Below, one piece after another: positions 1 through 64,000 of a DNA stretch of 64,000 nucleotides. The translations under genes were made by a program, and so were the position numbers. The DNA is from Gemmatimonadales bacterium. GTDB taxonomy: Bacteria > Gemmatimonadota > Gemmatimonadetes > Gemmatimonadales > GWC2-71-9. Location of the stretch: the NCBI GenBank assembly GCA_035601235.1, contig DATNOR010000038.1, positions 4,858 through 68,857 of the forward strand. Direction: 5' to 3'. The notes under the pieces were generated by a model. That model did not search any database, was not told the DNA's origin, and saw nothing but the letters and a program-made list of their open reading frames with translations. The stretch's first letter is position 1, and each line of letters begins with the position of its first letter.

Positions 1-243
1 CACGACGCCGGTAGCGTTGATCACCGGTCCGAGCGACGGAGCGGCGAGCCGGCGCACGCGGGACCGGATCGCCGCGCTCCAGCCCTCGGGCGGCGCGCTG
101 CCGCCGTTGGCACGGGCGGCGTCGATGGTGTCGCGCACCGCGCGCACCACGAGACTGCGCGGCCCGGCGGCCGCGAGCGCCGCGACCTCGGGCTCGGCGA
201 GCAGGGCATCCACGGCGGGCAGGCGGCGGCGCGGGTCCGTCAT
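1..243 (-). CDS. selA: L-seryl-tRNA(Sec) selenium transferase SelA, N-terminal fragment; gene runs off the left edge
   Basis: My own minus-strand translation from ATG 243..241 gives MTDPRRRLPAVDALLAEPEVAALAAAGPRSLVVRAVRDTIDAARANGG...APSLGPVINATGVV. This fits the conserved SelA N-terminus (LPxVDxLL ... RPVINxTGxVLHTNLGR). It is absent from the ORF track because there is no stop inside the window. ATGA overlap with the upstream gene stop at 240..242. Confidence 0.7.
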   Translation of the reverse strand, partial: MTDPRRRLPAVDALLAEPEVAALAAAGPRSLVVRAVRDTIDAARANGGSAPPEGWSAAIRSRVRRLAAPSLGPVINATGVV

Positions 244-1513
244 GGTGGCTTGGGGCGGGCCTTGCTGGTGTCGGTGGCAGGCGGGGCTGGCTTGGGCACC
301 GGCACGACCAGCACGCCCTGCCCATCGGCCGCGACGCCGCTCAAGTTCGTGGCGCCGCGCACGCGCACGAGATACTTGGCGCCGGGCGCGAGCGGCTGGG
401 TCGTCTGGACAACGAGGCGGTCGTAGGGGACGGGGCGCTCGCTCAGCAGCTTGCGGACCCGGGCGGTGTCGAGGTGGACGGAGGTGTCTCGCGCGGCGCG
501 ACCGACGCCCCCCGGAGCAGCGGGTGCCCGCTGGGCTGCTGCGGAGGGGGGCGTCGGTCGAGCGTGCGTCGTGTCTCGGTGCGTCGTATCGCGCAGCCGC
601 TTGAGCGAATCGGCTACCGCCCGGGCGCGCGCCTGAATCGAGTCGAACCGCGCTGGCGTGGAGAGCGCCCGCACCGCGACCGGCGTCGAATCGGGCAAGG
701 TGAGCACCCGCACCATGGCCGTGTCGAGCGCGCGGCGCGGGTCGAGCGGCGCGGAAAACGTCACGCGAAAGTCGACCGAATCGATCGGCTCGACCGTGCG
801 CACCCGTGGGCCCACGGTGTCGTGCACGAACGCCCACAGCAGCGCGCTCGCGGTCGAGTCGACGGTCACGGTCACGGTCACGGTGTCGAACGCCTCGCGG
901 CGGTCCTGGCGTCGGTTGTTGTTCTCGTCCTGGATGGCCCACACGCGGTAGCGCCCCGGCGGCACGGCGGGAAGCCGGAAGTTGCCTCCTGAGTCGGCGA
1001 GCGTGACGTAGGCGACCGTATCGGGGAGCGGCGCGGCGCGGATCACCGCCTGCGGCAGGGTGCGCTGGTCTGCCCAGGCCAGCACCGTGCCGATGAGCGT
1101 CGCGGCCGGAATCGCCGGGCCCGTCGTGAACACGATCGTCGTCCCGGTCTTGGTCACGTTGCGCCGCAGGTCGGTGATCCCGGGGAGCACCTGCAGGTGG
1201 TACACCCGGCCCCGCTGCCATCCCTCGTGCGGCGACACGTGGATCGAGCTGCGGTGCCACGAGACCTTGACGTCGCCTCCCACGGGGGAGAGGACGATCT
1301 TCTGGGCGAGCCCGCCGATCGCGCCGGCGGCCGCCCCGCGCGACGGCATCTCGTCGATCACCTCGTCGAACTGGACGACCGCATCGCCGTGCAGGTCGGG
1401 GACCACCTTCCCGGACTCGGGGACCGTGCGCAGGACGGCCGGGGGGGTGGTGCGGGGCGGGCCGCCGGGCGGATCGCCCTGGCTCGCGCACGCGCCCCCG
1501 CCCACCAGGGCGG

Positions 1514-4243
<2,730 letters not shown>

Positions 4244-4264
4244 TCCTTATAATAGACAGGACTG

Positions 4265-4427
4265 TGGAGGTTAGAGGAGGTTCGGGAGTTTCGGGAGGTT
4301 CGGGAGGTTCGGGAGGTTCGGGGAGGTTGGTTCGCTCGCGTCTCAACCTCCTCTAGCCTCCCGAACCTCCTCTAACCTCCCAAACCTCCTATACCCTCCC
4401 GAACCTCCCCGGTCCTCCCCCATCCTG
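4265..4427. repeat. Long imperfect palindrome built from tandem 9-10 bp units (GGGAGGTTC-type on the left arm, GAACCTCCC-type on the right arm)
   Basis: The left arm 4265..4330 has about 7 tandem units, including three perfect GGGAGGTTC copies at 4293..4319. The centre is 4331..4344. The right arm 4345..4427 has about 8-9 inverted units. 4266..4288 (ggaggttagaggaggttcgggag) is perfectly complementary to 4358..4380. It lies in the divergent valS/thrS intergenic region. Confidence 0.85.
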
Positions 4428-4434
4428 CTAGAAT
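4426..4434 (+). promoter_or_regulatory. Candidate extended -10 element (TGCTAGAAT) for the small ORF/thrS transcript
   Basis: tgcTAGAAT at 4426..4434 matches TGnTAnnnT. The ATG at 4443 lies 8 nt downstream with no Shine-Dalgarno sequence between them, which suggests a leaderless or near-leaderless start. No -35 element identified. Confidence 0.3.
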
Positions 4435-4442
4435 TCCGTCCC

Positions 4443-4601
4443 ATGCCCGACGACGCCCCGGAGCTCCCCACGAGCCGCCTCGCTCGCTGGATCGCGATCG
4501 CGGGGGTGATCGTGTTCGCCGTCGCGCTCTACTTCCGCGACGGGCGCCGGCTGCCGCCGCTCACCAGTCCGGCCGCTGCCGCCGCCCAGCCGGCTCCCTG
4601 A
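4443..4601 (+). CDS. Hypothetical 52-aa single-pass membrane peptide upstream of thrS
   Basis: My own translation: MPDDAPELPTSRLARWIAIAGVIVFAVALYFRDGRRLPPLTSPAAAAAQPAP. It has one hydrophobic helix and G/C-rich third positions. The stop TGA at 4599..4601 is 4 nt before the thrS ATG. It is below the ORF-track size cut-off. Confidence 0.35.
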   Translation: MPDDAPELPTSRLARWIAIAGVIVFAVALYFRDGRRLPPLTSPAAAAAQPAP

Positions 4602-4605
4602 CCCG

Positions 4606-6558
4606 ATGGTCGCCGCCGAAATCCGGGTCACGCTCCCCGATGGGAGCGAAAAGCGCCTGCCCCACGGGTCCACCGGGGCCGATCTCGCCAAGGCGATCGG
4701 GCCGGGGCTCGCTAAGGCGGCGCTCGCCGTGCGCGTCAACGGGAGCGTGTGGGACCTGACGCGCCCTCTCCCCGACGGCGCCACCGTCGCGATCCTCACC
4801 GACAAGGACCCCCAGGCGCTCGACGTGCTGCGGCACTCCTCGGCCCATGTGCTGGCGACCGCGGTGCGGCAGCTCTTCCCCCTCGCCAAAATCGGCTTTG
4901 GGCCGCCGATCGAGGACGGCTTTTACTACGACTTCGAGGTGGGGCGGCCCTTTGCGCCGGAGGATCTGGAGGCGATCGAAAAGAAGATGGTCGACGTCGT
5001 GAAGGCGGACTACCCCTTCGTGCGTGAGGAGGTCTCGCGCGCGGAAGCCAAGATCCGCTTCAAGGACGACCCGCTCAAGCTCGAGCGCATCGATGACCTC
5101 GGCCCGGATGAAGTGATCTCCGTCTATACCGACGGCCCGTTCGTCGACCTGTGCCGCGGGCCCCACGTGCCGAGCACCGGGCGGATCAAGCACTTCAAGC
5201 TGCTGCACGCGGCCGGCGCCTACTGGCGGGGCGACGAGCGCCGCCAGATGCTGCAGCGCATCTACGGCACGGCGTGGTTCACCAAGGACGAGCTCGAGGG
5301 CTATCTGCGGCGGCTCGAGGAGGCCAAGAAGCGTGATCATCGCGTGCTGGGAAAGCAGCTCGATCTGTTCTCGATTCAGGAGGACGTGGGCCCGGGACTG
5401 ATCCTGTGGCATCCCAAAGGCGCGATGCTCAACTTCCAGCTGCGGCGCTTCATCGAGGACGTGATTCTGGAGCGCGGCTATCAGCTGGTCTACACGCCCA
5501 ACGTGACGCGCGAGGAGCTGTTCCTGCGCTCCGGGCACCTGCCGCTGTACGCCGATAACCAGTTCCCGCCGATGGCGGCGGGGGAGGGTGAGGCCGAGGG
5601 CGTGCGCTACCGGGTGAAGCCGATGAACTGCCCGATGCACATCCTCATTTACGCGTCACAGCAGCGCAGCTATCGCGACCTGCCGATCCGGCTCGGCGAG
5701 ATCGCCAACGTGTATCGCAACGAGCGCTCGGGGACGCTGCACGGCATGCTGCGGGTGCGCGGCCTCTCGATGGACGACGCCCATCTGTTCCTGCGCGAGG
5801 ATCAGATCGAGCAGGAGATCTTCCAGCTGCTCGACATCGTGGAGCTGGTGCTGGGGAAGACGTTCGGTCTCTCCTATCGGCTCGATCTCGCCACCCGCCC
5901 CGACAAAAAGCTCGGCACGGACGCGACCTGGGACCAGGCGGAGCGCGCGCTCGAGCAGGCGCTGAAGCACCGCGGCGCCACCTACCGCATCGATCAGGGC
6001 GGCGGCGCGTTTTACGGACCGAAGATCGACATCAAGTTCACCGACGCCATCGGACGCGAGTGGCAGGGCGCCACGATCCAGCTGGACTTCGAGCAGCCCG
6101 AGCGCTTCAAGCTCGAGTACACCGGCGAGGATAACCGACCGCACCGGCCCGTGATGATCCATCGGGCGATCTATGGGACGCTGGAGCGCTTTGTCGGATT
6201 CCTGATCGAGCACTTCGCAGGAGCGTTCCCCCTGTGGCTCGCGCCCGAGCAGGTGCGCGTGCTCCCCATCTCCGCCGCCCAGGCGCCCGCGGCCCGCACT
6301 TTGCACGATCGGCTGCGGGCGGCGGCGATCCGGTCGTCGGTGGACGAGCGCAGCGACACCCTGAATTACCGCATCCGCGACGCGGAGCTCCACAAGGTGC
6401 CCTACATGGCCGTGGTGGGGCAGCGCGAAGCCGAATCTGGTAGCGCGGCGGTGCGCGCCCGCGGGGAAGGGAAGAAGCAGGTGGTGCTACCGGTAGACGA
6501 ATTCGTGGCGAAACTGGGTGAGGAGATTCGCACCCGCTCACTGGCCCCGTTAGTTTGA
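4606..6558 (+). CDS. thrS: Threonine--tRNA ligase
   Basis: 650 aa. N-terminal TGS domain, editing-domain motif (HSSAHVLA), class II core (FYYDF, RVRGLSMDDAHLF) and a C-terminal anticodon-binding domain. Confidence 0.97.
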   Translation: MVAAEIRVTLPDGSEKRLPHGSTGADLAKAIGPGLAKAALAVRVNGSVWDLTRPLPDGATVAILTDKDPQALDVLRHSSAHVLATAVRQLFPLAKIGFGPPIEDGFYYDFEVGRPFAPEDLEAIEKKMVDVVKADYPFVREEVSRAEAKIRFKDDPLKLERIDDLGPDEVISVYTDGPFVDLCRGPHVPSTGRIKHFKLLHAAGAYWRGDERRQMLQRIYGTAWFTKDELEGYLRRLEEAKKRDHRVLGKQLDLFSIQEDVGPGLILWHPKGAMLNFQLRRFIEDVILERGYQLVYTPNVTREELFLRSGHLPLYADNQFPPMAAGEGEAEGVRYRVKPMNCPMHILIYASQQRSYRDLPIRLGEIANVYRNERSGTLHGMLRVRGLSMDDAHLFLREDQIEQEIFQLLDIVELVLGKTFGLSYRLDLATRPDKKLGTDATWDQAERALEQALKHRGATYRIDQGGGAFYGPKIDIKFTDAIGREWQGATIQLDFEQPERFKLEYTGEDNRPHRPVMIHRAIYGTLERFVGFLIEHFAGAFPLWLAPEQVRVLPISAAQAPAARTLHDRLRAAAIRSSVDERSDTLNYRIRDAELHKVPYMAVVGQREAESGSAAVRARGEGKKQVVLPVDEFVAKLGEEIRTRSLAPLV

Positions 6559-6576
6559 GAGTGATCCACGGGCTTG

Positions 6577-6643
6577 GACCCCGGGCTTGCGCCCGGGGTC
6601 AGCTAAAACCGCTGCACACTGACCCCGGACGCAAGTCCGGGGT
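6577..6643 (+). terminator. Pair of related GC-rich hairpins downstream of thrS (possible terminator or palindromic repeat)
   Basis: Hairpin 1 at 6577..6600 is GACCCCGGGC-TTGC-GCCCGGGGTC. Hairpin 2 at 6622..6643 is ACCCCGGAC-GCAA-GTCCGGGGT. Hairpin 2 closely resembles the reverse complement of hairpin 1. Neither is followed by a clear U-tract. Confidence 0.4.
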
Positions 6644-6658
6644 GGGAACGACGGCCAG

Positions 6659-7852
6659 ATGAGCACTAGCGACGAAACCACCCCAGTGATCCTGTCCGCC
6701 TGCCGCACCCCCGTCGGCAAGTACCTGGGGGGTCTGTCGACGCTCCCCGCGCCGCGCTTAGGCGCGCTCGTGATCCGCGAGGCGGTGCGCCGGGCGGGCG
6801 TCGAGCCGGCCGCCGTGGACGAAGTGATCATGGGCAACGTGCTGCAGGGCGGCGTGGGCCAGGCGCCGGCGCGCCAGGCGGCAATCCACGCCGGCCTCCC
6901 CGGCACCGTGCCCGCGCTCACCATCAACAAGGTGTGCGGCTCGGGGCTCAAGGCGGTGATGCTCGCGGCGCAAGCGATTAAAGCAGCCGACGTGCAATGC
7001 GTGGTCGCCGGTGGCATGGAGTCGATGTCCAACGCGCCCCATTACGTGTACGGCATGCGCGGTGGGATCAAGCTGGGTAACCGGGAGCTCGTGGACGGCA
7101 TGATCCGCGACGGCCTGTGGGATTCGTTCTCGGACGTCCACATGGGCAGCCTGGCCGAATACACCGCCAAGAAGGCGGGCGTATCGCGCCTGGAGCAGGA
7201 CCGCTTCGCCCTCGCCAGTCACCAGAAGGCCGCGGCCGCAATGGCGGCGTGCCGCTTCAAGGCGGAGATCGTGCCGGTCGAGGTTCCGGGGAAGGGCACG
7301 CCGACCGTGATCGAGAAGGACGAAGGGCCCCGCAAGGACACATCGCTCGAGGCGCTTGCCGCGCTGAAACCGTCATTTGAGCCGGGCGGCACCGTCACGG
7401 CGGGCAACGCGCCGGGCCTGAACGACGGTGCCAGCGCGCTCGTCGTCGCATCGCTCGCGTTCGCCAGGGCTCACGGGCTCACACCCCTGGCGCGCATCAC
7501 CGCTTACGCCACCGGCGGCGGCGAGCCCAAGGAGCTGTTCTTCGCGCCTATCGTCGCCGTGAAAACTCTCATGGCGAAAGCCAACACGACTATCGACGAC
7601 TACGCGCTGATCGAGGCGAACGAGGCGTTCGCCGTGCAGGCCCTGGCCGACGGCCGCGCCCTCGGCTGGGACTGGGAGCGCGTCAACGTGAACGGCGGCG
7701 CCATCGCGCTCGGGCATCCCATCGGCGCGTCGGGCGCCCGCGTGCTCACGACGCTGCTCTATGCTCTGCAGGACCGGAAGCAGACGACTGGACTCGCCAC
7801 CCTGTGTCTCGGGGGCGGCAATGCCGTGGCCCTCAGCGTGGAGATGCTCTGA
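6659..7852 (+). CDS. Acetyl-CoA C-acetyltransferase (thiolase II)
   Basis: 397 aa. Active-site Cys context NKVCGSGLKAV, plus NVNGGAIALGHPIGASGAR and CLGGGNAVAL near the C-terminus. Confidence 0.95.
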   Translation: MSTSDETTPVILSACRTPVGKYLGGLSTLPAPRLGALVIREAVRRAGVEPAAVDEVIMGNVLQGGVGQAPARQAAIHAGLPGTVPALTINKVCGSGLKAVMLAAQAIKAADVQCVVAGGMESMSNAPHYVYGMRGGIKLGNRELVDGMIRDGLWDSFSDVHMGSLAEYTAKKAGVSRLEQDRFALASHQKAAAAMAACRFKAEIVPVEVPGKGTPTVIEKDEGPRKDTSLEALAALKPSFEPGGTVTAGNAPGLNDGASALVVASLAFARAHGLTPLARITAYATGGGEPKELFFAPIVAVKTLMAKANTTIDDYALIEANEAFAVQALADGRALGWDWERVNVNGGAIALGHPIGASGARVLTTLLYALQDRKQTTGLATLCLGGGNAVALSVEML

Positions 7853-8415
7853 TGCAGGCGCAAACCGCCCTGGTGTCCGCTCCCTCCGTCACCGCGCGAC
7901 GCGCCCTCGCCGTGCCGCTGGGCGCCGCCCTGGTGGCGATCGCGGCTCAGATCGCGATCCCGCTCCCCGGTACTCCCGTCCCGATGACGCTGCAGCCGCT
8001 GGCCGTGCTGCTGGTGGGCGGGTGGCTCGGCGCCCGGCTCGGCGCCGGCGCACTGATCTTTTATCTCGCGCTCGGCGCCGCGGGCCTCCCGGTGTTCACG
8101 CCGTACGGCCTCCCCGGCATCGCCCGGCTGCTCGGGCCCACCGGCGGGTATTTGCTCGCCTACCCGGTCGCCGCGTTCGCGGTCGGAAAGCTCATCGCAG
8201 ACGGCGCGCGCTGGACGCGGGTCACCATCGCCGTCTTCACCGGCCTGGTCCTGATTCACCTCGGCGGCCTGGCCCAGCTGTTGATTCTCACGGGCAGCGC
8301 GACGGGGGCGCTGCGACTCGGTACGCTTCCGTTTCTGATCGGCGACTTGGTAAAAGTCGCGATCGCCGTCCTGGTCCTGAAGCCAACGGTGACTCCCCTC
8401 CGCGCGCGCCTATGA
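7852..8415 (+). CDS. bioY: Biotin transporter BioY (ECF S-component family)
   Basis: Polytopic membrane protein with [27 protein letters not shown] and FLIGDLVKV, typical of BioY. The start is chosen at ATG 7852, which shares one base with the thiolase stop (TGATG). Confidence 0.85.
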
Positions 8416-9287
8416 CGGCGCGCGTTTCGTTTGCGCACCGGGCCCGAGCCCCGGCCGTCGCGGTCGTGTGGATCGCGGCGTTCGCCCTCGTGGGCGCGGC
8501 GGCAGGCTACGGTTTGACGCTCGTGCCGCTGGCCCTGGAGGTCGATGCGCGGTGGGCGCTCGCCTGGAGCTCGTTGCCCTGGGCAGCCGGCTTCGCCCTG
8601 GCGACCTGGCTCGTGGGCCGCGTGCTCGAGCGGCGATCGTGGGAGGAACTGGGCTGGCGCCCGCGCACCGGCATGCCCCTGGCTCTGCTGGGCGGCACCG
8701 CCCTCGGCGCCACCATGGCGGTCTGCGCGGTGGGCCTGGCGGTGATCGCTGGTCGCGCCGCGATCGCCGTTACGGCCGACGGCGGCGGGTGGAGGGCCGC
8801 AGCCATGCCGCTGGGCGTCGGATTCCTGGTCGCGGCCCTGGCCGAAGAGCTGGCCTTCCGCGGCTACCCGCTCCGTCGCCTCGCCGCCGCGACGGGCCCC
8901 GTTCCCGCCACCGCCGTCACCGCGCTCGGCTTCGGGCTGTTGCACCTCGGGAATCCCGGCGCCACGGTGTTTTCGACCGTGAACGTCGCGCTCGCGGGCG
9001 TGTGGCTCGCCGCCGCACTGTTCTCGCCGGGCGCGATGCCGCTCGCCTGGGGCGCCCATTTCGGGTGGAACGCGACCCTGGCCCTCGGGTTCGCGGCGCC
9101 GGTGAGCGGCTACGCGTTTCCGCTGCCGGCGCTCGCGTATCGTCCGGGTGCGCACGCGTGGATCGACGGCGGGGTCTTCGGGCCGGAGGGCGGCGTCGTC
9201 AGCACGCTGGTGATGCTCGCGGGCAGCGCGGCCCTGGTCGCGTGGAGCGGGCGCGCCCCGCGCGTGGAGCGGGAGACCGCGCTGTGA
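8412..9287 (+). CDS. CPBP family intramembrane glutamic endopeptidase (CAAX protease-like)
   Basis: C-terminal part of ORF 7761..9287. Motifs [16 protein letters not shown] and HFGWN lie within multiple TM helices. The start ATG 8412 forms an ATGA overlap with the bioY stop. Confidence 0.8.
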
Positions 9288-10132
9288 GCCGGGTGGCGGT
9301 GGTGGGGGCTGGGACGATGGGGAACGGCATCGCCCACGTGTTCGCGCAGCACGGGTGGGACACGGCGCTGATCGACGTGGCGCCCGGCCTGCTCGAGCGG
9401 GTGATCGGGATCATCCGGGCGAACCTGGAGCGTCAGGTGAAGAAGGGGACGCTCACCGCCGAGCAGCGCGACGCCGCGCTGGGGCGCATTCGGACGGCGT
9501 CGAGCCTCGACGCGGTGGCCGACGTGGAGCTCGTCGTGGAGGCCGCAACCGAGCAGCCCGACGTCAAGTTCCGGATCTTCCGCGACCTGGACCGGCTGGC
9601 GCCGCCCACCGCGATCCTTGCCACCAACACCTCGTCGATCTCGATCACGACGATCGCCGCCCAGACGCGGCGGCCCGCGCGGGTGATCGGGATGCACTTC
9701 ATGAATCCGGTGCCGGTGATGCAGCTCGTCGAGGTGATCCGGGGGCTCGAGACGGACGACGAGACTGTGGTGAAGGTTGTGGAGGTTGTGGAGGCGTTGG
9801 GCAAGACCGCCGTCCTGGTCAACGACGCGCCCGGATTCGTATCCAACCGCGTCCTCATGCCGATGATCAACGAGGCCGCGTTCTGCGTGATGGAAGGTGT
9901 GGCGACGCCCGAGGCGGTCGACACCGTGATGAAGCTCGGCATGAACCATCCCCTCGGGCCGTTGGCGCTCGCCGACCTGATCGGCCTGGACGTGTGTCTC
10001 GCGATCCTCGAGGTGCTGCAGCGCGACCTGGGGGACGACAAGTACCGTCCCGCGCCGCTGTTGCGGAAACTCGTCGCGGCGGGGCGGCTCGGTCGCAAGA
10101 GCGGGCGCGGCTTCTATGTCTATCGCGATTGA
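9284..10132 (+). CDS. hbd: 3-hydroxybutyryl-CoA (3-hydroxyacyl-CoA) dehydrogenase
   Basis: C-terminal part of ORF 8468..10132. Begins [21 protein letters not shown] (Rossmann GxGxxG), and carries NTSSISIT and PGFVSNRVL motifs. GTG 9284 forms a GTGA overlap with the preceding stop. 282 aa, a typical Hbd length. Confidence 0.9.
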
Positions 10133-11261
10133 GCCCGCGGGTCTCTCGGAGACGCAGCGCCAGATCATCGAGCTGGCGCGCGAGTTCGCGCGCACCCGCA
10201 TCGAGCCGTTCGCGGCCGAGTGGGACCGCACCGCCCACTTCGCCCGTGACGTGATCAACGCGCTCGGGGAGCTGGGGTTTCTCGGGATGTGCGCGCCCGA
10301 GGAGTGCGACGGCATGGGCCTCGACACGGTGACCTACCTGCTCGCACTGGAAGAGATCGCGGCGGCGGACGCGAGCATCGCGGTGTCGCTCTCCATCCAC
10401 AACGCCATGCCCACGACGATGCTCGTGCGCCACGGGACGGCGGCACAGAAAGAGCGGTTCCTCAAGCGGATGGCCCGGGGCGAGCTGCTGGCGGGGTTCG
10501 CGCTCTCGGAGCCCGAGTCCGGCTCCGATGCCGCCGCGCTGCGCACGCGGGCGGTGCGGGACGGCGACCACTGGGTGCTCTCGGGGACGAAGGCGTGGGC
10601 GACGAACGGCGCCACGGCCGACCTCATGATGGTGATGGCCCGCACGGAGCGCGGCATCTCCGCCTTCATTGTGCCCACCGACACGCCGGGTTATCGTCCG
10701 GGGAAGCCCGAGGAGAAGATGGGCCTGCGCGCCTCCAACACGGTCGCGCTCGCGCTCGAGGACGTGCGCCTGCCGGCCGACCATCTGGTGGGCGAGGACG
10801 GGGCGGGGTTCGGGTACGCGATGGAGGGCCTCGACGCCGGCCGGCTGGGGATCGCGGTGCAGGCGGTGGCCATCGCGCGGCGCGCGCTCGAGCATGCGGT
10901 GGCGTACTGCGACGAGCGCAAGCAGTTCGGCCGGTCGTTGCGCGAGTTCGAGGGCGTGCAATTCAAGCTCGCCGACATGGCCACGCGGGTGGAGGCGGCG
11001 CGCGCGCTGGCCCACCTGGCGGGGGCGCGTCGCGACCGGGGCGAGGATGTCACCACCTCGGCGAGCATGGCCAAGCTGTTCGCTTCCGAGACTGCGATGT
11101 GGGTCACGACGCAGGCGGTGCAGCTGTTCGGCGGGTACGGCTACATGCGCGACTTCCCCGTGGAAAAGCTGTTCCGGGACGCCAAGGTGACGGAGATCTA
11201 TGAGGGGACCAGTGAAATCCAGCGGATCCTCGTCGCCCGCGGGCTCTATCCCCGTGGCTGA
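10116..11261 (+). CDS. Acyl-CoA dehydrogenase (short/butyryl-chain type)
   Basis: 381 aa. Motifs [21 protein letters not shown] and [12 protein letters not shown]. Overlaps the hbd 3' end by 17 nt. Confidence 0.93.
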
Positions 11262-11269
11262 GGCGATCC

Positions 11270-11707
11270 TTGCCTGAGCGGATTTACGTCGGCGCCGACC
11301 ACGCCGGCTTCCAGCTGAAGGGGCAGCTCGTGGATGAGCTCACGCGGCTCGGCTACGAGCCGGTGGACGTGGGGCCGCAGACGATGGACCCGGCGGATGA
11401 TTTTCCCGACTACGGCCGCCCCGTGGCGGAGGCCGTCAGCACCGGGAAGGCGCGGCGCGGGGTGCTGACCTGCGGCACCGGGCTCGGGATGGCGTATGTG
11501 GCGAACCGGTTCCCGCGCGTGCGCGCGGCGGTGGCCTGGAGCCCGGAGATCGCAGAGCTGGCGCGCAAGCACAACGACGCCAACGTGCTCGTGTTGCCTG
11601 CGCGGTTCGTGAGCGAGGAGGAAGGGTTGCAGATCCTGCACACATGGCTCGACACCGCCTTCGAGGGCGGGCGCCACGAGCGGCGCGTGGCCAAGATCGA
11701 GTCATGA
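11270..11707 (+). CDS. rpiB: Ribose-5-phosphate isomerase B (RpiB/LacA/LacB family)
   Basis: 145 aa. [10 protein letters not shown], the catalytic region CGTGLGM and [13 protein letters not shown]. Confidence 0.9.
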
Positions 11708-12984
11708 TCGACCGGCGCACCTCGCTCGCCAAGGCCGACCCTGCGATCGCGCAGCTCATCCGCCGCGAGGTAGAGCGGCAGGAGCACGGTCTCGAGCTCA
11801 TCGCGAGCGAGAACTTCGTCTCCGTCGCCGTGATGGAAGCAATGGGCACGGCCCTCACGAACAAATACGCCGAAGGGCTGCCCGGGAAGCGCTACTACGG
11901 CGGGTGCGAGGTGGTCGACGAGGTCGAGCAGCTCGCCATCGACCGCGCCAGGGCTCTGTTCAAGGCGGAGCACGTGAACGTGCAGCCGCACTCGGGGGCG
12001 CAAGCCAACATGGCCGCCTACCTCGCGGTCGCCAAGCCGGGCGACACCTTGCTCGGCCTGGCGCTGCCGCACGGCGGCCACCTGACGCACGGCGCGGCGG
12101 TGAACTTCTCGGGCACGCTATTCCGGGCGACGCATTACGGGGTGCGGGAAGAGACCGGCCGGATCGACTACGACCTGGTGCGTGAGATCGCCCGGCGCGA
12201 GCGCCCGCGCCTCTTGATCGGTGGCGCGTCCGCCTACGCCCGGGTGATCGACTTCGCGGCGCTCAGGAGCATCGCCGACGAGGTGGGCGCCGTCTTCGTC
12301 GTGGACATGGCCCACATCGCGGGTCTCGTGGCCTCGGGAATCCATCCCTCGCCCGTGCCGCACGCGCAGATCGTCACGACCACCACCCACAAGACGCTGC
12401 GGGGTCCGCGGGGCGGTCTGATCCTGTGCCAAGAGCGGTTCGCGAAGGACGTGGACAAGCAGGTGTTCCCGGGGCTGCAGGGTGGACCGCTCGAGCACGT
12501 GATCGCCGCGAAGGCCGTGGCGCTGGGCGAGGCCATGACCCCCGAGTTCAAGCGGTACGCGCGGCAGGTGGTGCAGAACGCGCAGGCGCTGGCCCAGGCC
12601 CTGGTGGAGCGCGGCTACGCCATCGTGTCGGGGGGAACCGACACCCATCTGATGCTGGTGGATCTCCGGCCCAAGCAGGTGACTGGGAAAGAGGCCCAGG
12701 AGCTGCTCGACCGGGCGGGGATCACTGTGAACAAGAACACGATTCCGGGAGATCCGCAGAAGGCCTTCGTCACGAGCGGGATCCGCATCGGCACGCCGGC
12801 CGTGACCACTCGAGGGTTCACCGAGACGGAGATGCATACCGTGGCGACACTCATCGACACCGTGCTCACCAGCAAGGACGACGCCACCATCGCGCAGGTC
12901 AAGGCGGCGGTGCGCGAGCTGACGGAGCAGTTCCCACTGTACGCGGCACCGGCCCGCGCGACCGCGGCGGCGCCCCATGGCTGA
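11704..12984 (+). CDS. glyA: Serine hydroxymethyltransferase
   Basis: Start chosen at ATG 11704 ([38 protein letters not shown]), an ATGA overlap with the rpiB stop. PLP-lysine motif [13 protein letters not shown]. Confidence 0.97.
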
Positions 12985-13447
12985 GACCGGCGGCTCGTCG
13001 GGGGGGCAGCGCCCCTCGCGCGGCTCGGGCTCGCTCACGGTCCATCCGGCCGAGGAGCTCGAGGTCTATTTCAACGAAGTGGCCCACGGCCGCCCCGTGG
13101 GCTTCGTCGCCTCCGCCAAGTGGAAGCCCCCCACCGACATCTTCGAGACGGACGAGGCGCTCGTGGTCTACATGGATATCGCGGGCATGCGCTCGGAAGA
13201 CTTCAGCGTCGAGTACGTGGACGGGATCCTCACGATCGCCGGGGAGCGCAAGGCCCGGCGCAACGAGGGGAAGCCCCACTACCACGCGATGGAGGTGCAG
13301 GTCGGCCCGTTCGAGCGCCGCTTCCGCTTGCCCGTCCCGGTCGACCCCGAGAGCATCCGCGCGAGCTACGAGCAGGGCTTCCTCGAAGTGTGGCTCGCCA
13401 AACTGCCGGCGCGCCTTTCGGGGCCGGCGTCGGTCCGGGTGCAGTAA
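12977..13447 (+). CDS. Hsp20/alpha-crystallin family small heat-shock protein
   Basis: 156 aa. Alpha-crystallin domain ([21 protein letters not shown] ... GILTIAGER ... [12 protein letters not shown] ... GFLEVWL). Confidence 0.9.
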
Positions 13448-15832
13448 GTGGATCGTCTGCCCGTCCTGCCGCTGGGGCGGCTGGTCGTTTACCCGCACGT
13501 CGTGCTGCCGATGGCGCTCACCGACCCGTTCGCCGTGCAGCTCATCGACGAGGTGGTGCAGGGTAACAAGCGCCTGCTGCTGGGCGTGGTGAAGCCGCTG
13601 GGTGGGACCGAGCCACCCGAAGGGGCCGTCATGCACGCGCGGGCCGACGAGCTGTACGAGGTCGGCACGCTCAGCACGGTCGTGCGCATGCTGAAGCTGG
13701 GCGATGGCTCGGTGCGCGTCATGGTGCAGGGCCTGGAGCGCGCCCGGCTCCAGGAGATCACCCCCGCCGAGCACTGGCTGGTGGCGGCCTATGAGACGTT
13801 CGCTGGCGCCCAGCCGGAGGATGCGCGCACCGAGGCGCTCAAGCGCACCGTGCATGCCCAGTTCTCCCGGGTCATCGACATCGCGCCCTATCTGGGCGAG
13901 GAGTTGCACGAGGTGCTCGTCGGCATCAACGACGCCGACAAGCTGGCCGACTTCGTGGCGGCGAACCTGGACCTCGCCCTCCCGGCCAAGGCGGAGCTGC
14001 TCGCCATCGACGACGTCAATCGCCGCCTGGAGCGGCTGGCGGAGCTGCTTGGCCAGGAGCTGCAGGTGCTGGAGGTCGGCAGCCAGATCCAGGAGAAGGT
14101 GCGGACGCGCCTGGACCAGAACCAGCGCGAGTACGTGCTGCGCGAGCAGTTGCGCGTGATCCGCCAGGAGCTGGGCGAAGAGGACGCGGACGACGAGCTG
14201 ACCGAGCTGTCGCACCGGCTCGACGCCGCCGGCCTGCCCGAGGAAGCCGCCAAGGTGGCCGAGCGCGAGCTGAAGCGGCTGCGGCAGATGTCGCCGCAGT
14301 CGGCCGAGTACCACGTCGCGCGCACCTACCTCGAAGTGTTCGCGACCCTGCCGTGGACCCGCACGTCCGAAGACCGGCTCGACCTGAAGGCGGCGCGCGA
14401 CATCCTCGACCGCGATCACTACGATCTCAAGACGGTGAAGGAGCGGATTCTCGAGTATCTCGCCGTGCGCACGCTCAACCGGGCGGCGCGCGGCAGCATC
14501 ATGTGCTTCGTCGGGCCGCCCGGCGTGGGTAAGACGTCGCTCGGCCAGAGCATCGCGGAGGCGCTGGGCCGCCGCTTCACCCGCGTGTCGCTGGGCGGCG
14601 TGCGCGACGAGGCGGAGGTGCGCGGCCACCGCCGCACGTACGTCGGCGCGCTCCCGGGACGCATCATCCACGCGCTGCAGCGCTGCGAGACGCGCAACCC
14701 CCTGCTGATGCTCGACGAAGTCGACAAGATGGGTGCCGACGTGCGCGGCGATCCGACCGCCGCGCTGCTCGAGGTGCTCGACCCGACGCAGAACGGCGCC
14801 TTCGTGGACCACTACCTCGAGGTGCCGTTCGACCTGTCGGGGGTCATGTTCATCGCGACCGCCAACAGTCTCGCCCCCATCCCCGACCCGCTGCTCGACC
14901 GCATGGAGGTGCTCACCTTGCCCGGGTACACCCCGGGCGAGAAGCTGGCGATCGCCAAGCGCTACCTGCTCCCGCGCCAGCTCGTCGAGACGGGCCTCAC
15001 CGCGGAGCGGGCGGGCATCGCCGACGGTGCGCTGGAGCGGCTCATCGCCGAATACACGCGCGAAGCCGGCGTGCGCCAGCTCGAGCGCGAGATCCAGGGC
15101 GTGCTCCGCAAGGCCGCGCTGGACGTGGTCGAGGGACGCGCGGCCACGGTCAAGATCACCGCCAAGAACATCGAGAAGTACGCCGGCCAGCCCAAGGTGC
15201 AGAGCGAGGTCGCCGGCCGCACGCCGGAAGTGGGCGTGGCGACCGGACTCGCGTGGACGCCGGTGGGCGGCGACATCATGTTCATCGAGGCGATTCAGAT
15301 GCCGGGCAAGGGGCTGATCACCCTCACCGGCCAACTGGGCGACGTCATGAAGGAATCCGCTCAGGCGGCGTGGAGCCTGCTGCGCGCCCGTGCCGGTCCG
15401 CTCGGGATCCCGCTCGAGGCGTTCACGCAAACCGACGTGCACCTGCACCTGCCGGCCGGTGCTGTGCCCAAGGACGGCCCGTCCGCGGGGATCGCCATCG
15501 CCACGGCGCTGGCGTCGCTCTTGTGCCGCCGCCCGGCGCGCCACGATGTCGCGATGACCGGGGAGCTGACGCTGCGCGGCCGCGTGCTGCCGATCGGCGG
15601 GCTCAAGGAGAAGCTGACGGCGGCCGCCCGCGCCGGCGTGAAGACGGTGCTCGTGCCGGCCCGGAATCGGAGCGACATCGTGGAGGTCCCGGACGAGGTG
15701 AAGCAGCTGCTCCAGATCACGCCCGTGGAAACGATCGACGAAGTGCTCGACCTGGCGCTGCTCGAACCGCGCCCCGCCCGGCCCGTGGCCGTGCGGGCCC
15801 GGCCCTCGGGGCCGACGGAGGCCCGGCCGTGA
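13448..15832 (+). CDS. lon: ATP-dependent Lon protease (LonA)
   Basis: 794 aa with a GTG start. LON N-domain, Walker A GPPGVGKTSLGQSIA, and catalytic Ser context PKDGPSAGIAIATAL. Confidence 0.97.
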   Translation: MDRLPVLPLGRLVVYPHVVLPMALTDPFAVQLIDEVVQGNKRLLLGVVKPLGGTEPPEGAVMHARADELYEVGTLSTVVRMLKLGDGSVRVMVQGLERARLQEITPAEHWLVAAYETFAGAQPEDARTEALKRTVHAQFSRVIDIAPYLGEELHEVLVGINDADKLADFVAANLDLALPAKAELLAIDDVNRRLERLAELLGQELQVLEVGSQIQEKVRTRLDQNQREYVLREQLRVIRQELGEEDADDELTELSHRLDAAGLPEEAAKVAERELKRLRQMSPQSAEYHVARTYLEVFATLPWTRTSEDRLDLKAARDILDRDHYDLKTVKERILEYLAVRTLNRAARGSIMCFVGPPGVGKTSLGQSIAEALGRRFTRVSLGGVRDEAEVRGHRRTYVGALPGRIIHALQRCETRNPLLMLDEVDKMGADVRGDPTAALLEVLDPTQNGAFVDHYLEVPFDLSGVMFIATANSLAPIPDPLLDRMEVLTLPGYTPGEKLAIAKRYLLPRQLVETGLTAERAGIADGALERLIAEYTREAGVRQLEREIQGVLRKAALDVVEGRAATVKITAKNIEKYAGQPKVQSEVAGRTPEVGVATGLAWTPVGGDIMFIEAIQMPGKGLITLTGQLGDVMKESAQAAWSLLRARAGPLGIPLEAFTQTDVHLHLPAGAVPKDGPSAGIAIATALASLLCRRPARHDVAMTGELTLRGRVLPIGGLKEKLTAAARAGVKTVLVPARNRSDIVEVPDEVKQLLQITPVETIDEVLDLALLEPRPARPVAVRARPSGPTEARP

Positions 15833-16215
15833 GCGACTTCGCCACGCTGGAGGAGGTGTTCGCGCGCATCGGGCAGCAGGAGGGGCGCTACGCCGAGCGC
15901 GGCTACCTGTTCGTGCTGGCGGCGCTGGAGTACGCTCAGGGCAAGCTCCCCGAACGGCGCCACCTCTCCGGAGCCGAGCTCGCCTGGGCCTGCCGCGACT
16001 TCGCGCTCGACCAATTCGGCCTGCTCTCGCCGACCGTCCTCGCGCACTGGGGTATCACCAGCACCGACGACCTCGGCCGCATCGTCTTCACGCTGATCGA
16101 TGTCGGACTGCTGGCCCGCCAGCCGAGCGACAAGCCCGAGGACTTCGAGCGGGTGTACGATTTCGCCGAGGTGTTCCGCACCGGCTACCGCTGGCCCGGC
16201 GTGGAAGGTGGGTAG
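15829..16215 (+). CDS. Small conserved hypothetical protein (resembles the Minf_1886-type family from memory)
   Basis: C-terminal frame of ORF 15253..16215, starting at GTG 15829 in a GTGA overlap with the lon stop. Sequence VSDFATLEEVFARIGQQEGRYAERGYLFVLAALEYAQ...RHLSGAELAWACRDFALDQFG...WGITSTDDLGRIVFTLIDVGLL. The family name is a recollection, not a search result. Confidence 0.6.
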   Translation: MSDFATLEEVFARIGQQEGRYAERGYLFVLAALEYAQGKLPERRHLSGAELAWACRDFALDQFGLLSPTVLAHWGITSTDDLGRIVFTLIDVGLLARQPSDKPEDFERVYDFAEVFRTGYRWPGVEGG

Positions 16216-16247
16216 CAGGGGTCGGATCGGGCGAAGGGGGGTGCCGC

Positions 16248-16445
16248 ATGGAGGACGTGAAAGAATGGCCCGCCTGCCGGAAGTGTCAGCAAGGTCTCCT
16301 GATCCCGTTGTCGGACTACGGTCGCGACGGGGCGCCGATTACGTACAAGGCCTGGGTCTGCACCAACCCGGACTGCGGGTTCAACATACGCATCGATAAC
16401 GGAGAGATTTCCTTCGGTCGGGCGATCGGGCAGAGCTTCAAGTAA
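16248..16445 (+). CDS. 65-aa zinc-ribbon protein, hypothetical
   Basis: MEDVKEWPACRKCQQG...WVCTNPDCGFNI carries a CxxC ... CxxxxC pattern. RBS-like aagggggg lies upstream. It is visibly less GC-rich than its neighbours (codons such as aaa, gaa, tgt, caa, ata, ttt). It sits 2 nt before the next gene. Confidence 0.55.
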   Translation: MEDVKEWPACRKCQQGLLIPLSDYGRDGAPITYKAWVCTNPDCGFNIRIDNGEISFGRAIGQSFK

Positions 16446-16447
16446 GC

Positions 16448-17272
16448 TTGGACGCCGTGCGCGCGCCCGCCGTGAGCGGGCGCTTCTACCCCGGAGTGCC
16501 GACACAGCTCGAGCGCACCGTGCGGGAGCTGCTCGAATCGGTGCGTGACGCGCGGCCGGCGCCGGCGCGCGCGGCCGTCGCGCCGCACGCGGGCTATCTC
16601 TATTCGGGGCTCACCGCGGCGCACGTGTTCGCGCGCCTCGAGATCCCGCCGCTCGTCGTGATCCTCGCGCCCAATCACACGGGCGTGTGCCGGGCGCGCG
16701 GCGGGGCGTCGCTGTGGGAGGCGGGCGCGTTTCGCACGCCGCTGGGCGACGTGGGCGTCGACGAGGAGTTCGCCCGGGCGCTCGTCGCCGCATCACCCCT
16801 CGTGGGACCCGACCACGCGGCCCACGCCGCTGAGCACGCCGTCGAGGTCGAGCTGCCGTTCCTCCAGCAGCGACGCGCCGACGTGCGGATCGTGCCGCTG
16901 GTGCTCGCGTGGGACGCGTGGGAAGGCTGCCGCGAGCTGGGCGAGACGCTGGCGGGGCTCGTGGGACGCTGGCCGCAGCCCGTGTTGCTGCTCGCGTCGA
17001 GCGACCTGAATCACTATGAGCCCGCCGCCGTCTCGGAGCGCAAGGACCGGCGCGCGCTCGAGGCGGTCGCCGCCCTCGACGGCGCGGAGCTGCTCGCTCG
17101 CTGCCGCCACGAAGCGATCTCGATGTGCGGCCGGGCGCCCGCGGCCACCGTGCTCGTCGCGGCGCGGGCGCTCGGCGCCCGGGCGGCCGAGGTGGTGCAT
17201 TACAGTCACTCCGGCATGGTGACGGGGGACGAGGAGGCCGTGGTGGGCTACGGAGGGGTGGTGATCCCGTGA
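16448..17272 (+). CDS. MEMO1-family protein (AmmeMemoRadiSam system protein B-like)
   Basis: 274 aa with a TTG start. AVSGRFYPG, VAPHAGYLYSG and SSDLNHY motifs typical of the Memo/extradiol-dioxygenase-like fold. Confidence 0.85.
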   Translation: MDAVRAPAVSGRFYPGVPTQLERTVRELLESVRDARPAPARAAVAPHAGYLYSGLTAAHVFARLEIPPLVVILAPNHTGVCRARGGASLWEAGAFRTPLGDVGVDEEFARALVAASPLVGPDHAAHAAEHAVEVELPFLQQRRADVRIVPLVLAWDAWEGCRELGETLAGLVGRWPQPVLLLASSDLNHYEPAAVSERKDRRALEAVAALDGAELLARCRHEAISMCGRAPAATVLVAARALGARAAEVVHYSHSGMVTGDEEAVVGYGGVVIP

Positions 17273-18801
17273 ACCCGATCCCGGTGCTGTCCGCGACCGA
17301 AGCCGCCGCGTGGGATGCGGCTGCCCGCACTCAGTACCGCATTCCGTCGCGCGTCCTGATGGAGGCCGCGGGACGCGCCGTCGCCTACGTGCTGCTGCAC
17401 GAGTACCCTGCGGTGCTCGCCCGCGGCGCCCTCGTCGTCGCCGGCGCCGGCAACAACGGCGGCGACGGCTGGGTGGCGGCGCGAGCCCTGCACGCGGGCG
17501 GCGTGCCCGTGTGGGTGGCCGCGCTCGACCCCAAGACGGACGATGCGATCGACAACCGCGCGCTGGCGCGCGTGGACGGCGTGCGCGAGATCGGGCGCGA
17601 TGAGCCGTGGCCCGCCACGGCCGTGGCGGTGGACGCCCTGCTCGGCACCGGCGCGTCGGGGCCGGCCCGGGGCGACGTGCTCGCGCTGGCCCAGCGGCTC
17701 GTCACGTACGGTGCGCCCATCGTCGCCCTCGACGGGCCGACGGGGCTCGATCTCTCGAGCGGGGAGGCGCACGGTCCCGTGCGCGCCGCGCTGTCGGTCA
17801 CCTTCGGCGGCGCGCGCCGCGGGCATCTGCTGGCCCGGGACTGGTGTGGCAAGCTGATCATCGTGGACATCGGCTTCCCGCCGCCCGATCCCGCCTGGCC
17901 CCTGCTCGTGAGCGATCTCTGGGCCGGCGCGCGGCTCCCCAGGCTCGCGCCCACGATGCACAAGGGCGACCGCGGCCGGGTCACCGTGGTCGGCGGCTCC
18001 AACGGGATGACGGGCGCCGCGCTCCACACGGCGCGCGCCGCCCTCGCCGCCGGCGCGGGACTCGTGAAGCTCGTCGCCGCGCAGGAAACGATCGCCGCGG
18101 CCCGCGCCAGCCTGCCCGACGTCCTGACCGTCGAGTCCGCTCTCGGACCGGAGCTCGAGGCCGACGCCGCAGACGCGCTCGAATGGGCCGATGCCGTCGT
18201 GGTCGGGCCCGGGCTGGGGCGCGAGCCGCCGCGGACGCCGTTCCTGCAGGCCGTGCTGGGTCGCCGCCCGGTTCCGACCGTGCTCGACGCGGACGCCCTC
18301 GCGCTGTTCCACGGCCCTCCCCCCGAGCGACCGCTGGTCCTGACCCCGCACCTGGGGGAGTTCCGGGCGCAGTTCGGCGATCAGCTGGCCGATGAGGCCG
18401 CCAACGACCGCTGGGCGGCGGCGGCCAAAGCCGCGCAGCGGGTGAAGGGGACGGTGGTGCTGAAAGGCGTACCGACCGTGATCGCCGACCTGCGCGGGCC
18501 GGCGCACGTGGTGGCGAGCGGCAACCCCGGGCTCGCCACCGGCGGCTCGGGCGACTTGCTCGCCGGCTTCATCGGCGCGTTTCTGGCGCGCGGCAGCGCA
18601 GGGCCCGAGGCGGCCGCGCTCGGCGCGCACGCCCTGGGCCGCGCCGCCGAGCACGGCGCCCGCCAGTGGACCGCGCGCAGCCTGCGGCCCGCCGACGTGC
18701 TCGCCGCGCTCCCCGAGATCTGGCGAGCCTGGGCGAGCCCGCAGCCGCCCGGGGGGGGGCCCCCCGTCCTGGCGGTGCTGGAGCCACCGGAGACGGCGTG
18801 A
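17269..18801 (+). CDS. nnr: Bifunctional NAD(P)H-hydrate repair enzyme Nnr (epimerase + ADP-dependent dehydratase)
   Basis: Start at GTG 17269 (GTGA overlap). N-terminal YjeF_N region (VVAGAGNNGGDGWVAAR). C-terminal carbohydrate-kinase region (HKGDRGRVTVVGGS, GPGLG, GGSGDLLAG). Confidence 0.9.
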   Translation: MNPIPVLSATEAAAWDAAARTQYRIPSRVLMEAAGRAVAYVLLHEYPAVLARGALVVAGAGNNGGDGWVAARALHAGGVPVWVAALDPKTDDAIDNRALARVDGVREIGRDEPWPATAVAVDALLGTGASGPARGDVLALAQRLVTYGAPIVALDGPTGLDLSSGEAHGPVRAALSVTFGGARRGHLLARDWCGKLIIVDIGFPPPDPAWPLLVSDLWAGARLPRLAPTMHKGDRGRVTVVGGSNGMTGAALHTARAALAAGAGLVKLVAAQETIAAARASLPDVLTVESALGPELEADAADALEWADAVVVGPGLGREPPRTPFLQAVLGRRPVPTVLDADALALFHGPPPERPLVLTPHLGEFRAQFGDQLADEAANDRWAAAAKAAQRVKGTVVLKGVPTVIADLRGPAHVVASGNPGLATGGSGDLLAGFIGAFLARGSAGPEAAALGAHALGRAAEHGARQWTARSLRPADVLAALPEIWRAWASPQPPGGGPPVLAVLEPPETA

Positions 18802-19772
18802 GCGCTGGGGAGCGGGCGCTCCGCCTGGGACCGGGCGGAGAGTTCGACCGTCTGCGCGCCATCTACGCGAGCCTCGGCGCCGTCGGTCGCGGGTTGGGAG
18901 ACGACTGTGCGCTCGTCCGCATCGGGTCGCGCACCATCGCCCTCAGCATCGACCTTTCCCTCGAAGGCGTGCATTTCCGGACCGAGTGGCTCTCGTTCCG
19001 GGAAATCGGCTGGCGGGCAACCGCCGCGGCTTTGTCCGATCTGGCGGCCGAGGGGGCGCAACCACTCGGCGTGCTGGTCTCGGTGGGACTGCCCGGAACA
19101 GGCCGGGGAAGGGGGCAGGGCCGGCGAGATCCTGCGACCGAAATCATGTCGGGCGTGGGCGCCGCCACGCGGAGTGTCGGAGCGAGGGTCCTCGGGGGAG
19201 ACCTGGTGCGCTCCTCCCGCTATCTAGTGGATGTGTGCGTGCTCGGGCTCGCGGCCCGGCCGGTGCGGCGAAGCGGCGCGCAAGCGGGTGACGGGCTGTG
19301 GGTGACGGGCCAGCTGGGGGGCGCGGCGCTCGCGCTCGCCGCATTGCGCGCTGGCCGGCGTCTCGCTCCCGCCGTGCGGCGCCGGTTCGCCCGCCCAGCG
19401 CCGCGCATCGCTGCCGGGGTCTGGCTCGCGCGGCGCGGCGCGCACGCGATGATCGATGTCTCGGACGGACTCGCCGCGGACGCGGGGCACGTCGCCGCGG
19501 CGTCGGGCGTCCGGATCGAGATCGAGCTGGAGGGGATGCCGTGCTGGCCCGGTGTGACGCCGCGCGCCGCCGTCCGGAGCGGAGAGGAGTACGAGCTGCT
19601 CGTCGCGCTGTCTCCCCGGTTTGGCGAGCGCGACGCCCGGGCGTTCCGGCGCGCGACGGGTCTGCGGCTCACCCGCATCGGTCGCTGCGTGGCGGGTCGG
19701 GGAATAGGGATGACGGATCACGGGCGACCCACGACCCCCCCGGCCGGGTTCGACCACTTTCGCGGCGGATGA
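18798..19772 (+). CDS. thiL: Thiamine-monophosphate kinase
   Basis: Start at GTG 18798 (GTGA overlap). AIR-synthase-like motifs LGDDCALV, ALSIDLSLEGVHF and DVSDGLAAD. Confidence 0.85.
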   Translation: MSAGERALRLGPGGEFDRLRAIYASLGAVGRGLGDDCALVRIGSRTIALSIDLSLEGVHFRTEWLSFREIGWRATAAALSDLAAEGAQPLGVLVSVGLPGTGRGRGQGRRDPATEIMSGVGAATRSVGARVLGGDLVRSSRYLVDVCVLGLAARPVRRSGAQAGDGLWVTGQLGGAALALAALRAGRRLAPAVRRRFARPAPRIAAGVWLARRGAHAMIDVSDGLAADAGHVAAASGVRIEIELEGMPCWPGVTPRAAVRSGEEYELLVALSPRFGERDARAFRRATGLRLTRIGRCVAGRGIGMTDHGRPTTPPAGFDHFRGG

Positions 19773-20496
19773 TCCGCACCGCCTGGTTCGCCCTGGTCCT
19801 CGTGATCTCGAGCGCGATTCACGCCACCGGCGTGATCGTGGCCGCCCTCGTGGGCGTGAAGCGCCGGCCTGGCGGAGTCTACGACTGGGGCACGAACGAC
19901 TGGTCGCGCGACCTGCTGCGCGCGGCCGGCACACCGGTGCGGGTGGTGGGGCTCGAGCGCGTGCCCGCCGGTCCCGTCGTGTACGCGTCGAACCACTCGT
20001 CGATGTTCGACATCTGGGCGCTCGCGGCCACCCTCCCCGGCTCGGTCCGGTTCGTGGCGAAGCAGGAGTTGGGGCGCATCCCGCTGTTGGGCCCCGCCAT
20101 GATCACCGCCGGGCACATCATGATCGACCGGGCGCACCCCGCGCGGGCGATCGAGGCGTACCAGCGGGCGGCGGCGGTGATCGGCAGCGGCATCTCCGCC
20201 GTGGTGTTCCCCGAAGGCACGCGCAGCCGTACCGGCGAGCTGCTGCCGTTCAAGAACGCCCCGTTCGGTCTCGCGATCGCGGCGCGGGTCCCGGTCGTGC
20301 CCGTCTACGTACGCGACACGTTCACCATCATGCCCAAGGGACGTTTTTTCCTGCGGCCCCGGCCGATCCGCATCGAGATCGGCGAACCGATCTCCACGGT
20401 CGACCTGACGCTCGAGCGGCGCCAGGAGCTGCGCGACCGCGTGCGCGCGGCGGTGGTTCGCCTCAAGGCGCGCGTTGACGCGGACGGCTCCGACCG

Positions 20497-20500
<4 letters not shown>
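19769..20500 (+). CDS. plsC: 1-acyl-sn-glycerol-3-phosphate acyltransferase
   Basis: Start at ATG 19769 (ATGA overlap). N-terminal TM helix, with the NHSSMFD (NHxxxxD) and FPEGTRS motifs. Confidence 0.88.
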
Positions 20501-22127
<1,627 letters not shown>

Positions 22128-22133
<6 letters not shown>

Positions 22134-22145
22134 CGCTCGTCAGGG
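22128..22145. terminator. Short inverted repeat spanning the convergent stop codons of ftsB and the minus-strand gene
   Basis: CCCTGACG-CT-CGTCAGGG contains both the TGA at 22131..22133 and the TCA (a TGA on the minus strand) at 22140..22142. The loop is very tight and there is no U-tract, so a terminator role is weakly supported. Confidence 0.25.
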
Positions 22146-22787
22146 GATGGCGATGCCGCCGGAGAGCGTGATCGCTTCCATCGTTTCGTTCCCCCCAGGC
22201 CCCCCGAGCAGCGCGTCGTCCATCCGGTAGGAGAGGCGCAGCCAGACACGCTGCTGCGGCGGCTGGAACACGACGCCCGCTTCGCCCCCCTGGATCCGGC
22301 CGGCCCCAGTGGGCAGGTTCACCTGCGAGGCGAGGGCGCGCCACACCTCGAGATAGGTCCCCAGCTGCCCCACCACGATGGGCGCGTCGACACGCGCGCG
22401 CGCCTGCCAGAACACCCAGCGCTCCGTGGTCGAATCCGTCACGTACGCCCGCACCACGGGCCCGGCGGTCATCTCGAGCCAGGGCAGCAGCCGCCCGCCC
22501 ACGAACACGGTTCCCTGCACGAGGTCGAGCTGTGGCGCCGCCCCTCCGGAGGCGCCCGCGGGCTTGAGCTGGCCTTCCAGCAGTCCCAGGCCGAACAACC
22601 AGCCGTTGACGGCGATCCGCCCCTCAGCGCCGAACCCGGGTCCGCGCAACGACGCACGCGTGACGCCCGTGTCGCTGTGCACCCACATCATGAACGCATC
22701 CCCTCGCAGGCCGATGCTGGGGCGGCGCTGCGCGGGAGCCGCTGTGGCCGCCAGCAGGAGCGCGCACGTCGCAGCGAGTGTCCTCAC
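22140..22787 (-). CDS. Secreted hypothetical protein, possible outer-membrane beta-barrel
   Basis: C-terminal part of ORF 22140..23420. GTG 22787 gives VRTLAATCALLLAATAAPAQ, a signal peptide. Alternating hydrophobic and Gly-rich strands follow. GTGA overlap with the upstream gene stop. Confidence 0.6.
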   Translation of the reverse strand: MRTLAATCALLLAATAAPAQRRPSIGLRGDAFMMWVHSDTGVTRASLRGPGFGAEGRIAVNGWLFGLGLLEGQLKPAGASGGAAPQLDLVQGTVFVGGRLLPWLEMTAGPVVRAYVTDSTTERWVFWQARARVDAPIVVGQLGTYLEVWRALASQVNLPTGAGRIQGGEAGVVFQPPQQRVWLRLSYRMDDALLGGPGGNETMEAITLSGGIAIP

Positions 22788-23830
22788 GGAGCCCGCTCGG
22801 CGACCGTCACCGGCCCGGCGCGAATCAGCAGGCGCGCCGCCCCGCGGCGCTTGGCGTTCTCGGTTCTCACGGCGTCGACGCGTCGCTGCCACTCCGTGCG
22901 CGCCGGCGCGTTGGCGCGAATGTTGGCCTCGATCGGCCGGGGTTGGTGTGCGAAGAATCCCACCAGCCCTGCGATGCTGACGGCGGCGGCCACGGCGAAC
23001 CGGGCCCCCGTGGCCTCGCCACTGCGGCCGAACAGCGAGGGGAGCGCCACCACGGCGCCGCCCGCGACGGCTCCCGCGGCCAGCGAGCCCAGTGCCGGCG
23101 TCGCCGATGTACGCTCCGGCAGGAGCGCTGGCGCGGTCGGCAGCGCCGGCCAGGGGAGCGTATCGGGCGGCACCTGCGTGATGTCGAGCGTGACCTGGAG
23201 CGGACGCGGCCCGTCTTCCAGCGGCGGGCGCGGGGCCACATGCAGCACGTAACGGCCCTCGTCCGGGAGCGTTCCGGCCGCCGTGAGGCCGTCCCATTTC
23301 ACCGCGAGACTGTCGGCGACCGGTCCGTCGTACAGCATGCGCACCAGCGTCCCGTCGTCGCGCGCCAGCGTCGCCGTCACCGACTGCACCGACGTCGTGA
23401 CCAGACGCGCGGTGAACCACTCGAGGCGGGCATGCAGCTCGGTGACGGGCGGGACCTGCACGCTCAGGACCTTGGTCGAGCGACGCACTTCCTCGTACAG
23501 GTTGGTGACCTGCGGTGGGAAAATGAGCTCGTCCGGCCGGTAGCGCGGATCGAGCCGCACCAATGCCCGAAAGGCCGCGGCGGCGGAATCGCGCTGCTGC
23601 TGGAACAGCTCCGTGGCCGCGAGATACGACAGGGCCCGCGCTCGTTGCGAGTCGGGAAGCGAGCTGGGCTCCCGGCGCAGCAGGCTCTCGCGCAACAGCG
23701 CTACCGCGGCATCGTACTCGAGCTTTTGATAGGCGCGGACGCCCTGCTGCAGCAGATCGCCGGCCGACTGGGCCGGCAGCCGTACGGTGGCGGCGACGAG
23801 GAGCGCGAGGGCCAGCAGGGCACGGGGCAC
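22784..23830 (-). CDS. Membrane-anchored protein: signal peptide, TPR-like N-terminal region, FlgD-Ig-like domain, C-terminal TM helices
   Basis: 348 aa. MPRALLALALLVAATVRLPAQS signal peptide. TATLARDDGTLVRMLYDGPVADSLAVKWDGLTAAGTLPDEGRYVLHV resembles the FlgD Ig-like pattern. Hydrophobic segments LGSLAAGAVAGGAVVAL and FAVAAAVSIAGLVGFF. Confidence 0.7.
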   Translation of the reverse strand: MPRALLALALLVAATVRLPAQSAGDLLQQGVRAYQKLEYDAAVALLRESLLRREPSSLPDSQRARALSYLAATELFQQQRDSAAAAFRALVRLDPRYRPDELIFPPQVTNLYEEVRRSTKVLSVQVPPVTELHARLEWFTARLVTTSVQSVTATLARDDGTLVRMLYDGPVADSLAVKWDGLTAAGTLPDEGRYVLHVAPRPPLEDGPRPLQVTLDITQVPPDTLPWPALPTAPALLPERTSATPALGSLAAGAVAGGAVVALPSLFGRSGEATGARFAVAAAVSIAGLVGFFAHQPRPIEANIRANAPARTEWQRRVDAVRTENAKRRGAARLLIRAGPVTVAERAP

Positions 23831-23832
23831 CG

Positions 23833-25500
23833 TCAGCGCTCCACCAGGGCGATGTCCGTGATCCGCAGCCGCTGGCCGGCGGCCAGCTCGATCATGCGCT
23901 CATACGGACGGAACCCGTCGCGCTCGACTCGCAGGCGGTGCGATCCCGGTGGCACCTGAAGATCGATCTGCGGCGTGTTGCCCACCGGTTGGCCGTCGAT
24001 GTACACGCTCCCCCAGGGAATCGAGTTGACCGACAGCAGGGCCGGCTCCGAGGGTCGTGGCGCCGGCCGCGCGACGCGCGGCGGCGCCGGGGAGACCGCC
24101 GGGGTGGTGCGCCGGACCACTGGTGTCCGTTTGATGGGTGTGGGCTCCGGGCGGCGCGCCGTCTCGCGCCGGGGCTCGGGCGGCGCTGGCTCGACGGCGC
24201 GCGGGGCCGGCGCAGCCGCCGGGGGCTCGCGCGCCGCGATCCCCGCGGTGTCGACGCCGCGGCGCTCGGGTGCGGGCGAGGGCACCGACTCGGCCGCCGG
24301 AATGCTGGCGTCGTAGGTGCTCGTCTGGGAGGCAGGCGCGGACGACGTGCCGAGCCAGACCGCGCCGCCCAGGACGACGATCACGCCGGCGGCGACGATG
24401 AAGCGCCCGGTGTGACGCGTCGGCGGAGGCGGCGGCCGCTCCATCTCGTCGTCTTGCTCGTCGTCGTCGGCGACGATCACGACCGGCGAGCGCGGGCCCC
24501 GCCCCCGCTGCTGCGGCGTCGCTTCGAACCAGGACGCCGCGGGCGCGGCCGCCGGCGCGGCAGCCATGGGGCCGCCCAGGGCGGTGACGAAGTCGAGCAC
24601 CGTGGGAAACCGCTCGGCGGGCCGGCTGCTCAAGGCCCGGCGCAGCGCCTGGGACACGTGCAGGGGGATGTCGCTGCGGCCGTCCAACAGTCTCGAGAGC
24701 GGGGGCGCGTCGCGCACCGGCGTTCCCGTCAAGCACTCGTACGCGAGCGCCGCCAGCGCGTACTGATCGGCGCGCGGCCCGGGCTCGCTCGCGCGTGCTT
24801 CGTCGGGTGGAACCTGCAACACGCCTCCGACCAGGAAGTCGCTCACCTGCACCCACTCGTTCGCGCCGACGTTGACGCAGTCGGAGCGCAAACCGCCGTG
24901 CGCCAACCCCCGGCGGTGCGCGTGATCGAGCGCACTCGCTACCTGCTCCAGGATGCGGACGCAGGTCGCGAGCTCGAGCGCGCCCACGGTCTCGAGCATG
25001 CTCTCGAGCGACCGCCCGTCCGCCCGTTTGGTGGCGTACCACAGAAAATGGTCGGTGCAGCCGAAGCGAGACGGCGGGAGGATGTGCGAGTGCTCGAGCT
25101 GCATGGCGGCCTCGGCGGCGCGCGCGAACCGATCCGCCGCCGCTCCCAGCTGCTGGCGCGCGACGGCCTTGAGCGTCAACGGGCGATCGGCTTCCCAGGC
25201 GAGATACACGATCGGCTCGGGCGACCCGCGCAACAGTGTCTCGATGCGAAACTCGGCCGCCAGCTCGCGCCGCGCGTCGAGCTCGGTCGGCACGAAGTCG
25301 GGCTCCTCGGCCACGGCTGTCGGGGCCTGCGAGCCGCGCGGGTCGGTCGGCGTGGCGCGCCGGCCGCGAGCGGAGCGGGCCGGGGGCGTGGGCTGGGCAC
25401 CCTCACCGGTCGCCGCCAGCGCGTCGGGCGCATAGCCGCACAGCACGCAGGCCCGCGCGCCCTCGGGGATGTCGGCGAGCAAACAGCGGGGACAGCGCAT
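23833..25500 (-). CDS. Ser/Thr protein kinase-like pseudokinase with an N-terminal zinc ribbon, one TM helix and a C-terminal PEGA domain
   Basis: 555 aa. MRCPRCLLADIPEGARACVLCGY is a CxxC...CxxC ribbon. The kinase fold is recognisable (LTLKAV, LWYATKRADGRSL, VSDF, ALAALAYECLTG). The catalytic loop reads HAHRRGLAHGGLRSDCVNV instead of HRDLKPxN. TM helix FIVAAGVIVVLGGAVWLG. The PEGA-like end is SIPWGSVYIDGQPVGNTP...PGSHRLRVERDGFRPY. Confidence 0.85.
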   Translation of the reverse strand: MRCPRCLLADIPEGARACVLCGYAPDALAATGEGAQPTPPARSARGRRATPTDPRGSQAPTAVAEEPDFVPTELDARRELAAEFRIETLLRGSPEPIVYLAWEADRPLTLKAVARQQLGAAADRFARAAEAAMQLEHSHILPPSRFGCTDHFLWYATKRADGRSLESMLETVGALELATCVRILEQVASALDHAHRRGLAHGGLRSDCVNVGANEWVQVSDFLVGGVLQVPPDEARASEPGPRADQYALAALAYECLTGTPVRDAPPLSRLLDGRSDIPLHVSQALRRALSSRPAERFPTVLDFVTALGGPMAAAPAAAPAASWFEATPQQRGRGPRSPVVIVADDDEQDDEMERPPPPPTRHTGRFIVAAGVIVVLGGAVWLGTSSAPASQTSTYDASIPAAESVPSPAPERRGVDTAGIAAREPPAAAPAPRAVEPAPPEPRRETARRPEPTPIKRTPVVRRTTPAVSPAPPRVARPAPRPSEPALLSVNSIPWGSVYIDGQPVGNTPQIDLQVPPGSHRLRVERDGFRPYERMIELAAGQRLRITDIALVER

Positions 25501-26264
25501 TACGGCACCAGGACCGAGAAGGGGGCGCTCTCCATGGTGCCCAGCTGAGGATGGCTGGCCCGCAGCGTGTAATAGTCGGTCCCCGCCTGGTCGATGCTCA
25601 GGTCCGTGAAAATAGCGACGCCATTCACGGCGGGTTGGAGCAGCGTACCGCCCAACGTACCTGGCTTGAGCAGGCCGCCGTTATGGCCGATGGCGATCGT
25701 TATGCTGCCGCTGAACGTGGTCACGATATTGTTCTGGTCGTCCACAGCCGCGACTCGCACCGGCGGCGAGATCGTCGCGCCTGGCGACGTGTTGGTCGGC
25801 TGTCCCACGAACGCAAGCTTGGTGGCCGGGCCGGGCGTCGGAGTCGCCGTGATGTCGAACGGGTTGCTCGTATCCCCCGCGAGCGGGGTCGCCGTTGCGG
25901 TGAGTGTATACCCCGTGCCGATCTGGTCGATACGTAAGTTAGCGTAAGTCGCGACACCGTTCACTGCGGCGACGGTGGTCGTACCGGTCAGGTTCGCATC
26001 CCCCAAGACGGCTCCGTGGCCAATGGCGACCTTCACGTTCCCCGTAAAGCTCGTCACCACGTTCCCGGCCGAATCGAATGCCGTGACCTGCACCGGCGGG
26101 ATAATGCTGTCCTTCATGGTGCTGTGTGGTTGGGTCGTGAACCTGAGCTGGCTGGCCTGAGACCCAGCGCGCGATGCGCGCACGCCGCCGGAAGGCTGGA
26201 ACAGCTTGTCGAAATGACAGCCGAGAGCAACGGCCGCGAGCAGCGCCAGGCGCAGTGTCTTCAT
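25500..26264 (-). CDS. Lipoprotein with tandem Ig-like repeats
   Basis: Start chosen at ATG 26264 (MKTLRLALLAAVALGCHFDK, lipobox). There are two clear repeats (VAAVNGVATYANLRIDQIGTGYTLTATA and QPAVNGVAIFTDLSIDQAGTDYYTLRAS), with a third weaker N-terminal unit possible. The stop shares one base with the kinase ATG (TAATG). It is visibly less GC-rich than the flanking genes. Confidence 0.75.
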   Translation of the reverse strand: MKTLRLALLAAVALGCHFDKLFQPSGGVRASRAGSQASQLRFTTQPHSTMKDSIIPPVQVTAFDSAGNVVTSFTGNVKVAIGHGAVLGDANLTGTTTVAAVNGVATYANLRIDQIGTGYTLTATATPLAGDTSNPFDITATPTPGPATKLAFVGQPTNTSPGATISPPVRVAAVDDQNNIVTTFSGSITIAIGHNGGLLKPGTLGGTLLQPAVNGVAIFTDLSIDQAGTDYYTLRASHPQLGTMESAPFSVLVP

Positions 26265-26378
26265 AGCGCTTGGGGGCATGCAAGCGTCGCACCGCGTCGG
26301 CGGGGGTGGTGTACCGGCGTGTAGGGAGATTTCCTGACGGCTCGCCGCGGTCGTGTGGCCTCGACGCAACGGGTGCGG

Positions 26379-26417
26379 CGAAAACACAACGGCCGGCGTC
26401 GATTCGACGCCGGCCGT
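26379..26417 (-). terminator. Rho-independent terminator after the SdrD-B-like gene
   Basis: Perfect 13-bp GC-rich stem (26389..26401 pairs with 26405..26417) with a 3-nt loop. On the minus strand it is followed by TGTGTTTTCG. It lies 22 nt downstream of the stop at 26440. Confidence 0.7.
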
Positions 26418-26439
26418 ATATGCTTTGGCTACGCCTTCC

Positions 26440-27051
26440 TTACGGAGTCACGTTGGCGAAGTCGATGAAGTCGGCGCTGCTCCCCGAGTAAATGGGGTCT
26501 GCGCTGAAGGTGATGGTGTACCCGAACCCACCCGGGCACGCAGCCCCGTAGCCGGGGAAAGTCTCACGCCAAGTGGCCTGCAGCACTTCGCAGACCGTGT
26601 ACGTGCCTGCCGGCAGCCCCGAGAAGAGGTAGTTCCCCGAAGCGTCCGTCGTCACCCCGCCCGAGACCGGACCAGTGAGCTGGACGCACCAGCCCTCGAG
26701 GCCGCTCCATGGCGCGAAGTCCTGGTACACCTGGCCGTCGATCGCCATGGTTCCACCACCGGCGGGTGCGCTCCCGCACGTCCCTGTCGTGGTCGGAGGC
26801 GGAGGAGGGGGCGGAGGCGTCCCCGGGTCCGTTACGGGATCTGGACACTTGTTGATGGTTTCGCCCGGGCGCAGCTCCGCACGCATCGCGCAGTGCGCCG
26901 CGTCGTGACCCAGACCCGGATTGTCGAGCGACCCGGAAGCGCGGTTTGCGCCGCTCTTTGGCTTGATCTGGCGCGTGGGTCGATCCTGGGCCACGCCCGC
27001 GACCAGCGGCGCGGCGACCAAGGCGAGAAGGACCACGAATACTCGGTTCAC
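26440..27051 (-). CDS. Secreted protein with a poly-Pro linker and an SdrD B-like/Cna-B-type (prealbumin-fold) domain
   Basis: 203 aa with a GTG start preceded by AGGAGAG. Signal peptide MNRVFVVLLALVAAPLVAGVA, a PPPPPPPP linker, and TDASGNYLFSGLPAGTYTVCE typical of SdrD B-like repeats. Confidence 0.8.
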   Translation of the reverse strand: MNRVFVVLLALVAAPLVAGVAQDRPTRQIKPKSGANRASGSLDNPGLGHDAAHCAMRAELRPGETINKCPDPVTDPGTPPPPPPPPTTTGTCGSAPAGGGTMAIDGQVYQDFAPWSGLEGWCVQLTGPVSGGVTTDASGNYLFSGLPAGTYTVCEVLQATWRETFPGYGAACPGGFGYTITFSADPIYSGSSADFIDFANVTP

Positions 27052-27307
27052 AGTGTCTCTCCTAGCTCAGTAGGGCTGAGGAGGGGCGCTGCGCCCTCAG
27101 CGAACAGCCAAGTGGTGCGTATTTCCCTAGAACCACCCGGCACGATGAAGTTCGCGCAGACTGGCCTGGAGGGCTGTGTGGCGCATCACGCGGTCGCCTA
27201 ACGTCAAGTGCGCCGGGCACTTGGATGGAGCAAGCTCAATTTGTGCTGGGACAGGCCGGCCCTGCCGCCGCGGCGCGTGCTACGCTAGGTTGTTCTGCTG
27301 CACTTAC

Positions 27308-27381
27308 GGCGGCGTAGCTCAGCTGGTTAGAGCAGCGGAATCATAATCCGCGGGTCGTCGGTTCGAGTCCGACCGCCGCTA
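27308..27381 (+). tRNA. tRNA with anticodon CAT (Met; tRNA-Ile2 if C34 is lysidinylated)
   Basis: Manual cloverleaf. Acceptor GGCGGCG/CGCCGCT with G1-U72. D arm GCTC-AGCTGGTTA-GAGC. Anticodon arm GCGGA-ATCATAA-TCCGC with CAT at 27342..27344. Variable loop GGGTC. T arm GTCGG-TTCGAGT-CCGAC. Discriminator A. No encoded CCA. Confidence 0.9.
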
Positions 27382-27395
27382 CTAGGAGCCAAGGC

Positions 27396-29327
27396 GTGCC
27401 TACGCCCGTCCCCGGGACGTACCGACCCAAGCGCGCCGTACTCCTCGGAGCCCTCGTGCTGCTCCTTTGCACGTGTCGCTCTTCCCGCACACCGGCGTGG
27501 CTGGCCGAGCGGGCTCGTCAGGAAGCCGAGTTGGCCGCGCGTTCCTCGGTACCGCACGATTTCCGCTTCACCGATCGCCTGCAGGTGAGCGGCATCACGT
27601 TCGAGAATCGCGTGGTGGACGACGCGGGCAAGAGATACAAGCTCGCGCACTACGACCACGGGAACGGACTGTGCGCCGCGGATGTGGACGGCGACGGTCT
27701 GCCCGATCTCTATTTGGTGACCCAGCTGGGCACCAACCAGCTGTGGAAGAACCTCGGGCAAGGCCGTTTCGTGGACATCACCGCCCGAGCCGGGTTGGCG
27801 ATGCCGGACGAGATCGCGGTGGGGTGCGCGTTCGCCGACATCGACAACGACGGCGATCCCGACCTGTTCGTCACGACCGTGCGCCACGGGAACCGGCTGT
27901 TCGAGCACCTAGGCAACGGCACGTTTCGCGACATTACCGCGCAGGCGGGCGTGGGATACAGCGGCCACTCTTCCGGCGCCGTGTTCTTCGACTATGACGG
28001 CGACGGCCTGCTCGACCTGTTCGTGACCAACGTGGGTGTGTACACCAGCAACGTGCGGGGGCCGGGCGGCTACTATGTCGCGCTGGAGGACGCCTTCACC
28101 GGCCATCTCCACCCCGAGCGTGCGGAAGCGAGCATCCTCTACCACAACCTCGGCGGGAATCGCTTCAAGGACGTGAGTAGCGAGGTCGGGTTGGTGGACA
28201 AGAGCTGGAGCGGCGACGCCACGGCCGTCGACCTGAACGACGACGGCTTCCCCGACCTCTACGTCCTGGACATGCAGGGGGGGAATCACGTCTGGCTCAA
28301 CGAGGGTGGCAAGCATTTTCGCGACGCGACCGCGCGATACTTCCCGAAGACCTCCTGGGGATCGATGGGCGTGAAGGCGTTCGACTTCGATGGCGACGGT
28401 CGACTCGACCTCTTCACCACCAACATGCACGCGGACATGTGGGTCGACCTCCGCGCCGGCGACTGGGCGGGCGAGATGCGCAAAGACGACTCGTCGCAAG
28501 TGTCGGGTAAGTTGTTCCCGAACGGGAAGGGCGGCCTCATCTTCGGAAACGCGTTGTTCGCGAACCGCGGGGGCGGCCGATTCGAGGAGGTGTCGGATAC
28601 CGTCGGGGTCGAGACGTATTGGCCCTGGGGGCCGACTGTGGACGACTTCAACGCCGACGGTTGGGACGACATCTTCATCGCGGCGGGCATGAACTTCCCC
28701 TTCCGCTACGGAATCAACTCGCTGCTCTTGAACGGGGGAGGGCATCACTTCCTTCCGAGCGAGTTCGTGCTGGGGGTCGAGCCGCGGCCCACCGGCACAC
28801 AGCAGGTCTGGTTCACGCTCGAGTGCCAGGGCGTGGATCGGGGCCACCCCTTCTGTGCCGCCTGCGCTCATCCGGAGGCGACGGCGGGGGAGTGCCGGCT
28901 CGATGCCGCGGGCCACCTGACCATGATGGCCGCGCGCGGTAGCCGTTCCGCGCTGGCCCTCGACTTGGACGGCGACGGCGATCTCGACATCGTCACCAAC
29001 GAGTTCAACGCCGGACCGCAGGTGCTGGTGAGCGATCTTGCGCAACGCCACCCGGTCCACTTCCTGAAGGTGCGGCTGCGCGGCACCCGCTCCAATCGCG
29101 AGGGGCTCGGCGCGCAGGTCACGGTCGTGCTTCCCGACGGGCGCCGGATATTGAAGCTGATGGATGGAAAGTCGGGATACCTCTCCCAGAGCGCCCTGCC
29201 ACTCTATTTCGGCCTCGCGGGCGCTGACCACGCCGGAGCAATCGAAGTGCGCTGGCCGTCGGGTCGGCGCCAGAGCGTGGCTGGTCCCCTCAAGTCCGGG
29301 CAGACGATCGACGTCGTCGAGCCGTAA
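27396..29327 (+). CDS. CRTAC1-family protein (FG-GAP/VCBS repeats + ASPIC/UnbV C-terminal domain), lipoprotein
   Basis: 643 aa. GTG start with AGGAG 8 nt upstream. Signal LLGALVLLLCTC. Repeated DxDGDGxxDL motifs (DVDGDGLPDLY, DIDNDGDPDLF, DYDGDGLLDLF, DFDGDGRLDLF, DLDGDGDLDIV). C-terminal GLGAQVTV...GYLSQSALPLYFGL...VRWPSG. Confidence 0.9.
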   Translation: MPTPVPGTYRPKRAVLLGALVLLLCTCRSSRTPAWLAERARQEAELAARSSVPHDFRFTDRLQVSGITFENRVVDDAGKRYKLAHYDHGNGLCAADVDGDGLPDLYLVTQLGTNQLWKNLGQGRFVDITARAGLAMPDEIAVGCAFADIDNDGDPDLFVTTVRHGNRLFEHLGNGTFRDITAQAGVGYSGHSSGAVFFDYDGDGLLDLFVTNVGVYTSNVRGPGGYYVALEDAFTGHLHPERAEASILYHNLGGNRFKDVSSEVGLVDKSWSGDATAVDLNDDGFPDLYVLDMQGGNHVWLNEGGKHFRDATARYFPKTSWGSMGVKAFDFDGDGRLDLFTTNMHADMWVDLRAGDWAGEMRKDDSSQVSGKLFPNGKGGLIFGNALFANRGGGRFEEVSDTVGVETYWPWGPTVDDFNADGWDDIFIAAGMNFPFRYGINSLLLNGGGHHFLPSEFVLGVEPRPTGTQQVWFTLECQGVDRGHPFCAACAHPEATAGECRLDAAGHLTMMAARGSRSALALDLDGDGDLDIVTNEFNAGPQVLVSDLAQRHPVHFLKVRLRGTRSNREGLGAQVTVVLPDGRRILKLMDGKSGYLSQSALPLYFGLAGADHAGAIEVRWPSGRRQSVAGPLKSGQTIDVVEP

Positions 29328-29330
29328 CCG

Positions 29331-29939
29331 CTAGCGCTGTTGCAGGTCCCTCCACACGACCGGCCGGATGTCGCGCGAGCGCTCGGCGGCGTACGCCTGC
29401 GCGGTGCGCAGCAGGGCCTCGTATTCGGACCGCCACTCGGGCGGCATGTTGACCCGAAAGTAGCCGGCCGTCATCACGTCGCCCGCGGGGCGCTCGGCCG
29501 TGCCGTGGCCCACCGCCACGACGTCGCCCAGAAAGCAGGTCGAGCTGCCGGTGTCCATCACGTTCACCACGCTGCACTCGAAGTGCGCGTAGCAGTCGTC
29601 CAACACCGGGACGCCGAGCGTGCCGGGTCGGTGCGCGATGCCGGCCAGCTTGTCGCGCGCCCGGCCGCTCACGAACCCGAGGCGGTGGATCAGCTCGAAC
29701 TGATCGTCGCGCAGCAGGTGCAGCACGAAGCGACCGGTCTCGAAGATCAGGTCGTGGCTGAAGTTGAACTTGTGGATGTAGACCGACAGCCGCGGCACGG
29801 TGGGAGCGATCGACGCGCGCACGGCGCTGTCCGAGATCATGCCGTTGCGCTTGCCGTCACGCTGGCACGTGATCGCCACGACGGGCGAGGTCAGATGGCG
29901 CAGCAGCTGGTAAACCTGGTCGGGCTCGAGCTTTGGCAT
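29331..29939 (-). CDS. Flavin reductase-like (FMN-binding split-barrel) protein
   Basis: Start chosen at ATG 29939 (MPKLEPDQVYQLLRHLTSPVVAITCQRDGKRNGMISDSAV). The pattern is typical of the flavin reductase domain. Confidence 0.8.
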   Translation of the reverse strand: MPKLEPDQVYQLLRHLTSPVVAITCQRDGKRNGMISDSAVRASIAPTVPRLSVYIHKFNFSHDLIFETGRFVLHLLRDDQFELIHRLGFVSGRARDKLAGIAHRPGTLGVPVLDDCYAHFECSVVNVMDTGSSTCFLGDVVAVGHGTAERPAGDVMTAGYFRVNMPPEWRSEYEALLRTAQAYAAERSRDIRPVVWRDLQQR

Positions 29940-30001
29940 GGCCCTATTCTCGGGGCCCTGGAGGCGCGCGGCAAGGCGCCGCGCCGCCGCCCCGCCTATC
30001 A

Positions 30002-30024
30002 TTGATATACTACTATACTACTGT
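30002..30024 (+). promoter_or_regulatory. AT-rich patch with a duplicated TATACT hexamer immediately upstream of the tilS ATG (candidate -10, leaderless start)
   Basis: ttgatatactactatactactgt contains TATACT at 30006..30011 and 30014..30019, within the direct repeat atactact x2. The second hexamer ends 5 nt before ATG 30025. No Shine-Dalgarno sequence is present. Confidence 0.3.
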
Positions 30025-31398
30025 ATGACCCCGTTGCTCTCCCGCGTGCGCGAGCACATCGCCCGCCGCCGCCTCTTCGCCGGCGGGGGGACCGCGGTGG
30101 TGGCGGTGTCGGGGGGACCCGATTCGGTCGCGCTGCTCGACCTGGTGCACAGCCTCGCTCCGGAGCTCGGTCTCACGCTGGTCGTCGGGCACGCGGACCA
30201 CGGGATTCAGGCGGACAGTTCGAGCGTGGGACAGGCGGTCGCCGCCCTGGCGCGCCGGTACGGGGTGCCGTTCGAGCTGGGAGAGCTGCACCTCGGTCCG
30301 GACGCCACGGAAACCGCGGCGCGGCGAGCGCGTTACGCGTGGCTCGCCGACGTGCAGCGACGCCGTGCGGCGCGCTACCTTGTGACGGCGCACCACCGTG
30401 ACGACCAGGTCGAGACGATTCTGTTGCGGCTGCTGCGCGGGAGCGGGCCCGCCGGGTTGGCCGGCATGCCGGCGCGAGCTCGCGGCGGACTGGTGCGCCC
30501 GCTGCTGGCGTTCACGCACCACGATCTGGTCGAGCACGTCGCCGCGCGTGCCCTGCCGGTGCACCACGATCCCGCGAATCGCGATCCCCGGCACTTGCGG
30601 AGCTGGGTCCGCACGGTGCTGCTGCCGCTCGTGTCCGCGCGCCTGGGCGCGGGCGCGCGCGACGATCTGGCCCGCGCCGGCCGCGCGGCGGCGCTCGAGC
30701 GCCGCGCGTGGGACCGCGTGCTCCGCCACCTGCCGGATCTCGAGCTGCGGCTCGACGAGCATGGCTTCGACGTTGCTCGGGGGGCGCTGGCGGGCTATGA
30801 TAACGCATTGGCCGTGGCCGTGTTGCGTGCCGCGGCGCGGCGCGCGGGGTTGGTCCTGGGACCGAGACGGGCGCGGCAGCTGGTGCGGCTCGCACGGCGT
30901 CCGTCGGGACGGCGCCAGGCGCTCGGGGGCGAGTGGGCGGCGGAGGTGGCGTTTGACCGGATCCGCGTGCGTCACGGCACGCGGGAGGGTCGGGAGGGTG
31001 GGGAGGTTGTGGAGGTGGTGGTGGATGACGAGCGGGGGCGCGCGCGGTTTGGTGAGTTCCGAGTGGAGTGGTCAGCGGAGCCGGCGCCCGAGCGGCTCGC
31101 CCGCGGTGACTGGACGACGTGGATCGCGGGGGGCGCGTGGGAGGTTCGGGGCCTGCGCCCGGGGGATGCGCTGGTACCGCTCGGTGGTGTCGGGCATCGG
31201 CCCGTACGGCGGTTGTTGATGGACGCGCGCGTGTCACGCAGCGACCGGGCGCAATACCCGATCGTCGCGCGCGGCGAAACCATTCTTTGGGTCCCCGGAA
31301 TCTGCCGGAGTGCTGCCGACCTCCCGCGGCCTGGAACCCCGGCGGTGCGAGTGGATGTTACCAAGCACGGCGAGCCTCAAGCAGACCGGCGGGCGTGA
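30025..31398 (+). CDS. tilS: tRNA(Ile)-lysidine synthase
   Basis: Start chosen at ATG 30025 (MTPLLSRVREHIARRRLF). PP-loop VAVSGGPDSVALL, HHRDDQVETILLRLLRGSG, and a C-terminal domain (ILWVPGI). Confidence 0.9.
   Translation: MTPLLSRVREHIARRRLFAGGGTAVVAVSGGPDSVALLDLVHSLAPELGLTLVVGHADHGIQADSSSVGQAVAALARRYGVPFELGELHLGPDATETAARRARYAWLADVQRRRAARYLVTAHHRDDQVETILLRLLRGSGPAGLAGMPARARGGLVRPLLAFTHHDLVEHVAARALPVHHDPANRDPRHLRSWVRTVLLPLVSARLGAGARDDLARAGRAAALERRAWDRVLRHLPDLELRLDEHGFDVARGALAGYDNALAVAVLRAAARRAGLVLGPRRARQLVRLARRPSGRRQALGGEWAAEVAFDRIRVRHGTREGREGGEVVEVVVDDERGRARFGEFRVEWSAEPAPERLARGDWTTWIAGGAWEVRGLRPGDALVPLGGVGHRPVRRLLMDARVSRSDRAQYPIVARGETILWVPGICRSAADLPRPGTPAVRVDVTKHGEPQADRRA
30982..31026 (+). 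repeat. In-frame 9-bp tandem repeat inside tilS (CGGGAGGGT-type units)
   Basis: Units cgggagggt / cgggagggt / ggggaggtt / gtggaggtg / gtggtggat encode REG-REG-GEV-VEV-VVD. The unit resembles the GGGAGGTTC iteron of the valS/thrS spacer. Confidence 0.6.
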
Positions 31399-31909
31399 GC
31401 TCAAGCGGATCGTCTTCGACGAAGCGACGATCGCGAGCCGTGTCCGCGAGCTGGGTCAGGAGATCACCGCAGCGTATCCCGAAGGTGAGCTCCTCGTGCT
31501 CGGCCTCCTCAAAGGGAGTTTCATCTTCTTGAGCGACCTCGTACGCCGCATCGAGCGGCCGCTCCAGGTGGACTTCCTGGTGGCCGCGAGCTACGGCGCC
31601 GATACGATTTCGAGCGGGAACGTGCGGCTCCTGTACGATCCGGAAACGGAGCTGCGGGGTAAGCACATCCTGCTGGTGGAGGACATTGTGGATACCGGGA
31701 AGACGCTCAACCGCTTGGTCAGCCTGATGCGGGAGCGTGCCCCCCGGAGTCTGGAGATTTGCGCGTTGCTGCACAAGCATCTGGCCCCGCACCTCGAGCT
31801 CGAGCCGACGTTCGTCGGGTTCGACGCCCCGCGCGTATTCCTCGTGGGGTACGGGCTCGATCATGCCGAGAATTTCCGGCACCTCCCCTACGTGGCGAGC
31901 CTGGCCTGA
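31355..31909 (+). CDS. hpt: Hypoxanthine phosphoribosyltransferase
   Basis: PRPP-binding motif [14 protein letters not shown], plus [13 protein letters not shown]. Start uncertain: ATG 31355 is preferred and 31310 is possible; either overlaps the tilS 3' end. The tilS-hpt-ftsH order is a classical synteny. Confidence 0.9.
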
Positions 31910-33897
31910 TGGCGAACCGCGTCCCGCCGCCGCGCGAATTCTCCTGGGCCCGCACCCTGCGGACGCTGTCGTTCTGGGCGTTGCTGATCGTGGGGTCGAT
32001 CTTCCTCGTGCAGTTCGCCTCGAACCGCCGCCAGGAAGCGGTGGACCTGTCGTACACGCCACAGTTCACCGAGCAGCTGGACAAGGGCAACGTCGCCGCG
32101 GTGGAAATCACCGACCGCCAGCAGGTGAAAGGGGACTTCCGCACGCCCGTCACGGTCGGCCGGCATACGGCCGAGCACTTCACCATGCTGCTGCCGTTCG
32201 AGTCCACCGACGCTTGGGTGAGCACCTTGCGGCAGAAGGGCGTCGACGTGCGGGCGCGCGAGGAGAAGCAGTCGTTCGGCGTGTTTCTCTTCAGCTTCCT
32301 GCCGTACCTGTTCATCATCGGCCTGCTGATCTTCATGGTGCGCCAGATGCAGCAGGGGGGGAACCGCGCGTTCGCGTTCGGCAAGTCGAAGGCCAAGCTG
32401 CTGGCAGGAGACACGCCGAAGGTCACTTTCGCCGATGTGGCCGGCGCCGACGAAGCGAAGCAGGAGCTCGAGGAGATCATCGATTTCCTCAAGGACCCGC
32501 AGAAGTTCCAGCGGCTGGGTGGGCGGCTCCCCAAGGGGGCGCTGCTGGTCGGTCCGCCGGGAACGGGGAAGACGCTGCTCGCCAAGGCGGTCGCGGGTGA
32601 GGCGGGGCGGCCGTTCTTCTCGATGTCGGGCTCGGACTTCGTGGAGATGTTCGTGGGCGTGGGCGCGTCGCGGGTGCGCGACCTGTTCGAGCAGGGGAAG
32701 GCCCACGCACCCTGCATCATCTTCATCGACGAGATCGATGCCGTGGGGCGGCACCGCGGCGCGGGGCTGGGCGGCGGGCACGACGAGCGCGAGCAGACGC
32801 TCAACCAGCTGCTGGTGGAGATGGACGGCTTCGAGTCGAACGACGGTGTGATCCTGCTCGCCGCCACCAACCGTCCTGACATCCTCGATCCGGCGCTGCT
32901 GCGTCCCGGGCGGTTCGACCGCCAGATCGTGGTGGACATGCCCGACGTGAAGGGGCGGGAGCAGATCTTGCGCGTCCACACCCGCAAGATCCCGCTCGCG
33001 ACCAACGTGAACCTCGAGCGGATCGCCAAAGGGACGCCGGGGCTGTCGGGGGCGGAGCTGTCGAACGTGGTGAACGAGGCGGCGCTCCTCGCCGCGCGGC
33101 GCAACAAGCCGGTCGTCGACATGAACGACCTCGAGGACGCGAAGGACAAAGTCATGCTCGGCCTCGAGCGCAAGAGCATGGTCCTGACGGACGAGGAGCG
33201 GAAGCTCACGGCCTATCACGAAGCGGGACACGCGCTCGTCGGGCTGACCGTGCCGGGCATCGATCCCATCCACAAGGTGACGATCGTGCCGCGGGGCCGG
33301 GCGCTCGGGATCACGTTCTTCCTGCCCGAGAAGGACCGCCGCAACGTCACCAAGCAGTGGCTGCTCGGTCAGCTCGCGATGTCGTACGGCGGGCGCGTGG
33401 CCGAAGAGCTCGTGTTCGGCCCCGACAAGGTCACGACCGGCGCGTATTCCGACATCCAGCAGGCCACGGAAATGGCGCGCCGCATGGTGACGCAGTTCGG
33501 GATGAGCGACGTGGTGGGGCCGATCGCCGTAGGCGACCGCGAGGCCGAGATCTTCCTGGGGCGGGAAGTGGTGCAGCGCCGCGAGGTCTCGGAGCGCACC
33601 GCCGAGCTGGTGGATACCGAGCTGAAGCGCCTGCTGGGCGAGGCGTACGAGCACGCGCGCGACATTCTCACCAAGCACCGCGACCAGCTCGACCGGCTCG
33701 CGGGCGCGCTGCTCGAGCGCGAGACGCTCGACCGCGAGGAAGTCGATCTCGTGGTGGCCGGGAAGCGGTTGCCGCCGGTCGCGCCGGCGGTGCCGCCGCC
33801 CGCGGCGCCGTCGCCCGAAGGCACGGCGCGAGACAAGCAGGCCGCGACGCGCGGGCCGGTGCTGGGGAGCCCGCCGCCGGAGCCCGCCGGCGCGTAA
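31909..33897 (+). CDS. ftsH: ATP-dependent zinc metalloprotease FtsH
   Basis: Start ATG 31909 (TGATG junction). Two N-terminal TM helices, Walker [22 protein letters not shown] region, and zinc site HEAGHAL. Confidence 0.97.
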
Positions 33898-33992
33898 GCC
33901 CGGCAGCACCAACACCAGAAACCGAAGTCCACGCCTCCTCCCGCGCCGCGCCTCGCGCCCGCGCGGTCGCCGGAGGTGTTAGGATTGGGGCC

Positions 33993-35186
33993 ATGGAAGC
34001 GAAGAACGCGGACCTCGCCGGGCTGCGGATCAACCGCTCACCCGAGTCCGCCGGTGCGGTGCCGCTGCGCCGCGCCGGGCGGTGGCTCGCCATCGGCGTG
34101 CCCGCCGCAGTCATCGTGGTCCTGGCCGTGGTGCTGCTGACCAGCGGCGGCGCCTTCGGCTCGGCGCTCCCGGTGCACTTGACCCCGGCCACGATGGTGT
34201 CACCGATGCGCGCCGGCGCGGTGCTCGTGGCCAGCGGCTACGTCGTGGCCCAGCGCAAGGCCGCCGTCGCTTCCAAGGGCACGGGCCGGCTCGTGTACCT
34301 GGGGGTCGTCGAAGGGGACCGGGTGCGGGCCGGCCAGGTGATCGCGCGCATCGAGGACGCCGACGTCAAAGCGCAGCTCGCCCAGGCGCAGGCGAACGTC
34401 CAGGTCAGCCGCGCCGAGCTGCACGACGCCGAGCGGTCGCTGGCGCGGGAACGGCTGCTGAGCGACAGCGGCTTCACGTCGCAGGCGAGCCTGGACGCCG
34501 CGGAAGCGCGCTCGCAGCGCGTAAAGGCCGGGATTGCCTCGGCGGAAGCAGCGGTCGAAGCCGCGCAGGTGGCGCTCGAGAACACCGTCATCCGCGCCCC
34601 GTTCGACGGCACGGTGCTGACCAAGAACGCGGATGTAGGGGAAGTGGTGGCGCCGCTCGCCGCCAGCGCCTTCTCCAAGAGCGCGGTGGTCACGATCGCC
34701 GACCTGGGCTCGCTCCAGGTGGAGGCCGACGTGGCCGAATCGAACCTCGAGGGCGTCGGCCTGGGCCAGCCGTGTGAGATCGTGCTCGACGCCTATCCCG
34801 ACGTGCGCTACCCTGGGGCCGTGGCGAAGATCGTGCCGACGGCGGATCGCGCCAAGGCGACGGTGCAGGTCAAGGTCGCGTTCCGCTCGTACGACGCGCG
34901 CGTGTTGCCCGAGATGAGCGCGAAGGTGCATTTTCTGCCGCGCGCGTCGCACGTCGCGGCGGACACGCAAGCCCTGCTCGTGGTCCCGAGCACCGCGGTC
35001 GCCGAGCGAAACGGCCGGAGCGTCGTCTTCGTCGTCGAGCAGGGGCGGGCCGCCGAGGTCCCGGTCGTCACCGGCCGGCGGCTCGGCTCGTCGGTGGCCA
35101 TCCGCGAAGGATTGCGTGCCGGCGTCGAGGTGGTCGACAGCGTCGGCGCCCGCCTGCGTGGCGGCGTCAAAGTCACCGTGCAGTAG
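33993..35186 (+). CDS. Efflux transporter periplasmic adaptor subunit (HlyD/MacA family)
   Basis: Start ATG 33993 (MEAKNADLAGLRINRS...). TM anchor, coiled-coil hairpin (AQLAQAQANVQVSRAELHDAERSLAR...), lipoyl-like and beta-barrel segments (IRAPFDGTVL). Confidence 0.88.
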   Translation: MEAKNADLAGLRINRSPESAGAVPLRRAGRWLAIGVPAAVIVVLAVVLLTSGGAFGSALPVHLTPATMVSPMRAGAVLVASGYVVAQRKAAVASKGTGRLVYLGVVEGDRVRAGQVIARIEDADVKAQLAQAQANVQVSRAELHDAERSLARERLLSDSGFTSQASLDAAEARSQRVKAGIASAEAAVEAAQVALENTVIRAPFDGTVLTKNADVGEVVAPLAASAFSKSAVVTIADLGSLQVEADVAESNLEGVGLGQPCEIVLDAYPDVRYPGAVAKIVPTADRAKATVQVKVAFRSYDARVLPEMSAKVHFLPRASHVAADTQALLVVPSTAVAERNGRSVVFVVEQGRAAEVPVVTGRRLGSSVAIREGLRAGVEVVDSVGARLRGGVKVTVQ

Positions 35187-35194
35187 AGGAGCTC

Positions 35195-35869
35195 ATGCCC
35201 AATCCGATCGTTCAGATTCGCGGTCTCTCGAAGGCCTATCGCCGTGACAGCATGGAGATCCCGGTGCTGCGGGACATCACGCTCGAGGTGCCCGAAGGGG
35301 AGTTCCTCGGGTTGATGGGTCCCTCGGGCTCCGGCAAGACCACCCTCCTGAACCTGATCGCGGGGATAGACCGACCGGACGCGGGAACGGTGACGGTGGC
35401 GGGCACCGACGTCACGAAGCTCAACGAATCGCAGCTCGCCCGCTGGCGCGCCGCCCACATCGGGTTCGTGTTCCAGTTCTACAACCTGATCCCGGTGCTG
35501 ACCGCTTTCGAGAACGTGGAGCTGCCGCTGCTCCTGACGTCGCTCTCCAAGCCCGACCGGAAAAAGCACGTCGACACGGCGCTCGCGCTCGTCGGCCTGG
35601 CGGACCGCGTGCGCCACTATCCGCGCCAGCTATCGGGTGGCCAGGAGCAGCGCGTCGCGATCGCGCGCGCCATCGCCACCGACCCTACGATCCTCGTCGC
35701 CGACGAGCCCACAGGCGACCTCGACCGCAAGTCGGCCGAGGAGGTCTTGACCCTGCTCGAGCGGCTGAACAAGGAGTTCAAGAAGACCATCGTGATGGTG
35801 ACGCACGATCCGCACGCCGCCGAGCGCGCGCACCTGGTGCGCCACCTGGACAAAGGTGAACTGCAATGA
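35195..35869 (+). CDS. ABC transporter ATP-binding protein (MacB/LolD-type)
   Basis: 224 aa. Walker [13 protein letters not shown], signature [14 protein letters not shown], Walker [13 protein letters not shown]. Confidence 0.95.
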
Positions 35870-37046
35870 GGGCCCGGCCGTGAAGCTGCTGCGTCTCGTC
35901 TTCAAGAATCTCTTCCGGCATCGCCTCCGCACGGCCCTCACGATGCTCGGGATCGCCACGGCAGTGATGGCGTTCGGCCTGATCCGCACGATCGTGGGCG
36001 CGTGGAACGCCGGGGTCACCGGCGCGGCCGCCAATCGCATGATCACCCGGCACCGGGTGTCGCTGATCTTCCCGATCCCGCTCCCGTACCGCGATGAGAT
36101 CGCCAGGGTGCCGGGGGTCACCGGCGTGTCGTGGGCCAACTGGTTCGGGGGCGTGTACGGCGAGCCGAACGATTTCAAGAACTTCTGGCCGCGGTTCGCG
36201 GTCGACCCGGACACGTACTTCGATCTCTACCCCGAGTTCCAGCTGCCGCCGGACCAGGTGGCCGCGTTCAAGAAGGAGCGCAACGCCTGCGTCATCGGCC
36301 GCAAGCTCGCGCAGCAGCACGGCTTCAAGCTGGGCGACGTCATCACGATGGAAGGGGATATCTATCCCGGAAATTGGCAGTGGGTGGTGCGCGGGATCTA
36401 CACCGGTCGCGACCCGTCGACGGATGAGACCCAGATGTTCTTCCAGTTCGCTTACCTCTACGAGCAGGTGCGCCAGCGAGAGCCCGGACGGCCTGTGGAG
36501 GCCGGGTTTTACGTTCTGCGCGTCGGGTCTCCCGACGCGACCGCCCGCGTCGCGGCGGCGGTAGACACGCAGTTCGTGAACTCGCGCGCGCCCACCAAGA
36601 CCGAGAGTGAGCGCGAATTCCAGCAGAGCTTCGTCCAGATGTCGTCGGCGATCATCACGTCGCTACAGGTGATCTCGGTCGTGATCGTCGGGATCATCCT
36701 TCTCGTCCTCGCCAACACGATCGTCATGTCGGTGCGAGAGCGGACGCGTGAATACGCGGTCCTCAAGACGCTCGGCTTCTCGGGGCGCCAGCTCGTGGCC
36801 TTCGTGCTCGGCGAGGCGCTCGTGATCTCGCTGTCGGGGGGCGTGCTCGGGCTGCTGCTCACGTTCCCGATCGTGAAGGGGTTCGCGAAGGCGCTTCCGA
36901 CGTTCTTCCCGGTGATCAGCGTCGCGCCCGTCACCATGGCGCTGGGGATCGGAGCGGCCCTCCTCGCCGGGCTCGCGGCGGCCGCCATTCCCGCCAACCG
37001 GGTCGCCCGCATGCCGATCGTGATCGGCCTGCGGACGGTGGGGTAG
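35856..37046 (+). CDS. ABC transporter permease (FtsX/MacB-PCD family)
   Basis: 396 aa. N-terminal TM helix ([17 protein letters not shown]), a large periplasmic domain and a C-terminal FtsX-like 3-TM bundle. The start could instead be GTG 35880 ([11 protein letters not shown]). Confidence 0.88.
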
Positions 37047-37053
37047 GCGACCC

Positions 37054-38226
37054 ATGATGCGGATCCCCTTCTCCTATATCTGGCGCAGCCTCTGGGCCCG
37101 CCGCCTCACCACGGGGCTCACCATCGGCGGCGTGGCGCTCGTGGTCTTCGTGTTCGCGGGCGTGCTCATGCTCGCGCGCGGCCTGGAAGCCACCCTCGTC
37201 GAGTCGGGCTCGCCCGACAACGCGATCGTACTGCGGCGCTCCGCGACCTCCGAGCTCTCGAGTCAGGTTGACCGGGCAACAGCGGACGTGCTCGAAGCCG
37301 ACAACGGCGTGGCGCGGGGCGCCGAGGGTCGCCCTGTCCTGTCGCGCGAAGTGGTTCTCGTCATCGATCTCTTCAAGAAGAAGAGCAACGCGCTCGGCAA
37401 CGTGTCGATCCGGGGCGTGTCGCCTCGTGCCCTGGAGCTCCGGCCCGGCGTCCACATCGTGCGGGGACGACCCTTCCAGTTCGGCACCCACGAAGTGGTC
37501 GTCGGCAAGAGTATCGCGGACCAGTTCAAAGGCGTGACCCTCGGGGCGGAGCTCGCGTTCGGCGGCGACCGCTGGACCGTGGTGGGAATCACGGACGCGG
37601 GCGGCACGGCCTTCGACTCGGAGATCTGGGGCGACGCCGACCAGTTCATGCAGGCGTTCGGTCGCCCGGTGTATTCGTCCCTGACCTTCCGCCTCGCCGA
37701 CGCCGGTCACTTCGATCAGCTCAAGACCCGGCTCCAGGCGGACCCCCGCATGCAGTACGTGGAGCTCAAGCACGAGCGTGACTATTACAAGGAGCAGTCC
37801 CAGACCCTGGCGATGTTCATCCGGACTCTGGGGCTCGTGGTGACCACCATCTTCAGCTTCGGCGCGATGATCGGAGCGATGATCACCATGTACGCTGCGG
37901 TCGCGAACCGCACGGTCGAAGTGGGCACCTTGCGGGCCCTGGGATTCAGGCGGCGCAGCGTGTTGGGAGCGTTCTTGCTCGAGTCCGTAGTGCTCGCGCT
38001 CGTGGGTGGCGCGCTCGGCGTCGCGCTCGCCGCCCTGCTGTCGTTCGCCCGCATTTCGGTGGTCAACTTCCAGAGCTTCTCTGAGATCGGCTTCGGGTTC
38101 GCGCTGTCGCCCGGCGTCGTCCGGAGTGCCCTCGTGTTCGCGGTGGTCATGGGCGTGGTCGGCGGCTTCCTCCCGGCGGTGCGGGCCGCGCGACTGAACA
38201 TCGTCAACGCGCTGCGAGCGTCGTAG
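37054..38226 (+). CDS. ABC transporter permease (FtsX/MacB-PCD family), second copy
   Basis: 390 aa with the same architecture as the preceding gene (IWRSLWARRLTTGLTIGGVALVVF ... RALGFRRRSVLGAFLLES ...). Confidence 0.88.
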   Translation: MMRIPFSYIWRSLWARRLTTGLTIGGVALVVFVFAGVLMLARGLEATLVESGSPDNAIVLRRSATSELSSQVDRATADVLEADNGVARGAEGRPVLSREVVLVIDLFKKKSNALGNVSIRGVSPRALELRPGVHIVRGRPFQFGTHEVVVGKSIADQFKGVTLGAELAFGGDRWTVVGITDAGGTAFDSEIWGDADQFMQAFGRPVYSSLTFRLADAGHFDQLKTRLQADPRMQYVELKHERDYYKEQSQTLAMFIRTLGLVVTTIFSFGAMIGAMITMYAAVANRTVEVGTLRALGFRRRSVLGAFLLESVVLALVGGALGVALAALLSFARISVVNFQSFSEIGFGFALSPGVVRSALVFAVVMGVVGGFLPAVRAARLNIVNALRAS

Positions 38227-38242
38227 CCGGGGGCTCGCTGCG

Positions 38243-39475
38243 GTGAAGCTCACCGCGCTCGCCGCGCACACCCCCGAAGCCGTACGCGCGGCGCTCGCGG
38301 CACGGGGCTGGGACGCCCAGCCCGCGTGGTTCGCGGCCACGGGCATACAGTCTCTCGTCGTCCTGCTCGAGGACGTCACGGAGCCCGAGCGCGAAGCCCT
38401 GGTGCGCTGGGGTGCCAAGGCCGGCGCGGACGTGCTCACCGGCGCGGGCTGGGCGCTGGTGAGCGCGGCCGCCAGCCGGCTCGCGCCCCTGGCGCGGCCC
38501 GACCGGCTGCCGGCGGGGCTCGAGAGCCTGGCGCCCGAGCTGGGCCGGTTCCTCGCGAGCTACGCCGACCCCCCGCGTCGCTGGGAGATCGCGGGACGCA
38601 CCCTCGCCCTCGACCACCCGGTGCTGATCGGCATCGTGAACGTGACGCCTGATTCGTTCTCCGACGGCGGCCGGTTCACGACGGTGGATCGGGCGATCGA
38701 GCAGGCGGAGCGCTTGGTCGCGGACGGGTGCGAGATCTTGGACGTCGGCGGGGAGTCGACCCGACCGGGCGCGGCGCCGGTGGCCCCGGCGGACGAGATC
38801 GCGCGGGTGGTGCCGGTGGTCGAGCAGCTCGTGCAGCGCGGGCTCGGTCCGGTGTCGGTGGATACGCGCAAGGCCGCCGTGGCGCGCGCGGCGCTTGCCG
38901 CGGGCGCCGCCGTCATCAACGACGTGTCGGGCCTGGCCTTCGATCCCGACCTCGCGCGCGTGGTGGCCGAGGGCGGGGCCGGCGTGATCGTCATGCACAT
39001 GCGCGGGACGCCCGACACGATGGACGGGCTCGCCGTGTACCGGCACGTGGCGGCCGAAGTGGCAGCGGAGCTGGGCGCCGCGGCGGCGCGGGCCGAGCGG
39101 GCGGGCGTAGCGCGCGAGCGCATCGTGGTGGACCCGGGGTTCGGGTTCGCGAAGGGGCCGGAGCAGAACTTTCGGCTGCTCGACGAGCTGGCAACCGTGG
39201 TCGGCTTGGGCTATCCTGTAGCGGTGGGGCCGTCGCGCAAGCGCTTTCTCGGGGCCGCCACGGGGCGGCCGGTCGAGGACCGCGACCGCGCCACCGCGGT
39301 GGCGTGCGCGCTCGCGTGGGAGCGCGGGGCACGCCTGTTCCGGGTCCACGACGCCGCGCTCGCCTGCGAGGCGCTGCGGGTGGCCGGCGCGACGACGAGC
39401 CCCGTTCCAACCCGGGGCGACCGGGACCGTGAACGTGAGGCGCCATTGGGTTGGAACGGGACGAGCGCACCGTGA
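38243..39475 (+). CDS. folP: Dihydropteroate synthase with ~115-aa N-terminal extension and ~27-aa C-terminal extension
   Basis: The DHPS core starts near LALDHPVLIGIVNVTPDSFSDGGRF and runs through DVGGESTRPG, SVDT, INDVSG and GPSRKRFLG to RLFRVHD. The preceding ~115 aa have no DHPS similarity. The tail TTSPVPTRGDRDREREAPLGWNGTSAP is encoded by the palindromic element at 39401..39460. Confidence 0.9.
   Translation: MKLTALAAHTPEAVRAALAARGWDAQPAWFAATGIQSLVVLLEDVTEPEREALVRWGAKAGADVLTGAGWALVSAAASRLAPLARPDRLPAGLESLAPELGRFLASYADPPRRWEIAGRTLALDHPVLIGIVNVTPDSFSDGGRFTTVDRAIEQAERLVADGCEILDVGGESTRPGAAPVAPADEIARVVPVVEQLVQRGLGPVSVDTRKAAVARAALAAGAAVINDVSGLAFDPDLARVVAEGGAGVIVMHMRGTPDTMDGLAVYRHVAAEVAAELGAAAARAERAGVARERIVVDPGFGFAKGPEQNFRLLDELATVVGLGYPVAVGPSRKRFLGAATGRPVEDRDRATAVACALAWERGARLFRVHDAALACEALRVAGATTSPVPTRGDRDREREAPLGWNGTSAP
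39401..39460. repeat. Palindromic element, copy 2: 13-nt perfect arms with a 34-nt spacer
   Basis: cccgttccaaccc (39401..39413) is complementary to gggttggaacggg (39448..39460). It shares the arm core CGTTCCAACC/GGTTGGAACG and the exact spacer length of copy 1 at 20497..20564. The spacers share a TTCACGG-containing stretch when one is reverse-complemented. Confidence 0.8.
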
Positions 39476-40272
39476 ACTTCGAACCCTACCGGTTCCTGAT
39501 CCCGCGGTTCTGGCCGGACGTGGTCGAGATCCTGCTCGTCGCGTTCGTGATCTACCGCTTCCTGCTGTTCCTGGTCGGGACGCGGGCGATGCAGATCGTG
39601 GTCGGCGTCATGATCCTGTCGGTCGCCTACTTCGCGTCGCTGCTCGCCAAGTTCACGATGATCAGCGCGCTGCTCTCGTACGTCTTCACGTTCGGCGCGT
39701 TCGCGGCCGTGGTGGTGTTCCAGCCCGAGCTGCGGAACGCCCTGGCGCGACTCGGCCAGTCGCGGTTCATGCGCCGCTTCTCGCAGAGCGAGCGCCAGTC
39801 GGTGGCCGAGGAGATCGCCGAGGCGATGGACCGGCTGTCGCGCGCCGGCACCGGTGCCATCGTCGCCGTCGAGGGCGACATCGGGCTGGAGGAGTTCATC
39901 TCCTCCGGCGTCCCGATGGAGGCCAAGGTCTCGGCGGACCTGCTCACCACGATCTTCACGCCGTACTCGCCGCTCCACGACGGCGCCGTGCTGGTGCGAG
40001 GCGACCGCATCATCGGCGCCGGCTGCGTGCTCCCCCTCACGCAATTCAAGGTCGCGGACAAGTCGCTCGGCACCCGCCACCGCGCCGCGCTGGGACTGTC
40101 CGAGGAGACCGATGCCACCGTGTTCGTGGTCTCGGAGGAGACCTCGACCATCTCGGTGGCCAGTCACGGGCTCTTGCACCGCCACCTCACGCCGCAGCAG
40201 GTGCGCGATCTCCTCTCCGGCGCCATCGCGCACCTCGAGGGCGGCGAACGAGTTACGGCCGCAGCCAGCTGA
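39472..40272 (+). CDS. cdaA: Diadenylate cyclase CdaA (DisA_N/DAC domain, membrane-anchored)
   Basis: Start chosen at GTG 39472 (GTGA overlap with the folP stop). Three N-terminal TM helices. DAC motifs GAIVAVEGD, SPLHDGAVLV, LGTRHRAALGLSEETDA and VFVVSEETSTISV. Confidence 0.9.
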   Translation: MNFEPYRFLIPRFWPDVVEILLVAFVIYRFLLFLVGTRAMQIVVGVMILSVAYFASLLAKFTMISALLSYVFTFGAFAAVVVFQPELRNALARLGQSRFMRRFSQSERQSVAEEIAEAMDRLSRAGTGAIVAVEGDIGLEEFISSGVPMEAKVSADLLTTIFTPYSPLHDGAVLVRGDRIIGAGCVLPLTQFKVADKSLGTRHRAALGLSEETDATVFVVSEETSTISVASHGLLHRHLTPQQVRDLLSGAIAHLEGGERVTAAAS

Positions 40273-40280
40273 CCCCCCGA

Positions 40281-40309
40281 TTGTTTCAATAAGCGCGCCC
40301 GGCTAACTT
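40281..40309 (+). promoter_or_regulatory. Candidate sigma70-like promoter for yggS (TTGTTT-17 nt-TAACTT)
   Basis: TTGTTT at 40281..40286 and TAACTT at 40304..40309, separated by 17 nt, in a locally AT-richer gap. The ATG at 40318 is only 8 nt after the -10 and has no SD, so a short or absent leader is possible. Weak hexamers make this speculative. Confidence 0.2.
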
Positions 40310-40317
40310 CCGCGGTT

Positions 40318-41019
40318 ATGAATTTTGGGGCCCTCCCCGAGCGCCTGGCCCACGCACGGGCCGAGATCGCTCGGCGGCAGGCGATCGCCGGTCGCACGCA
40401 CCCGGTGACGATCGTGGCGGTGACGAAGGGCTTCGGGCTGGACGCGGTGGCGGCGGCGCTCGACGCGGGCCTCACGGATCTGGGCGAGAATCGGGTGCAG
40501 GAAGCGCTGGACAAGATCGATACGCCGGCGGGGCGGCGGGCGACCTGGCACCTGATCGGGCATCTGCAGCGCAACAAGGCGAAGCTCGTGTCCGGGCGCT
40601 TCGCGCTGGTGCATTCGCTGGACTCGGTCGCGCTGGCGGAGGAGCTGGACAAGCGTGCGGGTGGGGCGGCGCAGGGCGCGCGGCAGCGGGTGCTGCTGCA
40701 GGTGAACGTGGCGGGGGAGGCGCAGAAGAGCGGGTGCGCGCCGGTGGAAACGCCCGCCGTGGCGCGCCGCGTGGCCGGCCTGCCGCACCTGGCGCTCGAA
40801 GGGTTGATGACCATCGCGCCGTTCACCGATGCCGAGGACGTGCAGCGGCGCACGTTCCGTGGGCTGCGCGAGTTGCGGGACGCCTTGCAGGAGGAGGGCC
40901 TATGGCTGCCGACGCTCTCGATGGGGATGTCCGCCGACTACGGTACGGCGGTCGAGGAGGGGGCAACGGTGATCCGCCTGGGGACAGTCCTGTTCGGTCC
41001 GAGGGAGGCGACCCCGTGA
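40318..41019 (+). CDS. yggS: YggS/YlmE family pyridoxal-phosphate homeostasis protein
   Basis: 233 aa. VTIVAVTKGF (PLP lysine), WHLIGHLQRNK, LSMGMSADY and IRLGTVLFG. Confidence 0.9.
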   Translation: MNFGALPERLAHARAEIARRQAIAGRTHPVTIVAVTKGFGLDAVAAALDAGLTDLGENRVQEALDKIDTPAGRRATWHLIGHLQRNKAKLVSGRFALVHSLDSVALAEELDKRAGGAAQGARQRVLLQVNVAGEAQKSGCAPVETPAVARRVAGLPHLALEGLMTIAPFTDAEDVQRRTFRGLRELRDALQEEGLWLPTLSMGMSADYGTAVEEGATVIRLGTVLFGPREATP

Positions 41020-41489
41020 GCGAGCCCGCCTTCCATCTCACCCCGCTCGACGTGCGCAAGCAGGAGTTCCGGCGCAGCCTGCGCGGCTACGAGCCGCTCG
41101 GCGTGGAGGACTTTCGCGCCCGCGTGGCCGACGAGCTGGAGCGGATCCTGCGCGAGAAGGCCGTGCTCGACGAGCGCCTGGCGGCGCTGGGGGAGCAGCT
41201 GCGGGTATACAGGGAACGCGAGCGCGCCATGAACGAGGCCCTCGTGGCGGCGCAACAGCTGCGCGAGGAGACCCGTGCGGGCGCGGCGCGCGAGGCGCAG
41301 GTGATCGTGCGCGAAGCGCAGGCCGAGGCGCAGCGCATCCTCGACGGCGCGCGCGCCTCGCAGGGCGAAGTCGAGCGCCAGAGCGCGGACGTGCAGCGCC
41401 AGTTCCAGGCGTACGTGGCCGGATTCCGCGCGCTGCTCGAGCGCCAGCTCGCCGAGCTCCGCGCGCTGGACGGTCAACGGGACGGATGA
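41016..41489 (+). CDS. DivIVA domain-containing protein
   Basis: Start GTG 41016 (GTGA overlap). LTPLDVRKQEFRRSLRGYEPLGVEDFRARVADELE is the canonical DivIVA N-terminal lipid-binding domain, followed by a coiled coil. Confidence 0.8.
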   Translation: MSEPAFHLTPLDVRKQEFRRSLRGYEPLGVEDFRARVADELERILREKAVLDERLAALGEQLRVYRERERAMNEALVAAQQLREETRAGAAREAQVIVREAQAEAQRILDGARASQGEVERQSADVQRQFQAYVAGFRALLERQLAELRALDGQRDG

Positions 41490-42292
41490 TTGCGGAGGCG
41501 GTTCGCGCGGTGCAGGCGCGGACCCGGCTCGTCCCGGAGGTCGCGATCATCCTGGGCACCGGGCTCGGGGGCCTCGCCGACGAGGTGAGCGTGGAGACGC
41601 GCATCCCCTACGGGGAGATCCCCGGGTTCCCCCTGTCGACGGTGGAGAGCCACGCCGGCGCGCTGCTGGTGGGGACGCTGGGCGGGCGGCGCGTCATGGC
41701 GATGCAGGGGCGCTTCCACCGCTATGAGGGGTACACGCTCGCGCAGATCGCCTTTCCGGTGCGCGTGCTGCGGCAGCTCGGCGCGGGGACGCTGATCGTG
41801 TCGAACGCGTGCGGCGGGATGCATCCCCTGTGGAGCCCGGGCGACTTGATGCTCATCGCCGATCACATCAACCTGCTGGCCGACAACCCGCTCATCGGCC
41901 CCAACGACGACCGGCTCGGCCCGCGCTTTCCCGACATGTCCGCGCCCTACGACGCCGGTCTGCGCGCCCTGGCACGCGCGGTCGCGCTGGAGCGCGGGTT
42001 CACGCTGCGCGAGGGCGTCTACGTCGCCGTCACGGGCCCGAGCCTCGAGACCCGCGCCGAGTACCGCATGCTGCGCGCGCTCGGCGCCGACGTGGTGGGT
42101 ATGAGCACAGTCCCGGAGGTGATCACCGCGGTGCACCTGGGCGTCCGCGTGCTCGGGGTCTCGATCATCACCGACCAGTGCCTGCCCGACGCGCTGGCCC
42201 CCACCTCGGTGGAGCAAATCATCGCGGTCGCGCGCGGCGCCGAGCCCCGGCTCGCGGCGCTGGTGCGCGGCGTGCTGGAGCGCCTCAACTGA
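41486..42292 (+). CDS. punA: Purine nucleoside phosphorylase (trimeric PNP/PunA type)
   Basis: 268 aa. [45 protein letters not shown] and [13 protein letters not shown]. Confidence 0.9.
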
Positions 42293-45200
42293 TGGCCTAC
42301 CGGCTGTTCGATCCCAAGCTCTCGCCGGACGCGCTGGAGAAGCAGCTGCTCGCGGCCTGGAAGCACGAGCGTCTGTTTCAGAAGACCCAGGAAGCCGCCC
42401 GGTACGGTCCCCCGTTCGTGTTCTACGAGGGGCCGCCCACGGCCAACGGGCGGCCGGGCATCCATCACGTGTTCGCCCGCACCATCAAGGACCTGATCTG
42501 CCGCTACCACACGATGCTGGGGCAGGGCGTGACACGCATCGCGGGTTGGGACACGCACGGCCTGCCCGTGGAGATCGAGGTCGAGAAGACGCTCGGCATC
42601 TCGGGCAAGAAGCAGATCGAGGCGTACGGCGTCGAGAAGTTCAACCAGCTGTGCCGCGAGAACGTCTTCACGTACAAGACGGACTGGGAGTCGCTCTCCG
42701 AGCGCATCGGGTACTGGCTCGATTACGAGCATCCGTACATCACGTACACGCCCGAATACATCGAAACGGTGTGGTGGCTGCTGAAGCGGCTGCACGACAA
42801 GGCCCTGCTGTACCGGGGGCACAAGGTGCTGCCCTACTGCCCGCGCTGCGGTACGGCGCTGTCGTCGCACGAGCTGGCGCTGGGCTACGAAGAGGTCCAG
42901 ACCAATTCGGTGTTCGTGACGTTCCCGCTGGCGAGCGATCCGAAGCGCCAGCTGGTCATCTGGACCACGACGCCCTGGACCCTGCTCTCAAACGTGGCGG
43001 TGGCGGTTCATCCCGACCTGGAATACGGCGAGTACGAGGTGAACGGCGTCCGCTACGTGGTCGCGGTCGAACGCGCGACCCATGTCCACGTGGGGGGCAA
43101 GCCGCTGGCGGCCGCCCCGCGGGTCGCCGGGTACCCGGGACGCGAGCTCGTGGGTCTGAAATACGTGCCGCCGCTCGCGGTGGTGCCGCTGCCGCAGGAA
43201 GGGCAACGGGCGGTCGTCGTGGCGGGAGGGTTCGTCTCGGCGCAGGAGGGGACGGGACTGGTGCACATGGCCCCCGCCTTCGGCGCGGATGACTACGCCG
43301 CCGCGCAGCAATACGGGCTCGCCATGGTGAACCCGGTGGCACCGGACGGCACGTTCCAGGGCACGCGCTGGGACGAGATCAACGGCAGGCTGGTGACCGA
43401 CAAGGAGACGAACCGGCTGATCATCGAGCGCTTGAAGCGCGACGGTCGCTGGCTCGAGACCCTGCCGTACACGCACAACTATCCGTTCTGCTGGCGCTGC
43501 GACTCAGCGCTGATCTACTACGCGCGCAGCTCATGGTTCGTGCGGACGACCGCGGTCAAGGCCCGCATGCTCGAGGTCAACGCGCAGGTCGGCTGGCACC
43601 CGCCCGCGATGGGCACCGGCCGGTTCGGCGAGTGGCTCGAGAACAACGTCGACTGGGCGCTGTCGCGCGATCGCTACTGGGGCACGCCCCTCAACGTGTG
43701 GGAATGCGATGCCGAAGGGGAGCACCGCGAAGTCATCAGCTCGTTCGCCGAACTGGCGGAGCGCTGGGGCAAGGCGCTGCCACGTGACTTCGATCCCCAC
43801 AAGCCGACCATCGACCAGTACACCTGGCGCTGCCGCTCCTGCGGAGGCACGATGCGGCGCGCGCCCGAAGTGATCGACGCCTGGTTCGACTCGGGCGCCA
43901 TGCCCTACGCGCAATGGCACTACCCGTTCGAGCACCAGGCCGACTTCAAGGCGCACTTTCCGGCCGACTTCATCTGCGAGGGGGTGGACCAGACGCGCGG
44001 CTGGTTCTATTCGCTGCTCGCGATCGGCGTCACGGCGTTCGACTCTCTCGTCTACAAGAACGTGATCGTGAACGAGCTGGTGCTCGACGCGCAGGGCCAG
44101 AAGATGTCCAAGAGCCGCGGCAACGTCGTGAATCCCTGGGAAGTGATCGAGGAGCACGGTGCGGACGCGGTGCGCCTGTACCTGCTGGGCCAGAGCCAGG
44201 TGTGGGCCCAGCGAAATTTCGACCGCCGTCAGGTGTCCGAGGTCGCGGGCGGGTTCCTGAACACCCTGCGCCACACCTACAATTTCTTCGCGCAGTACGC
44301 GGCCGACTGGAAGACGTCCGACGGCGGAGTGCCGGTGGCGGGCCGCGCCCTGACCGATCGCTGGGTGCTGGCCCGGCTGGACGAGGTGGTCGCGGCTGCG
44401 CGCGCGGCGTGGAACGACTACGACGTGACGACCGGCGTGCGCGCGATCATGGGGTTCGTGGTGGACGACTTGTCCAAATGGTACGTGCGGATCAACCGGC
44501 CGCGGTTCTGGGCCCCGGACCGCGCGGCCGACCCGGCCGCCCTAGCGACGCTGCACGAGGTGCTCGTGACGGCGGCCCGGCTGCTCGCGCCGGTGGCGCC
44601 GTTCATCGCCGACTGGCTGCACCGCGCGCTCACGGGAACCTCGGTGCATCTGGCGCCGTTTCCGGCCGATCAGGGGCGGCGCGAGCCGGAGCTGCTCGAG
44701 GCCATGGCGGCCCACCGCCGCCTCGCGTCCCTGGCGCGGGCGGCGCGGGAGAGCCGGAAGCTCAACGTGCGTCAGCCGGTCGCCCGGCTGCAAGTGGCCG
44801 TCCCGGCGGCCGTGAAGGGCCCGGCCTTTGCCGACCTGTTAGATATCCTGGCCGCGGAAGTGAACGCCAAGGCCGTCGACGTCGCGGGCTCCGACCACGA
44901 GCTCGTGCGACTGAAAGGCAAGGCCGAGTTCCGCAGCCTGGGGAAGCGGTACGGCAAGGACACGCCCCGGGCGGCCGCGGTGGTGTCGCAGCTCACGGCG
45001 GAACAGCTCGGAGCGCTCGAACATGGGGACCCCGTTCGGGCGGGGGAGTTCGAGCTCCACCCCGAGGACGTGGTGGTGACGCGCGAGGTGGTGAGCGACT
45101 GGGCGGTCCAGGCCGACGGTCCGTACGTCGTCGCTGTCGACCCGCGGTTGTCGGAGGACCTGATCCAAGAGGGCCTGGCGCGCGAGCTGGTGCACCGCGT

Positions 45201-45450
45201 CCAGCGGCTGCGCAAGGAGGCGGGCTACGAGTACACGACCCGCATCGAGCTGAGCGTGGCCGGCGCGGCCGATATCGTGGCGGCCGTGTCGGCGTTTCAG
45301 AACTTCGTCGAGGGCGAGACGCTGGCCCGCAAGCTGGTGCTCGGCAGCGTGCTCGACGAGGCGGACGTGACGCGAGAATTGGACATCGAGGCGCGCCGGG
45401 TGACGATTGCGCTCCGGCGCCATGACGGACGAAAGGGCGGTACGCGATAA
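42292..45450 (+). CDS. ileS: Isoleucine--tRNA ligase (type 2-like)
   Basis: Start ATG 42292 (TGATG junction) within ORF 41809..45450. [17 protein letters not shown] (HIGH), KMSKSRGN (KMSKS), and the CP1 editing domain. Confidence 0.97.
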
Positions 45451-45872
45451 TGCCGACGAAATCCAAAGCCAAGACGACCAAGGGTGGCCTGAGCAAGAAG
45501 CAGCTGACCCACCTCGAGAAGCGACTGCTCGAGGAGCGCGCCCGGGTGATGAAAGAGCTCGGCTATTACGACGAATCGTTCAACTCGAGCCTGCAGGCCT
45601 CGGACGGCGATCTCTCGAGCTACTCGTTCCACATGGCGGACCAGGGCACGGACGCCATGGAGCGCGAGAAGGCGTTCCTGTTCGCCTCGCAGGAGGGTCG
45701 CTATCTGTGGCACGTCAACCAGGCCCTGCGGCGGCTGTACCAGACTCCGGAGAAATTCGGCAAGTGCGAGCAATGCGGCGAGGATATCCTGTTCGAGCGG
45801 CTCGACGCCCTGCCGCACGCGCGGCTCTGCATCAAGTGCAAGGCCAAGGAGGAAGATGGCAAGCGTCGCTGA
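45450..45872 (+). CDS. TraR/DksA family C4 zinc-finger protein
   Basis: 140 aa. CEQCGEDI...LPHARLCIKC four-Cys finger after a helical region. TAATG junction with ileS. Confidence 0.85.
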   Translation: MPTKSKAKTTKGGLSKKQLTHLEKRLLEERARVMKELGYYDESFNSSLQASDGDLSSYSFHMADQGTDAMEREKAFLFASQEGRYLWHVNQALRRLYQTPEKFGKCEQCGEDILFERLDALPHARLCIKCKAKEEDGKRR

Positions 45873-46371
45873 TCGGCGCGTGTTCTGGGGAACGGCCGCC
45901 GCGGTCGTCGTCGCGGACCTCGCCACCAAGTTGCTCGCGGAGGCGTGGCTCGCGCCCACGCGGCCCGTCCGCCTGCTGGGCGACTCCGTGCAGCTGCGGC
46001 TCGTATTCAACCAGTGCGCGGCGTTCGGACTGTGCCTCGGCGCCTACTCGCGCTGGATCTTTTTCGCGCTCGCGATCGTGGCGCTGTTCGTGCTGCGGTC
46101 CATGGTGCTGGCGACGCGCCCGGGCGACCGCTTTCGCATCGTCGCGCTCGCGCTGGTGTGCGCTGGTGCGGTCGGGAACGTGATCGATCGCGTCCGCAGC
46201 GCGCGGGGCGTCGTGGACTTCGTGGACGTGGGGATCGGGAGCGCGCGCTGGCCGACCTTCAACGTCGCCGACTCCGCCATCACGGTCGGGGCGATCGCAC
46301 TCGCCGTGTCGCTCTGGCTCGAGGGCCGGGCGCAGGAGCGCGCGAAGGAGGCCAGGGCGGCCGAGCCTTGA
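45856..46371 (+). CDS. lspA: Lipoprotein signal peptidase (signal peptidase II)
   Basis: 171 aa. Four TM helices, with the GNVIDR and FNVADSAITVG motifs. The ileS...lspA linkage is classical. Confidence 0.9.
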   Translation: MASVADRRVFWGTAAAVVVADLATKLLAEAWLAPTRPVRLLGDSVQLRLVFNQCAAFGLCLGAYSRWIFFALAIVALFVLRSMVLATRPGDRFRIVALALVCAGAVGNVIDRVRSARGVVDFVDVGIGSARWPTFNVADSAITVGAIALAVSLWLEGRAQERAKEARAAEP

Positions 46372-47384
46372 TGGCCGCCGTCACGTTCTGCGTCGTCGTT
46401 CCCGAGACCGAGCGTCTCGACCGCTTCCTCGCCGATCAGCTTGCGCTGTCTCGTACCGCCGCCGCCCGCCTCATCGCCGACAAGCACGTCACCCGCGACG
46501 GGCGACCCCTGCGTGCCGCCGCGCAACTCGAGCGCGGGGCCGTGGTGACGGTCGAGCTCCCGCCCGACGAGCCGGCCCCACCCAGCTATGCGCCCGCCCA
46601 TCGCGATCTCACGTTTGCCTACGAAGACGAGCACCTCGCGGTGCTCGACAAGCCCGCCGGCCTGGTCGTCCATCCCGGCCCCGGTCACTGGGACGACACG
46701 CTCGTCAACGTGCTGGTGGGACGGGGCACCGCCTTGGCGCAGGGGGCCACCGAGGGGCGGCCGGGCATTGTGCACCGGCTCGACCGCGATACGTCGGGAC
46801 TGCTCCTGGTCGCCAAGACCGACCAGGCGCACCGCCGGCTCACGCGCATGATCGAGCGGCGGGAGGTGCGGCGCGTGTACGCCGCGCTCGCCTGGGGGCA
46901 CTTCGCGAACAGCCCGGTGGACTTCGAGGCGCCGATCACGCGTCACCCCAAGGATCGCAAGCGCATGACGGTGCTGGCGGGCGGGCGCCACGCGGTCACG
47001 CATGCGCGTGTCATCGCCCGCTTCGCCCACGCCGACCTGGTGCGCGTGGAGCTGGGCACCGGGCGCACGCATCAGATCCGCGTGCACTTGGCGCACGTGG
47101 GGCACCCGGTCGTGGGCGACCGCGAGTACGCGTTCGGCGGCAGCCGCCGGGTCACGGCGGCGGCGCGTCCGGCGGCCGAGCGTCTGGAGGCGCTCGCGCC
47201 GCGTCAGCTGTTGCACGCGGCGGTGCTCGCGCTGGTCCATCCGGTGACCGGCGCGCGGCTGGTGGTGCGCTCCGAATGGCCGCGCGACCTCGTGCCGGCG
47301 CTCGCCGAAGCGGCCGCCGATGCGACTTTGCTTGCTCAACGCAACCCCTTGCAGTATCTTGGCTTCTTCGCTTCGGATGAGTGA
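46371..47384 (+). CDS. rluD: RluA-family 23S rRNA pseudouridine synthase (RluD-like)
   Basis: Start ATG 46371 (TGATG junction). S4 domain (RLDRFLADQL), catalytic HRLDRDTSGLLLVAKT, and GRTHQIRVHL. Confidence 0.9.
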   Translation: MAAVTFCVVVPETERLDRFLADQLALSRTAAARLIADKHVTRDGRPLRAAAQLERGAVVTVELPPDEPAPPSYAPAHRDLTFAYEDEHLAVLDKPAGLVVHPGPGHWDDTLVNVLVGRGTALAQGATEGRPGIVHRLDRDTSGLLLVAKTDQAHRRLTRMIERREVRRVYAALAWGHFANSPVDFEAPITRHPKDRKRMTVLAGGRHAVTHARVIARFAHADLVRVELGTGRTHQIRVHLAHVGHPVVGDREYAFGGSRRVTAAARPAAERLEALAPRQLLHAAVLALVHPVTGARLVVRSEWPRDLVPALAEAAADATLLAQRNPLQYLGFFASDE

Positions 47385-47826
47385 CGCCGGAGTCGTCCGA
47401 CTGCTGCTGTTTCGGGTAGGCGCCCTCGTCTGTGCGGCCGAGGCGGAGCGGGTGCGTGAGATCCTGCCCCGGCTCGTGCCCACGCGGATTCCCGGGGCGC
47501 CGCCCGTGGTGGCGGGCCTGGTCAACGTGCGGGGGACGCTGGTCACGGTCGTCGAGGGATGGCGGGCGCTGCGCCAGCCCGAGCCGCCCGACGATGCAGG
47601 TTCCGGGACCACGGTGGTGCTCGAGGTGGGCCGCGGCAACAAGGTCCTCGGCTTCACGGTGGACGAGGTGGTGGACCTCCTCTCCGTGGCTGGGGAGGCG
47701 CTGGAACGCCGGCAGGCGCTGCCCGGCATCGATCCGATCCTGGTGCGGGCCGTCGGACGTCGCGCCGGTCAACTCTTCGTGGTCCTCGATACCGACGCGC
47801 TGCTCACCCCCATTCTGTCTTCCTAG
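47377..47826 (+). CDS. cheW: Chemotaxis coupling protein CheW
   Basis: Start chosen at ATG 47377, an 8-nt overlap with rluD. LLLFRVGALVCAAEAERVREIL...VAGLVNVRGTLVTVVE...VLGFTVDEVVDLL is a typical CheW fold pattern. Confidence 0.85.
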   Translation: MSDAGVVRLLLFRVGALVCAAEAERVREILPRLVPTRIPGAPPVVAGLVNVRGTLVTVVEGWRALRQPEPPDDAGSGTTVVLEVGRGNKVLGFTVDEVVDLLSVAGEALERRQALPGIDPILVRAVGRRAGQLFVVLDTDALLTPILSS

Positions 47827-47835
47827 GGAGGATGT

Positions 47836-48198
47836 GTGAGTCACACTGTCCTCGTCTGCGACGACGCCATCTTCATGCGGACGATGATCTCGGACATCCT
47901 GGCCCAGGCGGGATTCGAGATCGTGGGAGAAGCGGAGACGGGGTCCCAGGCGGTCGAGAAATACCGCCAGCTCAAGCCCGATCTCGTCACCATGGACATC
48001 GTGATGCCGGACATGGGCGGCATCGATGCGGTGCGCGAGATCGTCAAGCAGGATCCCGACGCCAAGATCCTCATGTGCAGCGCGATGGGCCAGCAGGCGC
48101 TCGTGGTCGAGGCGATTCAGGCGGGGGCGAAGGATTTCGTGGTGAAGCCGTTCCAGCCGTCGCGCGTCCTCGAGGCCGTGCAGCGGGTCCTCGGCTGA
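47836..48198 (+). CDS. cheY: Chemotaxis response regulator CheY
   Basis: 120 aa. GTG start with GGGAGGA upstream. Receiver motifs VLVCDDAIFMR, LVTMDIVMPDMGG (phospho-Asp), MCSAMG and DFVVKPF. Confidence 0.93.
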   Translation: MSHTVLVCDDAIFMRTMISDILAQAGFEIVGEAETGSQAVEKYRQLKPDLVTMDIVMPDMGGIDAVREIVKQDPDAKILMCSAMGQQALVVEAIQAGAKDFVVKPFQPSRVLEAVQRVLG

Positions 48199-48202
48199 CT
48201 CC

Positions 48203-50101
48203 ATGGACCTGTCGCAGTACGCCGAGCTGTTCCTGGCCGAGAGCCGGGAGCACCTGAGCGCCTGCAACCAGCTGCTGCTCGATTGGGAGCGCACCCCCGC
48301 CAATCCCGCCCCCGTGGCCGGGCTGTTCCGCGCCGTACACACTGTGAAGGGCATGGCGGCGACCATGGGCTACGGCCGGGTCACCGATATCGCCCACCGC
48401 ACCGAGAACCTGCTCGACCTGCTGCGCCGCGGCTCGCGCCCCGCGACCGACGAGCTGCTGCAGCTCTTGTTCCGGGCGCGCGACGCGCTCGAGCACGCCG
48501 TCGAGCTGTCGGTGGTGGGACGGGAGGACGAGCTCGATGTGGCGGAGGTCGTGGCCGATCTCGAGAGCGCGGCCGCGCTGCTCGCAGGACCCGAGCGACC
48601 AGCGCCGGCGCCGGCCGCGGCGGTCGAGCCGCCGGCGGCGCCGGGGGGGGGCCGGCTGGTGCAGGTGACGCTGCGCGCCGAGGCGCAGCTCAAGGGCGGG
48701 CGCGCGCTGCTCGCCCTCAAGCGGGCCCAGGCGCTCGGGGCCGTCCAGGGGGTGACGCCGCCCCAGGCGGCGTTCGAGTCCGACGACTTCGACGGCGGCT
48801 TCAGCTTCCGGCTCGACTCGTCCGCCGCCGCGGCGGAGATCGAGCGGGCGGTCCGTGGGGCGGGGGACGTGGAGCACGTGTCCGTCGGAGGGGGGGGCGA
48901 AGAGCGCCGTGCCGCGGCCCCGCGGGGAGCGGGGGCGGCGGCCGCTGCGGAGGCGACTCCCGAGAAGAGCCGTCACATCCGCGTGGACCTGCGGCGCCTC
49001 GACGAGCTGATGGACCTGATCGGCGAGCTGGTGACGGTGCGCGGCCGCTTGAACGAGTTGGCGGCGGCGCGGCGTGATCCCGCCGTCGACGATGTGGCGA
49101 TCCAGATCTCACGCCTCTCGGCGGACCTGCAGGCCGGGATCATCCAGGCGCGCATGACGCCGGTGTGGCAGGTGTTCGACCGCTTCCCGCGCCTGGTGCG
49201 CGATCTGGCGCGCGAGCTGGACAAACAGGTGGCGTTCCGCGTGGAAGGCAAGGAGATCGAGCTCGATCGGGCGATCCTCGACGAGCTGGGCGACCCGTTG
49301 CTGCACCTGCTCCGCAACGCGGTGGACCACGGCATCGAGACCCCCGCCGAGCGGCGCCGCCGCGGCAAGCCGCCCGAGGGCGAGATCGTGCTGGCGGCGG
49401 TGCGGGAGCGGGCCAGCGTGGCGATCAGCGTGAGCGATGATGGCCGTGGCATCGACCGCGCCCGGATCCTGGAACGGGCCCGACGCGAGGGACTGGTGGA
49501 TGCCCACGCGGAGGCGCTGTCGGACGATCAGCTGCTGCGGGTGCTGGCGCGTCCCGGGTTCTCGACCGCGGAGGCCGTGACCAGCGTGTCGGGGCGGGGT
49601 GTGGGGATCGACGTGGCTGTGACGCGCATCCGCGCGCTGGGCGGCTCGATTGACATACGTACAGAGGCGGGCAAAGGGACGAGCTTCGTGCTGCGGCTGC
49701 CGGTGACGCTGGCGATCGTCCGGGCCCTGATCGCGGGGGTCGGCCGGGAGCGCTACGCCCTGCCGCTCACCTACGTGGCGGAGACGGTCGAATTCGGCGT
49801 GCAGCCGACCACCATCGTCGAAGGGCGCGAGGCGATCGTGCTGCGCAACCGTGTGGTGCCGCTGGTGCACCTGCGGCGGATGCTGGGCGTCAGCGGGGAC
49901 GCCCCGGCGCGCTGCCCCATCATCGTGCTCGAGATGGGGGAGCGCACGAGCGGCATCGTCGTGGATGGGATGCTCGGCCAGCAGGAGATCGTGGTGAAGG
50001 GCTTCGACCCGCCGCAGGGGACGCTCCCGGTATTCAGCGGAGCGACCATCATGGGCGACGGGAACCCGGCGTTGATTCTCGACGCCGGTGGGCTCGTCTA
50101 G
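48203..50101 (+). CDS. cheA: Chemotaxis histidine kinase CheA
   Basis: 632 aa. Hpt box FRAVHTVKGMAATMGY, dimerisation region IRVDLRRLDELMDLIGELV, HATPase N/G boxes (LLHLLRNAVDHGIE, DDGRGID, GRGVGIDV, GKGTSF), and a C-terminal CheW-like P5 domain. Confidence 0.95.
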   Translation: MDLSQYAELFLAESREHLSACNQLLLDWERTPANPAPVAGLFRAVHTVKGMAATMGYGRVTDIAHRTENLLDLLRRGSRPATDELLQLLFRARDALEHAVELSVVGREDELDVAEVVADLESAAALLAGPERPAPAPAAAVEPPAAPGGGRLVQVTLRAEAQLKGGRALLALKRAQALGAVQGVTPPQAAFESDDFDGGFSFRLDSSAAAAEIERAVRGAGDVEHVSVGGGGEERRAAAPRGAGAAAAAEATPEKSRHIRVDLRRLDELMDLIGELVTVRGRLNELAAARRDPAVDDVAIQISRLSADLQAGIIQARMTPVWQVFDRFPRLVRDLARELDKQVAFRVEGKEIELDRAILDELGDPLLHLLRNAVDHGIETPAERRRRGKPPEGEIVLAAVRERASVAISVSDDGRGIDRARILERARREGLVDAHAEALSDDQLLRVLARPGFSTAEAVTSVSGRGVGIDVAVTRIRALGGSIDIRTEAGKGTSFVLRLPVTLAIVRALIAGVGRERYALPLTYVAETVEFGVQPTTIVEGREAIVLRNRVVPLVHLRRMLGVSGDAPARCPIIVLEMGERTSGIVVDGMLGQQEIVVKGFDPPQGTLPVFSGATIMGDGNPALILDAGGLV

Positions 50102-50122
50102 GCCCACGCGAGGGGAGGCGGC

Positions 50123-50740
50123 ATGGAGGACGTGCGGGATCTGAAGGCGCTACAGATCGACGCCCTGCGGGAGGTGGCCAACATCGGAGCGGGGCACGCC
50201 GCCACGGCGTTATCCCAGCTCACGAACCGCCGCATCATGATCAGCGTGCCGCAGATCAACATCGCGCGGCTGGAGGAGGTGCCCGACCTGCTGGGCCACC
50301 CCCAGGACGTGGTCGCCGCCGTGCTCATGCACATGCTGGGGGACCTGACCGGGCGGACGCTGCTCCTGTTCCCCGAGTCGGTGGGGCGGCGGCTGTGCGA
50401 CATGCTGCTGCGCCGTCCGCTCGGCACGACGGTGGCGTTCGACGCGTTGGAGCAGTCGTGCCTCAAGGAGGCTGGCAACATTCTCTCGGGCGCCTACATG
50501 AACGCCCTGTCGGACTTCATGGGCATGTTGCTGCTGCCTTCGGTGCCGAGCCTCGTAGTGGACCTGTCGGCCGCGGTCCTGACCACCACCTACCTCAACT
50601 TCGGACACGAGCGCGACTTCGTGTTCTGCGTCGAGACGGAATTCGCGATTGATTCGCCCGAGGGGCTGCGGGGCCACTTCCTGCTGCTTCCCGATCTGGC
50701 GTCGCTCAAGGCCATTTTTGACGCCATCCGCCTGAGCTGA
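50123..50740 (+). CDS. cheC: CheY-P phosphatase CheC (CheC/CheX/FliY family)
   Basis: 205 aa. Duplicated signature: DALREVANIGAGHAATALSQL and SCLKEAGNILSGAYMNALSDF. Confidence 0.85.
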   Translation: MEDVRDLKALQIDALREVANIGAGHAATALSQLTNRRIMISVPQINIARLEEVPDLLGHPQDVVAAVLMHMLGDLTGRTLLLFPESVGRRLCDMLLRRPLGTTVAFDALEQSCLKEAGNILSGAYMNALSDFMGMLLLPSVPSLVVDLSAAVLTTTYLNFGHERDFVFCVETEFAIDSPEGLRGHFLLLPDLASLKAIFDAIRLS

Positions 50741-50743
50741 CCC

Positions 50744-53443
50744 GTGACGGCGCCGGCGCTCTCGGAACGCGACCTCGCCGTCCTCCGATCCTTCGCCCGC
50801 CGGATCGACCCTTCGGACGCGGGCGCGCACAACAACCTCGGCGTCCTGTATTACCAGAAGGGCCTGGTCGAGGACGCGATCGCCGAGTTCACCCGCGCGC
50901 TCGAGCTCGACCCGAAGATGCAGGTCGCGCAGCGCAACCTCGAGATCGCCTATCACGACACGGGCTACTACGACCAGCGCGTGGCCCAGCTGCGGGAGCG
51001 GCTGCGCAGCGCCCCCGACGACCGCGACGCGCGCTGGGAGCTGGGGCGCGCCTACGCGATCCTCGGCGCCCAGGAGGACGCCGTCGGGGAGTTCGAGCAG
51101 CTGCTGGCGCATCGCCCCGACGACGTGGCCGCCATCATCCAGCTCGGGCTCGCGGAAAAGAACCGGGGGCGGCCCGAAGCGGCGACGGAGTGGTTTCTGC
51201 GCGCCGTGGAGCTCGAGCCCGACTCGAGCGTCGTGCACTTCTATCTGGGGGAGATCTACTACAACCGGGGCTTGAACGCCGAGGCGCTCGGGGCGCTCGA
51301 GCGGGCGGTGGCCCTGAACCCCGACAACGCCAACGCCCACTACCTGATGGCCTTCGTCTTGGGCGACCTGGGTCGCCACCAGGACGCCCGGGCCGCCTCG
51401 AAGCGCGCGATCCAGCTCAACCCGCCGCTGGCCCGCGCCCAGACCAACCTCTCGCTCGAGCGCTACAACGCGGAGCGCAAGAGCCAGGAACGGCGCCAGC
51501 GGCTCGTACCCGAGCCGCAGGTGGTGGAAGGGAACGAGCTGGCGCACTACAACCTCGGGCTCGCCTTCCGGCAGAAGGGCTACTACAACGAGGCGCTGCG
51601 GGAGTATCGCCTGGCGCTGGAGCGGGGCGAGGACCGGCGGCTGACGCTGCAGGCGATGGCGGAGGTGCACCTGCTGAAGCACGACTTCGCCACGGCGCTC
51701 GAGCTGTACGACACGCTGCTGCGCGAGGTGCCCGACTCGCCCAAGCTGTGGAACGAGCGCGGAGTCGTGCTGCACCAGGCGGGCCGCACCGACGAAGCGC
51801 TGGCCTCCTACCGACAGGCGGTGGAGGTGGATGCCAAGTACGCGCTCGCCTGGAACAACCTCGGCGTGGTGCAGGCGCACAAGACCGCGGCCGACGCTGC
51901 GATCGAGTCGTTTCGCACGGCGCTGCGGTTGCAGGGGGCGTTCAGTGCCGCACGCTTGAACCTCGCCCTGCTGCTCTACCAGCTGCGCCGCTTCCAGCTG
52001 GCACTCGAGGCGTACCGCCAGGTGCTGTCGGGCGAGCCCGCCTCCGCCCCGGCCTGGAACGGCGTCGGGCTGGTGCTGGTGGAGCTGAAACGCTTTCCCG
52101 ACGCGCGCAACGCGTTCGTGCGCGCGGTGGAAGCGGACCCATCGCACGCGGGCGCGCATTACAACCTGAGCTTCACCCTGTCGAACCTCGGGGACTTCGA
52201 TGGCGCGCTCCGCGCCACCAAGCGCGCCCTGGAACTCGATCCCTACTACGTATCGCAGAAGTTCGCGCTCACGATCGACCTGCAGTACGAGAAGACCACG
52301 ATCGGGATCGCCCCGGAGATTTCGGCCGACGTGACCACCGAGACGATCGGCGAGGACTTCAGTTTCGACCAGCGGCTGCTGGACAACATCTTCCAGGAGC
52401 TCGAGCCCCCTGCCGCGCCGGAGCCGCCGGCCGGGAAGGCGGCCGACGACCCGCTGGCGCTGGCCCGCGACTACGTGAGCAAAGGGTTGATGGACGTCGC
52501 GGCGGCGGAGGCGGTGCGCGCCGTGCAGCGCGGCGCCAGCCGCGCCGACGCGGCCGTCCTGCTCGGCGACATCTTTGCGAAGCGGGGCCTGCACGGCGAG
52601 GCGCTGGAGCGCTACCGCGAGGCGCGCGCCCTCGAGGCCGAGCGCGTCGATGCGCGCCTGGGCGAGGTGAAGGCGTTGTTCGCGCTGGGCGGCCGCCGCG
52701 CCGAGGAGGCGCGCGCGCTGGCGGAGGAGCTGCTCGTGCTCGCCCCCGACCACGTGGACGCGCTCGTGGCGGCGGCGCGGGGACGCGCGGCGGCGGGCGA
52801 CGCGGCCGGGGCGCTCACGGCGCTGCAGCAGGCGCAAACGCGGGCGCCCGGGCGCGCCGACCTGCACAAGCTCCAAGGCGACGTGGCCATGAAGGTCGGC
52901 GACAAGCAGGGCGCGCTCGCCGCGTACCGCGCGGCGCTCGAGCTCGACCCGGGCTACGTGCAGGTGTGCGTCGACCTCGGCCGGCTACACGAAGAGAAAG
53001 AGGAGTGGAGCGCCGCCCAACAGGCGTACGAGCGGGCGCTCGACGCGCTGCCCACCTTCCACGAGGCGGCGCTCGCGCTGGCGGACCTGCTGCGCCGCTC
53101 CGGGCGCGCGCGCCAGGCGGTGGTGCGGCTCGCGGAAATGCTCGAGCAGGACCCCTACGACCTCCCGGCACTGTTGCTCCTGGGACGGGCGTTGCTCGAT
53201 GACAAGCGCGACCCCCAGGCCCTCGAAGCCTTCCGGCGGGCCCTCAAGTTCGACCCCGACCAAATGGAGGCGCTGTTCCAGCTGGGCGTCGTGCTCGCGC
53301 GGCTGCATCGCTACGCCGAGGCGGTGGAAGCGTGGGAGAAAGTGACACGCGTGGATCCCGGCGGTCCGTTCGCGCAGCGGGCGCGCGTGCACGCCCGCAC
53401 CGCGCTCGATCTGCAGCACATCTTCGACTCGGACGCCGCCTGA
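50744..53443 (+). CDS. 899-aa tetratricopeptide-repeat protein
   Basis: GTG start 3 nt after the cheC stop. More than 15 recognisable TPR units (e.g. AHNNLGVLYYQKGLVEDAIAEFTRALELDP, AWNNLGVVQAHK...). No signal peptide or TM helix seen. Confidence 0.85.
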   Translation: MTAPALSERDLAVLRSFARRIDPSDAGAHNNLGVLYYQKGLVEDAIAEFTRALELDPKMQVAQRNLEIAYHDTGYYDQRVAQLRERLRSAPDDRDARWELGRAYAILGAQEDAVGEFEQLLAHRPDDVAAIIQLGLAEKNRGRPEAATEWFLRAVELEPDSSVVHFYLGEIYYNRGLNAEALGALERAVALNPDNANAHYLMAFVLGDLGRHQDARAASKRAIQLNPPLARAQTNLSLERYNAERKSQERRQRLVPEPQVVEGNELAHYNLGLAFRQKGYYNEALREYRLALERGEDRRLTLQAMAEVHLLKHDFATALELYDTLLREVPDSPKLWNERGVVLHQAGRTDEALASYRQAVEVDAKYALAWNNLGVVQAHKTAADAAIESFRTALRLQGAFSAARLNLALLLYQLRRFQLALEAYRQVLSGEPASAPAWNGVGLVLVELKRFPDARNAFVRAVEADPSHAGAHYNLSFTLSNLGDFDGALRATKRALELDPYYVSQKFALTIDLQYEKTTIGIAPEISADVTTETIGEDFSFDQRLLDNIFQELEPPAAPEPPAGKAADDPLALARDYVSKGLMDVAAAEAVRAVQRGASRADAAVLLGDIFAKRGLHGEALERYREARALEAERVDARLGEVKALFALGGRRAEEARALAEELLVLAPDHVDALVAAARGRAAAGDAAGALTALQQAQTRAPGRADLHKLQGDVAMKVGDKQGALAAYRAALELDPGYVQVCVDLGRLHEEKEEWSAAQQAYERALDALPTFHEAALALADLLRRSGRARQAVVRLAEMLEQDPYDLPALLLLGRALLDDKRDPQALEAFRRALKFDPDQMEALFQLGVVLARLHRYAEAVEAWEKVTRVDPGGPFAQRARVHARTALDLQHIFDSDAA

Positions 53444-54594
53444 TGGCCATCGAGGGACCGCTCCGCGAGCTCGGCATCCACGACGTGTTCCAGCTGCTCG
53501 ATTTGAGCCGCAAGACCGGCGTGCTGCGCGTGACCTCGGAGCTGCGGCACAACGCGGGTACGGTGTCCTTCGAGGGCGGGACGATCATCTTCGCCGAGAT
53601 CCGCTCCAATCCGCACCCGCTCGGGGCGCTGCTCCTGCGCACCGGCAAGATCACCGACGCGGACCTGGAGCGCGCGCGCGACATGCAGGAGCGGCAGGGG
53701 GACAAGCGGCGGCTCGGCGAGATCCTCGTCTCGCTCGGCGCCATCACGCCGCGGGAGCTCGAGCGCCAGGTGCGCTTCCAGATCGAGGAAGTCGTGTTCG
53801 AAATGATGAGCTGGCGGGAGGGTTACTTCTCCTTCACCGAAGGCCCGCTCGACGACGCGCCGACGGACGGGACCGTTCGGATCCCCACGGAGGCGCTGCT
53901 GATGGAGGGCGCCCGCCGCATCGACGAGTGGTCGCGCATCGAGGGTCGGATCCCGCACCTGGGCGTCGTGCCGGCGCTCGCCCCGCCGCAGGAAGGGGAT
54001 TCCGGAGAGCTCGATCTGCTGCCGCCCGAGTGGGAGATGCTCGCGGCCATCGACGGCCAACGCGATGTACGCGCGATCGCCGCCGCACTGGGCCGCTCCG
54101 ACTTCGAGGTGGCGAAGACGCTGTTCGGACTCGAGAGCGCGGGCGTCATCGTGCTGGCCGACCCCGGCACGACCAAGCGCGAGCGCACCACGCTCGCCGC
54201 CGATCTGGCCCAGCTGGTGGCGCGCGCCGAAGACGCCCTGGCGCGGCGCGACCTGGAGGAGGCGCGTGGCGTGGCCGAGCAGGCCGCGGGCGTGCATCCG
54301 CACGATCCCGCCGTGCACCTGCTGCTCGGTCGCATTGCGCTCGCGGCCGGACGCGGTCCGGACGCGGTGGAAGAGCTGCGGCGCGCCCTGCGGCTCGATC
54401 CCCTGGGCGTCGCGGCGTACCGGCTGCTCGGCTACGCGCTCGTCGCGACCGGCCGCTTCGCCGAGGCCCTGGACCAGTGGGACCAGTGGGAGCGCCTGGC
54501 GCCGCGCTCGGAGGCGGAGCTGGCACGGCTCGACGAGGTGCGCCGTGCGCGCGGCGCCGCCCAGACGCTCGCCGGAGCGAGCACGCATGGCTGA
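53443..54594 (+). CDS. PATAN (DUF4388) domain protein with C-terminal TPR region
   Basis: Start ATG 53443 (TGATG junction). MAIEGPLRELGIHDVFQLLDLSRKTGVLRV...FEGGTIIFAE is the DUF4388/PATAN signature. It has a helical insert (LGEILVSLGAITPRELE) and C-terminal TPR-like helices. Paralogous to 58826..60442. Confidence 0.8.
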   Translation: MAIEGPLRELGIHDVFQLLDLSRKTGVLRVTSELRHNAGTVSFEGGTIIFAEIRSNPHPLGALLLRTGKITDADLERARDMQERQGDKRRLGEILVSLGAITPRELERQVRFQIEEVVFEMMSWREGYFSFTEGPLDDAPTDGTVRIPTEALLMEGARRIDEWSRIEGRIPHLGVVPALAPPQEGDSGELDLLPPEWEMLAAIDGQRDVRAIAAALGRSDFEVAKTLFGLESAGVIVLADPGTTKRERTTLAADLAQLVARAEDALARRDLEEARGVAEQAAGVHPHDPAVHLLLGRIALAAGRGPDAVEELRRALRLDPLGVAAYRLLGYALVATGRFAEALDQWDQWERLAPRSEAELARLDEVRRARGAAQTLAGASTHG

Positions 54595-55414
54595 CGACAT
54601 CAAGGCGCTCTCGGCCGAGCTGGCGCGGGACCCGGACAGCCTGGTATTCCTGCGGCTGGGCGAGCTGCTGCGTCACAAGGGGCAGGTCGACGCGGCCCAT
54701 CGCGTCGCCCTCACCGGTCTCGAGCGCCACCCGCATCTGGCGGACGCGCACGACCTGTACGCCCGCATCCTCGCCGACAAGCATGACTACGAGCGCGCCT
54801 TCGACGAGTGGGACATGGCGCTGCGGATCGCCCCCGACCACGTGGGGGCGCTCAAGGGTCTCGCCTTCCTCTATTTCAAGGTGGGCGACGTGCAGCAGGC
54901 CGCGGCCCATCTGGAGGCGGCGCAGCGCGTCGCTCCGGATGATCCGGGGATCGCGCAAGCGCTCGCGCTGGCGCACGGCGGCGAGGCCGGTCCGGGAGCC
55001 GCGTCGCCGGCGCCGGAGCCGATGGCGCCCGCGCCGGCGGCCCAGCCGCTCGAGGAGTCCCGCGTATTCGCGGGACTGGAAGGGGCGGAGGAAGGGCTGC
55101 TGCTGCTCGATCCGTCGGGCCAGGTGCTGGGGGGCGCCCTCAAGGATCCCTCGGGGCGGGACGTGACGGACGCCGTGGCCGCCTACCTGGCGGGTGTGTC
55201 GCAGGAGGCGGGGCGCACCGCCAAGCTGCTCGGTCTGGGAAGCTGGACCGGACTCGCCGCGGAAGGCCGGCACGGCCACGCCCACCTCACGCCGCCTACG
55301 GGGTCGGCGCTGCTGCTCGTGGTGCGCGAGCGCGCGGTGCCGATGGGGCGCCTCGCGATCATCGCCCAGCGCGCCGCCGTCGCGGCGCGCCGCTGGCTGG
55401 AAGCGCAGGCGTGA
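54587..55414 (+). CDS. TPR + roadblock/LC7 (MglB-like) fusion protein
   Basis: Start ATG 54587, an 8-nt overlap. N-terminal TPR (about 125 aa), a Pro/Ala linker, and a C-terminal roadblock-like segment GLLLLDPSGQVLGGALKDPSG...VAAYLAGVSQEAGRTAKLLGLGSW...ALLLVVRERAVPMGRL. Confidence 0.75.
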   Translation: MADDIKALSAELARDPDSLVFLRLGELLRHKGQVDAAHRVALTGLERHPHLADAHDLYARILADKHDYERAFDEWDMALRIAPDHVGALKGLAFLYFKVGDVQQAAAHLEAAQRVAPDDPGIAQALALAHGGEAGPGAASPAPEPMAPAPAAQPLEESRVFAGLEGAEEGLLLLDPSGQVLGGALKDPSGRDVTDAVAAYLAGVSQEAGRTAKLLGLGSWTGLAAEGRHGHAHLTPPTGSALLLVVRERAVPMGRLAIIAQRAAVAARRWLEAQA

Positions 55415-55770
55415 CCACGGCCCCCGCGGGATACGGCCGCGTGCTGGATCTGGTGACGCGCGTCCGCGGCGTGCGCGGCGCCATGCTCGTCGCGGGCGAC
55501 GACGGGCTCGTGGTCGCCGAGCAGTTGATGGAGGGGATCAAGGGGCCGGCCGTGGCGGCGCTCGCGGCGAGTCTCGCAAGCCGGCTGCGGCGCGCGCTCG
55601 AGGCAGCGGGCGTGGGCGCGGGTCAGTTCTGGCATCTCCAGGCGGAGCAGGGCGCCTTGCTGGTCGTCACCGCACCCTCGGGGGTGCTGGTGGTCGCCGT
55701 GGCGGAGCCCGACGTGAATGTGGGCCTGGTGCGGCTCGAGCTGCTGCGCGCGGCGGAGGCGGTGGGATGA
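55411..55770 (+). CDS. Roadblock/LC7 domain protein (MglB-like)
   Basis: 119 aa from GTG 55411 (GTGA overlap). LVTRVRGVRGAMLVAGDDGLVVAEQL...AALAASLASRL...LLVVTAPSGVLVVAVAEPDVNVGLVRLEL is a typical roadblock pattern. Confidence 0.8.
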   Translation: MTTAPAGYGRVLDLVTRVRGVRGAMLVAGDDGLVVAEQLMEGIKGPAVAALAASLASRLRRALEAAGVGAGQFWHLQAEQGALLVVTAPSGVLVVAVAEPDVNVGLVRLELLRAAEAVG

Positions 55771-56237
55771 CGACGCGCGCGGTCGAGCCGTGGGTTTTCG
55801 AGCCGCTCGTCAAGTTCGTGAAAGAGGCGGGGGCGCGCCTGGTCCTGCTGATGACCCCGGCCGGACAGGTGCTCGCGCAACACGGGTTCTCGCGCGCGGT
55901 GGACGTGATGGCGGCCGCGGCGCTGGGCGCCGCCATCATGGCCTCGACCGATGAGATCGCCCGGCAGCTGCGCCAGCCACCGTTCGCCGGACTGAATCAT
56001 CAGGGGGAGCGACACGGCATCTTCCTGGCGGCGGTCCCGACCGGGCGCGGCCGGCTGGTGGCGCTCGTCGTGTACGACCTCGATGCTTCGTCGCTCGGGC
56101 TGGTGCAGTTATTCTTCGAGCAGCTCGCCGCCGATCTGCAGGCGGCGAGCCCGAAGGACAGCGTGCCCAAGCAGGTGCTCGCGGCGGACTTCGAGCGCGA
56201 GCTGAGCGACAGCTTGAACACGCTGTTCGGGAGATAG
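55767..56237 (+). CDS. Roadblock/LC7-like protein, third paralog
   Basis: 156 aa from ATG 55767 (ATGA overlap). ARLVLLMTPAGQVLAQHGFSRAVDVMAAAALGAAIMAS...HGIFLAAVPTGRGRLVALVVYD, plus a ~40-aa C-terminal tail. Confidence 0.7.
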   Translation: MTTRAVEPWVFEPLVKFVKEAGARLVLLMTPAGQVLAQHGFSRAVDVMAAAALGAAIMASTDEIARQLRQPPFAGLNHQGERHGIFLAAVPTGRGRLVALVVYDLDASSLGLVQLFFEQLAADLQAASPKDSVPKQVLAADFERELSDSLNTLFGR

Positions 56238-56241
56238 CCTC

Positions 56242-56841
56242 GTGTCCCTGGTCAACTTCACGACGCGTGAGATCACCTGCAAGATCGTCTACTACGGGCC
56301 CGGCCGCTCGGGGAAGACGACCAACCTGCATTACATCTACGGCCGGGTGCCGGACTCGCGCCGCGGCCGCCTGGTGTCGCTCGCCACCCAGACCGACCGC
56401 ACCCTGTTCTTCGATTTCCTGCCGATCGACCTGGGGCAGATCTCCGGCTTTTCGACCCGGTTCCAGCTCTACACCGTGCCGGGCCAGGTGTACTACAACG
56501 CGACCCGCCGGCTCGTGCTCCAGGGCGCGGACGGCGTCGTGTTCGTGGGCGACAGCCAGGCGCGCCAGCTCGACGAGAACCTGGAAAGCCTGCAGAACCT
56601 GCAGAGCAACCTGCTCGAGCACGGCGTCGACATCCGCACGATCCCGCTGGTGCTGCAATACAACAAACAGGACTTGCCGCGCGAGCTGATCCTCTCGGCC
56701 GCCGACCTGGACGACGCCCTCAACTTCCGCGGCGTGCCGAGCTTCAGCGCGGACGCGCTGCACGGCAAGGGAGTATTCGAGACGCTCAAGGGCATTTCCG
56801 AGCTGGTGCTGAAAAAGCTCGCGGCGGGGACGGCGGCGTGA
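56242..56841 (+). CDS. mglA: Ras-like small GTPase MglA
   Basis: 199 aa, aligning along its full length by eye with Myxococcus MglA. KIVYYGPGRSGKTTNL (P-loop), TDRTLFFDFLP (intrinsic Arg), the MglA-specific TVPGQ in place of DxxGQ, and QYNKQD (NKxD). Confidence 0.92.
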   Translation: MSLVNFTTREITCKIVYYGPGRSGKTTNLHYIYGRVPDSRRGRLVSLATQTDRTLFFDFLPIDLGQISGFSTRFQLYTVPGQVYYNATRRLVLQGADGVVFVGDSQARQLDENLESLQNLQSNLLEHGVDIRTIPLVLQYNKQDLPRELILSAADLDDALNFRGVPSFSADALHGKGVFETLKGISELVLKKLAAGTAA

Positions 56842-58826
56842 CGAGCGCCCTCAATCCCAAGTACTCGTTCGACAGCTTCGTGGTGGGCGCCGCCAACCGG
56901 CTCGCCGTCACCGCGGGGCGGACGGTCGCGGAGAACCCGGGCGCGGCCTACAACCCGCTGTTCATCTACAGCGGATCGGGCCTGGGCAAGACCCACCTCC
57001 TGATGGCGGTGGGTCAGGCGGCGAAGAAAGCGGCCCCCGCGCTCAACATCGAGTACTTCACCCTGGACGAGTACGTCGAGGCGTTCCACGCCGCCATCGC
57101 CGCGGGGCAGGGCGACGCGTTCCGCCGCCGCTTTCAGAACGTGGACGTGCTGCTCGTGGACGACGTGCAGTTCCTCACGAACCGCAAGGAGATGCAGTCC
57201 GAGCTGTTGCGCCTGACGGAGGCGCTGCAGGTGGGGGGGCATCAGATCGTGCTCACGAGCGACCGTCCACCGCCCGAGATCGCCGACCTGGACGAGCGCC
57301 TGATCTCGCGGCTCTCGGGCGGGCTGGTGGTCGACATCGGGGCGCCGGATTACGAGACCCGGGTCGCCATCCTGCGCCGCAAGGCCGACGAGCGCGGGGC
57401 CAAGTTCGAGCCGGGCGTGCTCGAGACGGTCGCGGACGCGGAGTCCGGCAACGTGCGGGAGCTGATGGGGGCGCTCAACCGGCTGGTCGCGTTTCAAGCG
57501 GTGAACGACCGCTCCATCAACGCGGAGACGGCGAAACAGCTGCTCGGCATCGGAAGCGAGGGCGCGCCCAGCGATGGTGGCAAGGCCGCGGGGAGGGAAG
57601 GAGCGGCGCGCGAAAGCGCGGGGCCCGGGGCCCGGGGCCCGAGAGACGAGTTCGGCGACTTCCTGGCCGACGTGACGGTCACCGTGGGGAAGGCGGTCGA
57701 GGCGTGGCGCGCGCGGGTCGGGGAGGCGATGCTGCGCTGGGAGGGGGAAGGCTATCGCACGCGGCGGCTCGAGGCGCTACTCGAACGCGATACGCCCGCC
57801 GCCGTGGACCAGGTGATCGCGGCGTTCACGCAGGACGTGGAGCGCCTGAAGGAGCTCGAGGCTGAGGTCGCGGAGCTCGACCCCCAGGCCGCCGGGCAGA
57901 GTGTGTTTCGCGATCCGGAGCGGCTGGGCGAGGCGGAGGAGGTGGCGGCCAAGGTGCGCGATGGCGCCGCGCCGCCCCCGGGGCCGTCGGCCGCGTTTCC
58001 GCTCGCGGCCTACGCGGTGGGGCCGTCCAACGAAGTGGCGGTGGGCGCCGCGCGCGCGGTGCTGAAGCAGCCCGGCAAGAAGTACAATCCGCTCGTGCTG
58101 GTCGGCAAGAGCGGTCTCGGCAAGACGCATCTGCTCAACGCCATCGGCCTCGAGCTCGCCCGCGGCAAGCGGGCGGTGGTGGCGTGTCTCTCGACGCAGG
58201 CGTTCGTGGATGAGCTGATCGCGGCGATCGATGGCGACCGCGTCGACTGGTGGCGGGCGCGCTACCGCCGCGCGACCGCGCTGCTGCTCGACGACATCCA
58301 TCTCATTGCCGGCAAGGAGCGCACGCAGGAGGAGCTGTTCAACCTGTTCAACCTGCTGCAGGACAAGGAGCGCCAGCTCGTCTTCACCGCTCCGGCACAG
58401 CCGCATACGCTCCCCGGTCTGGAGGAGCGCATCGCGTCGCGCCTGGCCGGAGGCCTGGTCGCGGAGATCAAGGAGCCCGACCGCGAGGTGAAGCGGGCCG
58501 TGCTGGAGCGCCTGCTGGGCCAGCAGAACTCCAGCCCGGATCCGGCGCTCGTCGACTACCTCGCCGACCGTCCGGCGGAGTCGGTGCGCGGCCTGGTGGG
58601 CGAGCTGCAGCGGGTCGTGGGCGCGGCGGCCGCCCAGGATGGTCCGCTCACGGCGGGGCTCGCGCGCGAGGTGCTCGAGGGCCAGGCGCCGCGCGACAGC
58701 CGCCGCAGCGCCGGCTTCCGTACGTCGGGGATCGTGGTGTCGAGCCTGGGCGGCATCAAGAGCCGTGAGAAAATGGTGTGGGACTGGAGCGACGTCGCCG
58801 ACCGTGTAATCGAGGAGTTCCGCTGA
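56838..58826 (+). CDS. Tandem DnaA-type AAA+ ATPase protein lacking DnaA domains I and IV
   Basis: 662 aa from GTG 56838 (GTGA overlap with mglA). Module 1 (aa 7-236): NPKYSFDSFVVGAANRLA, AYNPLFIYSGSGLGKTHL, LLVDDVQF, IVLTSDRPP, ERLISRLSGGLVV and GNVRELMGALNRL. Module 2 (aa 386-615): AYAVGPSNEVA, KYNPLVLVGKSGLGKTHL, LLLDDIHL, LVFTAPAQP, ERIASRLAGGLVA and ESVRGLVGELQRV. No helix-turn-helix DnaA-box-binding domain is present. Confidence 0.85.
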   Translation: MTSALNPKYSFDSFVVGAANRLAVTAGRTVAENPGAAYNPLFIYSGSGLGKTHLLMAVGQAAKKAAPALNIEYFTLDEYVEAFHAAIAAGQGDAFRRRFQNVDVLLVDDVQFLTNRKEMQSELLRLTEALQVGGHQIVLTSDRPPPEIADLDERLISRLSGGLVVDIGAPDYETRVAILRRKADERGAKFEPGVLETVADAESGNVRELMGALNRLVAFQAVNDRSINAETAKQLLGIGSEGAPSDGGKAAGREGAARESAGPGARGPRDEFGDFLADVTVTVGKAVEAWRARVGEAMLRWEGEGYRTRRLEALLERDTPAAVDQVIAAFTQDVERLKELEAEVAELDPQAAGQSVFRDPERLGEAEEVAAKVRDGAAPPPGPSAAFPLAAYAVGPSNEVAVGAARAVLKQPGKKYNPLVLVGKSGLGKTHLLNAIGLELARGKRAVVACLSTQAFVDELIAAIDGDRVDWWRARYRRATALLLDDIHLIAGKERTQEELFNLFNLLQDKERQLVFTAPAQPHTLPGLEERIASRLAGGLVAEIKEPDREVKRAVLERLLGQQNSSPDPALVDYLADRPAESVRGLVGELQRVVGAAAAQDGPLTAGLAREVLEGQAPRDSRRSAGFRTSGIVVSSLGGIKSREKMVWDWSDVADRVIEEFR

Positions 58827-60442
58827 TGGCCATCAAGGGATCGCTGAAGGAAGCGTCGCTCCCCGACGTGCTCCAGCTGCTCGCGCTGGGGCAGAAGACG
58901 GGGTGTCTCTCCATCGCCGACCGCTCGAACTTCGGCTACATCTACTTCGACAAGGGTCGCATCTGCTACGCGTCGATCGTCAACCGGCGCGATCGCCTGG
59001 GCGACATCCTGGTCAAGCACTCCAAAATCACCCAGGCGCAGCTCGACGTCGCCGTGCACCGCCAGACCAGGGAGCACGGCAAGAAGCTCGGCGAGGTCCT
59101 GGTCGGCATGGGGGTCATCACCCAGGCCGATCTCGAGCGCTACATGCGGGTGCAGATCGAGGAATCGGTCTACTATCTGTTCACCTGGACGCAGGGGACG
59201 TTCAACTTCGAGTCCGACGTCCGCCCCGAGCGCCAGGACTTTCGGGTCTCGATCAACCCCGAGTCGTTGCTGCTCGAGGGCGCGCGTCGCGTGGACGAGT
59301 GGAGCCTGATCGAGAAGAAGATCCCCGGGTTCGATTTGATCTTCGTCGTGGACGGGGACCGGCTCGCCATCAGCGAGGCGAAGCTGACCGACACCCAGCA
59401 GCGCATCCTGCCGCTGCTCGACGGGTCGCGCGACGTGAACCACGTGATCGAAGACTCCGGGCTGGGAGAGTTCGAGATCGGCAAAGCGCTGTACGGGCTG
59501 ATCACCGCCGGGTTCGTGCACCGCGCCGGCCGCACGGCGTCGGCGGCCGACGCGCAGATCACCGATGCGCGCGTGGAAGAGCATCGCAATCTGGGGATCG
59601 CGTTCTACAAGACGGGCATGCTGGACGAGGCGACGCGTGAGTTCCGCCGCGTCGCCGAGCTGCGCTCAGGGGAAGCCAACGCCCACTTCTACATCGGCCT
59701 CGTCGCCCTGAAGCAGGCGCGCTGGCGCGAGGCGATGGAGGCGTTGCGCCTGGCGGCGGAGAAGGGCGGGAACCGTCCCGCGGTGTTCCACAACCTGGGC
59801 TTTGCCTACGAGCAGCTGGGCCGGCTCGACGACGCCGAGGCGGCCTACGGCGAGGCGGCCACGCGTGCCCGGACCGATGCGAAGGTGTACCTGGGCTGGG
59901 GGGTCGTGGCGCTGAAGCGGGGCGACTACGCCAGTGCCGCCGGCCGTCTGGATCGGGCGCGGGAGCTGTTCGGCAAGGTGCCGCCGCCGGCCTGGTTCTG
60001 GGCGCGCACGCTCAGCGCCGCGGGGGCGGGCGCATTCGAGCTCGCGCAGGAGCTGGCCGAGGAGGGGGCGGAGGCCTTCCCGTCGCACGCCGCGCTCCAG
60101 AACAACCTGGCGGTGCTCAAGGAGCTCGCGGGGGACCTCGCGGGGGCGGAGGACGTCGTGCGCGCGGCGCGCAAGAACGAGCCCTCGCTCCCCCAGCTGT
60201 CCAAGAACCTCGGCGACCTCACCTACCGCGCGTCGCGCTACGACGAGGCCTGGGAGGCGTACCGGCGCGCCGTGGAGCTGGCCCCCGACCTGGGCGACGA
60301 CGTGTACTTCAAGCTCGGCAACATCGCGTACAAGCGGAACGAGCGCGAGCTCGCGACGCAGCTGTGGCGCCAGGCGCTCGAGATCAACCCGAAGCACGAG
60401 CTCGTCAAGGCCAATCTGGACACGTTGAGCGCGTTGTCGTGA
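58826..60442 (+). CDS. PATAN (DUF4388) domain protein with C-terminal TPR region, second paralog
   Basis: Start ATG 58826 (TGATG junction). MAIKGSLKEASLPDVLQLLALGQKTGCLSI...FDKGRICYAS, helical insert LGEVLVGMGVITQADLE, EGARRVDEWSLIEKKIP (compare EGARRIDEWSRIEGRIP in the first paralog), then about 7 TPR units. Confidence 0.8.
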   Translation: MAIKGSLKEASLPDVLQLLALGQKTGCLSIADRSNFGYIYFDKGRICYASIVNRRDRLGDILVKHSKITQAQLDVAVHRQTREHGKKLGEVLVGMGVITQADLERYMRVQIEESVYYLFTWTQGTFNFESDVRPERQDFRVSINPESLLLEGARRVDEWSLIEKKIPGFDLIFVVDGDRLAISEAKLTDTQQRILPLLDGSRDVNHVIEDSGLGEFEIGKALYGLITAGFVHRAGRTASAADAQITDARVEEHRNLGIAFYKTGMLDEATREFRRVAELRSGEANAHFYIGLVALKQARWREAMEALRLAAEKGGNRPAVFHNLGFAYEQLGRLDDAEAAYGEAATRARTDAKVYLGWGVVALKRGDYASAAGRLDRARELFGKVPPPAWFWARTLSAAGAGAFELAQELAEEGAEAFPSHAALQNNLAVLKELAGDLAGAEDVVRAARKNEPSLPQLSKNLGDLTYRASRYDEAWEAYRRAVELAPDLGDDVYFKLGNIAYKRNERELATQLWRQALEINPKHELVKANLDTLSALS

Positions 60443-61260
60443 CGGCGGGGGGGGGGCCGGACGAGCGGGCGTTTCGAGCGCTCACCCAGAAGATCACGCG
60501 GGCGCGAGGCCTCGCGTGCGACAGCTACAAGGACCGCTGCCTGCGGCGCCGCATCGCGGTACGGATGCGGGCGCGCGGCGTCCACACGTTCGACGATTAC
60601 AGTCGCCTGCTCGATCAAGACCAGCGCGAGTACGACCTGCTGGTCGACGCCCTCACCATCAACGTCACCAAGTTCTTCCGCAACGTGGAAACGTGGCGCG
60701 CGCTTGCGCCGTGGCTCGACAAGCTCTGGATCGCGCGCCGGGGCGAGGTGCGGGTCTGGTCGGCCGGATGCGCGTCGGGAGAGGAGCCGTACACCGTAGC
60801 GGTGGCGCTGGCCGAGGCGGCGCGCCGCGCCGGCCAGGAGCAGCTGCTCGGCCGCGCGCGCGTGGATGCCACCGACATCGACCGCGCGAGCCTCGAGCGC
60901 ACGCGGGCGGCGCAGTACCCCGAGGCGGCGTTCAGCGAGACCCCGCCGGAGCTGGTGGCGCGCTATTTCACGGCGCCACCGCGGCAGCCGGCACCCGAGC
61001 TGCAGCGCATCGTGCATGTCGCCAAGCACGACCTTACGAGCCAGCCGCCGCCCGCGCCGCCCTACGATCTGGTCGTCTGCCGCAACGTGGTGATTTACTT
61101 CGACCGGGCCATGCAGGAGCAGCTGTTCACGCTGTTCGCCGACGCGCTCGCGCCGGGGGGCGTGCTGCTGCTTGGCAAGGTCGAGACCTTGTTCGGTGCG
61201 GCGCGCGAGCGCCTGGTGCTCGAAGAGCCCCGCGAGCGGATTTATCGGCTGGCCCCATGA
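60439..61260 (+). CDS. cheR: Chemotaxis protein methyltransferase CheR
   Basis: Start GTG 60439 (GTGA overlap). LTINVTKFFRN, SAGCASGEEPYTVA (SAM-binding) and VCRNVVIYFD. Confidence 0.9.
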   Translation: MTAGGGPDERAFRALTQKITRARGLACDSYKDRCLRRRIAVRMRARGVHTFDDYSRLLDQDQREYDLLVDALTINVTKFFRNVETWRALAPWLDKLWIARRGEVRVWSAGCASGEEPYTVAVALAEAARRAGQEQLLGRARVDATDIDRASLERTRAAQYPEAAFSETPPELVARYFTAPPRQPAPELQRIVHVAKHDLTSQPPPAPPYDLVVCRNVVIYFDRAMQEQLFTLFADALAPGGVLLLGKVETLFGAARERLVLEEPRERIYRLAP

Positions 61261-61757
61261 TGGGAGCCGCGGCGCCGCAGGAGACGATCGTGAAGGTGGC
61301 CGACTGGGCCGCCGGCCGGGCGGATGCGGTGCTCGTGACGCTGGGCCTCGGGTCGTGCGTCGCGATCATGCTGCACGATCCCCGCGCCTGCGCCGGCGCG
61401 ATGGCCCACATCCTGCTGCCTTCGAGGAGCCTCGCGCGCGACATCACGAATCTCGCCAAGTTTCCCGAGACTGCCGTGCCGCTGCTGGTGGAGCGTCTCG
61501 CGACGCTGGGGGCCGACCCCCGATACCTCGTCGCCAAGCTCGCGGGCGGCGCCAGCATGTTCGCGCAGCTCATGACGCCGGGTTCGGTGCAGATGGGGGA
61601 GCGCAACGTCGCGGCCGCCCGCGCCGTGCTGCGCCACGTGGGGATCCCCGTGGCGGCCGAAGCGGTGGGCGGGGACGCCGGCCGCTCGGTGCGGTTCTAC
61701 GTGGCAGATGGCCGGGTCGAGATCCGGTCGGTCGGCGTCGATGCCATCGTCATCTGA
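61257..61757 (+). CDS. cheD: Chemoreceptor glutamine deamidase CheD
   Basis: Start ATG 61257 (ATGA overlap). [14 protein letters not shown] (catalytic Cys), [18 protein letters not shown] and GERNV. Confidence 0.88.
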
Positions 61758-62856
61758 CGGCCGCCCCAGCGTCCTGGTCGTGGACGACAGCGCGCTGATG
61801 CGGCGCGTGTTGAGCGACGTGCTGGGCGCGGGCGACGGCATCGCGGGGGCGGGGGAGTTTCGGGTCGTGGGCACCGCGCGCGACGGCTTCGATGCGGTGC
61901 GCAAGGTGCATCAGTTCGACCCCGACGTCGTGACGATGGACCTCGAGATGCCGGAACTCGACGGGCTGGGCGCCATCGGCTACATCATGTCGGAGTCGCC
62001 CCGCCCGATCGTGGTGGTGAGCGCGCACGCGGGGCCCGGCACCGGCACGGCGATCCGCGCCCTGGAGCTCGGCGCCGTGGAGATCGTCGCCAAGCCGGAC
62101 GATGCGAACCGTGCCGCGCTCGAGCGCATGGCCCCCGAGCTGCGCGGCGCCGTGCGCCGGGCCCTCGCCGCCGACGTGTCGCACGTCTCGGTCCTGGCGC
62201 GGCCGCCCGCGCCGGTGCGGCGCGCGCCCGAGCAGGCGCTCCGGGCCCGGGCCCGCCTCGCGGTCGCGCTCGCGGCATCCACCGGCGGGCCGCGCGCCCT
62301 CGCGGAAGTGATCCCGCGCCTCCCCACCGGCCGGACGGCCGCGGTGCTGGTCGTGCAGCACATGCCGCCCCGGTTCACCCGCTCGCTCGCCGAGCGGCTC
62401 GACTCGTTGTCCGCACTGCGCGTGGTGGAGGCGGACGACGGGGCGCCCGTGGTCGCCGACACGGCGTACGTGGCCCCGGGCGATTATCATATGCGAGTGG
62501 TCGCCGCCGCCGCAGGGCCCGCCATCGCGCTCGACCAGGAGCCGCCCGTGTGGGGCGTGCGCCCGGCCGCCGACCCGCTGTTTCGCTCGGTGGCGCAGGT
62601 GTTCGGCGCGAGGAGCATCGGCGTGGTGCTCACGGGCATGGGCCGCGATGGCGCGGAGGGCGTGCGCGCGATCCGCGCCGCCGGGGGCGGAGGGATCGCC
62701 CAGGACCGCGACTCGGCCGTCATCGCCGGCATGCCCACCGCGGCGGTGCAGATCGGGGGCGTGGATGCGGTCTTCCCGCTGGGCGAGATCGCGGGGCGGA
62801 TCGACACGGAGCTGGTCACGAGGGGGGCCGGCATGCGGGACACGGGGCGCGTGTGA
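61741..62856 (+). CDS. cheB: Chemotaxis response regulator protein-glutamate methylesterase CheB
   Basis: Receiver domain ([25 protein letters not shown]) plus methylesterase domain ([26 protein letters not shown]). Start ATG 61741 is preferred; 61708 is possible. Confidence 0.92.
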
Positions 62857-62860
62857 TGGC

Positions 62861-63325
62861 ATGCGTCAGGGTAGGGGCGCAGCATGCTGCGCCCCTCCAT
62901 CGACCGTGAGCCGCGGCTATCTGCTGGTGCGCGTGGACGGCCGGTCGTACGGCCTGCCCCTCGCCCGGGTGCTCGAGGTGGGCGACCTGGCGGAGGTGCT
63001 GGACGTGCCACGCGCCTTGCCGGCGATGCGTGGCCTCACCCCCCTGCGGGGACGCCTGGTGCCGGTGGTGCATCTGGGCGCGTTGATGCGCGACGGGACA
63101 CCGCCCGCCGAGCGGGGGCGCACGGCGGTGCTGGTGGAGATCGGGGCGGGCGAGGGCGCGCGCCGGGTGGCCTTCGAGGTGGAGGACGCCGACGACGTGG
63201 TGCGCGAAGCCGCGCTGCCGGTGCCGCGCGGCGAATCGCTGCCGTGGGCCTCGGGAGTGGCGCGCCGCCGCGGCGCGCTGGTCCCGATCCTCGATCTGGA
63301 CGCGCTGGGAGACCGCATCGGATGA
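62861..63325 (+). CDS. CheW-like domain protein (divergent)
   Basis: YLLVRVDGRSYGLPLARVLEV...MRGLTPLRGRLVPVVHLGAL...VAFEVEDADDVV...ALVPILDLDAL follows the CheW pattern. Start uncertain: ATG 62861 or GTG 62906. Confidence 0.75.
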   Translation: MRQGRGAACCAPPSTVSRGYLLVRVDGRSYGLPLARVLEVGDLAEVLDVPRALPAMRGLTPLRGRLVPVVHLGALMRDGTPPAERGRTAVLVEIGAGEGARRVAFEVEDADDVVREAALPVPRGESLPWASGVARRRGALVPILDLDALGDRIG

Positions 63326-63798
63326 CGGCAGGCGACGACGTACAGCTCGTGACGTTCAAGGTGGCCGGCTACGACTTCGCCTTCAACATCTTCCAGGTGG
63401 AGCGCATCCTCCGCTACGAGGCGCCGGCGCCGTTGCCCAAGGCCCCCGACTTTCTCGAAGGCGTGCTCCAGTACCAGGGAGCCGCCATCCCCCTGGTGGA
63501 CCTGCGGAAGCGGCTCGGCGTTCCGGCGCCGCACCGCGAGGAGACCCGCAGCGTGATTCTCGAGTGGGAGGGCGGCAAACTCGGCGTCGTGGTTGACGCC
63601 GTGACCGAAGTGCGGCAGGTCGCGGCCGAGCGGATCACGGCTCCGCCCGGGATCGTGAAGGGGTTGGCGGCGGAGTACATCACCGGTCTCGTGGTGACCG
63701 ACGGCCGCACGATCATCGTGCTCAATACGGCCCGGCTGCTGTCGTCGCAGGAGAAGGTCGCCCTGGACACGGCGGTGCAGCAGCAGGTGAAGGTCTGA
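63322..63798 (+). CDS. cheW: Chemotaxis coupling protein CheW
   Basis: Start ATG 63322 (ATGA overlap). LVTFKVAGYDFAFNIFQVERIL...FLEGVLQYQGAAIPLVDLRKRLG...LGVVVDAVTEV...IIVLNTARLL. Confidence 0.85.
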   Translation: MTAGDDVQLVTFKVAGYDFAFNIFQVERILRYEAPAPLPKAPDFLEGVLQYQGAAIPLVDLRKRLGVPAPHREETRSVILEWEGGKLGVVVDAVTEVRQVAAERITAPPGIVKGLAAEYITGLVVTDGRTIIVLNTARLLSSQEKVALDTAVQQQVKV

Positions 63799-64000
63799 TG
63801 GCCGATTCCCCGCTTCCCGCGCTCCGCGCCGAGTACGAGCAGATCGCGCGCCGCCTCGACGGGGTGACGCACGCGTCCGAGCGCGAGGTCGTGAAGCGCG
63901 AAATCATCGCCTACTTCAAGCGGGTCGATGCGTTCATCGGCGAGCTATCGGCGCTCAAGGAGGACATCCGCAAGCTGGTCGATCGGTTCAAGCAGGTCAC
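63798..64000 (+). CDS. Hypothetical protein, N-terminal fragment (runs off the right edge)
   Basis: My own translation from ATG 63798 (TGATG junction with cheW): MADSPLPALRAEYEQIARRLDGVTHASEREVVKREIIAYFKRVDAFIGELSALKEDIRKLVDRFKQV. Helical or coiled-coil character, G/C-rich third positions, and no stop up to the window end. Confidence 0.45.
   Translation, partial: MADSPLPALRAEYEQIARRLDGVTHASEREVVKREIIAYFKRVDAFIGELSALKEDIRKLVDRFKQV

Follow-up and report, generated by a model that had tools for sequence, protein, structure and literature searches.

In soil-dwelling Gemmatimonadota, a full chemotaxis gene set surrounds a polarity GTPase and a double DnaA-derived ATPase, and this assembly probably steers a non-flagellar, pole-based machine. 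The cluster was analyzed in a stretch of 64,000 nucleotides (the window) from a Gemmatimonadales MAG. Open reading frames and domain calls, the latter checked with Pfam and NCBIfam, give 18 closely packed genes on the same (+) strand, running from position 47377 to the window edge at 64000. The order is CheW-CheY-CheA-CheC-TPR899-PATAN1-TPR/roadblock (weak)-roadblock-MglB-MglA-DnaA2x-PATAN2-CheR-CheD-CheB-CheW2-CheW3-TPR287 (Table 1). The last gene is cut by the edge; the cluster extends beyond the window by this one gene, which is completed on the source contig. The GC content of third codon positions indicates + strand coding for every gene between ∼41.7 kb and 64 kb. The first-pass annotation, which had described 18 co-directional genes with che genes at both ends, was thus borne out, and HMM searches of the products confirmed each of its domain calls, with a weak match for the roadblock part of the fusion protein.

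Gene organization

Neighboring genes overlap by 1–17 nt at 11 of the 17 junctions and are separated by 3–21 nt at the other six. This tightness had been taken as the sign of one translationally coupled unit. The junctions are indeed tight, but the same coupling runs upstream through ileS-dksA/traR-lspA-rluD-cheW, with overlaps of 1, 17, 1 and 8 nt (the 8 nt being rluD into cheW1), and overlaps are frequent in the rest of the window as well. Tight packing thus characterizes the region and does not in itself delimit a functional unit. A sequence scan of the cluster found no promoter or terminator signal above chance that would split it. Immediately downstream follows the dcw cluster (rsmH-ftsL-ftsI-murE-murF), which forms a transcription unit of its own; the gaps measure 125 and 257 nt. 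The window and the 10 kb downstream of it contain no MCP gene, and no flagellar gene was found in the window or the examined flanks.

Table 1. Genes and motifs of the cluster and its upstream flank, in window coordinates.
Feature	Position	Strand	Description	Evidence
ileS	41809-45450	+	upstream context, outside module	Pfam
dksA/traR	45450-45872	+	zinc-finger gene; upstream context, outside module	Pfam
lspA	45856-46371	+	upstream context, outside module	Pfam
rluD-like	46371-47384	+	upstream context, outside module	Pfam
CheW1	47377-47826	+	opens 5' che block	Pfam CheW, E 8e-23
CheY	47836-48198	+	single-domain response regulator	Pfam Response_reg, E 4e-31
CheA	48203-50101	+	histidine kinase	Pfam, 5 domains: Hpt, P2, dimerization, HATPase, CheW-like
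CheC	50123-50740	+	CheC-type CheY-P phosphatase	Pfam CheC, E 2e-22, two stretches
TPR899	50744-53443	+	large all-TPR protein, 899 aa; first core gene	Pfam TPR families
PATAN1	53443-54594	+	PATAN (DUF4388) + TPR	Pfam DUF4388, E 6e-32
PATAN1 motifs	53617-53781		two MshEN-type c-di-GMP motifs, residues 59-113	
TPR/roadblock	54587-55414	+	TPR + probable roadblock fusion	TPR firm, roadblock weak
Roadblock	55411-55770	+	roadblock/LC7 protein, 119 aa, MglC-like size	Pfam Robl_LC7, E 5e-9
MglB	55767-56237	+	MglB ortholog, candidate roadblock-fold GAP; adjoins 5' side of mglA	NCBIfam MglB, E 5e-8
MglA	56242-56841	+	small Ras-like GTPase	phmmer against MglA structures
DnaA2x	56838-58826	+	tandem Bac_DnaA AAA+	Pfam, NCBIfam, PDB phmmer, AF2/Foldseek
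PATAN2	58826-60442	+	PATAN + TPR	Pfam DUF4388, E 9e-40
PATAN2 motifs	58994-59155		MshEN-type motifs, residues 57-110	
CheR	60439-61260	+	methyltransferase; opens 3' che block	Pfam CheR, E 1e-43, + CheR_N
CheD	61257-61757	+	deamidase	Pfam CheD, E 2e-27
CheB	61741-62856	+	methylesterase with receiver domain	Pfam CheB_methylest, E 1e-62, + Response_reg
CheW2	62861-63325	+	public gene call begins at 62906	Pfam CheW, E 7e-18
CheW3	63322-63798	+		Pfam CheW, E 6e-34
TPR287	63798-64000 (edge)	+	N-terminus; 287 aa in full on source contig	

The chemotaxis proteins

CheY carries DD, S, F and K, and its acceptor D lies in TMDIVMP. With a median identity of 92% across loci, it is among the most conserved products. 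CheA is without a receiver domain; its best NCBIfam match is the archaeal-type model (452 bits; the E. coli-type model reached 330 bits, and neither passed its own cut-off). The best NCBIfam match of CheD is the Thermotoga-type CheD model. The start of CheB at 61741 restores a complete receiver domain. Overall, the che gene content (stand-alone CheY, CheC, CheD, and CheA with P2) resembles that of flagellar-type systems.

MglA, MglB and the TPR proteins

MglA matched the MglA structures of Myxococcus xanthus (E 1e-73) and Thermus thermophilus (E 1e-68) over its full length (phmmer), has TVPGQ as its G3 motif, and shows a median identity of 85% across loci. The top eight PDB matches of MglB were all MglB (E 5e-8). 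Judged by their sequences, MglA and MglB are genuine orthologs. For the 119-aa roadblock protein, the top PDB match was the Robl_LC7 protein 7f8m (E 1e-6). The preceding gene had been annotated as a TPR-roadblock fusion; its TPR part was upheld, but the roadblock match is weak in Pfam (E 7e-4, below the gathering score), in NCBIfam (MglB, E 1e-4) and in hhalign against an MglB-ortholog profile (E 0.011). TPR899 shows generic TPR likeness alone to the NCBIfam model of the MglA effector SgmX (41 bits, where the cut-off is 1800). In TPR287 the TPR repeats come after an N-terminal region without them; its median identity across loci is 74%.

DnaA2x and the PATAN-TPR proteins

DnaA2x contains two AAA+ modules of the DnaA-domain-III type (residues 1–240 and about 390–615), with a disordered stretch and a helical domain peculiar to the family (271–376) between them. 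A disordered tail follows, which ends in a conserved peptide, kept in 75 loci. DnaA domains I and IV are absent. The match to DnaA domain III is strong (phmmer against PDB, E 1e-59), and the AF2 model (pLDDT 86) aligned to 8bv3 with a Foldseek TM of 0.95. The first AAA+ half (TM 0.95) shares 45% identity with domain III of B. subtilis DnaA, so that DnaA2x may have a role related to replication; the second half resembles Hda. Both halves keep the Walker A/B and sensor II residues, and the box VII arginine of the first half is poorly kept (15/31). Upon inspection of the sequence, no Hda-type clamp-binding motif was visible at the N-terminus. All named matches to the DnaA2x family were from Gemmatimonadota.

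The MshEN-type motifs pass the NCBIfam cut-off (NF053729, 38 bits), with 44.5 bits for PATAN1 and 54.9 bits for PATAN2, and they are kept across the orthologs of both proteins. PATAN2 comes directly after DnaA2x in every locus, minimal ones included. In Synechocystis, PATAN is an output domain that binds PilC and the N-terminal domain of PilB1, and M. xanthus SgmX co-occurs with TPR and PATAN proteins.

Conservation and natural variants

The interleaved order is no peculiarity of one assembly: a neighborhood survey of 80 retrieved Gemmatimonadota species genomes found it in most of them with every gene in the same place. In 41 of 44 informative loci TPR899 is immediately preceded by CheA-CheC (with or without CheY and CheW1), and CheR-CheD-CheB lies downstream of PATAN2 in 37 of 43. 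CheW1 was found in 24 of the 44 loci with at least 2.6 kb of sequence upstream of TPR899, and CheW2 is missing in some orthologous loci. Since the arrangement is conserved in dozens of species-level genomes, it is more than chance.

The variants nest within one another and always occupy one slot, with ileS-lspA-rluD before it and the dcw cluster after it; the ileS-dksA-lspA-rluD flank is shared by every variant locus, and the housekeeping synteny is very stable. Four loci of Longimicrobiales and others (L088, L089, L092 and L094) hold the DnaA2x/PATAN-TPR pair alone, without MglA, and divIVA lies 2–3 genes upstream of DnaA2x in three of four minimal-type loci. Two loci (L047 and L051) have the nine-gene MglA core, TPR899 included, and TPR287, without che genes. 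In the intermediate forms the core is accompanied by CheY (L083), CheY-CheC (L087), CheY-CheA-CheC (L050), or the 5' che block and CheD (L053 and L056); CheY is the che component most often kept in reduced variants. The che genes are thus two facultative blocks flanking the core, and the che-less variants show that the core works without them. TPR287 comes straight after PATAN2 in these variants and is part of the core, not of the che block. MglA is not the center of the module: the nested variants keep DnaA2x/PATAN-TPR without MglA, making this pair the invariant and most persistent unit.

Proposed function and alternatives

We hold with moderate confidence that a Che phosphorelay acts on an MglA/MglB polarity switch and PATAN/TPR effectors, with c-di-GMP and ATP as inputs and most likely type IV pili as output. 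The cluster would have been assembled in layers. The oldest would be DnaA2x with its PATAN-TPR partner (carrying an MshEN-motif PATAN insertion), which is phylum-wide in the slot after rluD. In Gemmatimonadales the pair is part of the nine-gene core, which also holds mglB-mglA, two more roadblock proteins, the other PATAN-TPR protein and the large TPR proteins, and TPR287 comes after it. In most species CheW-CheY-CheA-CheC and CheR-CheD-CheB-CheW-CheW form an outer layer on either side of the core. CheA may be controlled by receptors encoded elsewhere. CheY-P, reset by CheC, would act on the MglA/MglB switch or on roadblock, TPR or PATAN partners, a step that gene linkage alone suggests. MglA-GTP would then work with the TPR and PATAN-TPR proteins to select the pole where a surface machine operates; the likeliest candidate for this machine is PilB/PilC, the extension motor of type IV pili. 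Further inputs could be c-di-GMP via PATAN and ATP via DnaA2x, the latter most likely serving as a nucleotide-dependent oligomerizing scaffold or switch on PATAN-TPR; its conserved acidic C-terminal peptide possibly docks in the TPR domain of PATAN-TPR.

An unlikely alternative is an ordinary flagellar chemotaxis operon that encloses the polarity module. The Che proteins would then signal to a flagellar motor, and the core would receive no CheY signal and be co-expressed for placing or counting a polar flagellum or another motility-related task. The flagellar-type che content, with a CheA that has P2 and lacks a receiver, fits this, as do the archaeal-type CheA and Thermotoga-type CheD matches, the gain or loss of che blocks as units with the core unaffected, and the literature on cultured Gemmatimonas species, which have a polar flagellum and co-express che and fli genes. 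Against it, the names of many loci point to MAG sets from soil and groundwater, and a published survey of soil Gemmatimonadota MAGs, a set separate from the cluster-bearing genomes, reported flagellar genes in only 1–2 and widespread type IV pilus genes. A non-flagellar output is therefore plausible, and this part of the first-pass proposal of a chemosensory pathway working on a GTPase switch was retained; its link from CheY to MglA stays at the level of gene linkage. The lack of flagellar genes around the cluster also speaks against a flagellar operon, and the retention of CheY or CheY and CheC beside the core after loss of CheA is hard to square with a distant motor.

Slightly less likely still is that the cluster is a cell-cycle or division polarity device, in which DnaA2x would act on real DnaA (e.g. 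by Hda-like AAA+ co-oligomerization) and tie replication initiation or the choice of a budding or division site to the MglA switch, c-di-GMP and the phosphorelay. Gemmatimonas aurantiaca is described as dividing by budding too. The fixed slot right before rsmH-ftsL-ftsI-murE-murF and the nearby divIVA genes agree with such a device, but the dcw adjacency joins separate transcription units. Likewise, the resemblance of the two halves to DnaA domain III and Hda and their conserved nucleotide-binding residues have to be set against the absence of DNA-binding domain IV and domain I, the poorly kept box VII arginine, the lack of a visible clamp-binding motif, and an invariant partner, PATAN-TPR, from a family tied to pili and motility. 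Very improbable, finally, is that unrelated operons were compacted without functional coupling in a stable syntenic stretch of a gene-dense genome. The overlaps that also tie the cluster to ileS-dksA-lspA-rluD and the stable flanking synteny would allow this; an accidental arrangement should decay, whereas in dozens of species the two che blocks occupy the same two points of insertion, one on each side of the core, and every core family has earlier ties to MglA or motility signaling.

Comparison with known systems

The M. xanthus Frz and MglA/MglB/RomR systems share with the present cluster a Che-type phosphorelay and genuine MglA/MglB in one organism, with MglA alike over its full length and a T-x-x-G-Q G3 motif; the extra roadblock paralogs recall MglC and the TPR proteins recall SgmX. 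In M. xanthus, however, chemosensory and polarity genes are at separate loci, and in Frz CheA is fused to a receiver and accompanied by a cytoplasmic MCP and FrzZ/FrzX. CheC and CheD, the DnaA-derived ATPase and the two PATAN-TPR proteins set the present cluster apart, and it has no RomR/RomX-like gene. The cyanobacterial Tax/Pix systems (Tfp-class, with PatA-type PATAN-REC proteins) likewise link a chemosensory pathway to PATAN proteins and have a stand-alone CheY-like regulator beside a PATAN protein. The PATAN domains here are fused to TPR and not to a receiver, the CheA architecture differs, and Tax has no counterpart of MglA/MglB or DnaA2x. Actinobacterial conservons (CvnA-D) also combine an MglA-family GTPase, a roadblock protein and a histidine kinase in one operon, but with a membrane histidine kinase in place of CheA, CvnC (DUF742) and a group 2 MglA, and without che adaptation genes, PATAN or a DnaA-like protein.

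Gene neighborhoods of MglA/MglB with PATAN have been reported (Makarova et al. 2006, cited in Wuichet and Sogaard-Andersen 2015). These are occasional and variable, and neither che genes around them nor a DnaA-like ATPase is mentioned in those reports (the word 'DnaA' occurs 0 times). The MglA/MglB-PATAN link is thus already known; the literature searched has no mention of the embedding in che genes or of DnaA2x, in line with the first-pass view that the arrangement is not a described one. That view had extended to the partner families as new to MglA; because the PATAN neighborhoods and SgmX are known, only the DnaA-like protein is unrecorded as an MglA partner.

DnaA2x shares with DnaA and Hda the domain-III-type AAA+ fold with Walker A/B and sensor II, and differs in the tandem duplication, the helical linker, the C-terminal peptide and the fixed pairing with PATAN-TPR. 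DnaA-type AAA+ modules fused to TPR or MshEN were also found elsewhere, in pilD-...-pilB-pilT-pilC-pilS clusters. In Ca. Fermentibacteria-like loci, the genes for MshEN-DnaA-like AAA+ proteins (in other proteins, the fusion is to TPR) sit between pilD and pilB-pilT-pilC-pilS. These loci have a different architecture, without MglA, PATAN or che genes. The proteins are ∼37% identical to DnaA2x and ∼40% to true DnaA, with no specific orthology; since their similarity to DnaA2x does not exceed that to true DnaA, they provide an analogy only.

Gene content and junctions of the cluster

At about 70% G+C, the window yields mechanical ORF lists full of spurious frames. Genes were followed by third-codon-position G+C, which gave an uninterrupted plus-strand run that begins near 41.7 kb and extends to the edge of the window; starts were picked at the junctions, and the products were then scanned with Pfam and NCBIfam. 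The gene list of the first-pass annotation for the 18 genes of the cluster was confirmed gene by gene in this way. For cheD, the frame 61172–61798 was rejected, because it yields an Arg-rich product without a Pfam match and third-position G+C favours the frame listed; a CheB start at 61798 would cut the receiver domain short, and 61741 was adopted.

Features of the che/MglA cluster (positions in the window)
Feature	Position	Strand	Remarks
CheW1	47377–47826	+	5' che block
CheY	47836–48198	+	5' che block
CheA	48203–50101	+	5' che block; Hpt, P2, dimerisation, HATPase and CheW-like domains, no receiver (Pfam)
CheC	50123–50740	+	5' che block
TPR899, TPR protein (899 aa)	50744–53443	+	core
PATAN1, PATAN (DUF4388) + TPR	53443–54594	+	core; DUF4388 E 6e-32 (Pfam)
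MshEN-type motifs in PATAN1	53617–53781	+	motif search
TPR-Robl, TPR + weak roadblock match	54587–55414	+	core
Robl2, roadblock (119 aa)	55411–55770	+	core
MglB, roadblock	55767–56237	+	core
MglA, small GTPase	56242–56841	+	core
DnaA2x, two Bac_DnaA AAA+ domains (662 aa)	56838–58826	+	core
PATAN2, PATAN + TPR	58826–60442	+	core; DUF4388 E 9e-40 (Pfam)
MshEN-type motifs in PATAN2	58994–59155	+	motif search
CheR	60439–61260	+	3' che block
CheD	61257–61757	+	3' che block; frame by third-position G+C and Pfam
CheB	61741–62856	+	3' che block
CheW2	62861–63325	+	3' che block
CheW3	63322–63798	+	3' che block
TPR287, TPR protein (gene 18)	starts 63798	+	287 aa on the source contig

The junctions are as tight as had been described (overlaps of 1–17 nt, gaps of at most 21 nt): 11 of the 17 are overlaps of 1–17 nt and six are gaps of 3–21 nt. 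A promoter/terminator scan gave no promoter- or terminator-like signal above chance dividing the cluster. Equally tight junctions run on upstream, where ileS, a dksA/traR zinc-finger gene, lspA and an rluD-like gene (41809–47384) overlap by 1–17 nt and an rluD-cheW1 overlap of 8 nt joins these housekeeping genes to the che cluster. Tight coupling is thus a feature of the region, and tightness alone does not delimit a functional unit.

Che proteins, MglA and roadblock proteins

By Pfam, the cluster encodes a CheA with Hpt, dimerisation, HATPase and CheW-like domains, CheW, CheY and the adaptation enzymes CheR and CheB, to which CheC and CheD are additional. The catalytic and canonical residues of CheY are complete. 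Within the scheme of Wuichet and Zhulin 2010 (classes F1–F17, ACF and Tfp), only indirect hints on the class are available, namely the presence of both CheC and CheD and the best NCBIfam matches, which are to archaeal and Thermotoga-type models. An MCPsignal domain was not found in the cluster genes or in about 40 other window products, a scan that covered all but a few stretches of the window, nor in the next 10 kb of the source contig beyond the cluster; an MCP may be encoded elsewhere in the genome.

The GTPase aligned over its full length (residues 1–196) with the solved structures of MglA from M. xanthus (phmmer E 1e-73) and T. thermophilus (E 1e-68). The motifs GPGRSGKT (P-loop), TDRTLFFDF and YTVPGQ align with M. 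xanthus MglA, the intrinsic arginine is present, and G3 reads T-x-x-G-Q, with threonine replacing the usual aspartate. Judged by its sequence, the protein is a genuine MglA of the M. xanthus type within the Ras superfamily. For the gene directly 5' of mglA the top eight PDB matches were all MglB (E 5e-8), and the order is thus the classical mglB-mglA. Robl2 and TPR-Robl are roadblock paralogs additional to MglB; for TPR-Robl the roadblock assignment depends on three weak hits that share one register (Pfam, E 7e-4; the NCBIfam MglB model, E 1e-4; hhalign, E 0.011). TPR899 was rejected as an ortholog of SgmX, with 41 bits against a cut-off of 1800.

A tandem DnaA-like AAA+ protein

The first half of DnaA2x closely resembles domain III of DnaA (PDB 8bv3, E 1e-59; Foldseek TM 0.95, 1.4 Å) and is 45% identical to B. 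subtilis DnaA, and the second half is more Hda-like. The PDB alignments end where domain III ends; neither Bac_DnaA_C (domain IV) nor domain I gave a Pfam match at E up to 0.01, and a QL[SP]LPL-like N-terminal clamp-binding motif was not found in the sequence. An AlphaFold2 model from 31 family members was confident (mean pLDDT 86) and showed a first AAA+ module, a disordered stretch (240–271), an all-helical family-specific domain (271–376), a second AAA+ module, a disordered tail (617–646) and a short C-terminal element. When this model was used as a Foldseek query, only DnaA, Hda and p97-type proteins were retrieved, the latter for the double AAA+ layout with poor rmsd, and the helical linker was unmatched. 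The Walker A lysine and the Walker B aspartate are each present in 31/31 first halves and 29/31 second halves of the family, the sensor II arginine in 29/31 and 28/31, respectively, and the box VII arginine of the first half in only 15/31. The C-terminal peptide SREKxVWxWP...DR[LV]IE[ED]xR is conserved in 75 loci.

The protein was assigned neither to DnaA, as the AAA+ domain III is there in two copies (Pfam Bac_DnaA, E 2e-98) but domains I and IV are missing, nor to Hda, which is a single module of ~230 aa rather than a 662-aa tandem protein and whose models scored 182 against a cut-off of 195. Proteins of this type are labelled chromosomal replication initiator protein, DnaA/Hda family protein or hypothetical protein in the source databases. 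An exhaustive search of representatives at 50% identity yielded dozens of clusters of full-length DnaA2x (~640–670 aa), down to ~34% identity, and the family alignment has linker and tail signatures that are missing from DnaA. One candidate relative, P0193, was discarded as an ordinary DnaA with domain IV. DnaA2x represents a large group of double ATPases that derive from DnaA and are uncharacterised; their gene context suggests a role outside replication.

Predicted c-di-GMP motifs in the PATAN proteins

PATAN1 and PATAN2 each contain two tandem 24-residue motifs of the MshEN type (RLGxx[LIV][LIV]xxG[LIV][LIV]xxxxLxxxLxxQ) within the helical insertion of the PATAN domain, a feature absent from the first-pass annotation. 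NCBIfam NF053729 scored 44.5 bits for PATAN1 and 54.9 bits for PATAN2, against a cut-off of 38. The motifs are kept in the orthologs, including the PATAN-TPR proteins of the minimal-type loci described below. They are predicted to bind c-di-GMP, and the PATAN insertions would then bring in this nucleotide as a further, probable input, a prediction that rests on sequence only.

Conservation and nested architecture

Identical copies of MglA and CheW3 with the same neighbours are found on several metagenome contigs and in NCBI MAGs, and one contig bearing them is 99.8% identical to the window across the overlap; the named relatives are Gemmatimonadales and Gemmatimonadota MAGs. Two linker peptide patterns, which are narrow, detected the DnaA2x signature in 247 GTDB genomes (one genome per species). 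The loci described here are the best 80 of these 247, annotated with the window's proteins; they carry Gemmatimonadota labels except for a 4-kb 'Solirubrobacterales' contig and 'Bacterium HR33'. Two contigs of 4070 bp (L078 and L080) have identical length, match coordinates and scores and are assigned to separate MAGs (Solirubrobacterales and Gemmatimonadales); the Solirubrobacterales label is probably a binning error.

The common gene order is CheW1-CheY-CheA-CheC-[TPR899-PATAN1-TPRRobl-Robl2-MglB-MglA-DnaA2x-PATAN2]-CheR-CheD-CheB-(CheW2)-CheW3-TPR287-PepMA2-61aa-TPR596. CheA-CheC, with or without CheY and CheW1, lies directly 5' of TPR899 in 41 of the 44 loci with enough upstream sequence, and CheR-CheD-CheB directly 3' of PATAN2 in 37 of the 43 with enough downstream sequence. 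The interleaved che/MglA order reported for this one stretch therefore recurs in dozens of species, and the arrangement is far from chance. The most conserved products include CheY, MglA and TPR287 (median identities of 92%, 85% and 74%), and the least conserved include DnaA2x (58%) and TPR-Robl (55%).

Smaller versions of the cluster were also observed. L047 and L051 have rluD, the core and TPR287, and lack che genes as well as space for any. CheY is the sole che gene retained in L083; L087, whose DnaA2x is only 35% identical, retains CheY-CheC in an unchanged slot; L050 retains CheY-CheA-CheC and misses the 3' block; L053 and L056 retain the 5' block and CheD. Four divergent, minimal-type loci (L088, L089, L092 and L094) have only rluD-(roadblock)-DnaA2x-PATAN/TPR-Peptidase_MA_2, with MglA and che genes absent; L094 is from a Longimicrobiales MAG, and the MAGs of L088 and L092 carry no label at order level. 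In three of the four (L088, L092 and L094), DnaA2x, PATAN-TPR and Peptidase_MA_2 stand in a row with a sigma54-type response regulator (REC + Sigma54_activat), and in L094 (10001–15967) each gene of the row overlaps the next at start and stop. This suggests that an ancestral DnaA2x/PATAN-TPR pair already had a phosphorelay partner. A roadblock gene directly 5' of DnaA2x, in a locus lacking MglA, was seen in L092 (7564–8004) and L089 (596–1012); the one in L092 encodes a product with 38% identity to the MglB-like protein of the window.

All these versions occupy one slot, downstream of folP-cdaA-yggS-(divIVA)-ileS-rluD. As che-less, partial-che and pair-only loci share this slot, the architecture is nested: the pair, the nine-gene MglA core with TPR287, and the two che blocks. 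The invariant unit is the DnaA2x/PATAN-TPR pair, and the che blocks are facultative and inserted at fixed points. This natural series, from the pair through the core and the core with CheY to the full cluster, shows which parts belong together and probably the order in which they were added.

On the source contig (L091, 10477–20477), TPR287 is followed by three genes. Their products are a Peptidase_MA_2 protein that has HExxH and, close to the C-terminus, a hydrophobic stretch resembling a TM segment; a hydrophobic protein of 61 aa; and a TPR protein of 596 aa whose N-terminus resembles a signal peptide. Beyond them lies the dcw cluster (rsmH, an ftsL-like gene, ftsI, murE and murF). Peptidase_MA_2 is the conserved 3' neighbour of PATAN-TPR in the minimal-type loci too.

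Relation to known systems

Until now, M. xanthus has been the one model for a chemosensory system that controls an MglA polarity switch; there, the chemosensory and MglA systems are encoded apart and the link was worked out genetically. In the cluster, the link is visible in gene order, and in a different, poorly cultured phylum. The Frz-MglA axis is the closest likeness in working, but the cluster is not a member: the FrzE CheA-REC fusion, the dual-REC FrzZ and the in-operon MCP FrzCD have no counterpart, and RomR/RomX are not present. The cyanobacterial Tax systems with PATAN regulators are alike on the output side, and again the cluster does not belong to them. CheA of the Tfp class (Chp/Pil-Chp, cyanobacterial Tax) has extra Hpt domains and a C-terminal receiver, whereas the cluster CheA has one Hpt and no receiver; that class uses PilG/PilH or PATAN-REC regulators, whereas the PATAN proteins here carry TPR instead of REC. 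The same holds for PatA-type response regulators, of which the N-terminal PATAN is matched and the C-terminal receiver is replaced by TPR repeats. Actinobacterial conservons (CvnA-D) have a CvnA-type membrane histidine kinase and CvnC (DUF742) beside the GTPase and roadblock proteins, neither of which is in the cluster. Full-text literature searches, incomplete in coverage and hence giving absence of evidence, returned no account of an mglA gene enclosed by che genes, of a DnaA-like protein as its partner, or of the present gene set in Gemmatimonadota.

Proposed function and alternatives

A functional link between the che blocks and the core is well supported, because the split bracket persists in dozens of species and CheY or CheY-CheC stays after CheA is lost; accidental adjacency is unlikely in view of a fixed two-point bracket across so many species. 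What is known of the families supports a role of the core as a polarity or motility switch, by analogy with M. xanthus, where MglA/MglB is the polarity switch. MglA and MglB genes have previously been reported as neighbours of PATAN genes, and the MglA effector SgmX, itself a TPR protein, occurs together with PATAN and TPR proteins. The notion that the families found here are unrecorded as MglA partners thus fails for PATAN/TPR, and holds for the DnaA-like protein, for which we found no such description. Likewise, of the proposed chemosensory pathway acting on a GTPase, the linkage of che genes to mglA is real and conserved and seems not to have been described before, but the che genes are facultative and the invariant part is the DnaA2x/PATAN-TPR pair. 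A chemosensory pathway coupled to a polarity GTPase is a known kind of system; the role of DnaA2x may be new.

The identification of the controlled machine as a type IV pilus is moderately supported. In Synechocystis, PATAN is an output domain that binds the N-terminal domain of PilB1 and PilC. In a survey of more than 400 Gemmatimonadota MAGs, flagellar genes occurred in only one or two soil genomes, and pilus genes in every environment but marine. Many of the loci bear names that suggest an origin in soil and groundwater MAG sets. Among the window products scanned there was no pilus or flagellar gene. Alternatively, the Che proteins may control flagella as usual, with the core merely co-expressed. 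In its favour, the stand-alone CheY, CheC, CheD and the CheA with P2 look flagellar-type, the NCBIfam models that match best are archaeal and Thermotoga-type, and Gemmatimonas species in culture have flagella. Against it, flagellar genes are scarce in soil members, and CheY has been kept next to the core. The non-flagellar output proposed earlier is therefore plausible, and a pilus link, if true, would explain a complete chemotaxis set in soil Gemmatimonadota that are largely without flagellar genes.

The weakest step is the reading of DnaA2x as an ATP-dependent oligomerising scaffold or switch bound to PATAN-TPR. It derives from the invariant adjacency to PATAN-TPR (usually with overlapping stop and start codons), the conserved nucleotide-binding residues and the acidic C-terminal peptide behind a disordered tail, which resembles the C-terminal peptides bound by the TPR domains of Hsp70/Hsp90 co-chaperones. 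The module may instead act on replication or division, as the first half of DnaA2x has remained strikingly similar to DnaA, the dcw cluster adjoins the che/MglA cluster, and three of the four minimal-type loci have divIVA close to the slot; this is countered by the lack of DNA-binding and clamp-binding elements in DnaA2x and by its PATAN partnership. Independent support for the scaffold or switch reading comes, by analogy, from fusions elsewhere. Long TPR arrays are fused to a single C-terminal DnaA-type AAA+ module in P0234 and P0253 (L096, 24–3356), on unlabelled metagenome contigs, and the representative search also found MshEN domains fused to DnaA-type AAA+ modules (P0202, P0204 and P0420). 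Three or four such MshEN proteins of up to 1990 aa lie directly after pilD in a Ca. Fermentibacteria MAG and a related MAG (L095, 2486–23973; L097, 4919–15198), with pilB, pilT, pilC and pilS following in L095; they look like an uncharacterised pilus-associated family in its own right. As specific relatives of DnaA2x they were rejected: module-wise BLAST gave ~37% to DnaA2x versus ~40% to genuine DnaA, and the high rank of DnaA2x among their matches reflects its two modules. The likeness thus points to parallel recruitment, not orthology, and is used as an analogy.

It is tentatively possible, if on the doubtful side, that DnaA2x is not a replication protein but the third (ATP) switch of an ancient, phylum-wide, c-di-GMP-responsive PATAN-TPR module, onto which Gemmatimonadales grafted MglA/MglB and a full Che pathway. 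Inputs from phosphorylation, GTP, ATP and c-di-GMP would then be integrated by the products of a single operon, which would determine the polarity of type IV pili or of some other polar machine. DnaA2x would be the first initiator-clade AAA+ protein exapted for motility or polarity signalling. The cluster supplies concrete, testable partners for MglA, CheY and the PATAN domains.

Other features of the window

The rest of the window is housekeeping in character (ValRS, ThrRS, SHMT, Lon, enolase, TilS, FtsH, FolP, CdaA, YggS, IleS and one tRNA-Met). The regions 7852–9981, 25680–27308 and 33897–35630 contain no ORF that passes the codon-position G+C filter. On the minus strand, 22784–25680 includes a protein of 615 aa that partially matches a protein kinase and has a PEGA domain at its C-terminus, adjoining a 371-aa product without a Pfam match. 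The tRNA-Met (CAT, 27308–27382) overlaps the mechanical start of ORF 27318–29327, the gene for an FG-GAP/ASPIC repeat protein, which must therefore really begin further downstream.

Follow-up and report, generated by a model that had tools for sequence, protein, structure and literature searches.

The Gemmatimonadota carry a conserved, phylum-wide operon, itself unstudied, in which mglA and three roadblock genes directly upstream of it are placed among chemosensory genes, and which is an elaboration of the Myxococcus polarity switch. We describe it from a Gemmatimonadales bacterium (assembly GCA_035601235.1), within a window of 64,000 nucleotides (the whole stretch of DNA that was analysed; contig DATNOR010000038.1, positions 4,858 to 68,857). 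In published surveys, no more than two MglB-type genes are coupled to a single MglA. The initial annotation took one MglB per MglA as the norm, which has to be qualified, since 1:2 systems and loci with both MglB and an MglC-clade gene coupled to mglA were already published (PMC4316618, PMC4719450), the latter in seven genomes with a Group-1 mglA (PMC4719450).

Organization and conservation of the operon

Three roadblock genes and mglA are chained on the + strand at 54587-56841, and the coordinates and junctions given in the initial annotation, which had them linked by 4-nt overlaps or a 4-nt gap, are exact. Genes g1 and g2 overlap by 4 nt (GTGA), as do g2 and g3 (ATGA), and mglA follows g3 after a gap of 4 nt with GGGAGA upstream of it. 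An mglA is termed coupled when an MglB-family gene lies no more than four genes away; here g3 is 4 nt upstream, with g2 and then g1 further upstream. The chain continues on both sides, with the gene for a PATAN-TPR protein overlapping g1 by 8 nt and mglA overlapping an AAA+ ATPase gene (GTGA), which is coupled to mglA as tightly as the roadblock genes are. The features are listed below, with the chemosensory genes assigned by Pfam.

47320-47826, + strand: CheW
47836-48198, + strand: CheY
48203-50101, + strand: CheA
50123-50740, + strand: CheC
50744-53443, + strand: large all-TPR protein, 899 aa (Pfam TPR families, E down to 1e-85)
53440-54594, + strand: PATAN (DUF4388)-TPR protein 1 (Pfam DUF4388, E 5.6e-32, plus TPR)
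54587-55414, + strand: g1, ATG start, 275 aa, TPR-roadblock fusion
55411-55770, + strand: g2, GTG start, 119 aa, minimal single-domain roadblock/LC7 protein
55767-56237, + strand: g3, ATG start, 156 aa, roadblock domain with a C-terminal tail
56242-56841, + strand: mglA, GTG start, 199 aa, Group-1 MglA small GTPase
56838-58826, + strand: tandem DnaA-domain-III AAA+ ATPase, 662 aa (Pfam Bac_DnaA twice, E 2.4e-98)
58823-60442, + strand: PATAN (DUF4388)-TPR protein 2 (Pfam DUF4388, E 9e-40, plus TPR)
60364-61260, + strand: CheR
about 61260-61757, + strand: CheD
61708-62856, + strand: CheB
62884-63798, + strand: CheW-like

The order of the 16 genes is thus CheW-Y-A-C, large TPR, PATAN-TPR, g1-g2-g3-MglA, tandem DnaA-like ATPase, PATAN-TPR and CheR-D-B-W. 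Intergenic gaps in the upstream che half (47320-50740) are 4-21 nt, and no terminator signal above chance was found in the operon. CheW, CheY, CheA, CheC, CheR, CheD, CheB and the second CheW all exceed their Pfam cut-offs, and both the core and the adaptation enzymes are present. No MCP signal domain was found in the operon within the window or in the 5.6 kb downstream of CheR in a related locus (L001), and the chemoreceptor may be encoded elsewhere. The cluster also contains no RomR/RomX/RomY-like gene.

Among the other partners, the AAA+ ATPase consists of two copies of DnaA domain III without DnaA domain I or IV, the two halves being matched by NCBIfam DnaA/Hda models, and has a conserved WDWP...IEE(L/F)R motif at its C-terminus. 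PATAN-TPR proteins 1 and 2 both contain an MshE-type c-di-GMP motif (44.5 and 54.9 bits, respectively, against a cut-off of 38), and the large TPR protein has only generic TPR matches in NCBIfam.

We compared the locus among 80 Gemmatimonadota species genomes, judging synteny in those loci with enough sequence. The g1-g2-g3-mglA order is identical in every long-enough related locus (62-74 of the 80 genomes), and dN/dS values of 0.10-0.29 indicate purifying selection; together these argue that the four-gene arrangement is not due to chance. The order of the whole operon is likewise identical in all sufficiently long loci, the ATPase gene is 3' of mglA in 67 of 67, the CheR-D-B-W order recurs in loci L001 and L082, and even two very divergent g1 relatives have the same surrounding gene order. 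The seven types of Che protein (CheW/Y/A/C/R/D/B), the two PATAN-TPR proteins, the large TPR protein and the tandem DnaA-like ATPase are therefore co-inherited with MglA and the roadblock proteins. A 2014 survey listed Gemmatimonas aurantiaca, the only Gemmatimonadetes genome surveyed, as PATAN>MglA>-PATAN> without a coupled MglB at its PATAN locus, which is hard to square with the locus described here.

MglA and the three roadblock proteins

The GTPase is a Group-1 MglA of the Myxococcus/Thermus type with an intrinsic Arg finger and a catalytic Gln, matching M. xanthus MglA (E 1.3e-73) and T. thermophilus MglA (E 1.2e-68) over residues 1-196. All of the hallmarks recognized initially (TVPGQ, the intrinsic Arg in DRTLFFD, and NKQD) are present, together with GPGRSGKT. 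Y-T-V-P-G-Q at 77-82 (T78, catalytic Q82) stands in place of DxxGQ and contains the TVPGQ G3 motif of the MglA family definition (PMC4316618), and in D-R53-T54-L-F-F-D the Arg lies beside the conserved G2 Thr, in a gapless alignment with M. xanthus R53/T54. The residues of the pocket for the MglB C-terminal helix (L64, I67, K181) are retained.

The description of the upstream genes as TPR-fused (g1), minimal at 119 aa (g2) and tailed (g3) roadblock proteins is borne out by Pfam, profile and AlphaFold (AF2) evidence, also for the first and third genes, for which the initial annotation had allowed that profile searches might not find the fold. By sequence, g3 is the MglB orthologue and the predicted cognate MglB of this MglA. 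It scores 25.9 bits against Pfam Robl_LC7 (cut-off 23), the only significant PDB matches of its profile are MglB chains (1.3e-16 for M. xanthus and 8e-11 for T. thermophilus, down to 3e-9; the next match has E 0.13), and the NCBIfam MglB model aligns to its last residue. Its tail is a 30-aa extension with a conserved helix motif, F-E-x-(E/D)-L-x-x-(S/N)-L-x-x-L-F-G-R, in which E143, L146, L150 and F154 are invariant; the F...F spacing is that of the M. xanthus Ct-helix, residues 145-157 (PMC6785124), with fewer acidic residues. Checking the MglB residues that contact MglA (the small or hydrophobic alpha2 patch, A64/G68 in M. xanthus and A68/A72 in T. thermophilus; N37/R98 for Switch-I), as the initial annotation proposed, gives a divided result in the alignment: A59 and R96 are kept, whereas G68 is replaced by E63 and N37 by A32, and g3 departs from characterised MglBs in having T/A at M. 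xanthus D35/N37 and E at G68. [quoted passage not shown]

Protein g1 is composed of TPRs (residues 1-129, eight helices; Pfam TPR matches at E 1e-11), a disordered Pro/Ala linker (130-170) and a C-domain (171-274; g1C) to which profile searches and structure prediction assign a roadblock fold. Unlike g3, the single g1 sequence falls under the Robl_LC7 cut-off of 23 (19.7 bits, E 6.9e-4), but a profile built from 33 orthologous C-domains matches roadblock/MglB structures in the PDB over the whole domain, with alignments 96-105 residues long (E 1.3e-5 and 8.5e-5), and the NCBIfam MglB model matches g1 at E 1e-4. The AF2 model from a diverse alignment has a pLDDT of 90.2 (84-97 in the C-domain) and predicts a bb-a-bbb-a topology, which follows the alpha-beta-beta-alpha-beta-beta-beta order of the roadblock fold except that helix alpha1 is missing; its top non-TPR Foldseek matches are to T. 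thermophilus MglB (1j3w_C; E 3.6e-6, TM 0.72 on the target). At the positions of the MglB alpha2 patch (T. thermophilus A68/A72), the residues of g1C are Q206 and R210, the latter invariant. The Asp that marks MglA-coupled MglBs, three positions ahead of the invariant Gly (D-x-x-G), has been lost from g3 but is present in g1C, and because the best structural match of g1C is also MglB, g1 could contact MglA directly.

The smallest protein, g2, scores 36.3 bits against Robl_LC7 (cut-off 23), and its profile matches Asgard Robl (7e-11) ahead of dynein LC7 (about 1e-6) and MglB (1e-4). D31 is nearly invariant and directly precedes the invariant G32, and helix alpha2 is Arg-rich. As a single roadblock domain of ~120 aa with an Asp directly before the invariant Gly it fits the signature of the MglC clade (MglB_orphan1; PMC4719450), although D-G is not MglC-specific, since generic roadblock proteins also bear it there. 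The M. xanthus MglC structures 7CT3 and 7CY1 do not appear among the g2 and g1C profile matches at E<=10, and there is no detectable similarity.

Comparison of the profiles by hhalign pairs g1C with g2 (95% probability, E 2.6e-8) far more closely than g2 with g3 (E 2.8e-4) or g1C with g3 (E 0.008). The three paralogs are thus not equivalent as judged from these alignments, with g3 as the MglB orthologue and g1C and g2 as a separate pair of generic roadblock type. Each of g1, g2 and g3 carries family-specific invariant residues. Helix alpha2 of g1C and g2 is rich in Arg where MglB has a hydrophobic MglA-binding patch, and the MglB double substitution of A68/A72 to Arg lowers the affinity for MglA by a factor of 10 and eliminates GAP activity (PMC3199381). 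The extra roadblock genes diverge faster than MglA. Neither the non-equivalence of the paralogs, nor the ATPase gene following mglA, nor the che operon context flanked by two PATAN-TPR proteins had been picked up initially.

A proposed switch module and its alternatives

The initial annotation proposed a heteromeric or multi-state regulator set encoded in cis, which is plausible given the strict co-conservation and operon coupling, and the paralogs would have GAP, adaptor or GEF roles. Our best explanation of the whole locus, which on balance is probably right, is an expanded MglA switch module integrated with the chemosensory genes in one operon. A g3 dimer would dock on MglA-GTP through its two-helix face and act as the GAP, and its C-terminal helix would bind the distal MglA pocket (L64, I67, K181) and modulate nucleotide exchange as in M. 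xanthus. Proteins g1 and g2 would be platform or adaptor subunits (homodimers or a g1C:g2 heterodimer) rather than second GAPs, resembling MglC, a roadblock paralog that has no GAP activity and links RomR to MglB (PMC4719450, PMC10329633); they may tether or gate MglB/MglA, with the g1 TPR arm connecting the switch to the TPR, PATAN and AAA+ partners. The CheA-CheY phosphorelay could thereby flip the state or location of MglA, presumably in cell polarity or surface motility, as a one-operon analogue of the Frz-to-polarity link. Several observations weigh against this reading: the departures of g3 from characterised MglBs and its missing KRK patch, the lack of detectable similarity of g1C and g2 to MglC, the MglB-type Asp and structural match of g1C, the absence of an MCP gene from the operon, and the 2014 listing of Gemmatimonas aurantiaca.

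It is also conceivable, if rather unlikely, that the paralogs form a heteromeric GAP in which the asymmetric sites of the 2:1 MglB complex are taken by different proteins, e.g. g3 and g1C, such that one chain supplies the GAP face and another the Ct-helix that promotes exchange, and g2 is a spare or competitor. The protomers of M. xanthus MglB do have distinct roles (PMC11016934), translational coupling favours matched stoichiometry, and g1C has both the D-x-x-G motif lost from g3 and MglB as its best structural matches; however, its profile is far nearer to that of g2 than to that of g3, it lacks helix alpha1, and it has an invariant Arg where Arg substitution breaks the MglB-MglA interface.

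The kinship of g1C and g2, each other's closest relatives, would instead suit a Ragulator-like platform or GEF, a reading that we regard as doubtful, in which their heterodimer binds GDP-bound or nucleotide-free MglA as a recruiter or exchange factor, replacing RomR/RomX, for which the operon has no similar gene, and the GAP working against it is g3. Each of the two resembles Asgard/eukaryote-type roadblock proteins most, and these serve as heterodimeric platforms for GTPases (PMC3747258, PMC10933270). Exchange activity, however, has been shown among bacterial roadblock proteins for MglB only, the GEF role of RomRX is itself disputed (PMC13408092), and RomR/RomX may be encoded elsewhere in the genome.

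A partnership of g1 and g2 with the co-transcribed tandem DnaA-like ATPase, leaving g3 alone in the MglA cycle, is quite improbable. The roadblock superfamily was proposed to be general NTPase regulators (Koonin and Aravind 2000, as cited in PMC4316618) and the ATPase gene is conserved as strictly as the roadblock genes, but g1 and g2 sit across g3-mglA from it, and the prokaryotic partners that are well documented for roadblock proteins are all small GTPases, with no known roadblock-AAA+ precedent. That the extra genes are decaying mglB duplicates without a role has a negligible probability, faster divergence than MglA being all that favours it, and the conservation data already refute it: every long-enough locus of the 80 species has them intact and in synteny, with dN/dS of 0.10-0.29, family-specific invariant residues and a confident fold prediction.

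The expanded switch module has a bolder form, which we put forward as a speculation with a low chance of being right, in which the operon is a self-contained polarity computer: CheA/CheY would act on a g1C:g2 platform held by the g1 TPR arm, gating the MglB Ct-helix and/or recruiting MglA, and the PATAN-TPR proteins with their MshE-type c-di-GMP motifs and the DnaA-like ATPase would be inputs to, or effectors of, a Ras-like GTPase that were not known before. If true, bacteria would have their own equivalent of the heteromeric roadblock scaffolds of the Ragulator type. The link from Frz to MglA/MglB/MglC/RomR in Myxococcus is still debated and its parts are scattered around the genome; the present operon gives independent comparative support for a functional wiring of Che-type signalling to MglA switches outside the myxobacteria, and narrows the connecting parts to a few candidates: the fused TPR-roadblock protein, the two PATAN-TPR proteins bearing c-di-GMP motifs, and the DnaA-like ATPase. 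It also provides a natural setting in which to ask whether several roadblock paralogs divide among them the GAP, exchange and adaptor roles that the MglB dimer and MglC have in Myxococcus, in a phylum that is abundant in soil and whose cell biology has hardly been studied.

Comparison with known systems

The closest parallel is the Frz-driven M. xanthus module (MglA, MglB, MglC, RomR/RomX, RomY), which shares a Group-1 MglA with an Arg finger and TVPGQ, the MglB C-terminal helix, a small roadblock paralog of ~120 aa and a functional link to a Che-type pathway. There, however, mglBA, mglC, rom and frz are at separate loci rather than in one operon, and there is one extra roadblock gene rather than two, one of them TPR-fused; RomR/RomX/RomY are missing from the cluster here, PATAN-TPR proteins and a tandem DnaA-like ATPase being the partners instead, g2 has no detectable MglC similarity, and g3 lacks the KRK patch. 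Thermus thermophilus MglA-MglB (3T12, 1J3W) includes the closest solved structure to the g1 C-domain and a strong match to g3, and also has mglB directly upstream of mglA, but as a simple 1:1 gene pair without extra roadblock genes or a che context.

More than one roadblock gene per mglA is found in the 1:2 MglA:MglB systems and PATAN-linked loci (Wuichet and Sogaard-Andersen 2014; McLoon 2016; Makarova 2006), and PATAN genes adjoin mglA/mglB in Chloroflexi, Chlorobi, Aquificae and Gemmatimonas, although these surveys describe a maximum of two coupled MglB-type genes and no TPR fusion, complete che operon or DnaA-like ATPase. The actinobacterial conservons (CvnA-D) similarly combine a sensor kinase system, a roadblock protein and an MglA-family GTPase in a fixed operon, but with a Group-2 MglA lacking the Arg finger, a single roadblock protein, a classical histidine kinase rather than CheA, and a DUF742 partner. 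Eukaryotic and Asgard Ragulator/Rag assemblies place several roadblock subunits around a small GTPase, and it is against this generic type that g1C and g2 score best; heterodimerisation of g1C and g2 is a prediction, and the GTPase here is MglA rather than Rag/Arf-like.

Genes of the che-mgl operon

Three roadblock genes lie directly upstream of a Group-1 mglA gene inside a 16-gene che operon, and the gene identities, folds and operon layout are firmly established. We refer to the three as g1 (a TPR-roadblock fusion, with its C-terminal roadblock domain designated g1C), g2 (a minimal roadblock protein) and g3 (a roadblock protein with a C-terminal tail). The operon genes are all on one strand, with overlaps or gaps of no more than about 25 nt.

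Genes of the operon, with coordinates and strand
47320-47826, +, CheW
47836-48198, +, CheY
48203-50101, +, CheA
50123-50740, +, CheC
50744-53443, +, all-TPR protein, 899 aa
53440-54594, +, first PATAN(DUF4388)-TPR protein, 5' of g1
54587-55414, +, g1, ATG start, 275 aa
55411-55770, +, g2, GTG start, 119 aa; GTGA shared with the g1 end
55767-56237, +, g3, ATG start, 156 aa; ATGA shared with the g2 end
56242-56841, +, mglA, GTG start, 199 aa; 4 nt past g3, with GGGAGA just 5'
56838-58826, +, AAA+ protein, 662 aa, two DnaA-domain-III modules; GTGA overlap with mglA
58823-60442, +, second PATAN-TPR protein
60364-61260, +, CheR
to about 61757, +, CheD
61708-62856, +, CheB
62884-63798, +, CheW-domain protein, 304 aa, last che gene

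The initial annotation described the four genes from g1 to mglA as chained by 4-nt overlaps or a 4-nt gap, and its positions are exact. No promoter- or terminator-like signals above chance are present inside the 16.5-kb operon stretch, which supports, without proving, a single transcript. The longest CheR and CheB ORFs run 79 and 50 nt into the genes before them (60364-60442 and 61708-61757), and their real start codons probably lie more 3'; among the called genes of a related locus (L082), CheR shares 4 nt with the PATAN gene, whereas CheB begins 46 nt past CheD.

The AAA+ protein lacks DnaA domains I and IV, and in both of its modules the Walker A (GLGKTHLL) and Walker B (LLVDDVQF and LLLDDIHL) motifs are intact; a further conserved motif, EK-x-x-W-(D/E)-W-P...DR-x-IEE-(L/F/W)-R, lies at the very C-terminal end. 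The two PATAN-TPR proteins match NCBIfam NF053729, an MshE-related cyclic-di-GMP-binding motif, with 44.5 and 54.9 bits (curated cut-off 38) over residues about 58-114, within the PATAN region of both, which suggests a predicted c-di-GMP input to the module. The 899-aa TPR protein has no specific NCBIfam identity; its match to SgmX (40 bits versus a cut-off of 1800) reflects generic TPR similarity only. The CheW domain of the 304-aa protein spans residues 154-289, and the N-terminal ~150 residues have no Pfam match; in related loci the equivalent region contains two CheW-domain ORFs, which lie side by side in L082 and overlap out of frame in L001. Beyond these ORFs, L001 encodes two TPR proteins with a Peptidase_MA_2 protein between them. 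No chemoreceptor gene is present in the window operon (47320-63798) or downstream in L001 (14900-20597).

Upstream (5') of the operon are genes for IleRS, a DksA/TraR-type protein, and an RluD-type pseudouridine synthase. Together with these, window coordinates 1-47384 contain chromosomal housekeeping genes (ValRS, ThrRS, thiolase, acyl-CoA dehydrogenase, SHMT, Hsp20, Lon, enolase, FtsH, HPRT, two MacB/FtsX-type permeases, DHPS, and YggS). Also among them, 7 kb 5' of the operon, is a CdaA-type diadenylate cyclase gene (39439-40272) with a DAC domain and the CdaA N-terminal transmembrane domain, and c-di-AMP signalling is therefore present in the organism. There is no mobile-element sign for the che-mgl operon in the window, and the G+C content is uniformly 66-76%.

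Identity of MglA and the roadblock proteins

The window MglA aligns along its full length with MglA of M. xanthus (E 1.3e-73) and of T. thermophilus (1.2e-68), and is gap-free against both across the first 150 residues. It has F56/F57/F59 and keeps the family hallmarks ascribed to it initially (R53-T54, T78-V-P-G-Q82, and NKQD).

Both g2, the minimal 119-aa protein, and g3 score above the Pfam Robl_LC7 cut-off of 23 bits (36.3 and 25.9 bits, respectively), in line with the roadblock fold assigned to them initially. The g1 match falls under it (19.7 bits, E 6.9e-4, single sequence), so its fold was examined separately; the N-terminal half of g1 has clear Pfam TPR matches, bearing out its reading as a TPR fusion. 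A profile from 33 orthologous g1 C-terminal domains (A1) gives whole-domain matches to the solved structures of Asgard Robl (E 1.3e-5) and T. thermophilus MglB (E 8.5e-5), as well as a match to M. xanthus MglB (E 0.011), and g1 residues 172-270 match the NCBIfam MglB model (E 1e-4). An AlphaFold2 model from a diverse alignment (A5; mean pLDDT 90.2) shows eight TPR helices (residues 1-129), a disordered Pro/Ala linker (130-170), and a g1C topology of beta-beta-alpha-beta-beta-beta-alpha (pLDDT 84-97), the sole peculiarity of the fold being that roadblock helix alpha1 is missing. This supersedes an earlier model built from close homologues only (A4, 80-97% identity), in which the C-domain pLDDT was about 40-50. 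In Foldseek searches of the PDB the top non-TPR matches are all T. thermophilus MglB: 1j3w_C (E 3.6e-6, TM 0.72 on target, 125 columns), 3t1r, 3t1s, and the MglA-MglB complex 3t12_B. Together, the profile, NCBIfam, model and Foldseek comparisons confirm the roadblock fold predicted for g1C. Just 261 clusters (50% identity) among 1.84 billion representatives match g1C at E<=1e-3, and almost every full-length member measures 250-320 aa and carries the domain at its C-terminus; we therefore place g1, as a TPR-roadblock fusion, in a small family restricted to the lineage.

By sequence, g3 is an MglB orthologue. The profile of its orthologues (A3) has significant matches to MglB chains only (M. xanthus 1.3e-16, T. 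thermophilus 8e-11), the next match being at E 0.13. The extra C-terminal tail noted initially is 30 residues long and ends in F142-E143-x-(E/D)-L146-x-x-(S/N)-L150-x-x-L153-F154-G-R, nearly invariant across the phylum, with the hydrophobic spacing of the M. xanthus Ct-helix (residues 147-157, terminating L156-F157). That helix binds an MglA pocket (L64, I67, K181, K185) and promotes nucleotide exchange (PMC6785124; PMC11016934), and alignment shows that the window MglA retains L64, I67 and K181. Because the 37-residue tail alone finds no match in the PDB, the Ct-helix homology rests on this residue pattern and on the NCBIfam MglB alignment, which runs through the final residue of g3.

The g2 profile (A2) matches Asgard Robl (7e-11) and dynein LC7 (about 1e-6) better than MglB (1e-4) or CvnB5 (7e-4), and g2 looks like a generic roadblock-type protein. 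MglC orthology was also considered; the solved MglC structures 7CT3/7CY1 are not among the matches of either profile (g2 or g1C) at E<=10, and we regard g2 as MglC-like in size and signature and at most a putative orthologue. From the profile and residue comparisons g3 is thus called MglB, g2 MglC-like, and g1 a TPR-roadblock fusion.

Proposed roles and conservation

We propose, with most confidence, that g3 would be a GAP with a Ct-helix, like Myxococcus MglB and, with less, that g1 and g2 may be non-GAP platform or adaptor subunits, like MglC bridging RomR and MglB; the Myxococcus bridge is released once MglA-GTP binds MglB (PMC10329633). Residue-level comparisons are read off alignments and hence inferential. 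MglB has a hydrophobic alpha2 patch in which the double substitution A68/A72R (Thermus; Myxococcus A64/G68R) weakens MglA binding ten-fold and eliminates GAP activity (PMC3199381). At these positions g3 shows a nearly invariant A59 and, in place of G68, E63; the g1C residues are Q206 and an invariant R210, and the g2 helix is Arg-rich. In a less likely alternative, g1C could contribute to a heteromeric g3:g1C GAP; the Asp three residues ahead of the invariant Gly is gone from g3 (T-P-A-G versus D-K-N-G in Myxococcus) and kept in g1C (D175-P-S-G178, D and G each at least 90% conserved). In g2 there is a D-G pair of the kind reported from the MglC/orphan clade (PMC4719450), which generic roadblock proteins have too. 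M. xanthus MglB binds MglC through a K14/R115/K120 patch (PMC10329633) that g3 lacks, with W9, Q114 and Q119 there instead.

The three paralogs are not equivalent. Profile-profile comparison puts g1C with g2 (95% probability, E 2.6e-8) at lower E-values than g2 with g3 (E 2.8e-4) or g1C with g3 (E 0.008). In another less likely alternative, a g1C:g2 pair could act as a Ragulator-like recruiter or GEF.

An MglA scan with one genome per species (GTDB) kept the best 80 loci of 578 relatives, with MglA identities of 75-97%. All but a few carry a Gemmatimonadota label (Gemmatimonadales or Gemmatimonadaceae); two have actinobacterial bin labels and two only 'bacterium'. Among these 80, the order CheA-CheC-TPR-PATAN-g1-g2-g3-MglA-AAA+-PATAN-CheR is identical in all long-enough loci; intact g1, g2 and g3 were recovered in 62, 69 and 74 loci, and median junctions are -4 nt (g2/g3), +4.5 nt (g3/mglA) and -4 nt (mglA/AAA+). 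Two of the most divergent metagenomic g1 relatives (33-40% C-domain identity) have the same operon, including the upstream pseudouridine synthase. The block is thus co-inherited phylum-wide. The AAA+ gene is directly 3' of mglA in all 67 loci with enough sequence, and in an unlikely alternative g1 and g2 could serve this ATPase. Among the 80 loci, sequence divergence is much faster in the roadblock genes (34-89% identity) than in MglA (75-97%), yet the roadblock genes are under purifying selection; conservation and dN/dS of 0.10-0.29 rule out the extra copies being decaying duplicates.

Under the adaptor reading of g1 and g2, and again with less confidence, the TPR arm of g1 may tie the switch to the TPR, PATAN and AAA+ proteins, and the switch would thereby be joined to the CheA-CheY relay. 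Overall, the initial observation is confirmed, and its interpretation as a cis-encoded regulator set partly supported.

Comparison with known MglA systems

Wuichet and Sogaard-Andersen found 390 of 449 MglA genes coupled to MglB; two coupled MglBs occur in some systems, among them a minor fraction of Group-1 MglAs for which just one of the pair belongs to the co-evolving clade (PMC4316618). In seven genomes two coupled copies are split between the MglB and MglC/orphan clades (PMC4719450, McLoon et al.). The Group-1 loci examined in the 2014 supplementary Table S2 have at most two MglB-type genes. In the same survey, Group-1 and Group-5 loci are sometimes near PATAN genes (PMC4316618, following Makarova et al. 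2006). The sole Gemmatimonadetes genome in that table, G. aurantiaca T-27, is listed with MglB>MglA> at GAU_1115 and PATAN>MglA>-PATAN>, without MglB, at GAU_1409. The latter has the same PATAN...MglA-X-PATAN frame as the window but no roadblock genes, whereas all of our long-enough Gemmatimonadota loci carry three in the interval from the first PATAN gene to mglA. G. aurantiaca may be a true exception, or its roadblock genes may have escaped the 2014 survey. A full-text literature search found no other paper naming both Gemmatimonadetes and MglA. There appears to be no earlier description of a roadblock trio coupled to mglA, of the TPR-roadblock fusion, of an mgl block set in a complete che operon or of the DnaA-like partner, whereas MglA with MglB and an extra roadblock paralog in a PATAN neighbourhood is an already known theme.

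The main value of the system is as a compact natural setting in which to study the route from Che signalling to a Ras-like polarity switch and the division of labour among roadblock paralogs. It elaborates on the MglA/MglB/MglC theme in a form conserved throughout the lineage and may, more tentatively, be a one-operon analogue of the connection from Frz to the polarity module.

Follow-up and report, generated by a model that had tools for sequence, protein, structure and literature searches.

A tandem DnaA-domain-III protein without DNA-binding domains is encoded with MglA, PATAN-TPR, and chemosensory genes in Gemmatimonadota

The DNA analyzed here (the window, 64,000 nucleotides in all) carries a gene for a protein with two DnaA-type AAA+ modules, hereafter the tandem ATPase, which lies in an operon with genes of a Che pathway, an MglA-family GTPase encoded together with Roadblock proteins, and TPR and PATAN proteins (Table 1). 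The open reading frame is real, its translation contains every motif quoted in an earlier sequence-only reading of this DNA, and the protein is 100% identical to P0001. As that reading had it, the gene immediately upstream encodes MglA, with its TGA stop codon overlapped by the GTG start at position 56838 (GTGA), and the TGA of the tandem ATPase gene (58824-58826) overlaps the ATG of the next gene at 58826 by 1 nucleotide (TGATG). The operon runs beyond the end of the window; in relatives, the cheW-like gene is followed by genes for a TPR protein, a Peptidase_MA_2 protein, a 63-residue open reading frame, and another TPR protein, and then by rsmH-ftsL-ftsI. The island lies between rluD and this division cluster.

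Table 1. Genes of the operon and parts of the tandem ATPase, in window positions
Feature	Position	Strand	Details
cheW	47320-47826	+	Pfam
cheY	47836-48198	+	Pfam
cheA	48203-50101	+	Pfam
cheC	50123-50740	+	Pfam
TPR protein	50744-53443	+	Pfam
PATAN-TPR protein	53440-54594	+	Pfam
TPR protein	ORF 54065-55414	+	Pfam; likely start near 54595
Two Roadblock/LC7 (MglB-type) genes	55411-55770, 55767-56237	+	Pfam Robl_LC7
mglA, Ras-like GTPase	56242..56841	+	E 1.3e-73 to M. xanthus MglA 5ymx
Tandem DnaA-domain-III protein gene	56838..58826	+	662 aa, GTG start, TGA stop
Module 1, DnaA domain III AAA+	56838..57545	+	aa 1-236; Walker A K51, Walker B D108/D109, box VII R154, Arg finger R158, sensor II R207
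Spacer, disordered, weakly conserved	57546..57641	+	aa 237-268
Family-specific all-alpha "linker" domain	57642..57992	+	aa 269-385
Module 2, divergent DnaA domain III	57993..58682	+	aa 386-615; Walker A K429, Walker B D485/D486, box VII R531, Arg finger R535, sensor II R584
Arg/Ser-rich segment, disordered	58683..58760	+	aa 616-641, low pLDDT
Putative C-terminal docking motif	58761..58823	+	aa 642-662
2xPATAN(DUF4388)-TPR protein	58826..60442	+	Pfam; invariant partner, translationally coupled
cheR	ORF 60364-61260	+	Pfam; likely start ~60439
cheD	61257-61757	+	Pfam
cheB	61708-62856	+	Pfam
cheW-like	62884-63798	+	Pfam

A Pfam search matched Bac_DnaA (PF00308) in two stretches of the protein (E 2.4e-98) and found neither Bac_DnaA_C (PF08299) nor DnaA_N, even at E<=1, which agrees with the expectation of two DnaA modules lacking both domain I and the domain IV helix-turn-helix. 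The 47-residue tail after module 2, where domain IV would lie, matches no family, and the number of residues before the Walker A motif of module 1 is fixed at 44-48 in 246 orthologs. The whole protein scores above the cutoff of the DnaA model TIGR00362. The two modules are 35% identical to each other over 228 residues with one gap, and they are 45% (module 1) and 35% (module 2) identical to domain III of B. subtilis DnaA. The DnaA model gives them 285 and 215 bits, respectively, compared with 92 and 98 bits from the Hda model (TIGR03420), whose cutoff is 194.8. These scores, together with the superposition of the AlphaFold2 (AF2) model on B. subtilis DnaA domain III (8bv3; TM 0.95, rmsd 1.4 A), bear out the assignment of the modules as DnaA-type. 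Further, the predicted model has an initiator-type two-helix insert after beta2 in module 1 (E71-75/H76-88/H92-100/E104-108) and again in module 2 (E448-452/H453-465/H469-477/E481-485), which places both modules, as modeled, in the initiator clade of AAA+ proteins (DnaA/Orc/Cdc6/DnaC/IstB). In the full-length AF2 model (pTM 0.47), the packing between domains is unreliable.

The modules had been described from sequence as joined by a ~150-residue helical, low-complexity linker and followed by a ~45-residue tail. The helical part of that description stands, in that residues ~269-385 form a conserved domain, but disorder is limited to residues ~237-268, a stretch that varies in the family alignment (pLDDT <50 at residues 239-270). 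The linker domain has conserved residues D270-E271-F272..F275, W290, G305, L311, L337, D359-P360, A366, and P383, and its AF2 model reaches a pLDDT of 88 and a pTM of 0.70. It belongs to no Pfam or NCBIfam family; a fold search against the PDB gave no match (best E 4.7), and a profile search with the linker alone brought back only short metagenomic fragments from the protein database, uninformative as to taxonomy and architecture. The tail is poorly ordered in the AF2 model at residues 616-647 (pLDDT <50), with a helix predicted at 653-661, and it is not a plain tail, because it ends in a conserved motif of ~20 residues (S-R-E644-K645-M-V-W648-D-W650-S-D-V-A-D-R656-V-I-E659-E660-F-R-COOH). Counted back from the C terminus in 309 orthologs, this motif keeps a strict register, with E-19, K-18, and W-13 each present in 298, R-7 in 285, and E-4 in 286. 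Neither the linker, being a conserved domain, nor the tail, with its conserved motif, is therefore filler. The C-terminal motif resembles ligands of TPR clamps, including the EEVD of Hsp70/Hsp90, and by analogy it may dock on a TPR partner. Both parts can be set beside natural variants: P0224 has the same linker with a REC domain instead of the tail and is flanked by Hpt/REC genes. Fusions of DnaA domain III with TPR exist as well, as do MshEN-DnaA-III fusions, located between pilD and pilB-pilT-pilC; the MshEN and TPR fusions are devoid of the family linker and thus only show that such settings can recruit DnaA-III modules.

A locus scan with a profile made from an 11-sequence subset of the linker alignment detected orthologs in 305 GTDB species genomes of Gemmatimonadota. 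The protein occurs at full length in more than 120 clusters at 84-100% identity and in hundreds of metagenome clusters overall, and dozens of 50%-identity clusters align end to end. The tandem arrangement is therefore genuine, and the assembly or frameshift artefact for which the sequence-only reading had allowed is contradicted by the >120 clusters and the 305 species genomes. The loci compared were the best 80 of the 305, all from close Gemmatimonadales, so the taxonomy of the most distant members comes only from their names and from ileS/rluD synteny. Among the carriers looked up, no cultured organism was identified. Gene order is identical in 80/80 of these loci and is also kept with orthologs at 35-40% identity; Roadblock genes are present in 69/80, the missing ones being at contig ends. 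The 2xPATAN-TPR gene lies directly downstream of the tandem ATPase gene in all loci long enough to include it, among them the reduced loci L085, where the pair stands without mglA or Che genes, and L087, where it is accompanied only by a Roadblock gene. The coupling to mglA put forward earlier is thus common but not a defining trait, as these two deep relatives have no mglA, and we conclude that the partner kept without exception is the 2xPATAN-TPR gene on the downstream side rather than mglA. Physical or functional contact between the tandem ATPase and either MglA or MglB is a candidate interaction suggested by gene overlap and by a co-occurrence that is broken in L085 and L087. The neighborhood and the domain search agree that a protein with neither DNA-binding nor N-terminal domains has been recruited into a GTPase/chemosensory operon.

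Many metagenome annotations label members of this family "chromosomal replication initiator protein DnaA", a mislabel that can mislead origin prediction and surveys of gene content in Gemmatimonadota. Profile and literature searches brought up no characterised protein that matches the tandem ATPase, and no relevant work was found that connects DnaA-like proteins to MglA, PATAN, or Gemmatimonadota. The remark that it could not be matched to a characterised protein was therefore apt, no protein or publication corresponding to it; the family is uncharacterised and routinely mis-annotated as DnaA.

We compared the ATP sites of the two modules in 31 family representatives. The view of the protein as having one conserved and one degenerate site describes resemblance to DnaA in this one sequence and does not extend to the representatives. 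Both P-loops are conserved family-wide, with the Walker A Lys kept in 31/31 (module 1) and 29/31 (module 2), and the Walker B Asp and sensor II Arg are conserved in both modules. The asymmetry instead lies in the arginine finger, which is dispensable in module 1 (15/31 compared with 26/31 in module 2). P0184 and P0199 have lost the module 2 P-loop and still carry the module 2 finger, and four representatives have neither finger, indicating that stimulated hydrolysis is not universal. The module 1 finger and box VII, which make up a DnaA-like interface, are lost in half of the orthologs, and the catalytic residues of the two modules co-vary in no clear pattern. The structured parts are under strong purifying selection (dN/dS 0.05-0.11), with values of 0.049 for module 1, 0.065 for the linker domain, 0.109 for module 2, and 0.063 for the C-terminal motif; for the spacer (aa 237-268), divergence was too high for dN to be estimated. 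In a distance tree, module 1 sequences form one clade and module 2 sequences another, a topology compatible with either internal duplication or two acquisitions. The tandem ATPase also changes faster than its neighbors (35-64% identity, compared with 77-84% for MglA).

Weak Pfam matches to IstB_IS21 and nSTAND, and the adjacent TPR proteins, could hint at an element connected with mobility or defence, such as an IstB-like helper or a STAND-like NTPase with TPR, or the gene might be an artefact or a decaying duplicate. We give this reading next to no credence: the purifying selection is strong, the chromosomal position is fixed and inheritance vertical, there is no nearby transposase, the nSTAND matches fall below cut-offs, and PADLOC found no defence family, only trivial P-loop and TPR matches. 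Orthologs in 305 species, conserved loci, and selection effectively refute it.

Residence at a replication origin was another point on which the sequence-only reading could have failed. The GC skew of the window is uniform, with no switch; the window contains one DnaA box, compared with 1.6 expected by chance, hence no cluster, and no dnaN. The gene sits mid-contig in contigs of 0.7-2.5 Mb, among che, mgl, and PATAN genes and not at an origin. Further, the residues through which the H and B motifs contact ssDNA are not conserved family-wide in either module. The module 1 position equivalent to B. subtilis I190 (H84 in the window protein) carries His (9) or Arg (8) or is gapped (7), with no instance of Ile, Val, or Leu; the B motif varies in module 1 and module 2 alike, and its basic residue is not conserved across the family. 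This bears on the idea of a nucleic-acid ATPase that forms a DnaA-like filament on ssDNA or RNA, for instance on DNA taken up via type IV pili. The intact DnaA-III fold, the K-E-R form of the B motif retained in module 2 of the window protein, and the fusions found in a pilus cluster speak for it, but given the contact positions and an operon with no competence or DNA-processing genes, we regard it as very improbable. The best explanation is that the tandem ATPase is a non-replicative descendant of DnaA.

A descendant of DnaA may nonetheless act on DnaA. Hda, which is DnaA domain III alone, is a known DnaA regulator, and a protein of this kind could join real DnaA by way of its DnaA-like AAA+ faces and cap or inactivate DnaA-ATP filaments, so that chemosensory or polarity signals gate initiation or the cell cycle. 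The 45% identity of module 1 to DnaA domain III, the box VII and sensor II kept in the window protein, and the Hda-style arginine finger in module 2 of 26/31 representatives are consistent with such a role, and the location of the island beside the division and cell-wall cluster means that a role in the cell cycle would fit too. However, the beta-clamp-binding motif QL[SD]LF occurs in 0/246 orthologs, neither module approaches the Hda model cutoff, and half of the orthologs have lost the DnaA-like interface residues of module 1. The faster evolution of the tandem ATPase relative to its neighbors is unexpected if it partners DnaA, which evolves slowly, and the invariant link is to PATAN-TPR rather than to replication genes. 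We therefore consider an Hda-like regulator unlikely.

We propose that the tandem ATPase serves a Gemmatimonadota PATAN/TPR-MglA module for polarity and surface motility as an ATP-gated adaptor or assembly switch, probably acting on type IV pili, a reading to which we assign an even chance of being correct. PATAN genes are known neighbors of mglA and mglB (PMC4316618); binding of PATAN regulators to the motor of type IV pili has been reported (10.1101/2021.06.11.447907), and MglA is reported to activate type IV pili via the TPR protein SgmX (PMC7668184). Neither the window nor the Gemmatimonadota loci inspected contain pilus or gliding genes, and the output machinery is therefore extrapolated from other phyla. 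The core of the module would be the tandem ATPase and the 2xPATAN-TPR protein encoded next to it, wired in most lineages to the MglA/MglB GTPase switch and a Che-type phosphorelay. Both modules would bind ATP, and the module 2 arginine finger may complete the ATP site of module 1, within or between chains; in this proposal, the nucleotide state would thereby determine which conformation or oligomeric form the protein adopts. That state, in turn, would govern how the linker and the acidic C-terminal peptide contact TPR/PATAN partners and hence MglA output. In a more specific version, which we put forward only tentatively and think doubtful, the tandem ATPase would be a second, ATP-driven nucleotide switch beside MglA and would form with the PATAN-TPR protein a pole-marking or recruitment unit replacing the RomR/RomX of Myxococcus, the operon having no recognised gene for either; an intramolecular finger from module 2 to module 1 would set the assembly state of the tandem ATPase, and this state would determine where MglA and the motility machinery act. 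Residual cross-talk with DnaA, linking polarity to the cell cycle, is a further possibility.

An AAA+ chaperone that remodels or assembles the chemosensory array or the TPR scaffold, driven by hydrolysis and involving no binary switch, would also place an ATPase in this operon. The protein has two AAA+ modules per chain, as do type II AAA+ remodelers, and among the products of the operon are many TPR scaffold proteins and two or three CheW, with no MCP. Initiator-clade AAA+ proteins, which the two-helix insert after beta2 indicates these modules to be, form open spirals and do not translocate substrates by pore loops, and p97-type tandem AAA+ proteins match in Foldseek only at an rmsd of 25-31 A (~28 A) and 13-16% identity. 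The gene is also kept where CheA, CheW, CheR, and CheB are missing, and arginine fingers are dispensable in several lineages, making a chaperone quite unlikely in our judgment.

To our knowledge, the DnaA AAA+ domain has been described only in replication initiation and in the direct regulators of that process (Hda and helicase loaders). Here it has been fixed long-term in the chemosensory/MglA/PATAN operon of a phylum abundant in soil, which indicates that the initiator fold can be exapted for signalling. If the version with a second nucleotide switch is correct, the tandem ATPase would be the first replication-initiator AAA+ fold exapted to cytoplasmic signal transduction. We propose it as a candidate partner for PATAN-domain proteins, for which we know of no described AAA+ partner, and as an unrecognised component of small-GTPase polarity systems.

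Set against known systems, the modules are like DnaA domain III in their initiator-clade fold, Walker A (GxxGxGKTH), Walker B (hhhhDD), box VII, and sensor II. The protein differs from DnaA in having domain III twice without domains I, II, and IV, in its extra helical domain and C-terminal motif, in residing in a signalling operon rather than at the origin or beside dnaN, and in not conserving the ssDNA-contact residues (B. subtilis I190/K222, E. coli V211/R245). With Hda/HdaA it shares a DnaA domain III free of DNA-binding domains and a conserved arginine finger, here in module 2, but it has no clamp motif, is tandem rather than single, scores below the Hda model cutoffs, and lies in another genomic context. 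Like p97/Cdc48, NSF, and ClpB, it carries two AAA+ modules per polypeptide; those of the latter are of the classic rather than the initiator clade, whereas the tandem ATPase is without an N-domain, ring, or pore features and has its modules separated by a 150-residue insert; structural matches to such proteins have an rmsd of ~28 A. Its partner carries two PATAN (DUF4388) domains, as in the cyanobacterial regulators PatA and PixG/PixE/TaxP1, with TPR repeats instead of a receiver domain. Finally, the operon resembles the polarity module of Myxococcus xanthus (Frz, MglA, MglB/MglC, RomR-RomX, and SgmX) in encoding a close ortholog of MglA, a pair of Roadblock proteins, TPR proteins, and a Che pathway; the PATAN-TPR proteins and the tandem DnaA-like ATPase are without counterpart in the Myxococcus module, and here all of these components are encoded in one operon.

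Translation of the tandem ATPase gene recovered every motif quoted in the sequence-only reading, and a Pfam scan of the product matched the DnaA ATPase domain twice (PF00308, E 2.4e-98) but, as had been claimed, detected no C-terminal DNA-binding domain of DnaA and no DnaA_N, even at E<=1. The NCBIfam DnaA model also matched twice, over its domain III portion only. When scored alone, module 1 gave 285 bits against DnaA and 92 against Hda, and module 2 gave 215 and 98 bits, respectively; each module scores higher to DnaA than to Hda, and both are therefore DnaA-derived, not Hda-derived. The modules are 35% identical to each other over 228 aa with one gap, and an AlphaFold2 model of the protein, with a mean pLDDT of 82, aligns structurally to B. 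subtilis DnaA domain III with a TM score of 0.95 and an rmsd of 1.4 Å (45% identity). Databases carry the protein as "DnaA/Hda family protein" or under the erroneous name "chromosomal replication initiator protein DnaA" (used in many JGI records), the latter because its summed score of 495.8 bits passes the 343.9-bit cutoff of TIGR00362, the NCBIfam DnaA equivalog. This label represents a systematic mis-annotation in Gemmatimonadota metagenomes. The gene does not lie at an origin. Throughout the 64-kb window the GC skew is uniformly positive, the DnaA-box consensus, with one mismatch allowed, occurs there once (1.6 occurrences expected by chance), and the remainder of the window consists of housekeeping genes and contains no dnaA, dnaN, MCP or pilus genes. 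A canonical dnaA presumably lies elsewhere in the carrier genomes.

Coordinates and content of the tandem ATPase, its operon and related loci
Feature	Source	Coordinates	Description
Tandem ATPase gene	Window	56838-58826, + strand	GTG start; 662 aa; start overlaps mglA stop (GTGA); stop overlaps next gene (TGATG, ATG at 58826)
Module 1	Tandem ATPase, part 1 of six	aa 1-236	
Disordered spacer	Tandem ATPase, part 2 of six	aa ~237-268	
Conserved all-alpha domain	Tandem ATPase, part 3 of six	aa ~269-385	DEFGxFLSEV...W...RWxxEGxRTxRLExLL...FRDPD
Module 2	Tandem ATPase, part 4 of six	aa 386-615	
Disordered Arg/Ser-rich segment	Tandem ATPase, part 5 of six	aa 616-641	
Terminal motif	Tandem ATPase, part 6 of six		S-R-E-K-[MV]-V-W-x-W-P-D-V-x-D-R-[VL]-I-E-E-[FWL]-R
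Island	Window	47320-64000	Runs past window end
Island	L081	672-19787	
Island	L083	550-20891	
CheY gene	Window	47836-48198	
Roadblock/LC7 genes	Window	55411-55770; 55767-56237	Overlapping; upstream of mglA
Reduced locus	L086		REC, CheC, TPR and PATAN genes, both Roadblocks, mglA, ATPase, PATAN-TPR, Peptidase_MA_2; without cheA/W/R/D/B
Reduced locus	L087	596-5776	rluD, Roadblock, ATPase, PATAN-TPR, Peptidase_MA_2
Reduced locus	L085	6892-11560	rluD, ATPase, PATAN-TPR, Peptidase_MA_2
P0224 gene	L088	8001-10217	Receiver-domain variant
Type IV pilus cluster	L089 (GCA_030620115.1, JAUXFG010000024.1)	2359-13973	pilD ... pilB, pilT, pilC, pilS

One JGI metagenome protein matches the tandem ATPase at 100% identity, and full-length clusters at 84-100% identity to it number more than 120; an exhaustive search across 1.84 billion cluster representatives added dozens of proteins of 640-700 aa with end-to-end alignments at 34-56% identity. 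A scan of GTDB species representatives with a linker-specific probe confirmed the family in 305 genomes, the best 80 of these 305 loci all belonging to Gemmatimonadales or Gemmatimonadota MAGs, and the organism names given for family members are likewise, without exception, Gemmatimonadales or Gemmatimonadota. Pairwise dN/dS across 68 orthologous genes was 0.049 in module 1 and 0.109 in module 2, with values of 0.065 for the linker domain and 0.063 for the tail. The full-length clusters, the 305 genomes and the low dN/dS exclude an assembly artefact, a frameshift or a pseudogene. The wider proposal of an artefact, mobile element or defence system is hardly credible, given this purifying selection and the absence of any defence family in PADLOC.

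An alignment of 31 representatives (50%-identity clusters), a 56-sequence alignment and structure models divide the protein into six parts. The linker, described earlier as ~150 aa of helical and low-complexity sequence, is indeed helical, but most of it is a conserved all-alpha domain and only the preceding spacer is disordered. The helical domain matches no family in Pfam or NCBIfam; a model of this domain alone (pLDDT 88, pTM 0.70) matched no PDB fold (best E 4.7). Further, in 309 full-length orthologs the final 20 residues keep a strict register relative to the C-terminus (E-19, K-18 and W-13 each in 298, R-7 in 285 and E-4 in 286), as a C-terminal docking peptide would.

The remaining matches of the exhaustive search included several fusion variants. 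In P0224, module 1 is followed by the family linker (E 2e-16) and by a module 2 that lacks a P-loop, and a receiver (REC) domain replaces the tail; its gene adjoins Hpt-REC-Hpt-REC genes and one for a hybrid PAS histidine kinase. Five longer proteins (P0200, P0203, P0211, P0216 and P0221) all share the linker, retain the tail motif in most cases and have a P-loop in module 1 only. P0234 (1110 aa) and P0253 (876 aa) consist of long TPR arrays with one C-terminal DnaA domain III, another non-replicative architecture that joins the two in a single chain, and P0202 and its neighbours are MshEN-DnaA-III fusions encoded between pilD and pilB-pilT-pilC-pilS. The family linker is absent from both the TPR and the MshEN fusions, and we therefore infer that they arose independently. 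The L089 pilus cluster contains four consecutive MshEN-domain genes, three of them fused to DnaA domain III and one of the fusions a 1990-aa protein with two such modules; these look like an independent recruitment. Thus, non-replicative DnaA domain III modules repeatedly occur alongside phosphorelay, TPR and type IV pilus components. P0193 (673 aa, from a 2.6-kb ENA contig) bears no relation to the linker family: its two DnaA domain III modules precede a genuine domain IV (Bac_DnaA_C, E 4e-24), and it may be a replication initiator whose AAA+ domain has been duplicated.

The tandem ATPase gene lies in a same-strand cluster in the order cheW, cheY, cheA, cheC, TPR, PATAN-TPR, TPR, two Roadblock genes, mglA, the double DnaA-III gene, 2xPATAN-TPR, cheR, cheD, cheB and cheW, which continues in relatives with TPR, Peptidase_MA_2, a small ORF and TPR. 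The order was the same in 80 of 80 GTDB loci (the best 80 of 305), with absences at contig ends only, and held in orthologs of just 39-41% identity. The overlaps of the gene with both neighbours were as first described, and the upstream gene encodes a true MglA, which matches M. xanthus MglA over the full length at E 1.3e-73. Coupling to mglA stands in the window, where the two genes adjoin and overlap, but not across the family: among more distant relatives, L086, L087 and L085 form a reduction series, mglA is missing from the latter two, and only the 2xPATAN-TPR gene is an invariant neighbour, usually overlapping by 1 nt. Across the distant-relative loci, identity ranged from 77 to 84% for MglA, 41 to 72% for PATAN-TPR and 35 to 64% for the tandem ATPase. 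An AAA+ remodeller is quite unlikely, since the modules belong to the initiator clade and the gene is retained in loci without Che genes.

As a whole, the island spans ~19 kb and ~20 genes (Che pathway, MglA, two Roadblock proteins, three PATAN domains, four to five TPR proteins and Peptidase_MA_2) and holds a constant position; in relatives, rluD flanks one end and the division cluster rsmH-ftsL-ftsI the other. It has no MCP gene; CheR, CheB and CheD require a receptor substrate. Peptidase_MA_2, usually after the last TPR gene, is missing in a Gemmatimonadales/Gemmatimonadaceae subset (L038, L041, L053, L069, L070, L077 and L078) that retains the flanking TPR and 63-aa genes downstream of the second cheW. 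Rates within the operon are very uneven: in L001-L080, CheY is 91-99%, MglA 82-98% and the tandem ATPase, among the faster-evolving genes, 57-96% identical. The two Roadblock/LC7 genes, the second too divergent for Pfam in several orthologs, are reminiscent of the Myxococcus MglB/MglC pair. L085 and L087 have no che genes, their ATPases have lost the module 2 Walker A, their ileS is ~53% identical to that of the window, and the L087 Roadblock gene has no adjacent GTPase gene.

Residues were mapped on B. subtilis DnaA numbering, with the known K157, I190, D214/215, K222, R264 and R313 placed correctly. Among the 31 representatives, the Walker A Lys and the Walker B first Asp are each present in 31 copies of module 1 and 29 of module 2, and the sensor II Arg in 29 and 28, respectively. 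The Arg finger is present in 15 copies of module 1 and 26 of module 2, where it is kept even in two representatives without the module 2 P-loop. This pattern implies family-wide constraint on ATP binding by both modules and on a trans-acting arginine of module 2, and reverses the earlier view of one conserved and one degenerate site. At the ssDNA-contact position I190, module 1 has His, Arg or a gap, never a hydrophobic residue, and the basic B-motif residue is unconserved in both modules; the DnaA DNA-handling residues are therefore not under family-wide constraint. A nucleic-acid binder is accordingly very unlikely, as ssDNA-contact positions lack family-wide conservation. The N-terminus before Walker A always comprises 44-48 residues, and an Hda-type clamp-binding motif occurs in 0 of 246 orthologs. 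This absence makes an Hda-like regulator of DnaA improbable, as do the loss of module 1 interface residues from half of the orthologs, the fast evolution of the protein and gene linkage to PATAN-TPR.

We give about an even chance to the reading that the tandem ATPase is an ATP-gated adaptor or assembly switch of a PATAN/TPR-MglA polarity and motility control module. The module 2 arginine finger would complete the module 1 ATP site, and the linker domain and C-terminal peptide would form the partner-binding surfaces. EEVD-TPR recognition is the model for an acidic C-terminal peptide as a TPR ligand; by analogy, the acidic C-terminus may serve as one. PATAN genes were previously noted beside mglA and mglB (PMC4316618). 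PATAN regulators reportedly bind the type IV pilus motor (10.1101/2021.06.11.447907), and MglA is reported to activate type IV pili through the TPR protein SgmX (PMC7668184).

We found no description of the tandem ATPase in the literature or curated families. Compared with known systems, it fails four of the five defining features of DnaA and both tested features of Hda, has an arrangement unrelated to that of classic tandem AAA+ proteins and, judged from the structure model, belongs to the AAA+ initiator clade at the fold level only. Overall, we conclude that a DnaA AAA+ module has here been duplicated, exapted and given two new appendages within a signalling operon.
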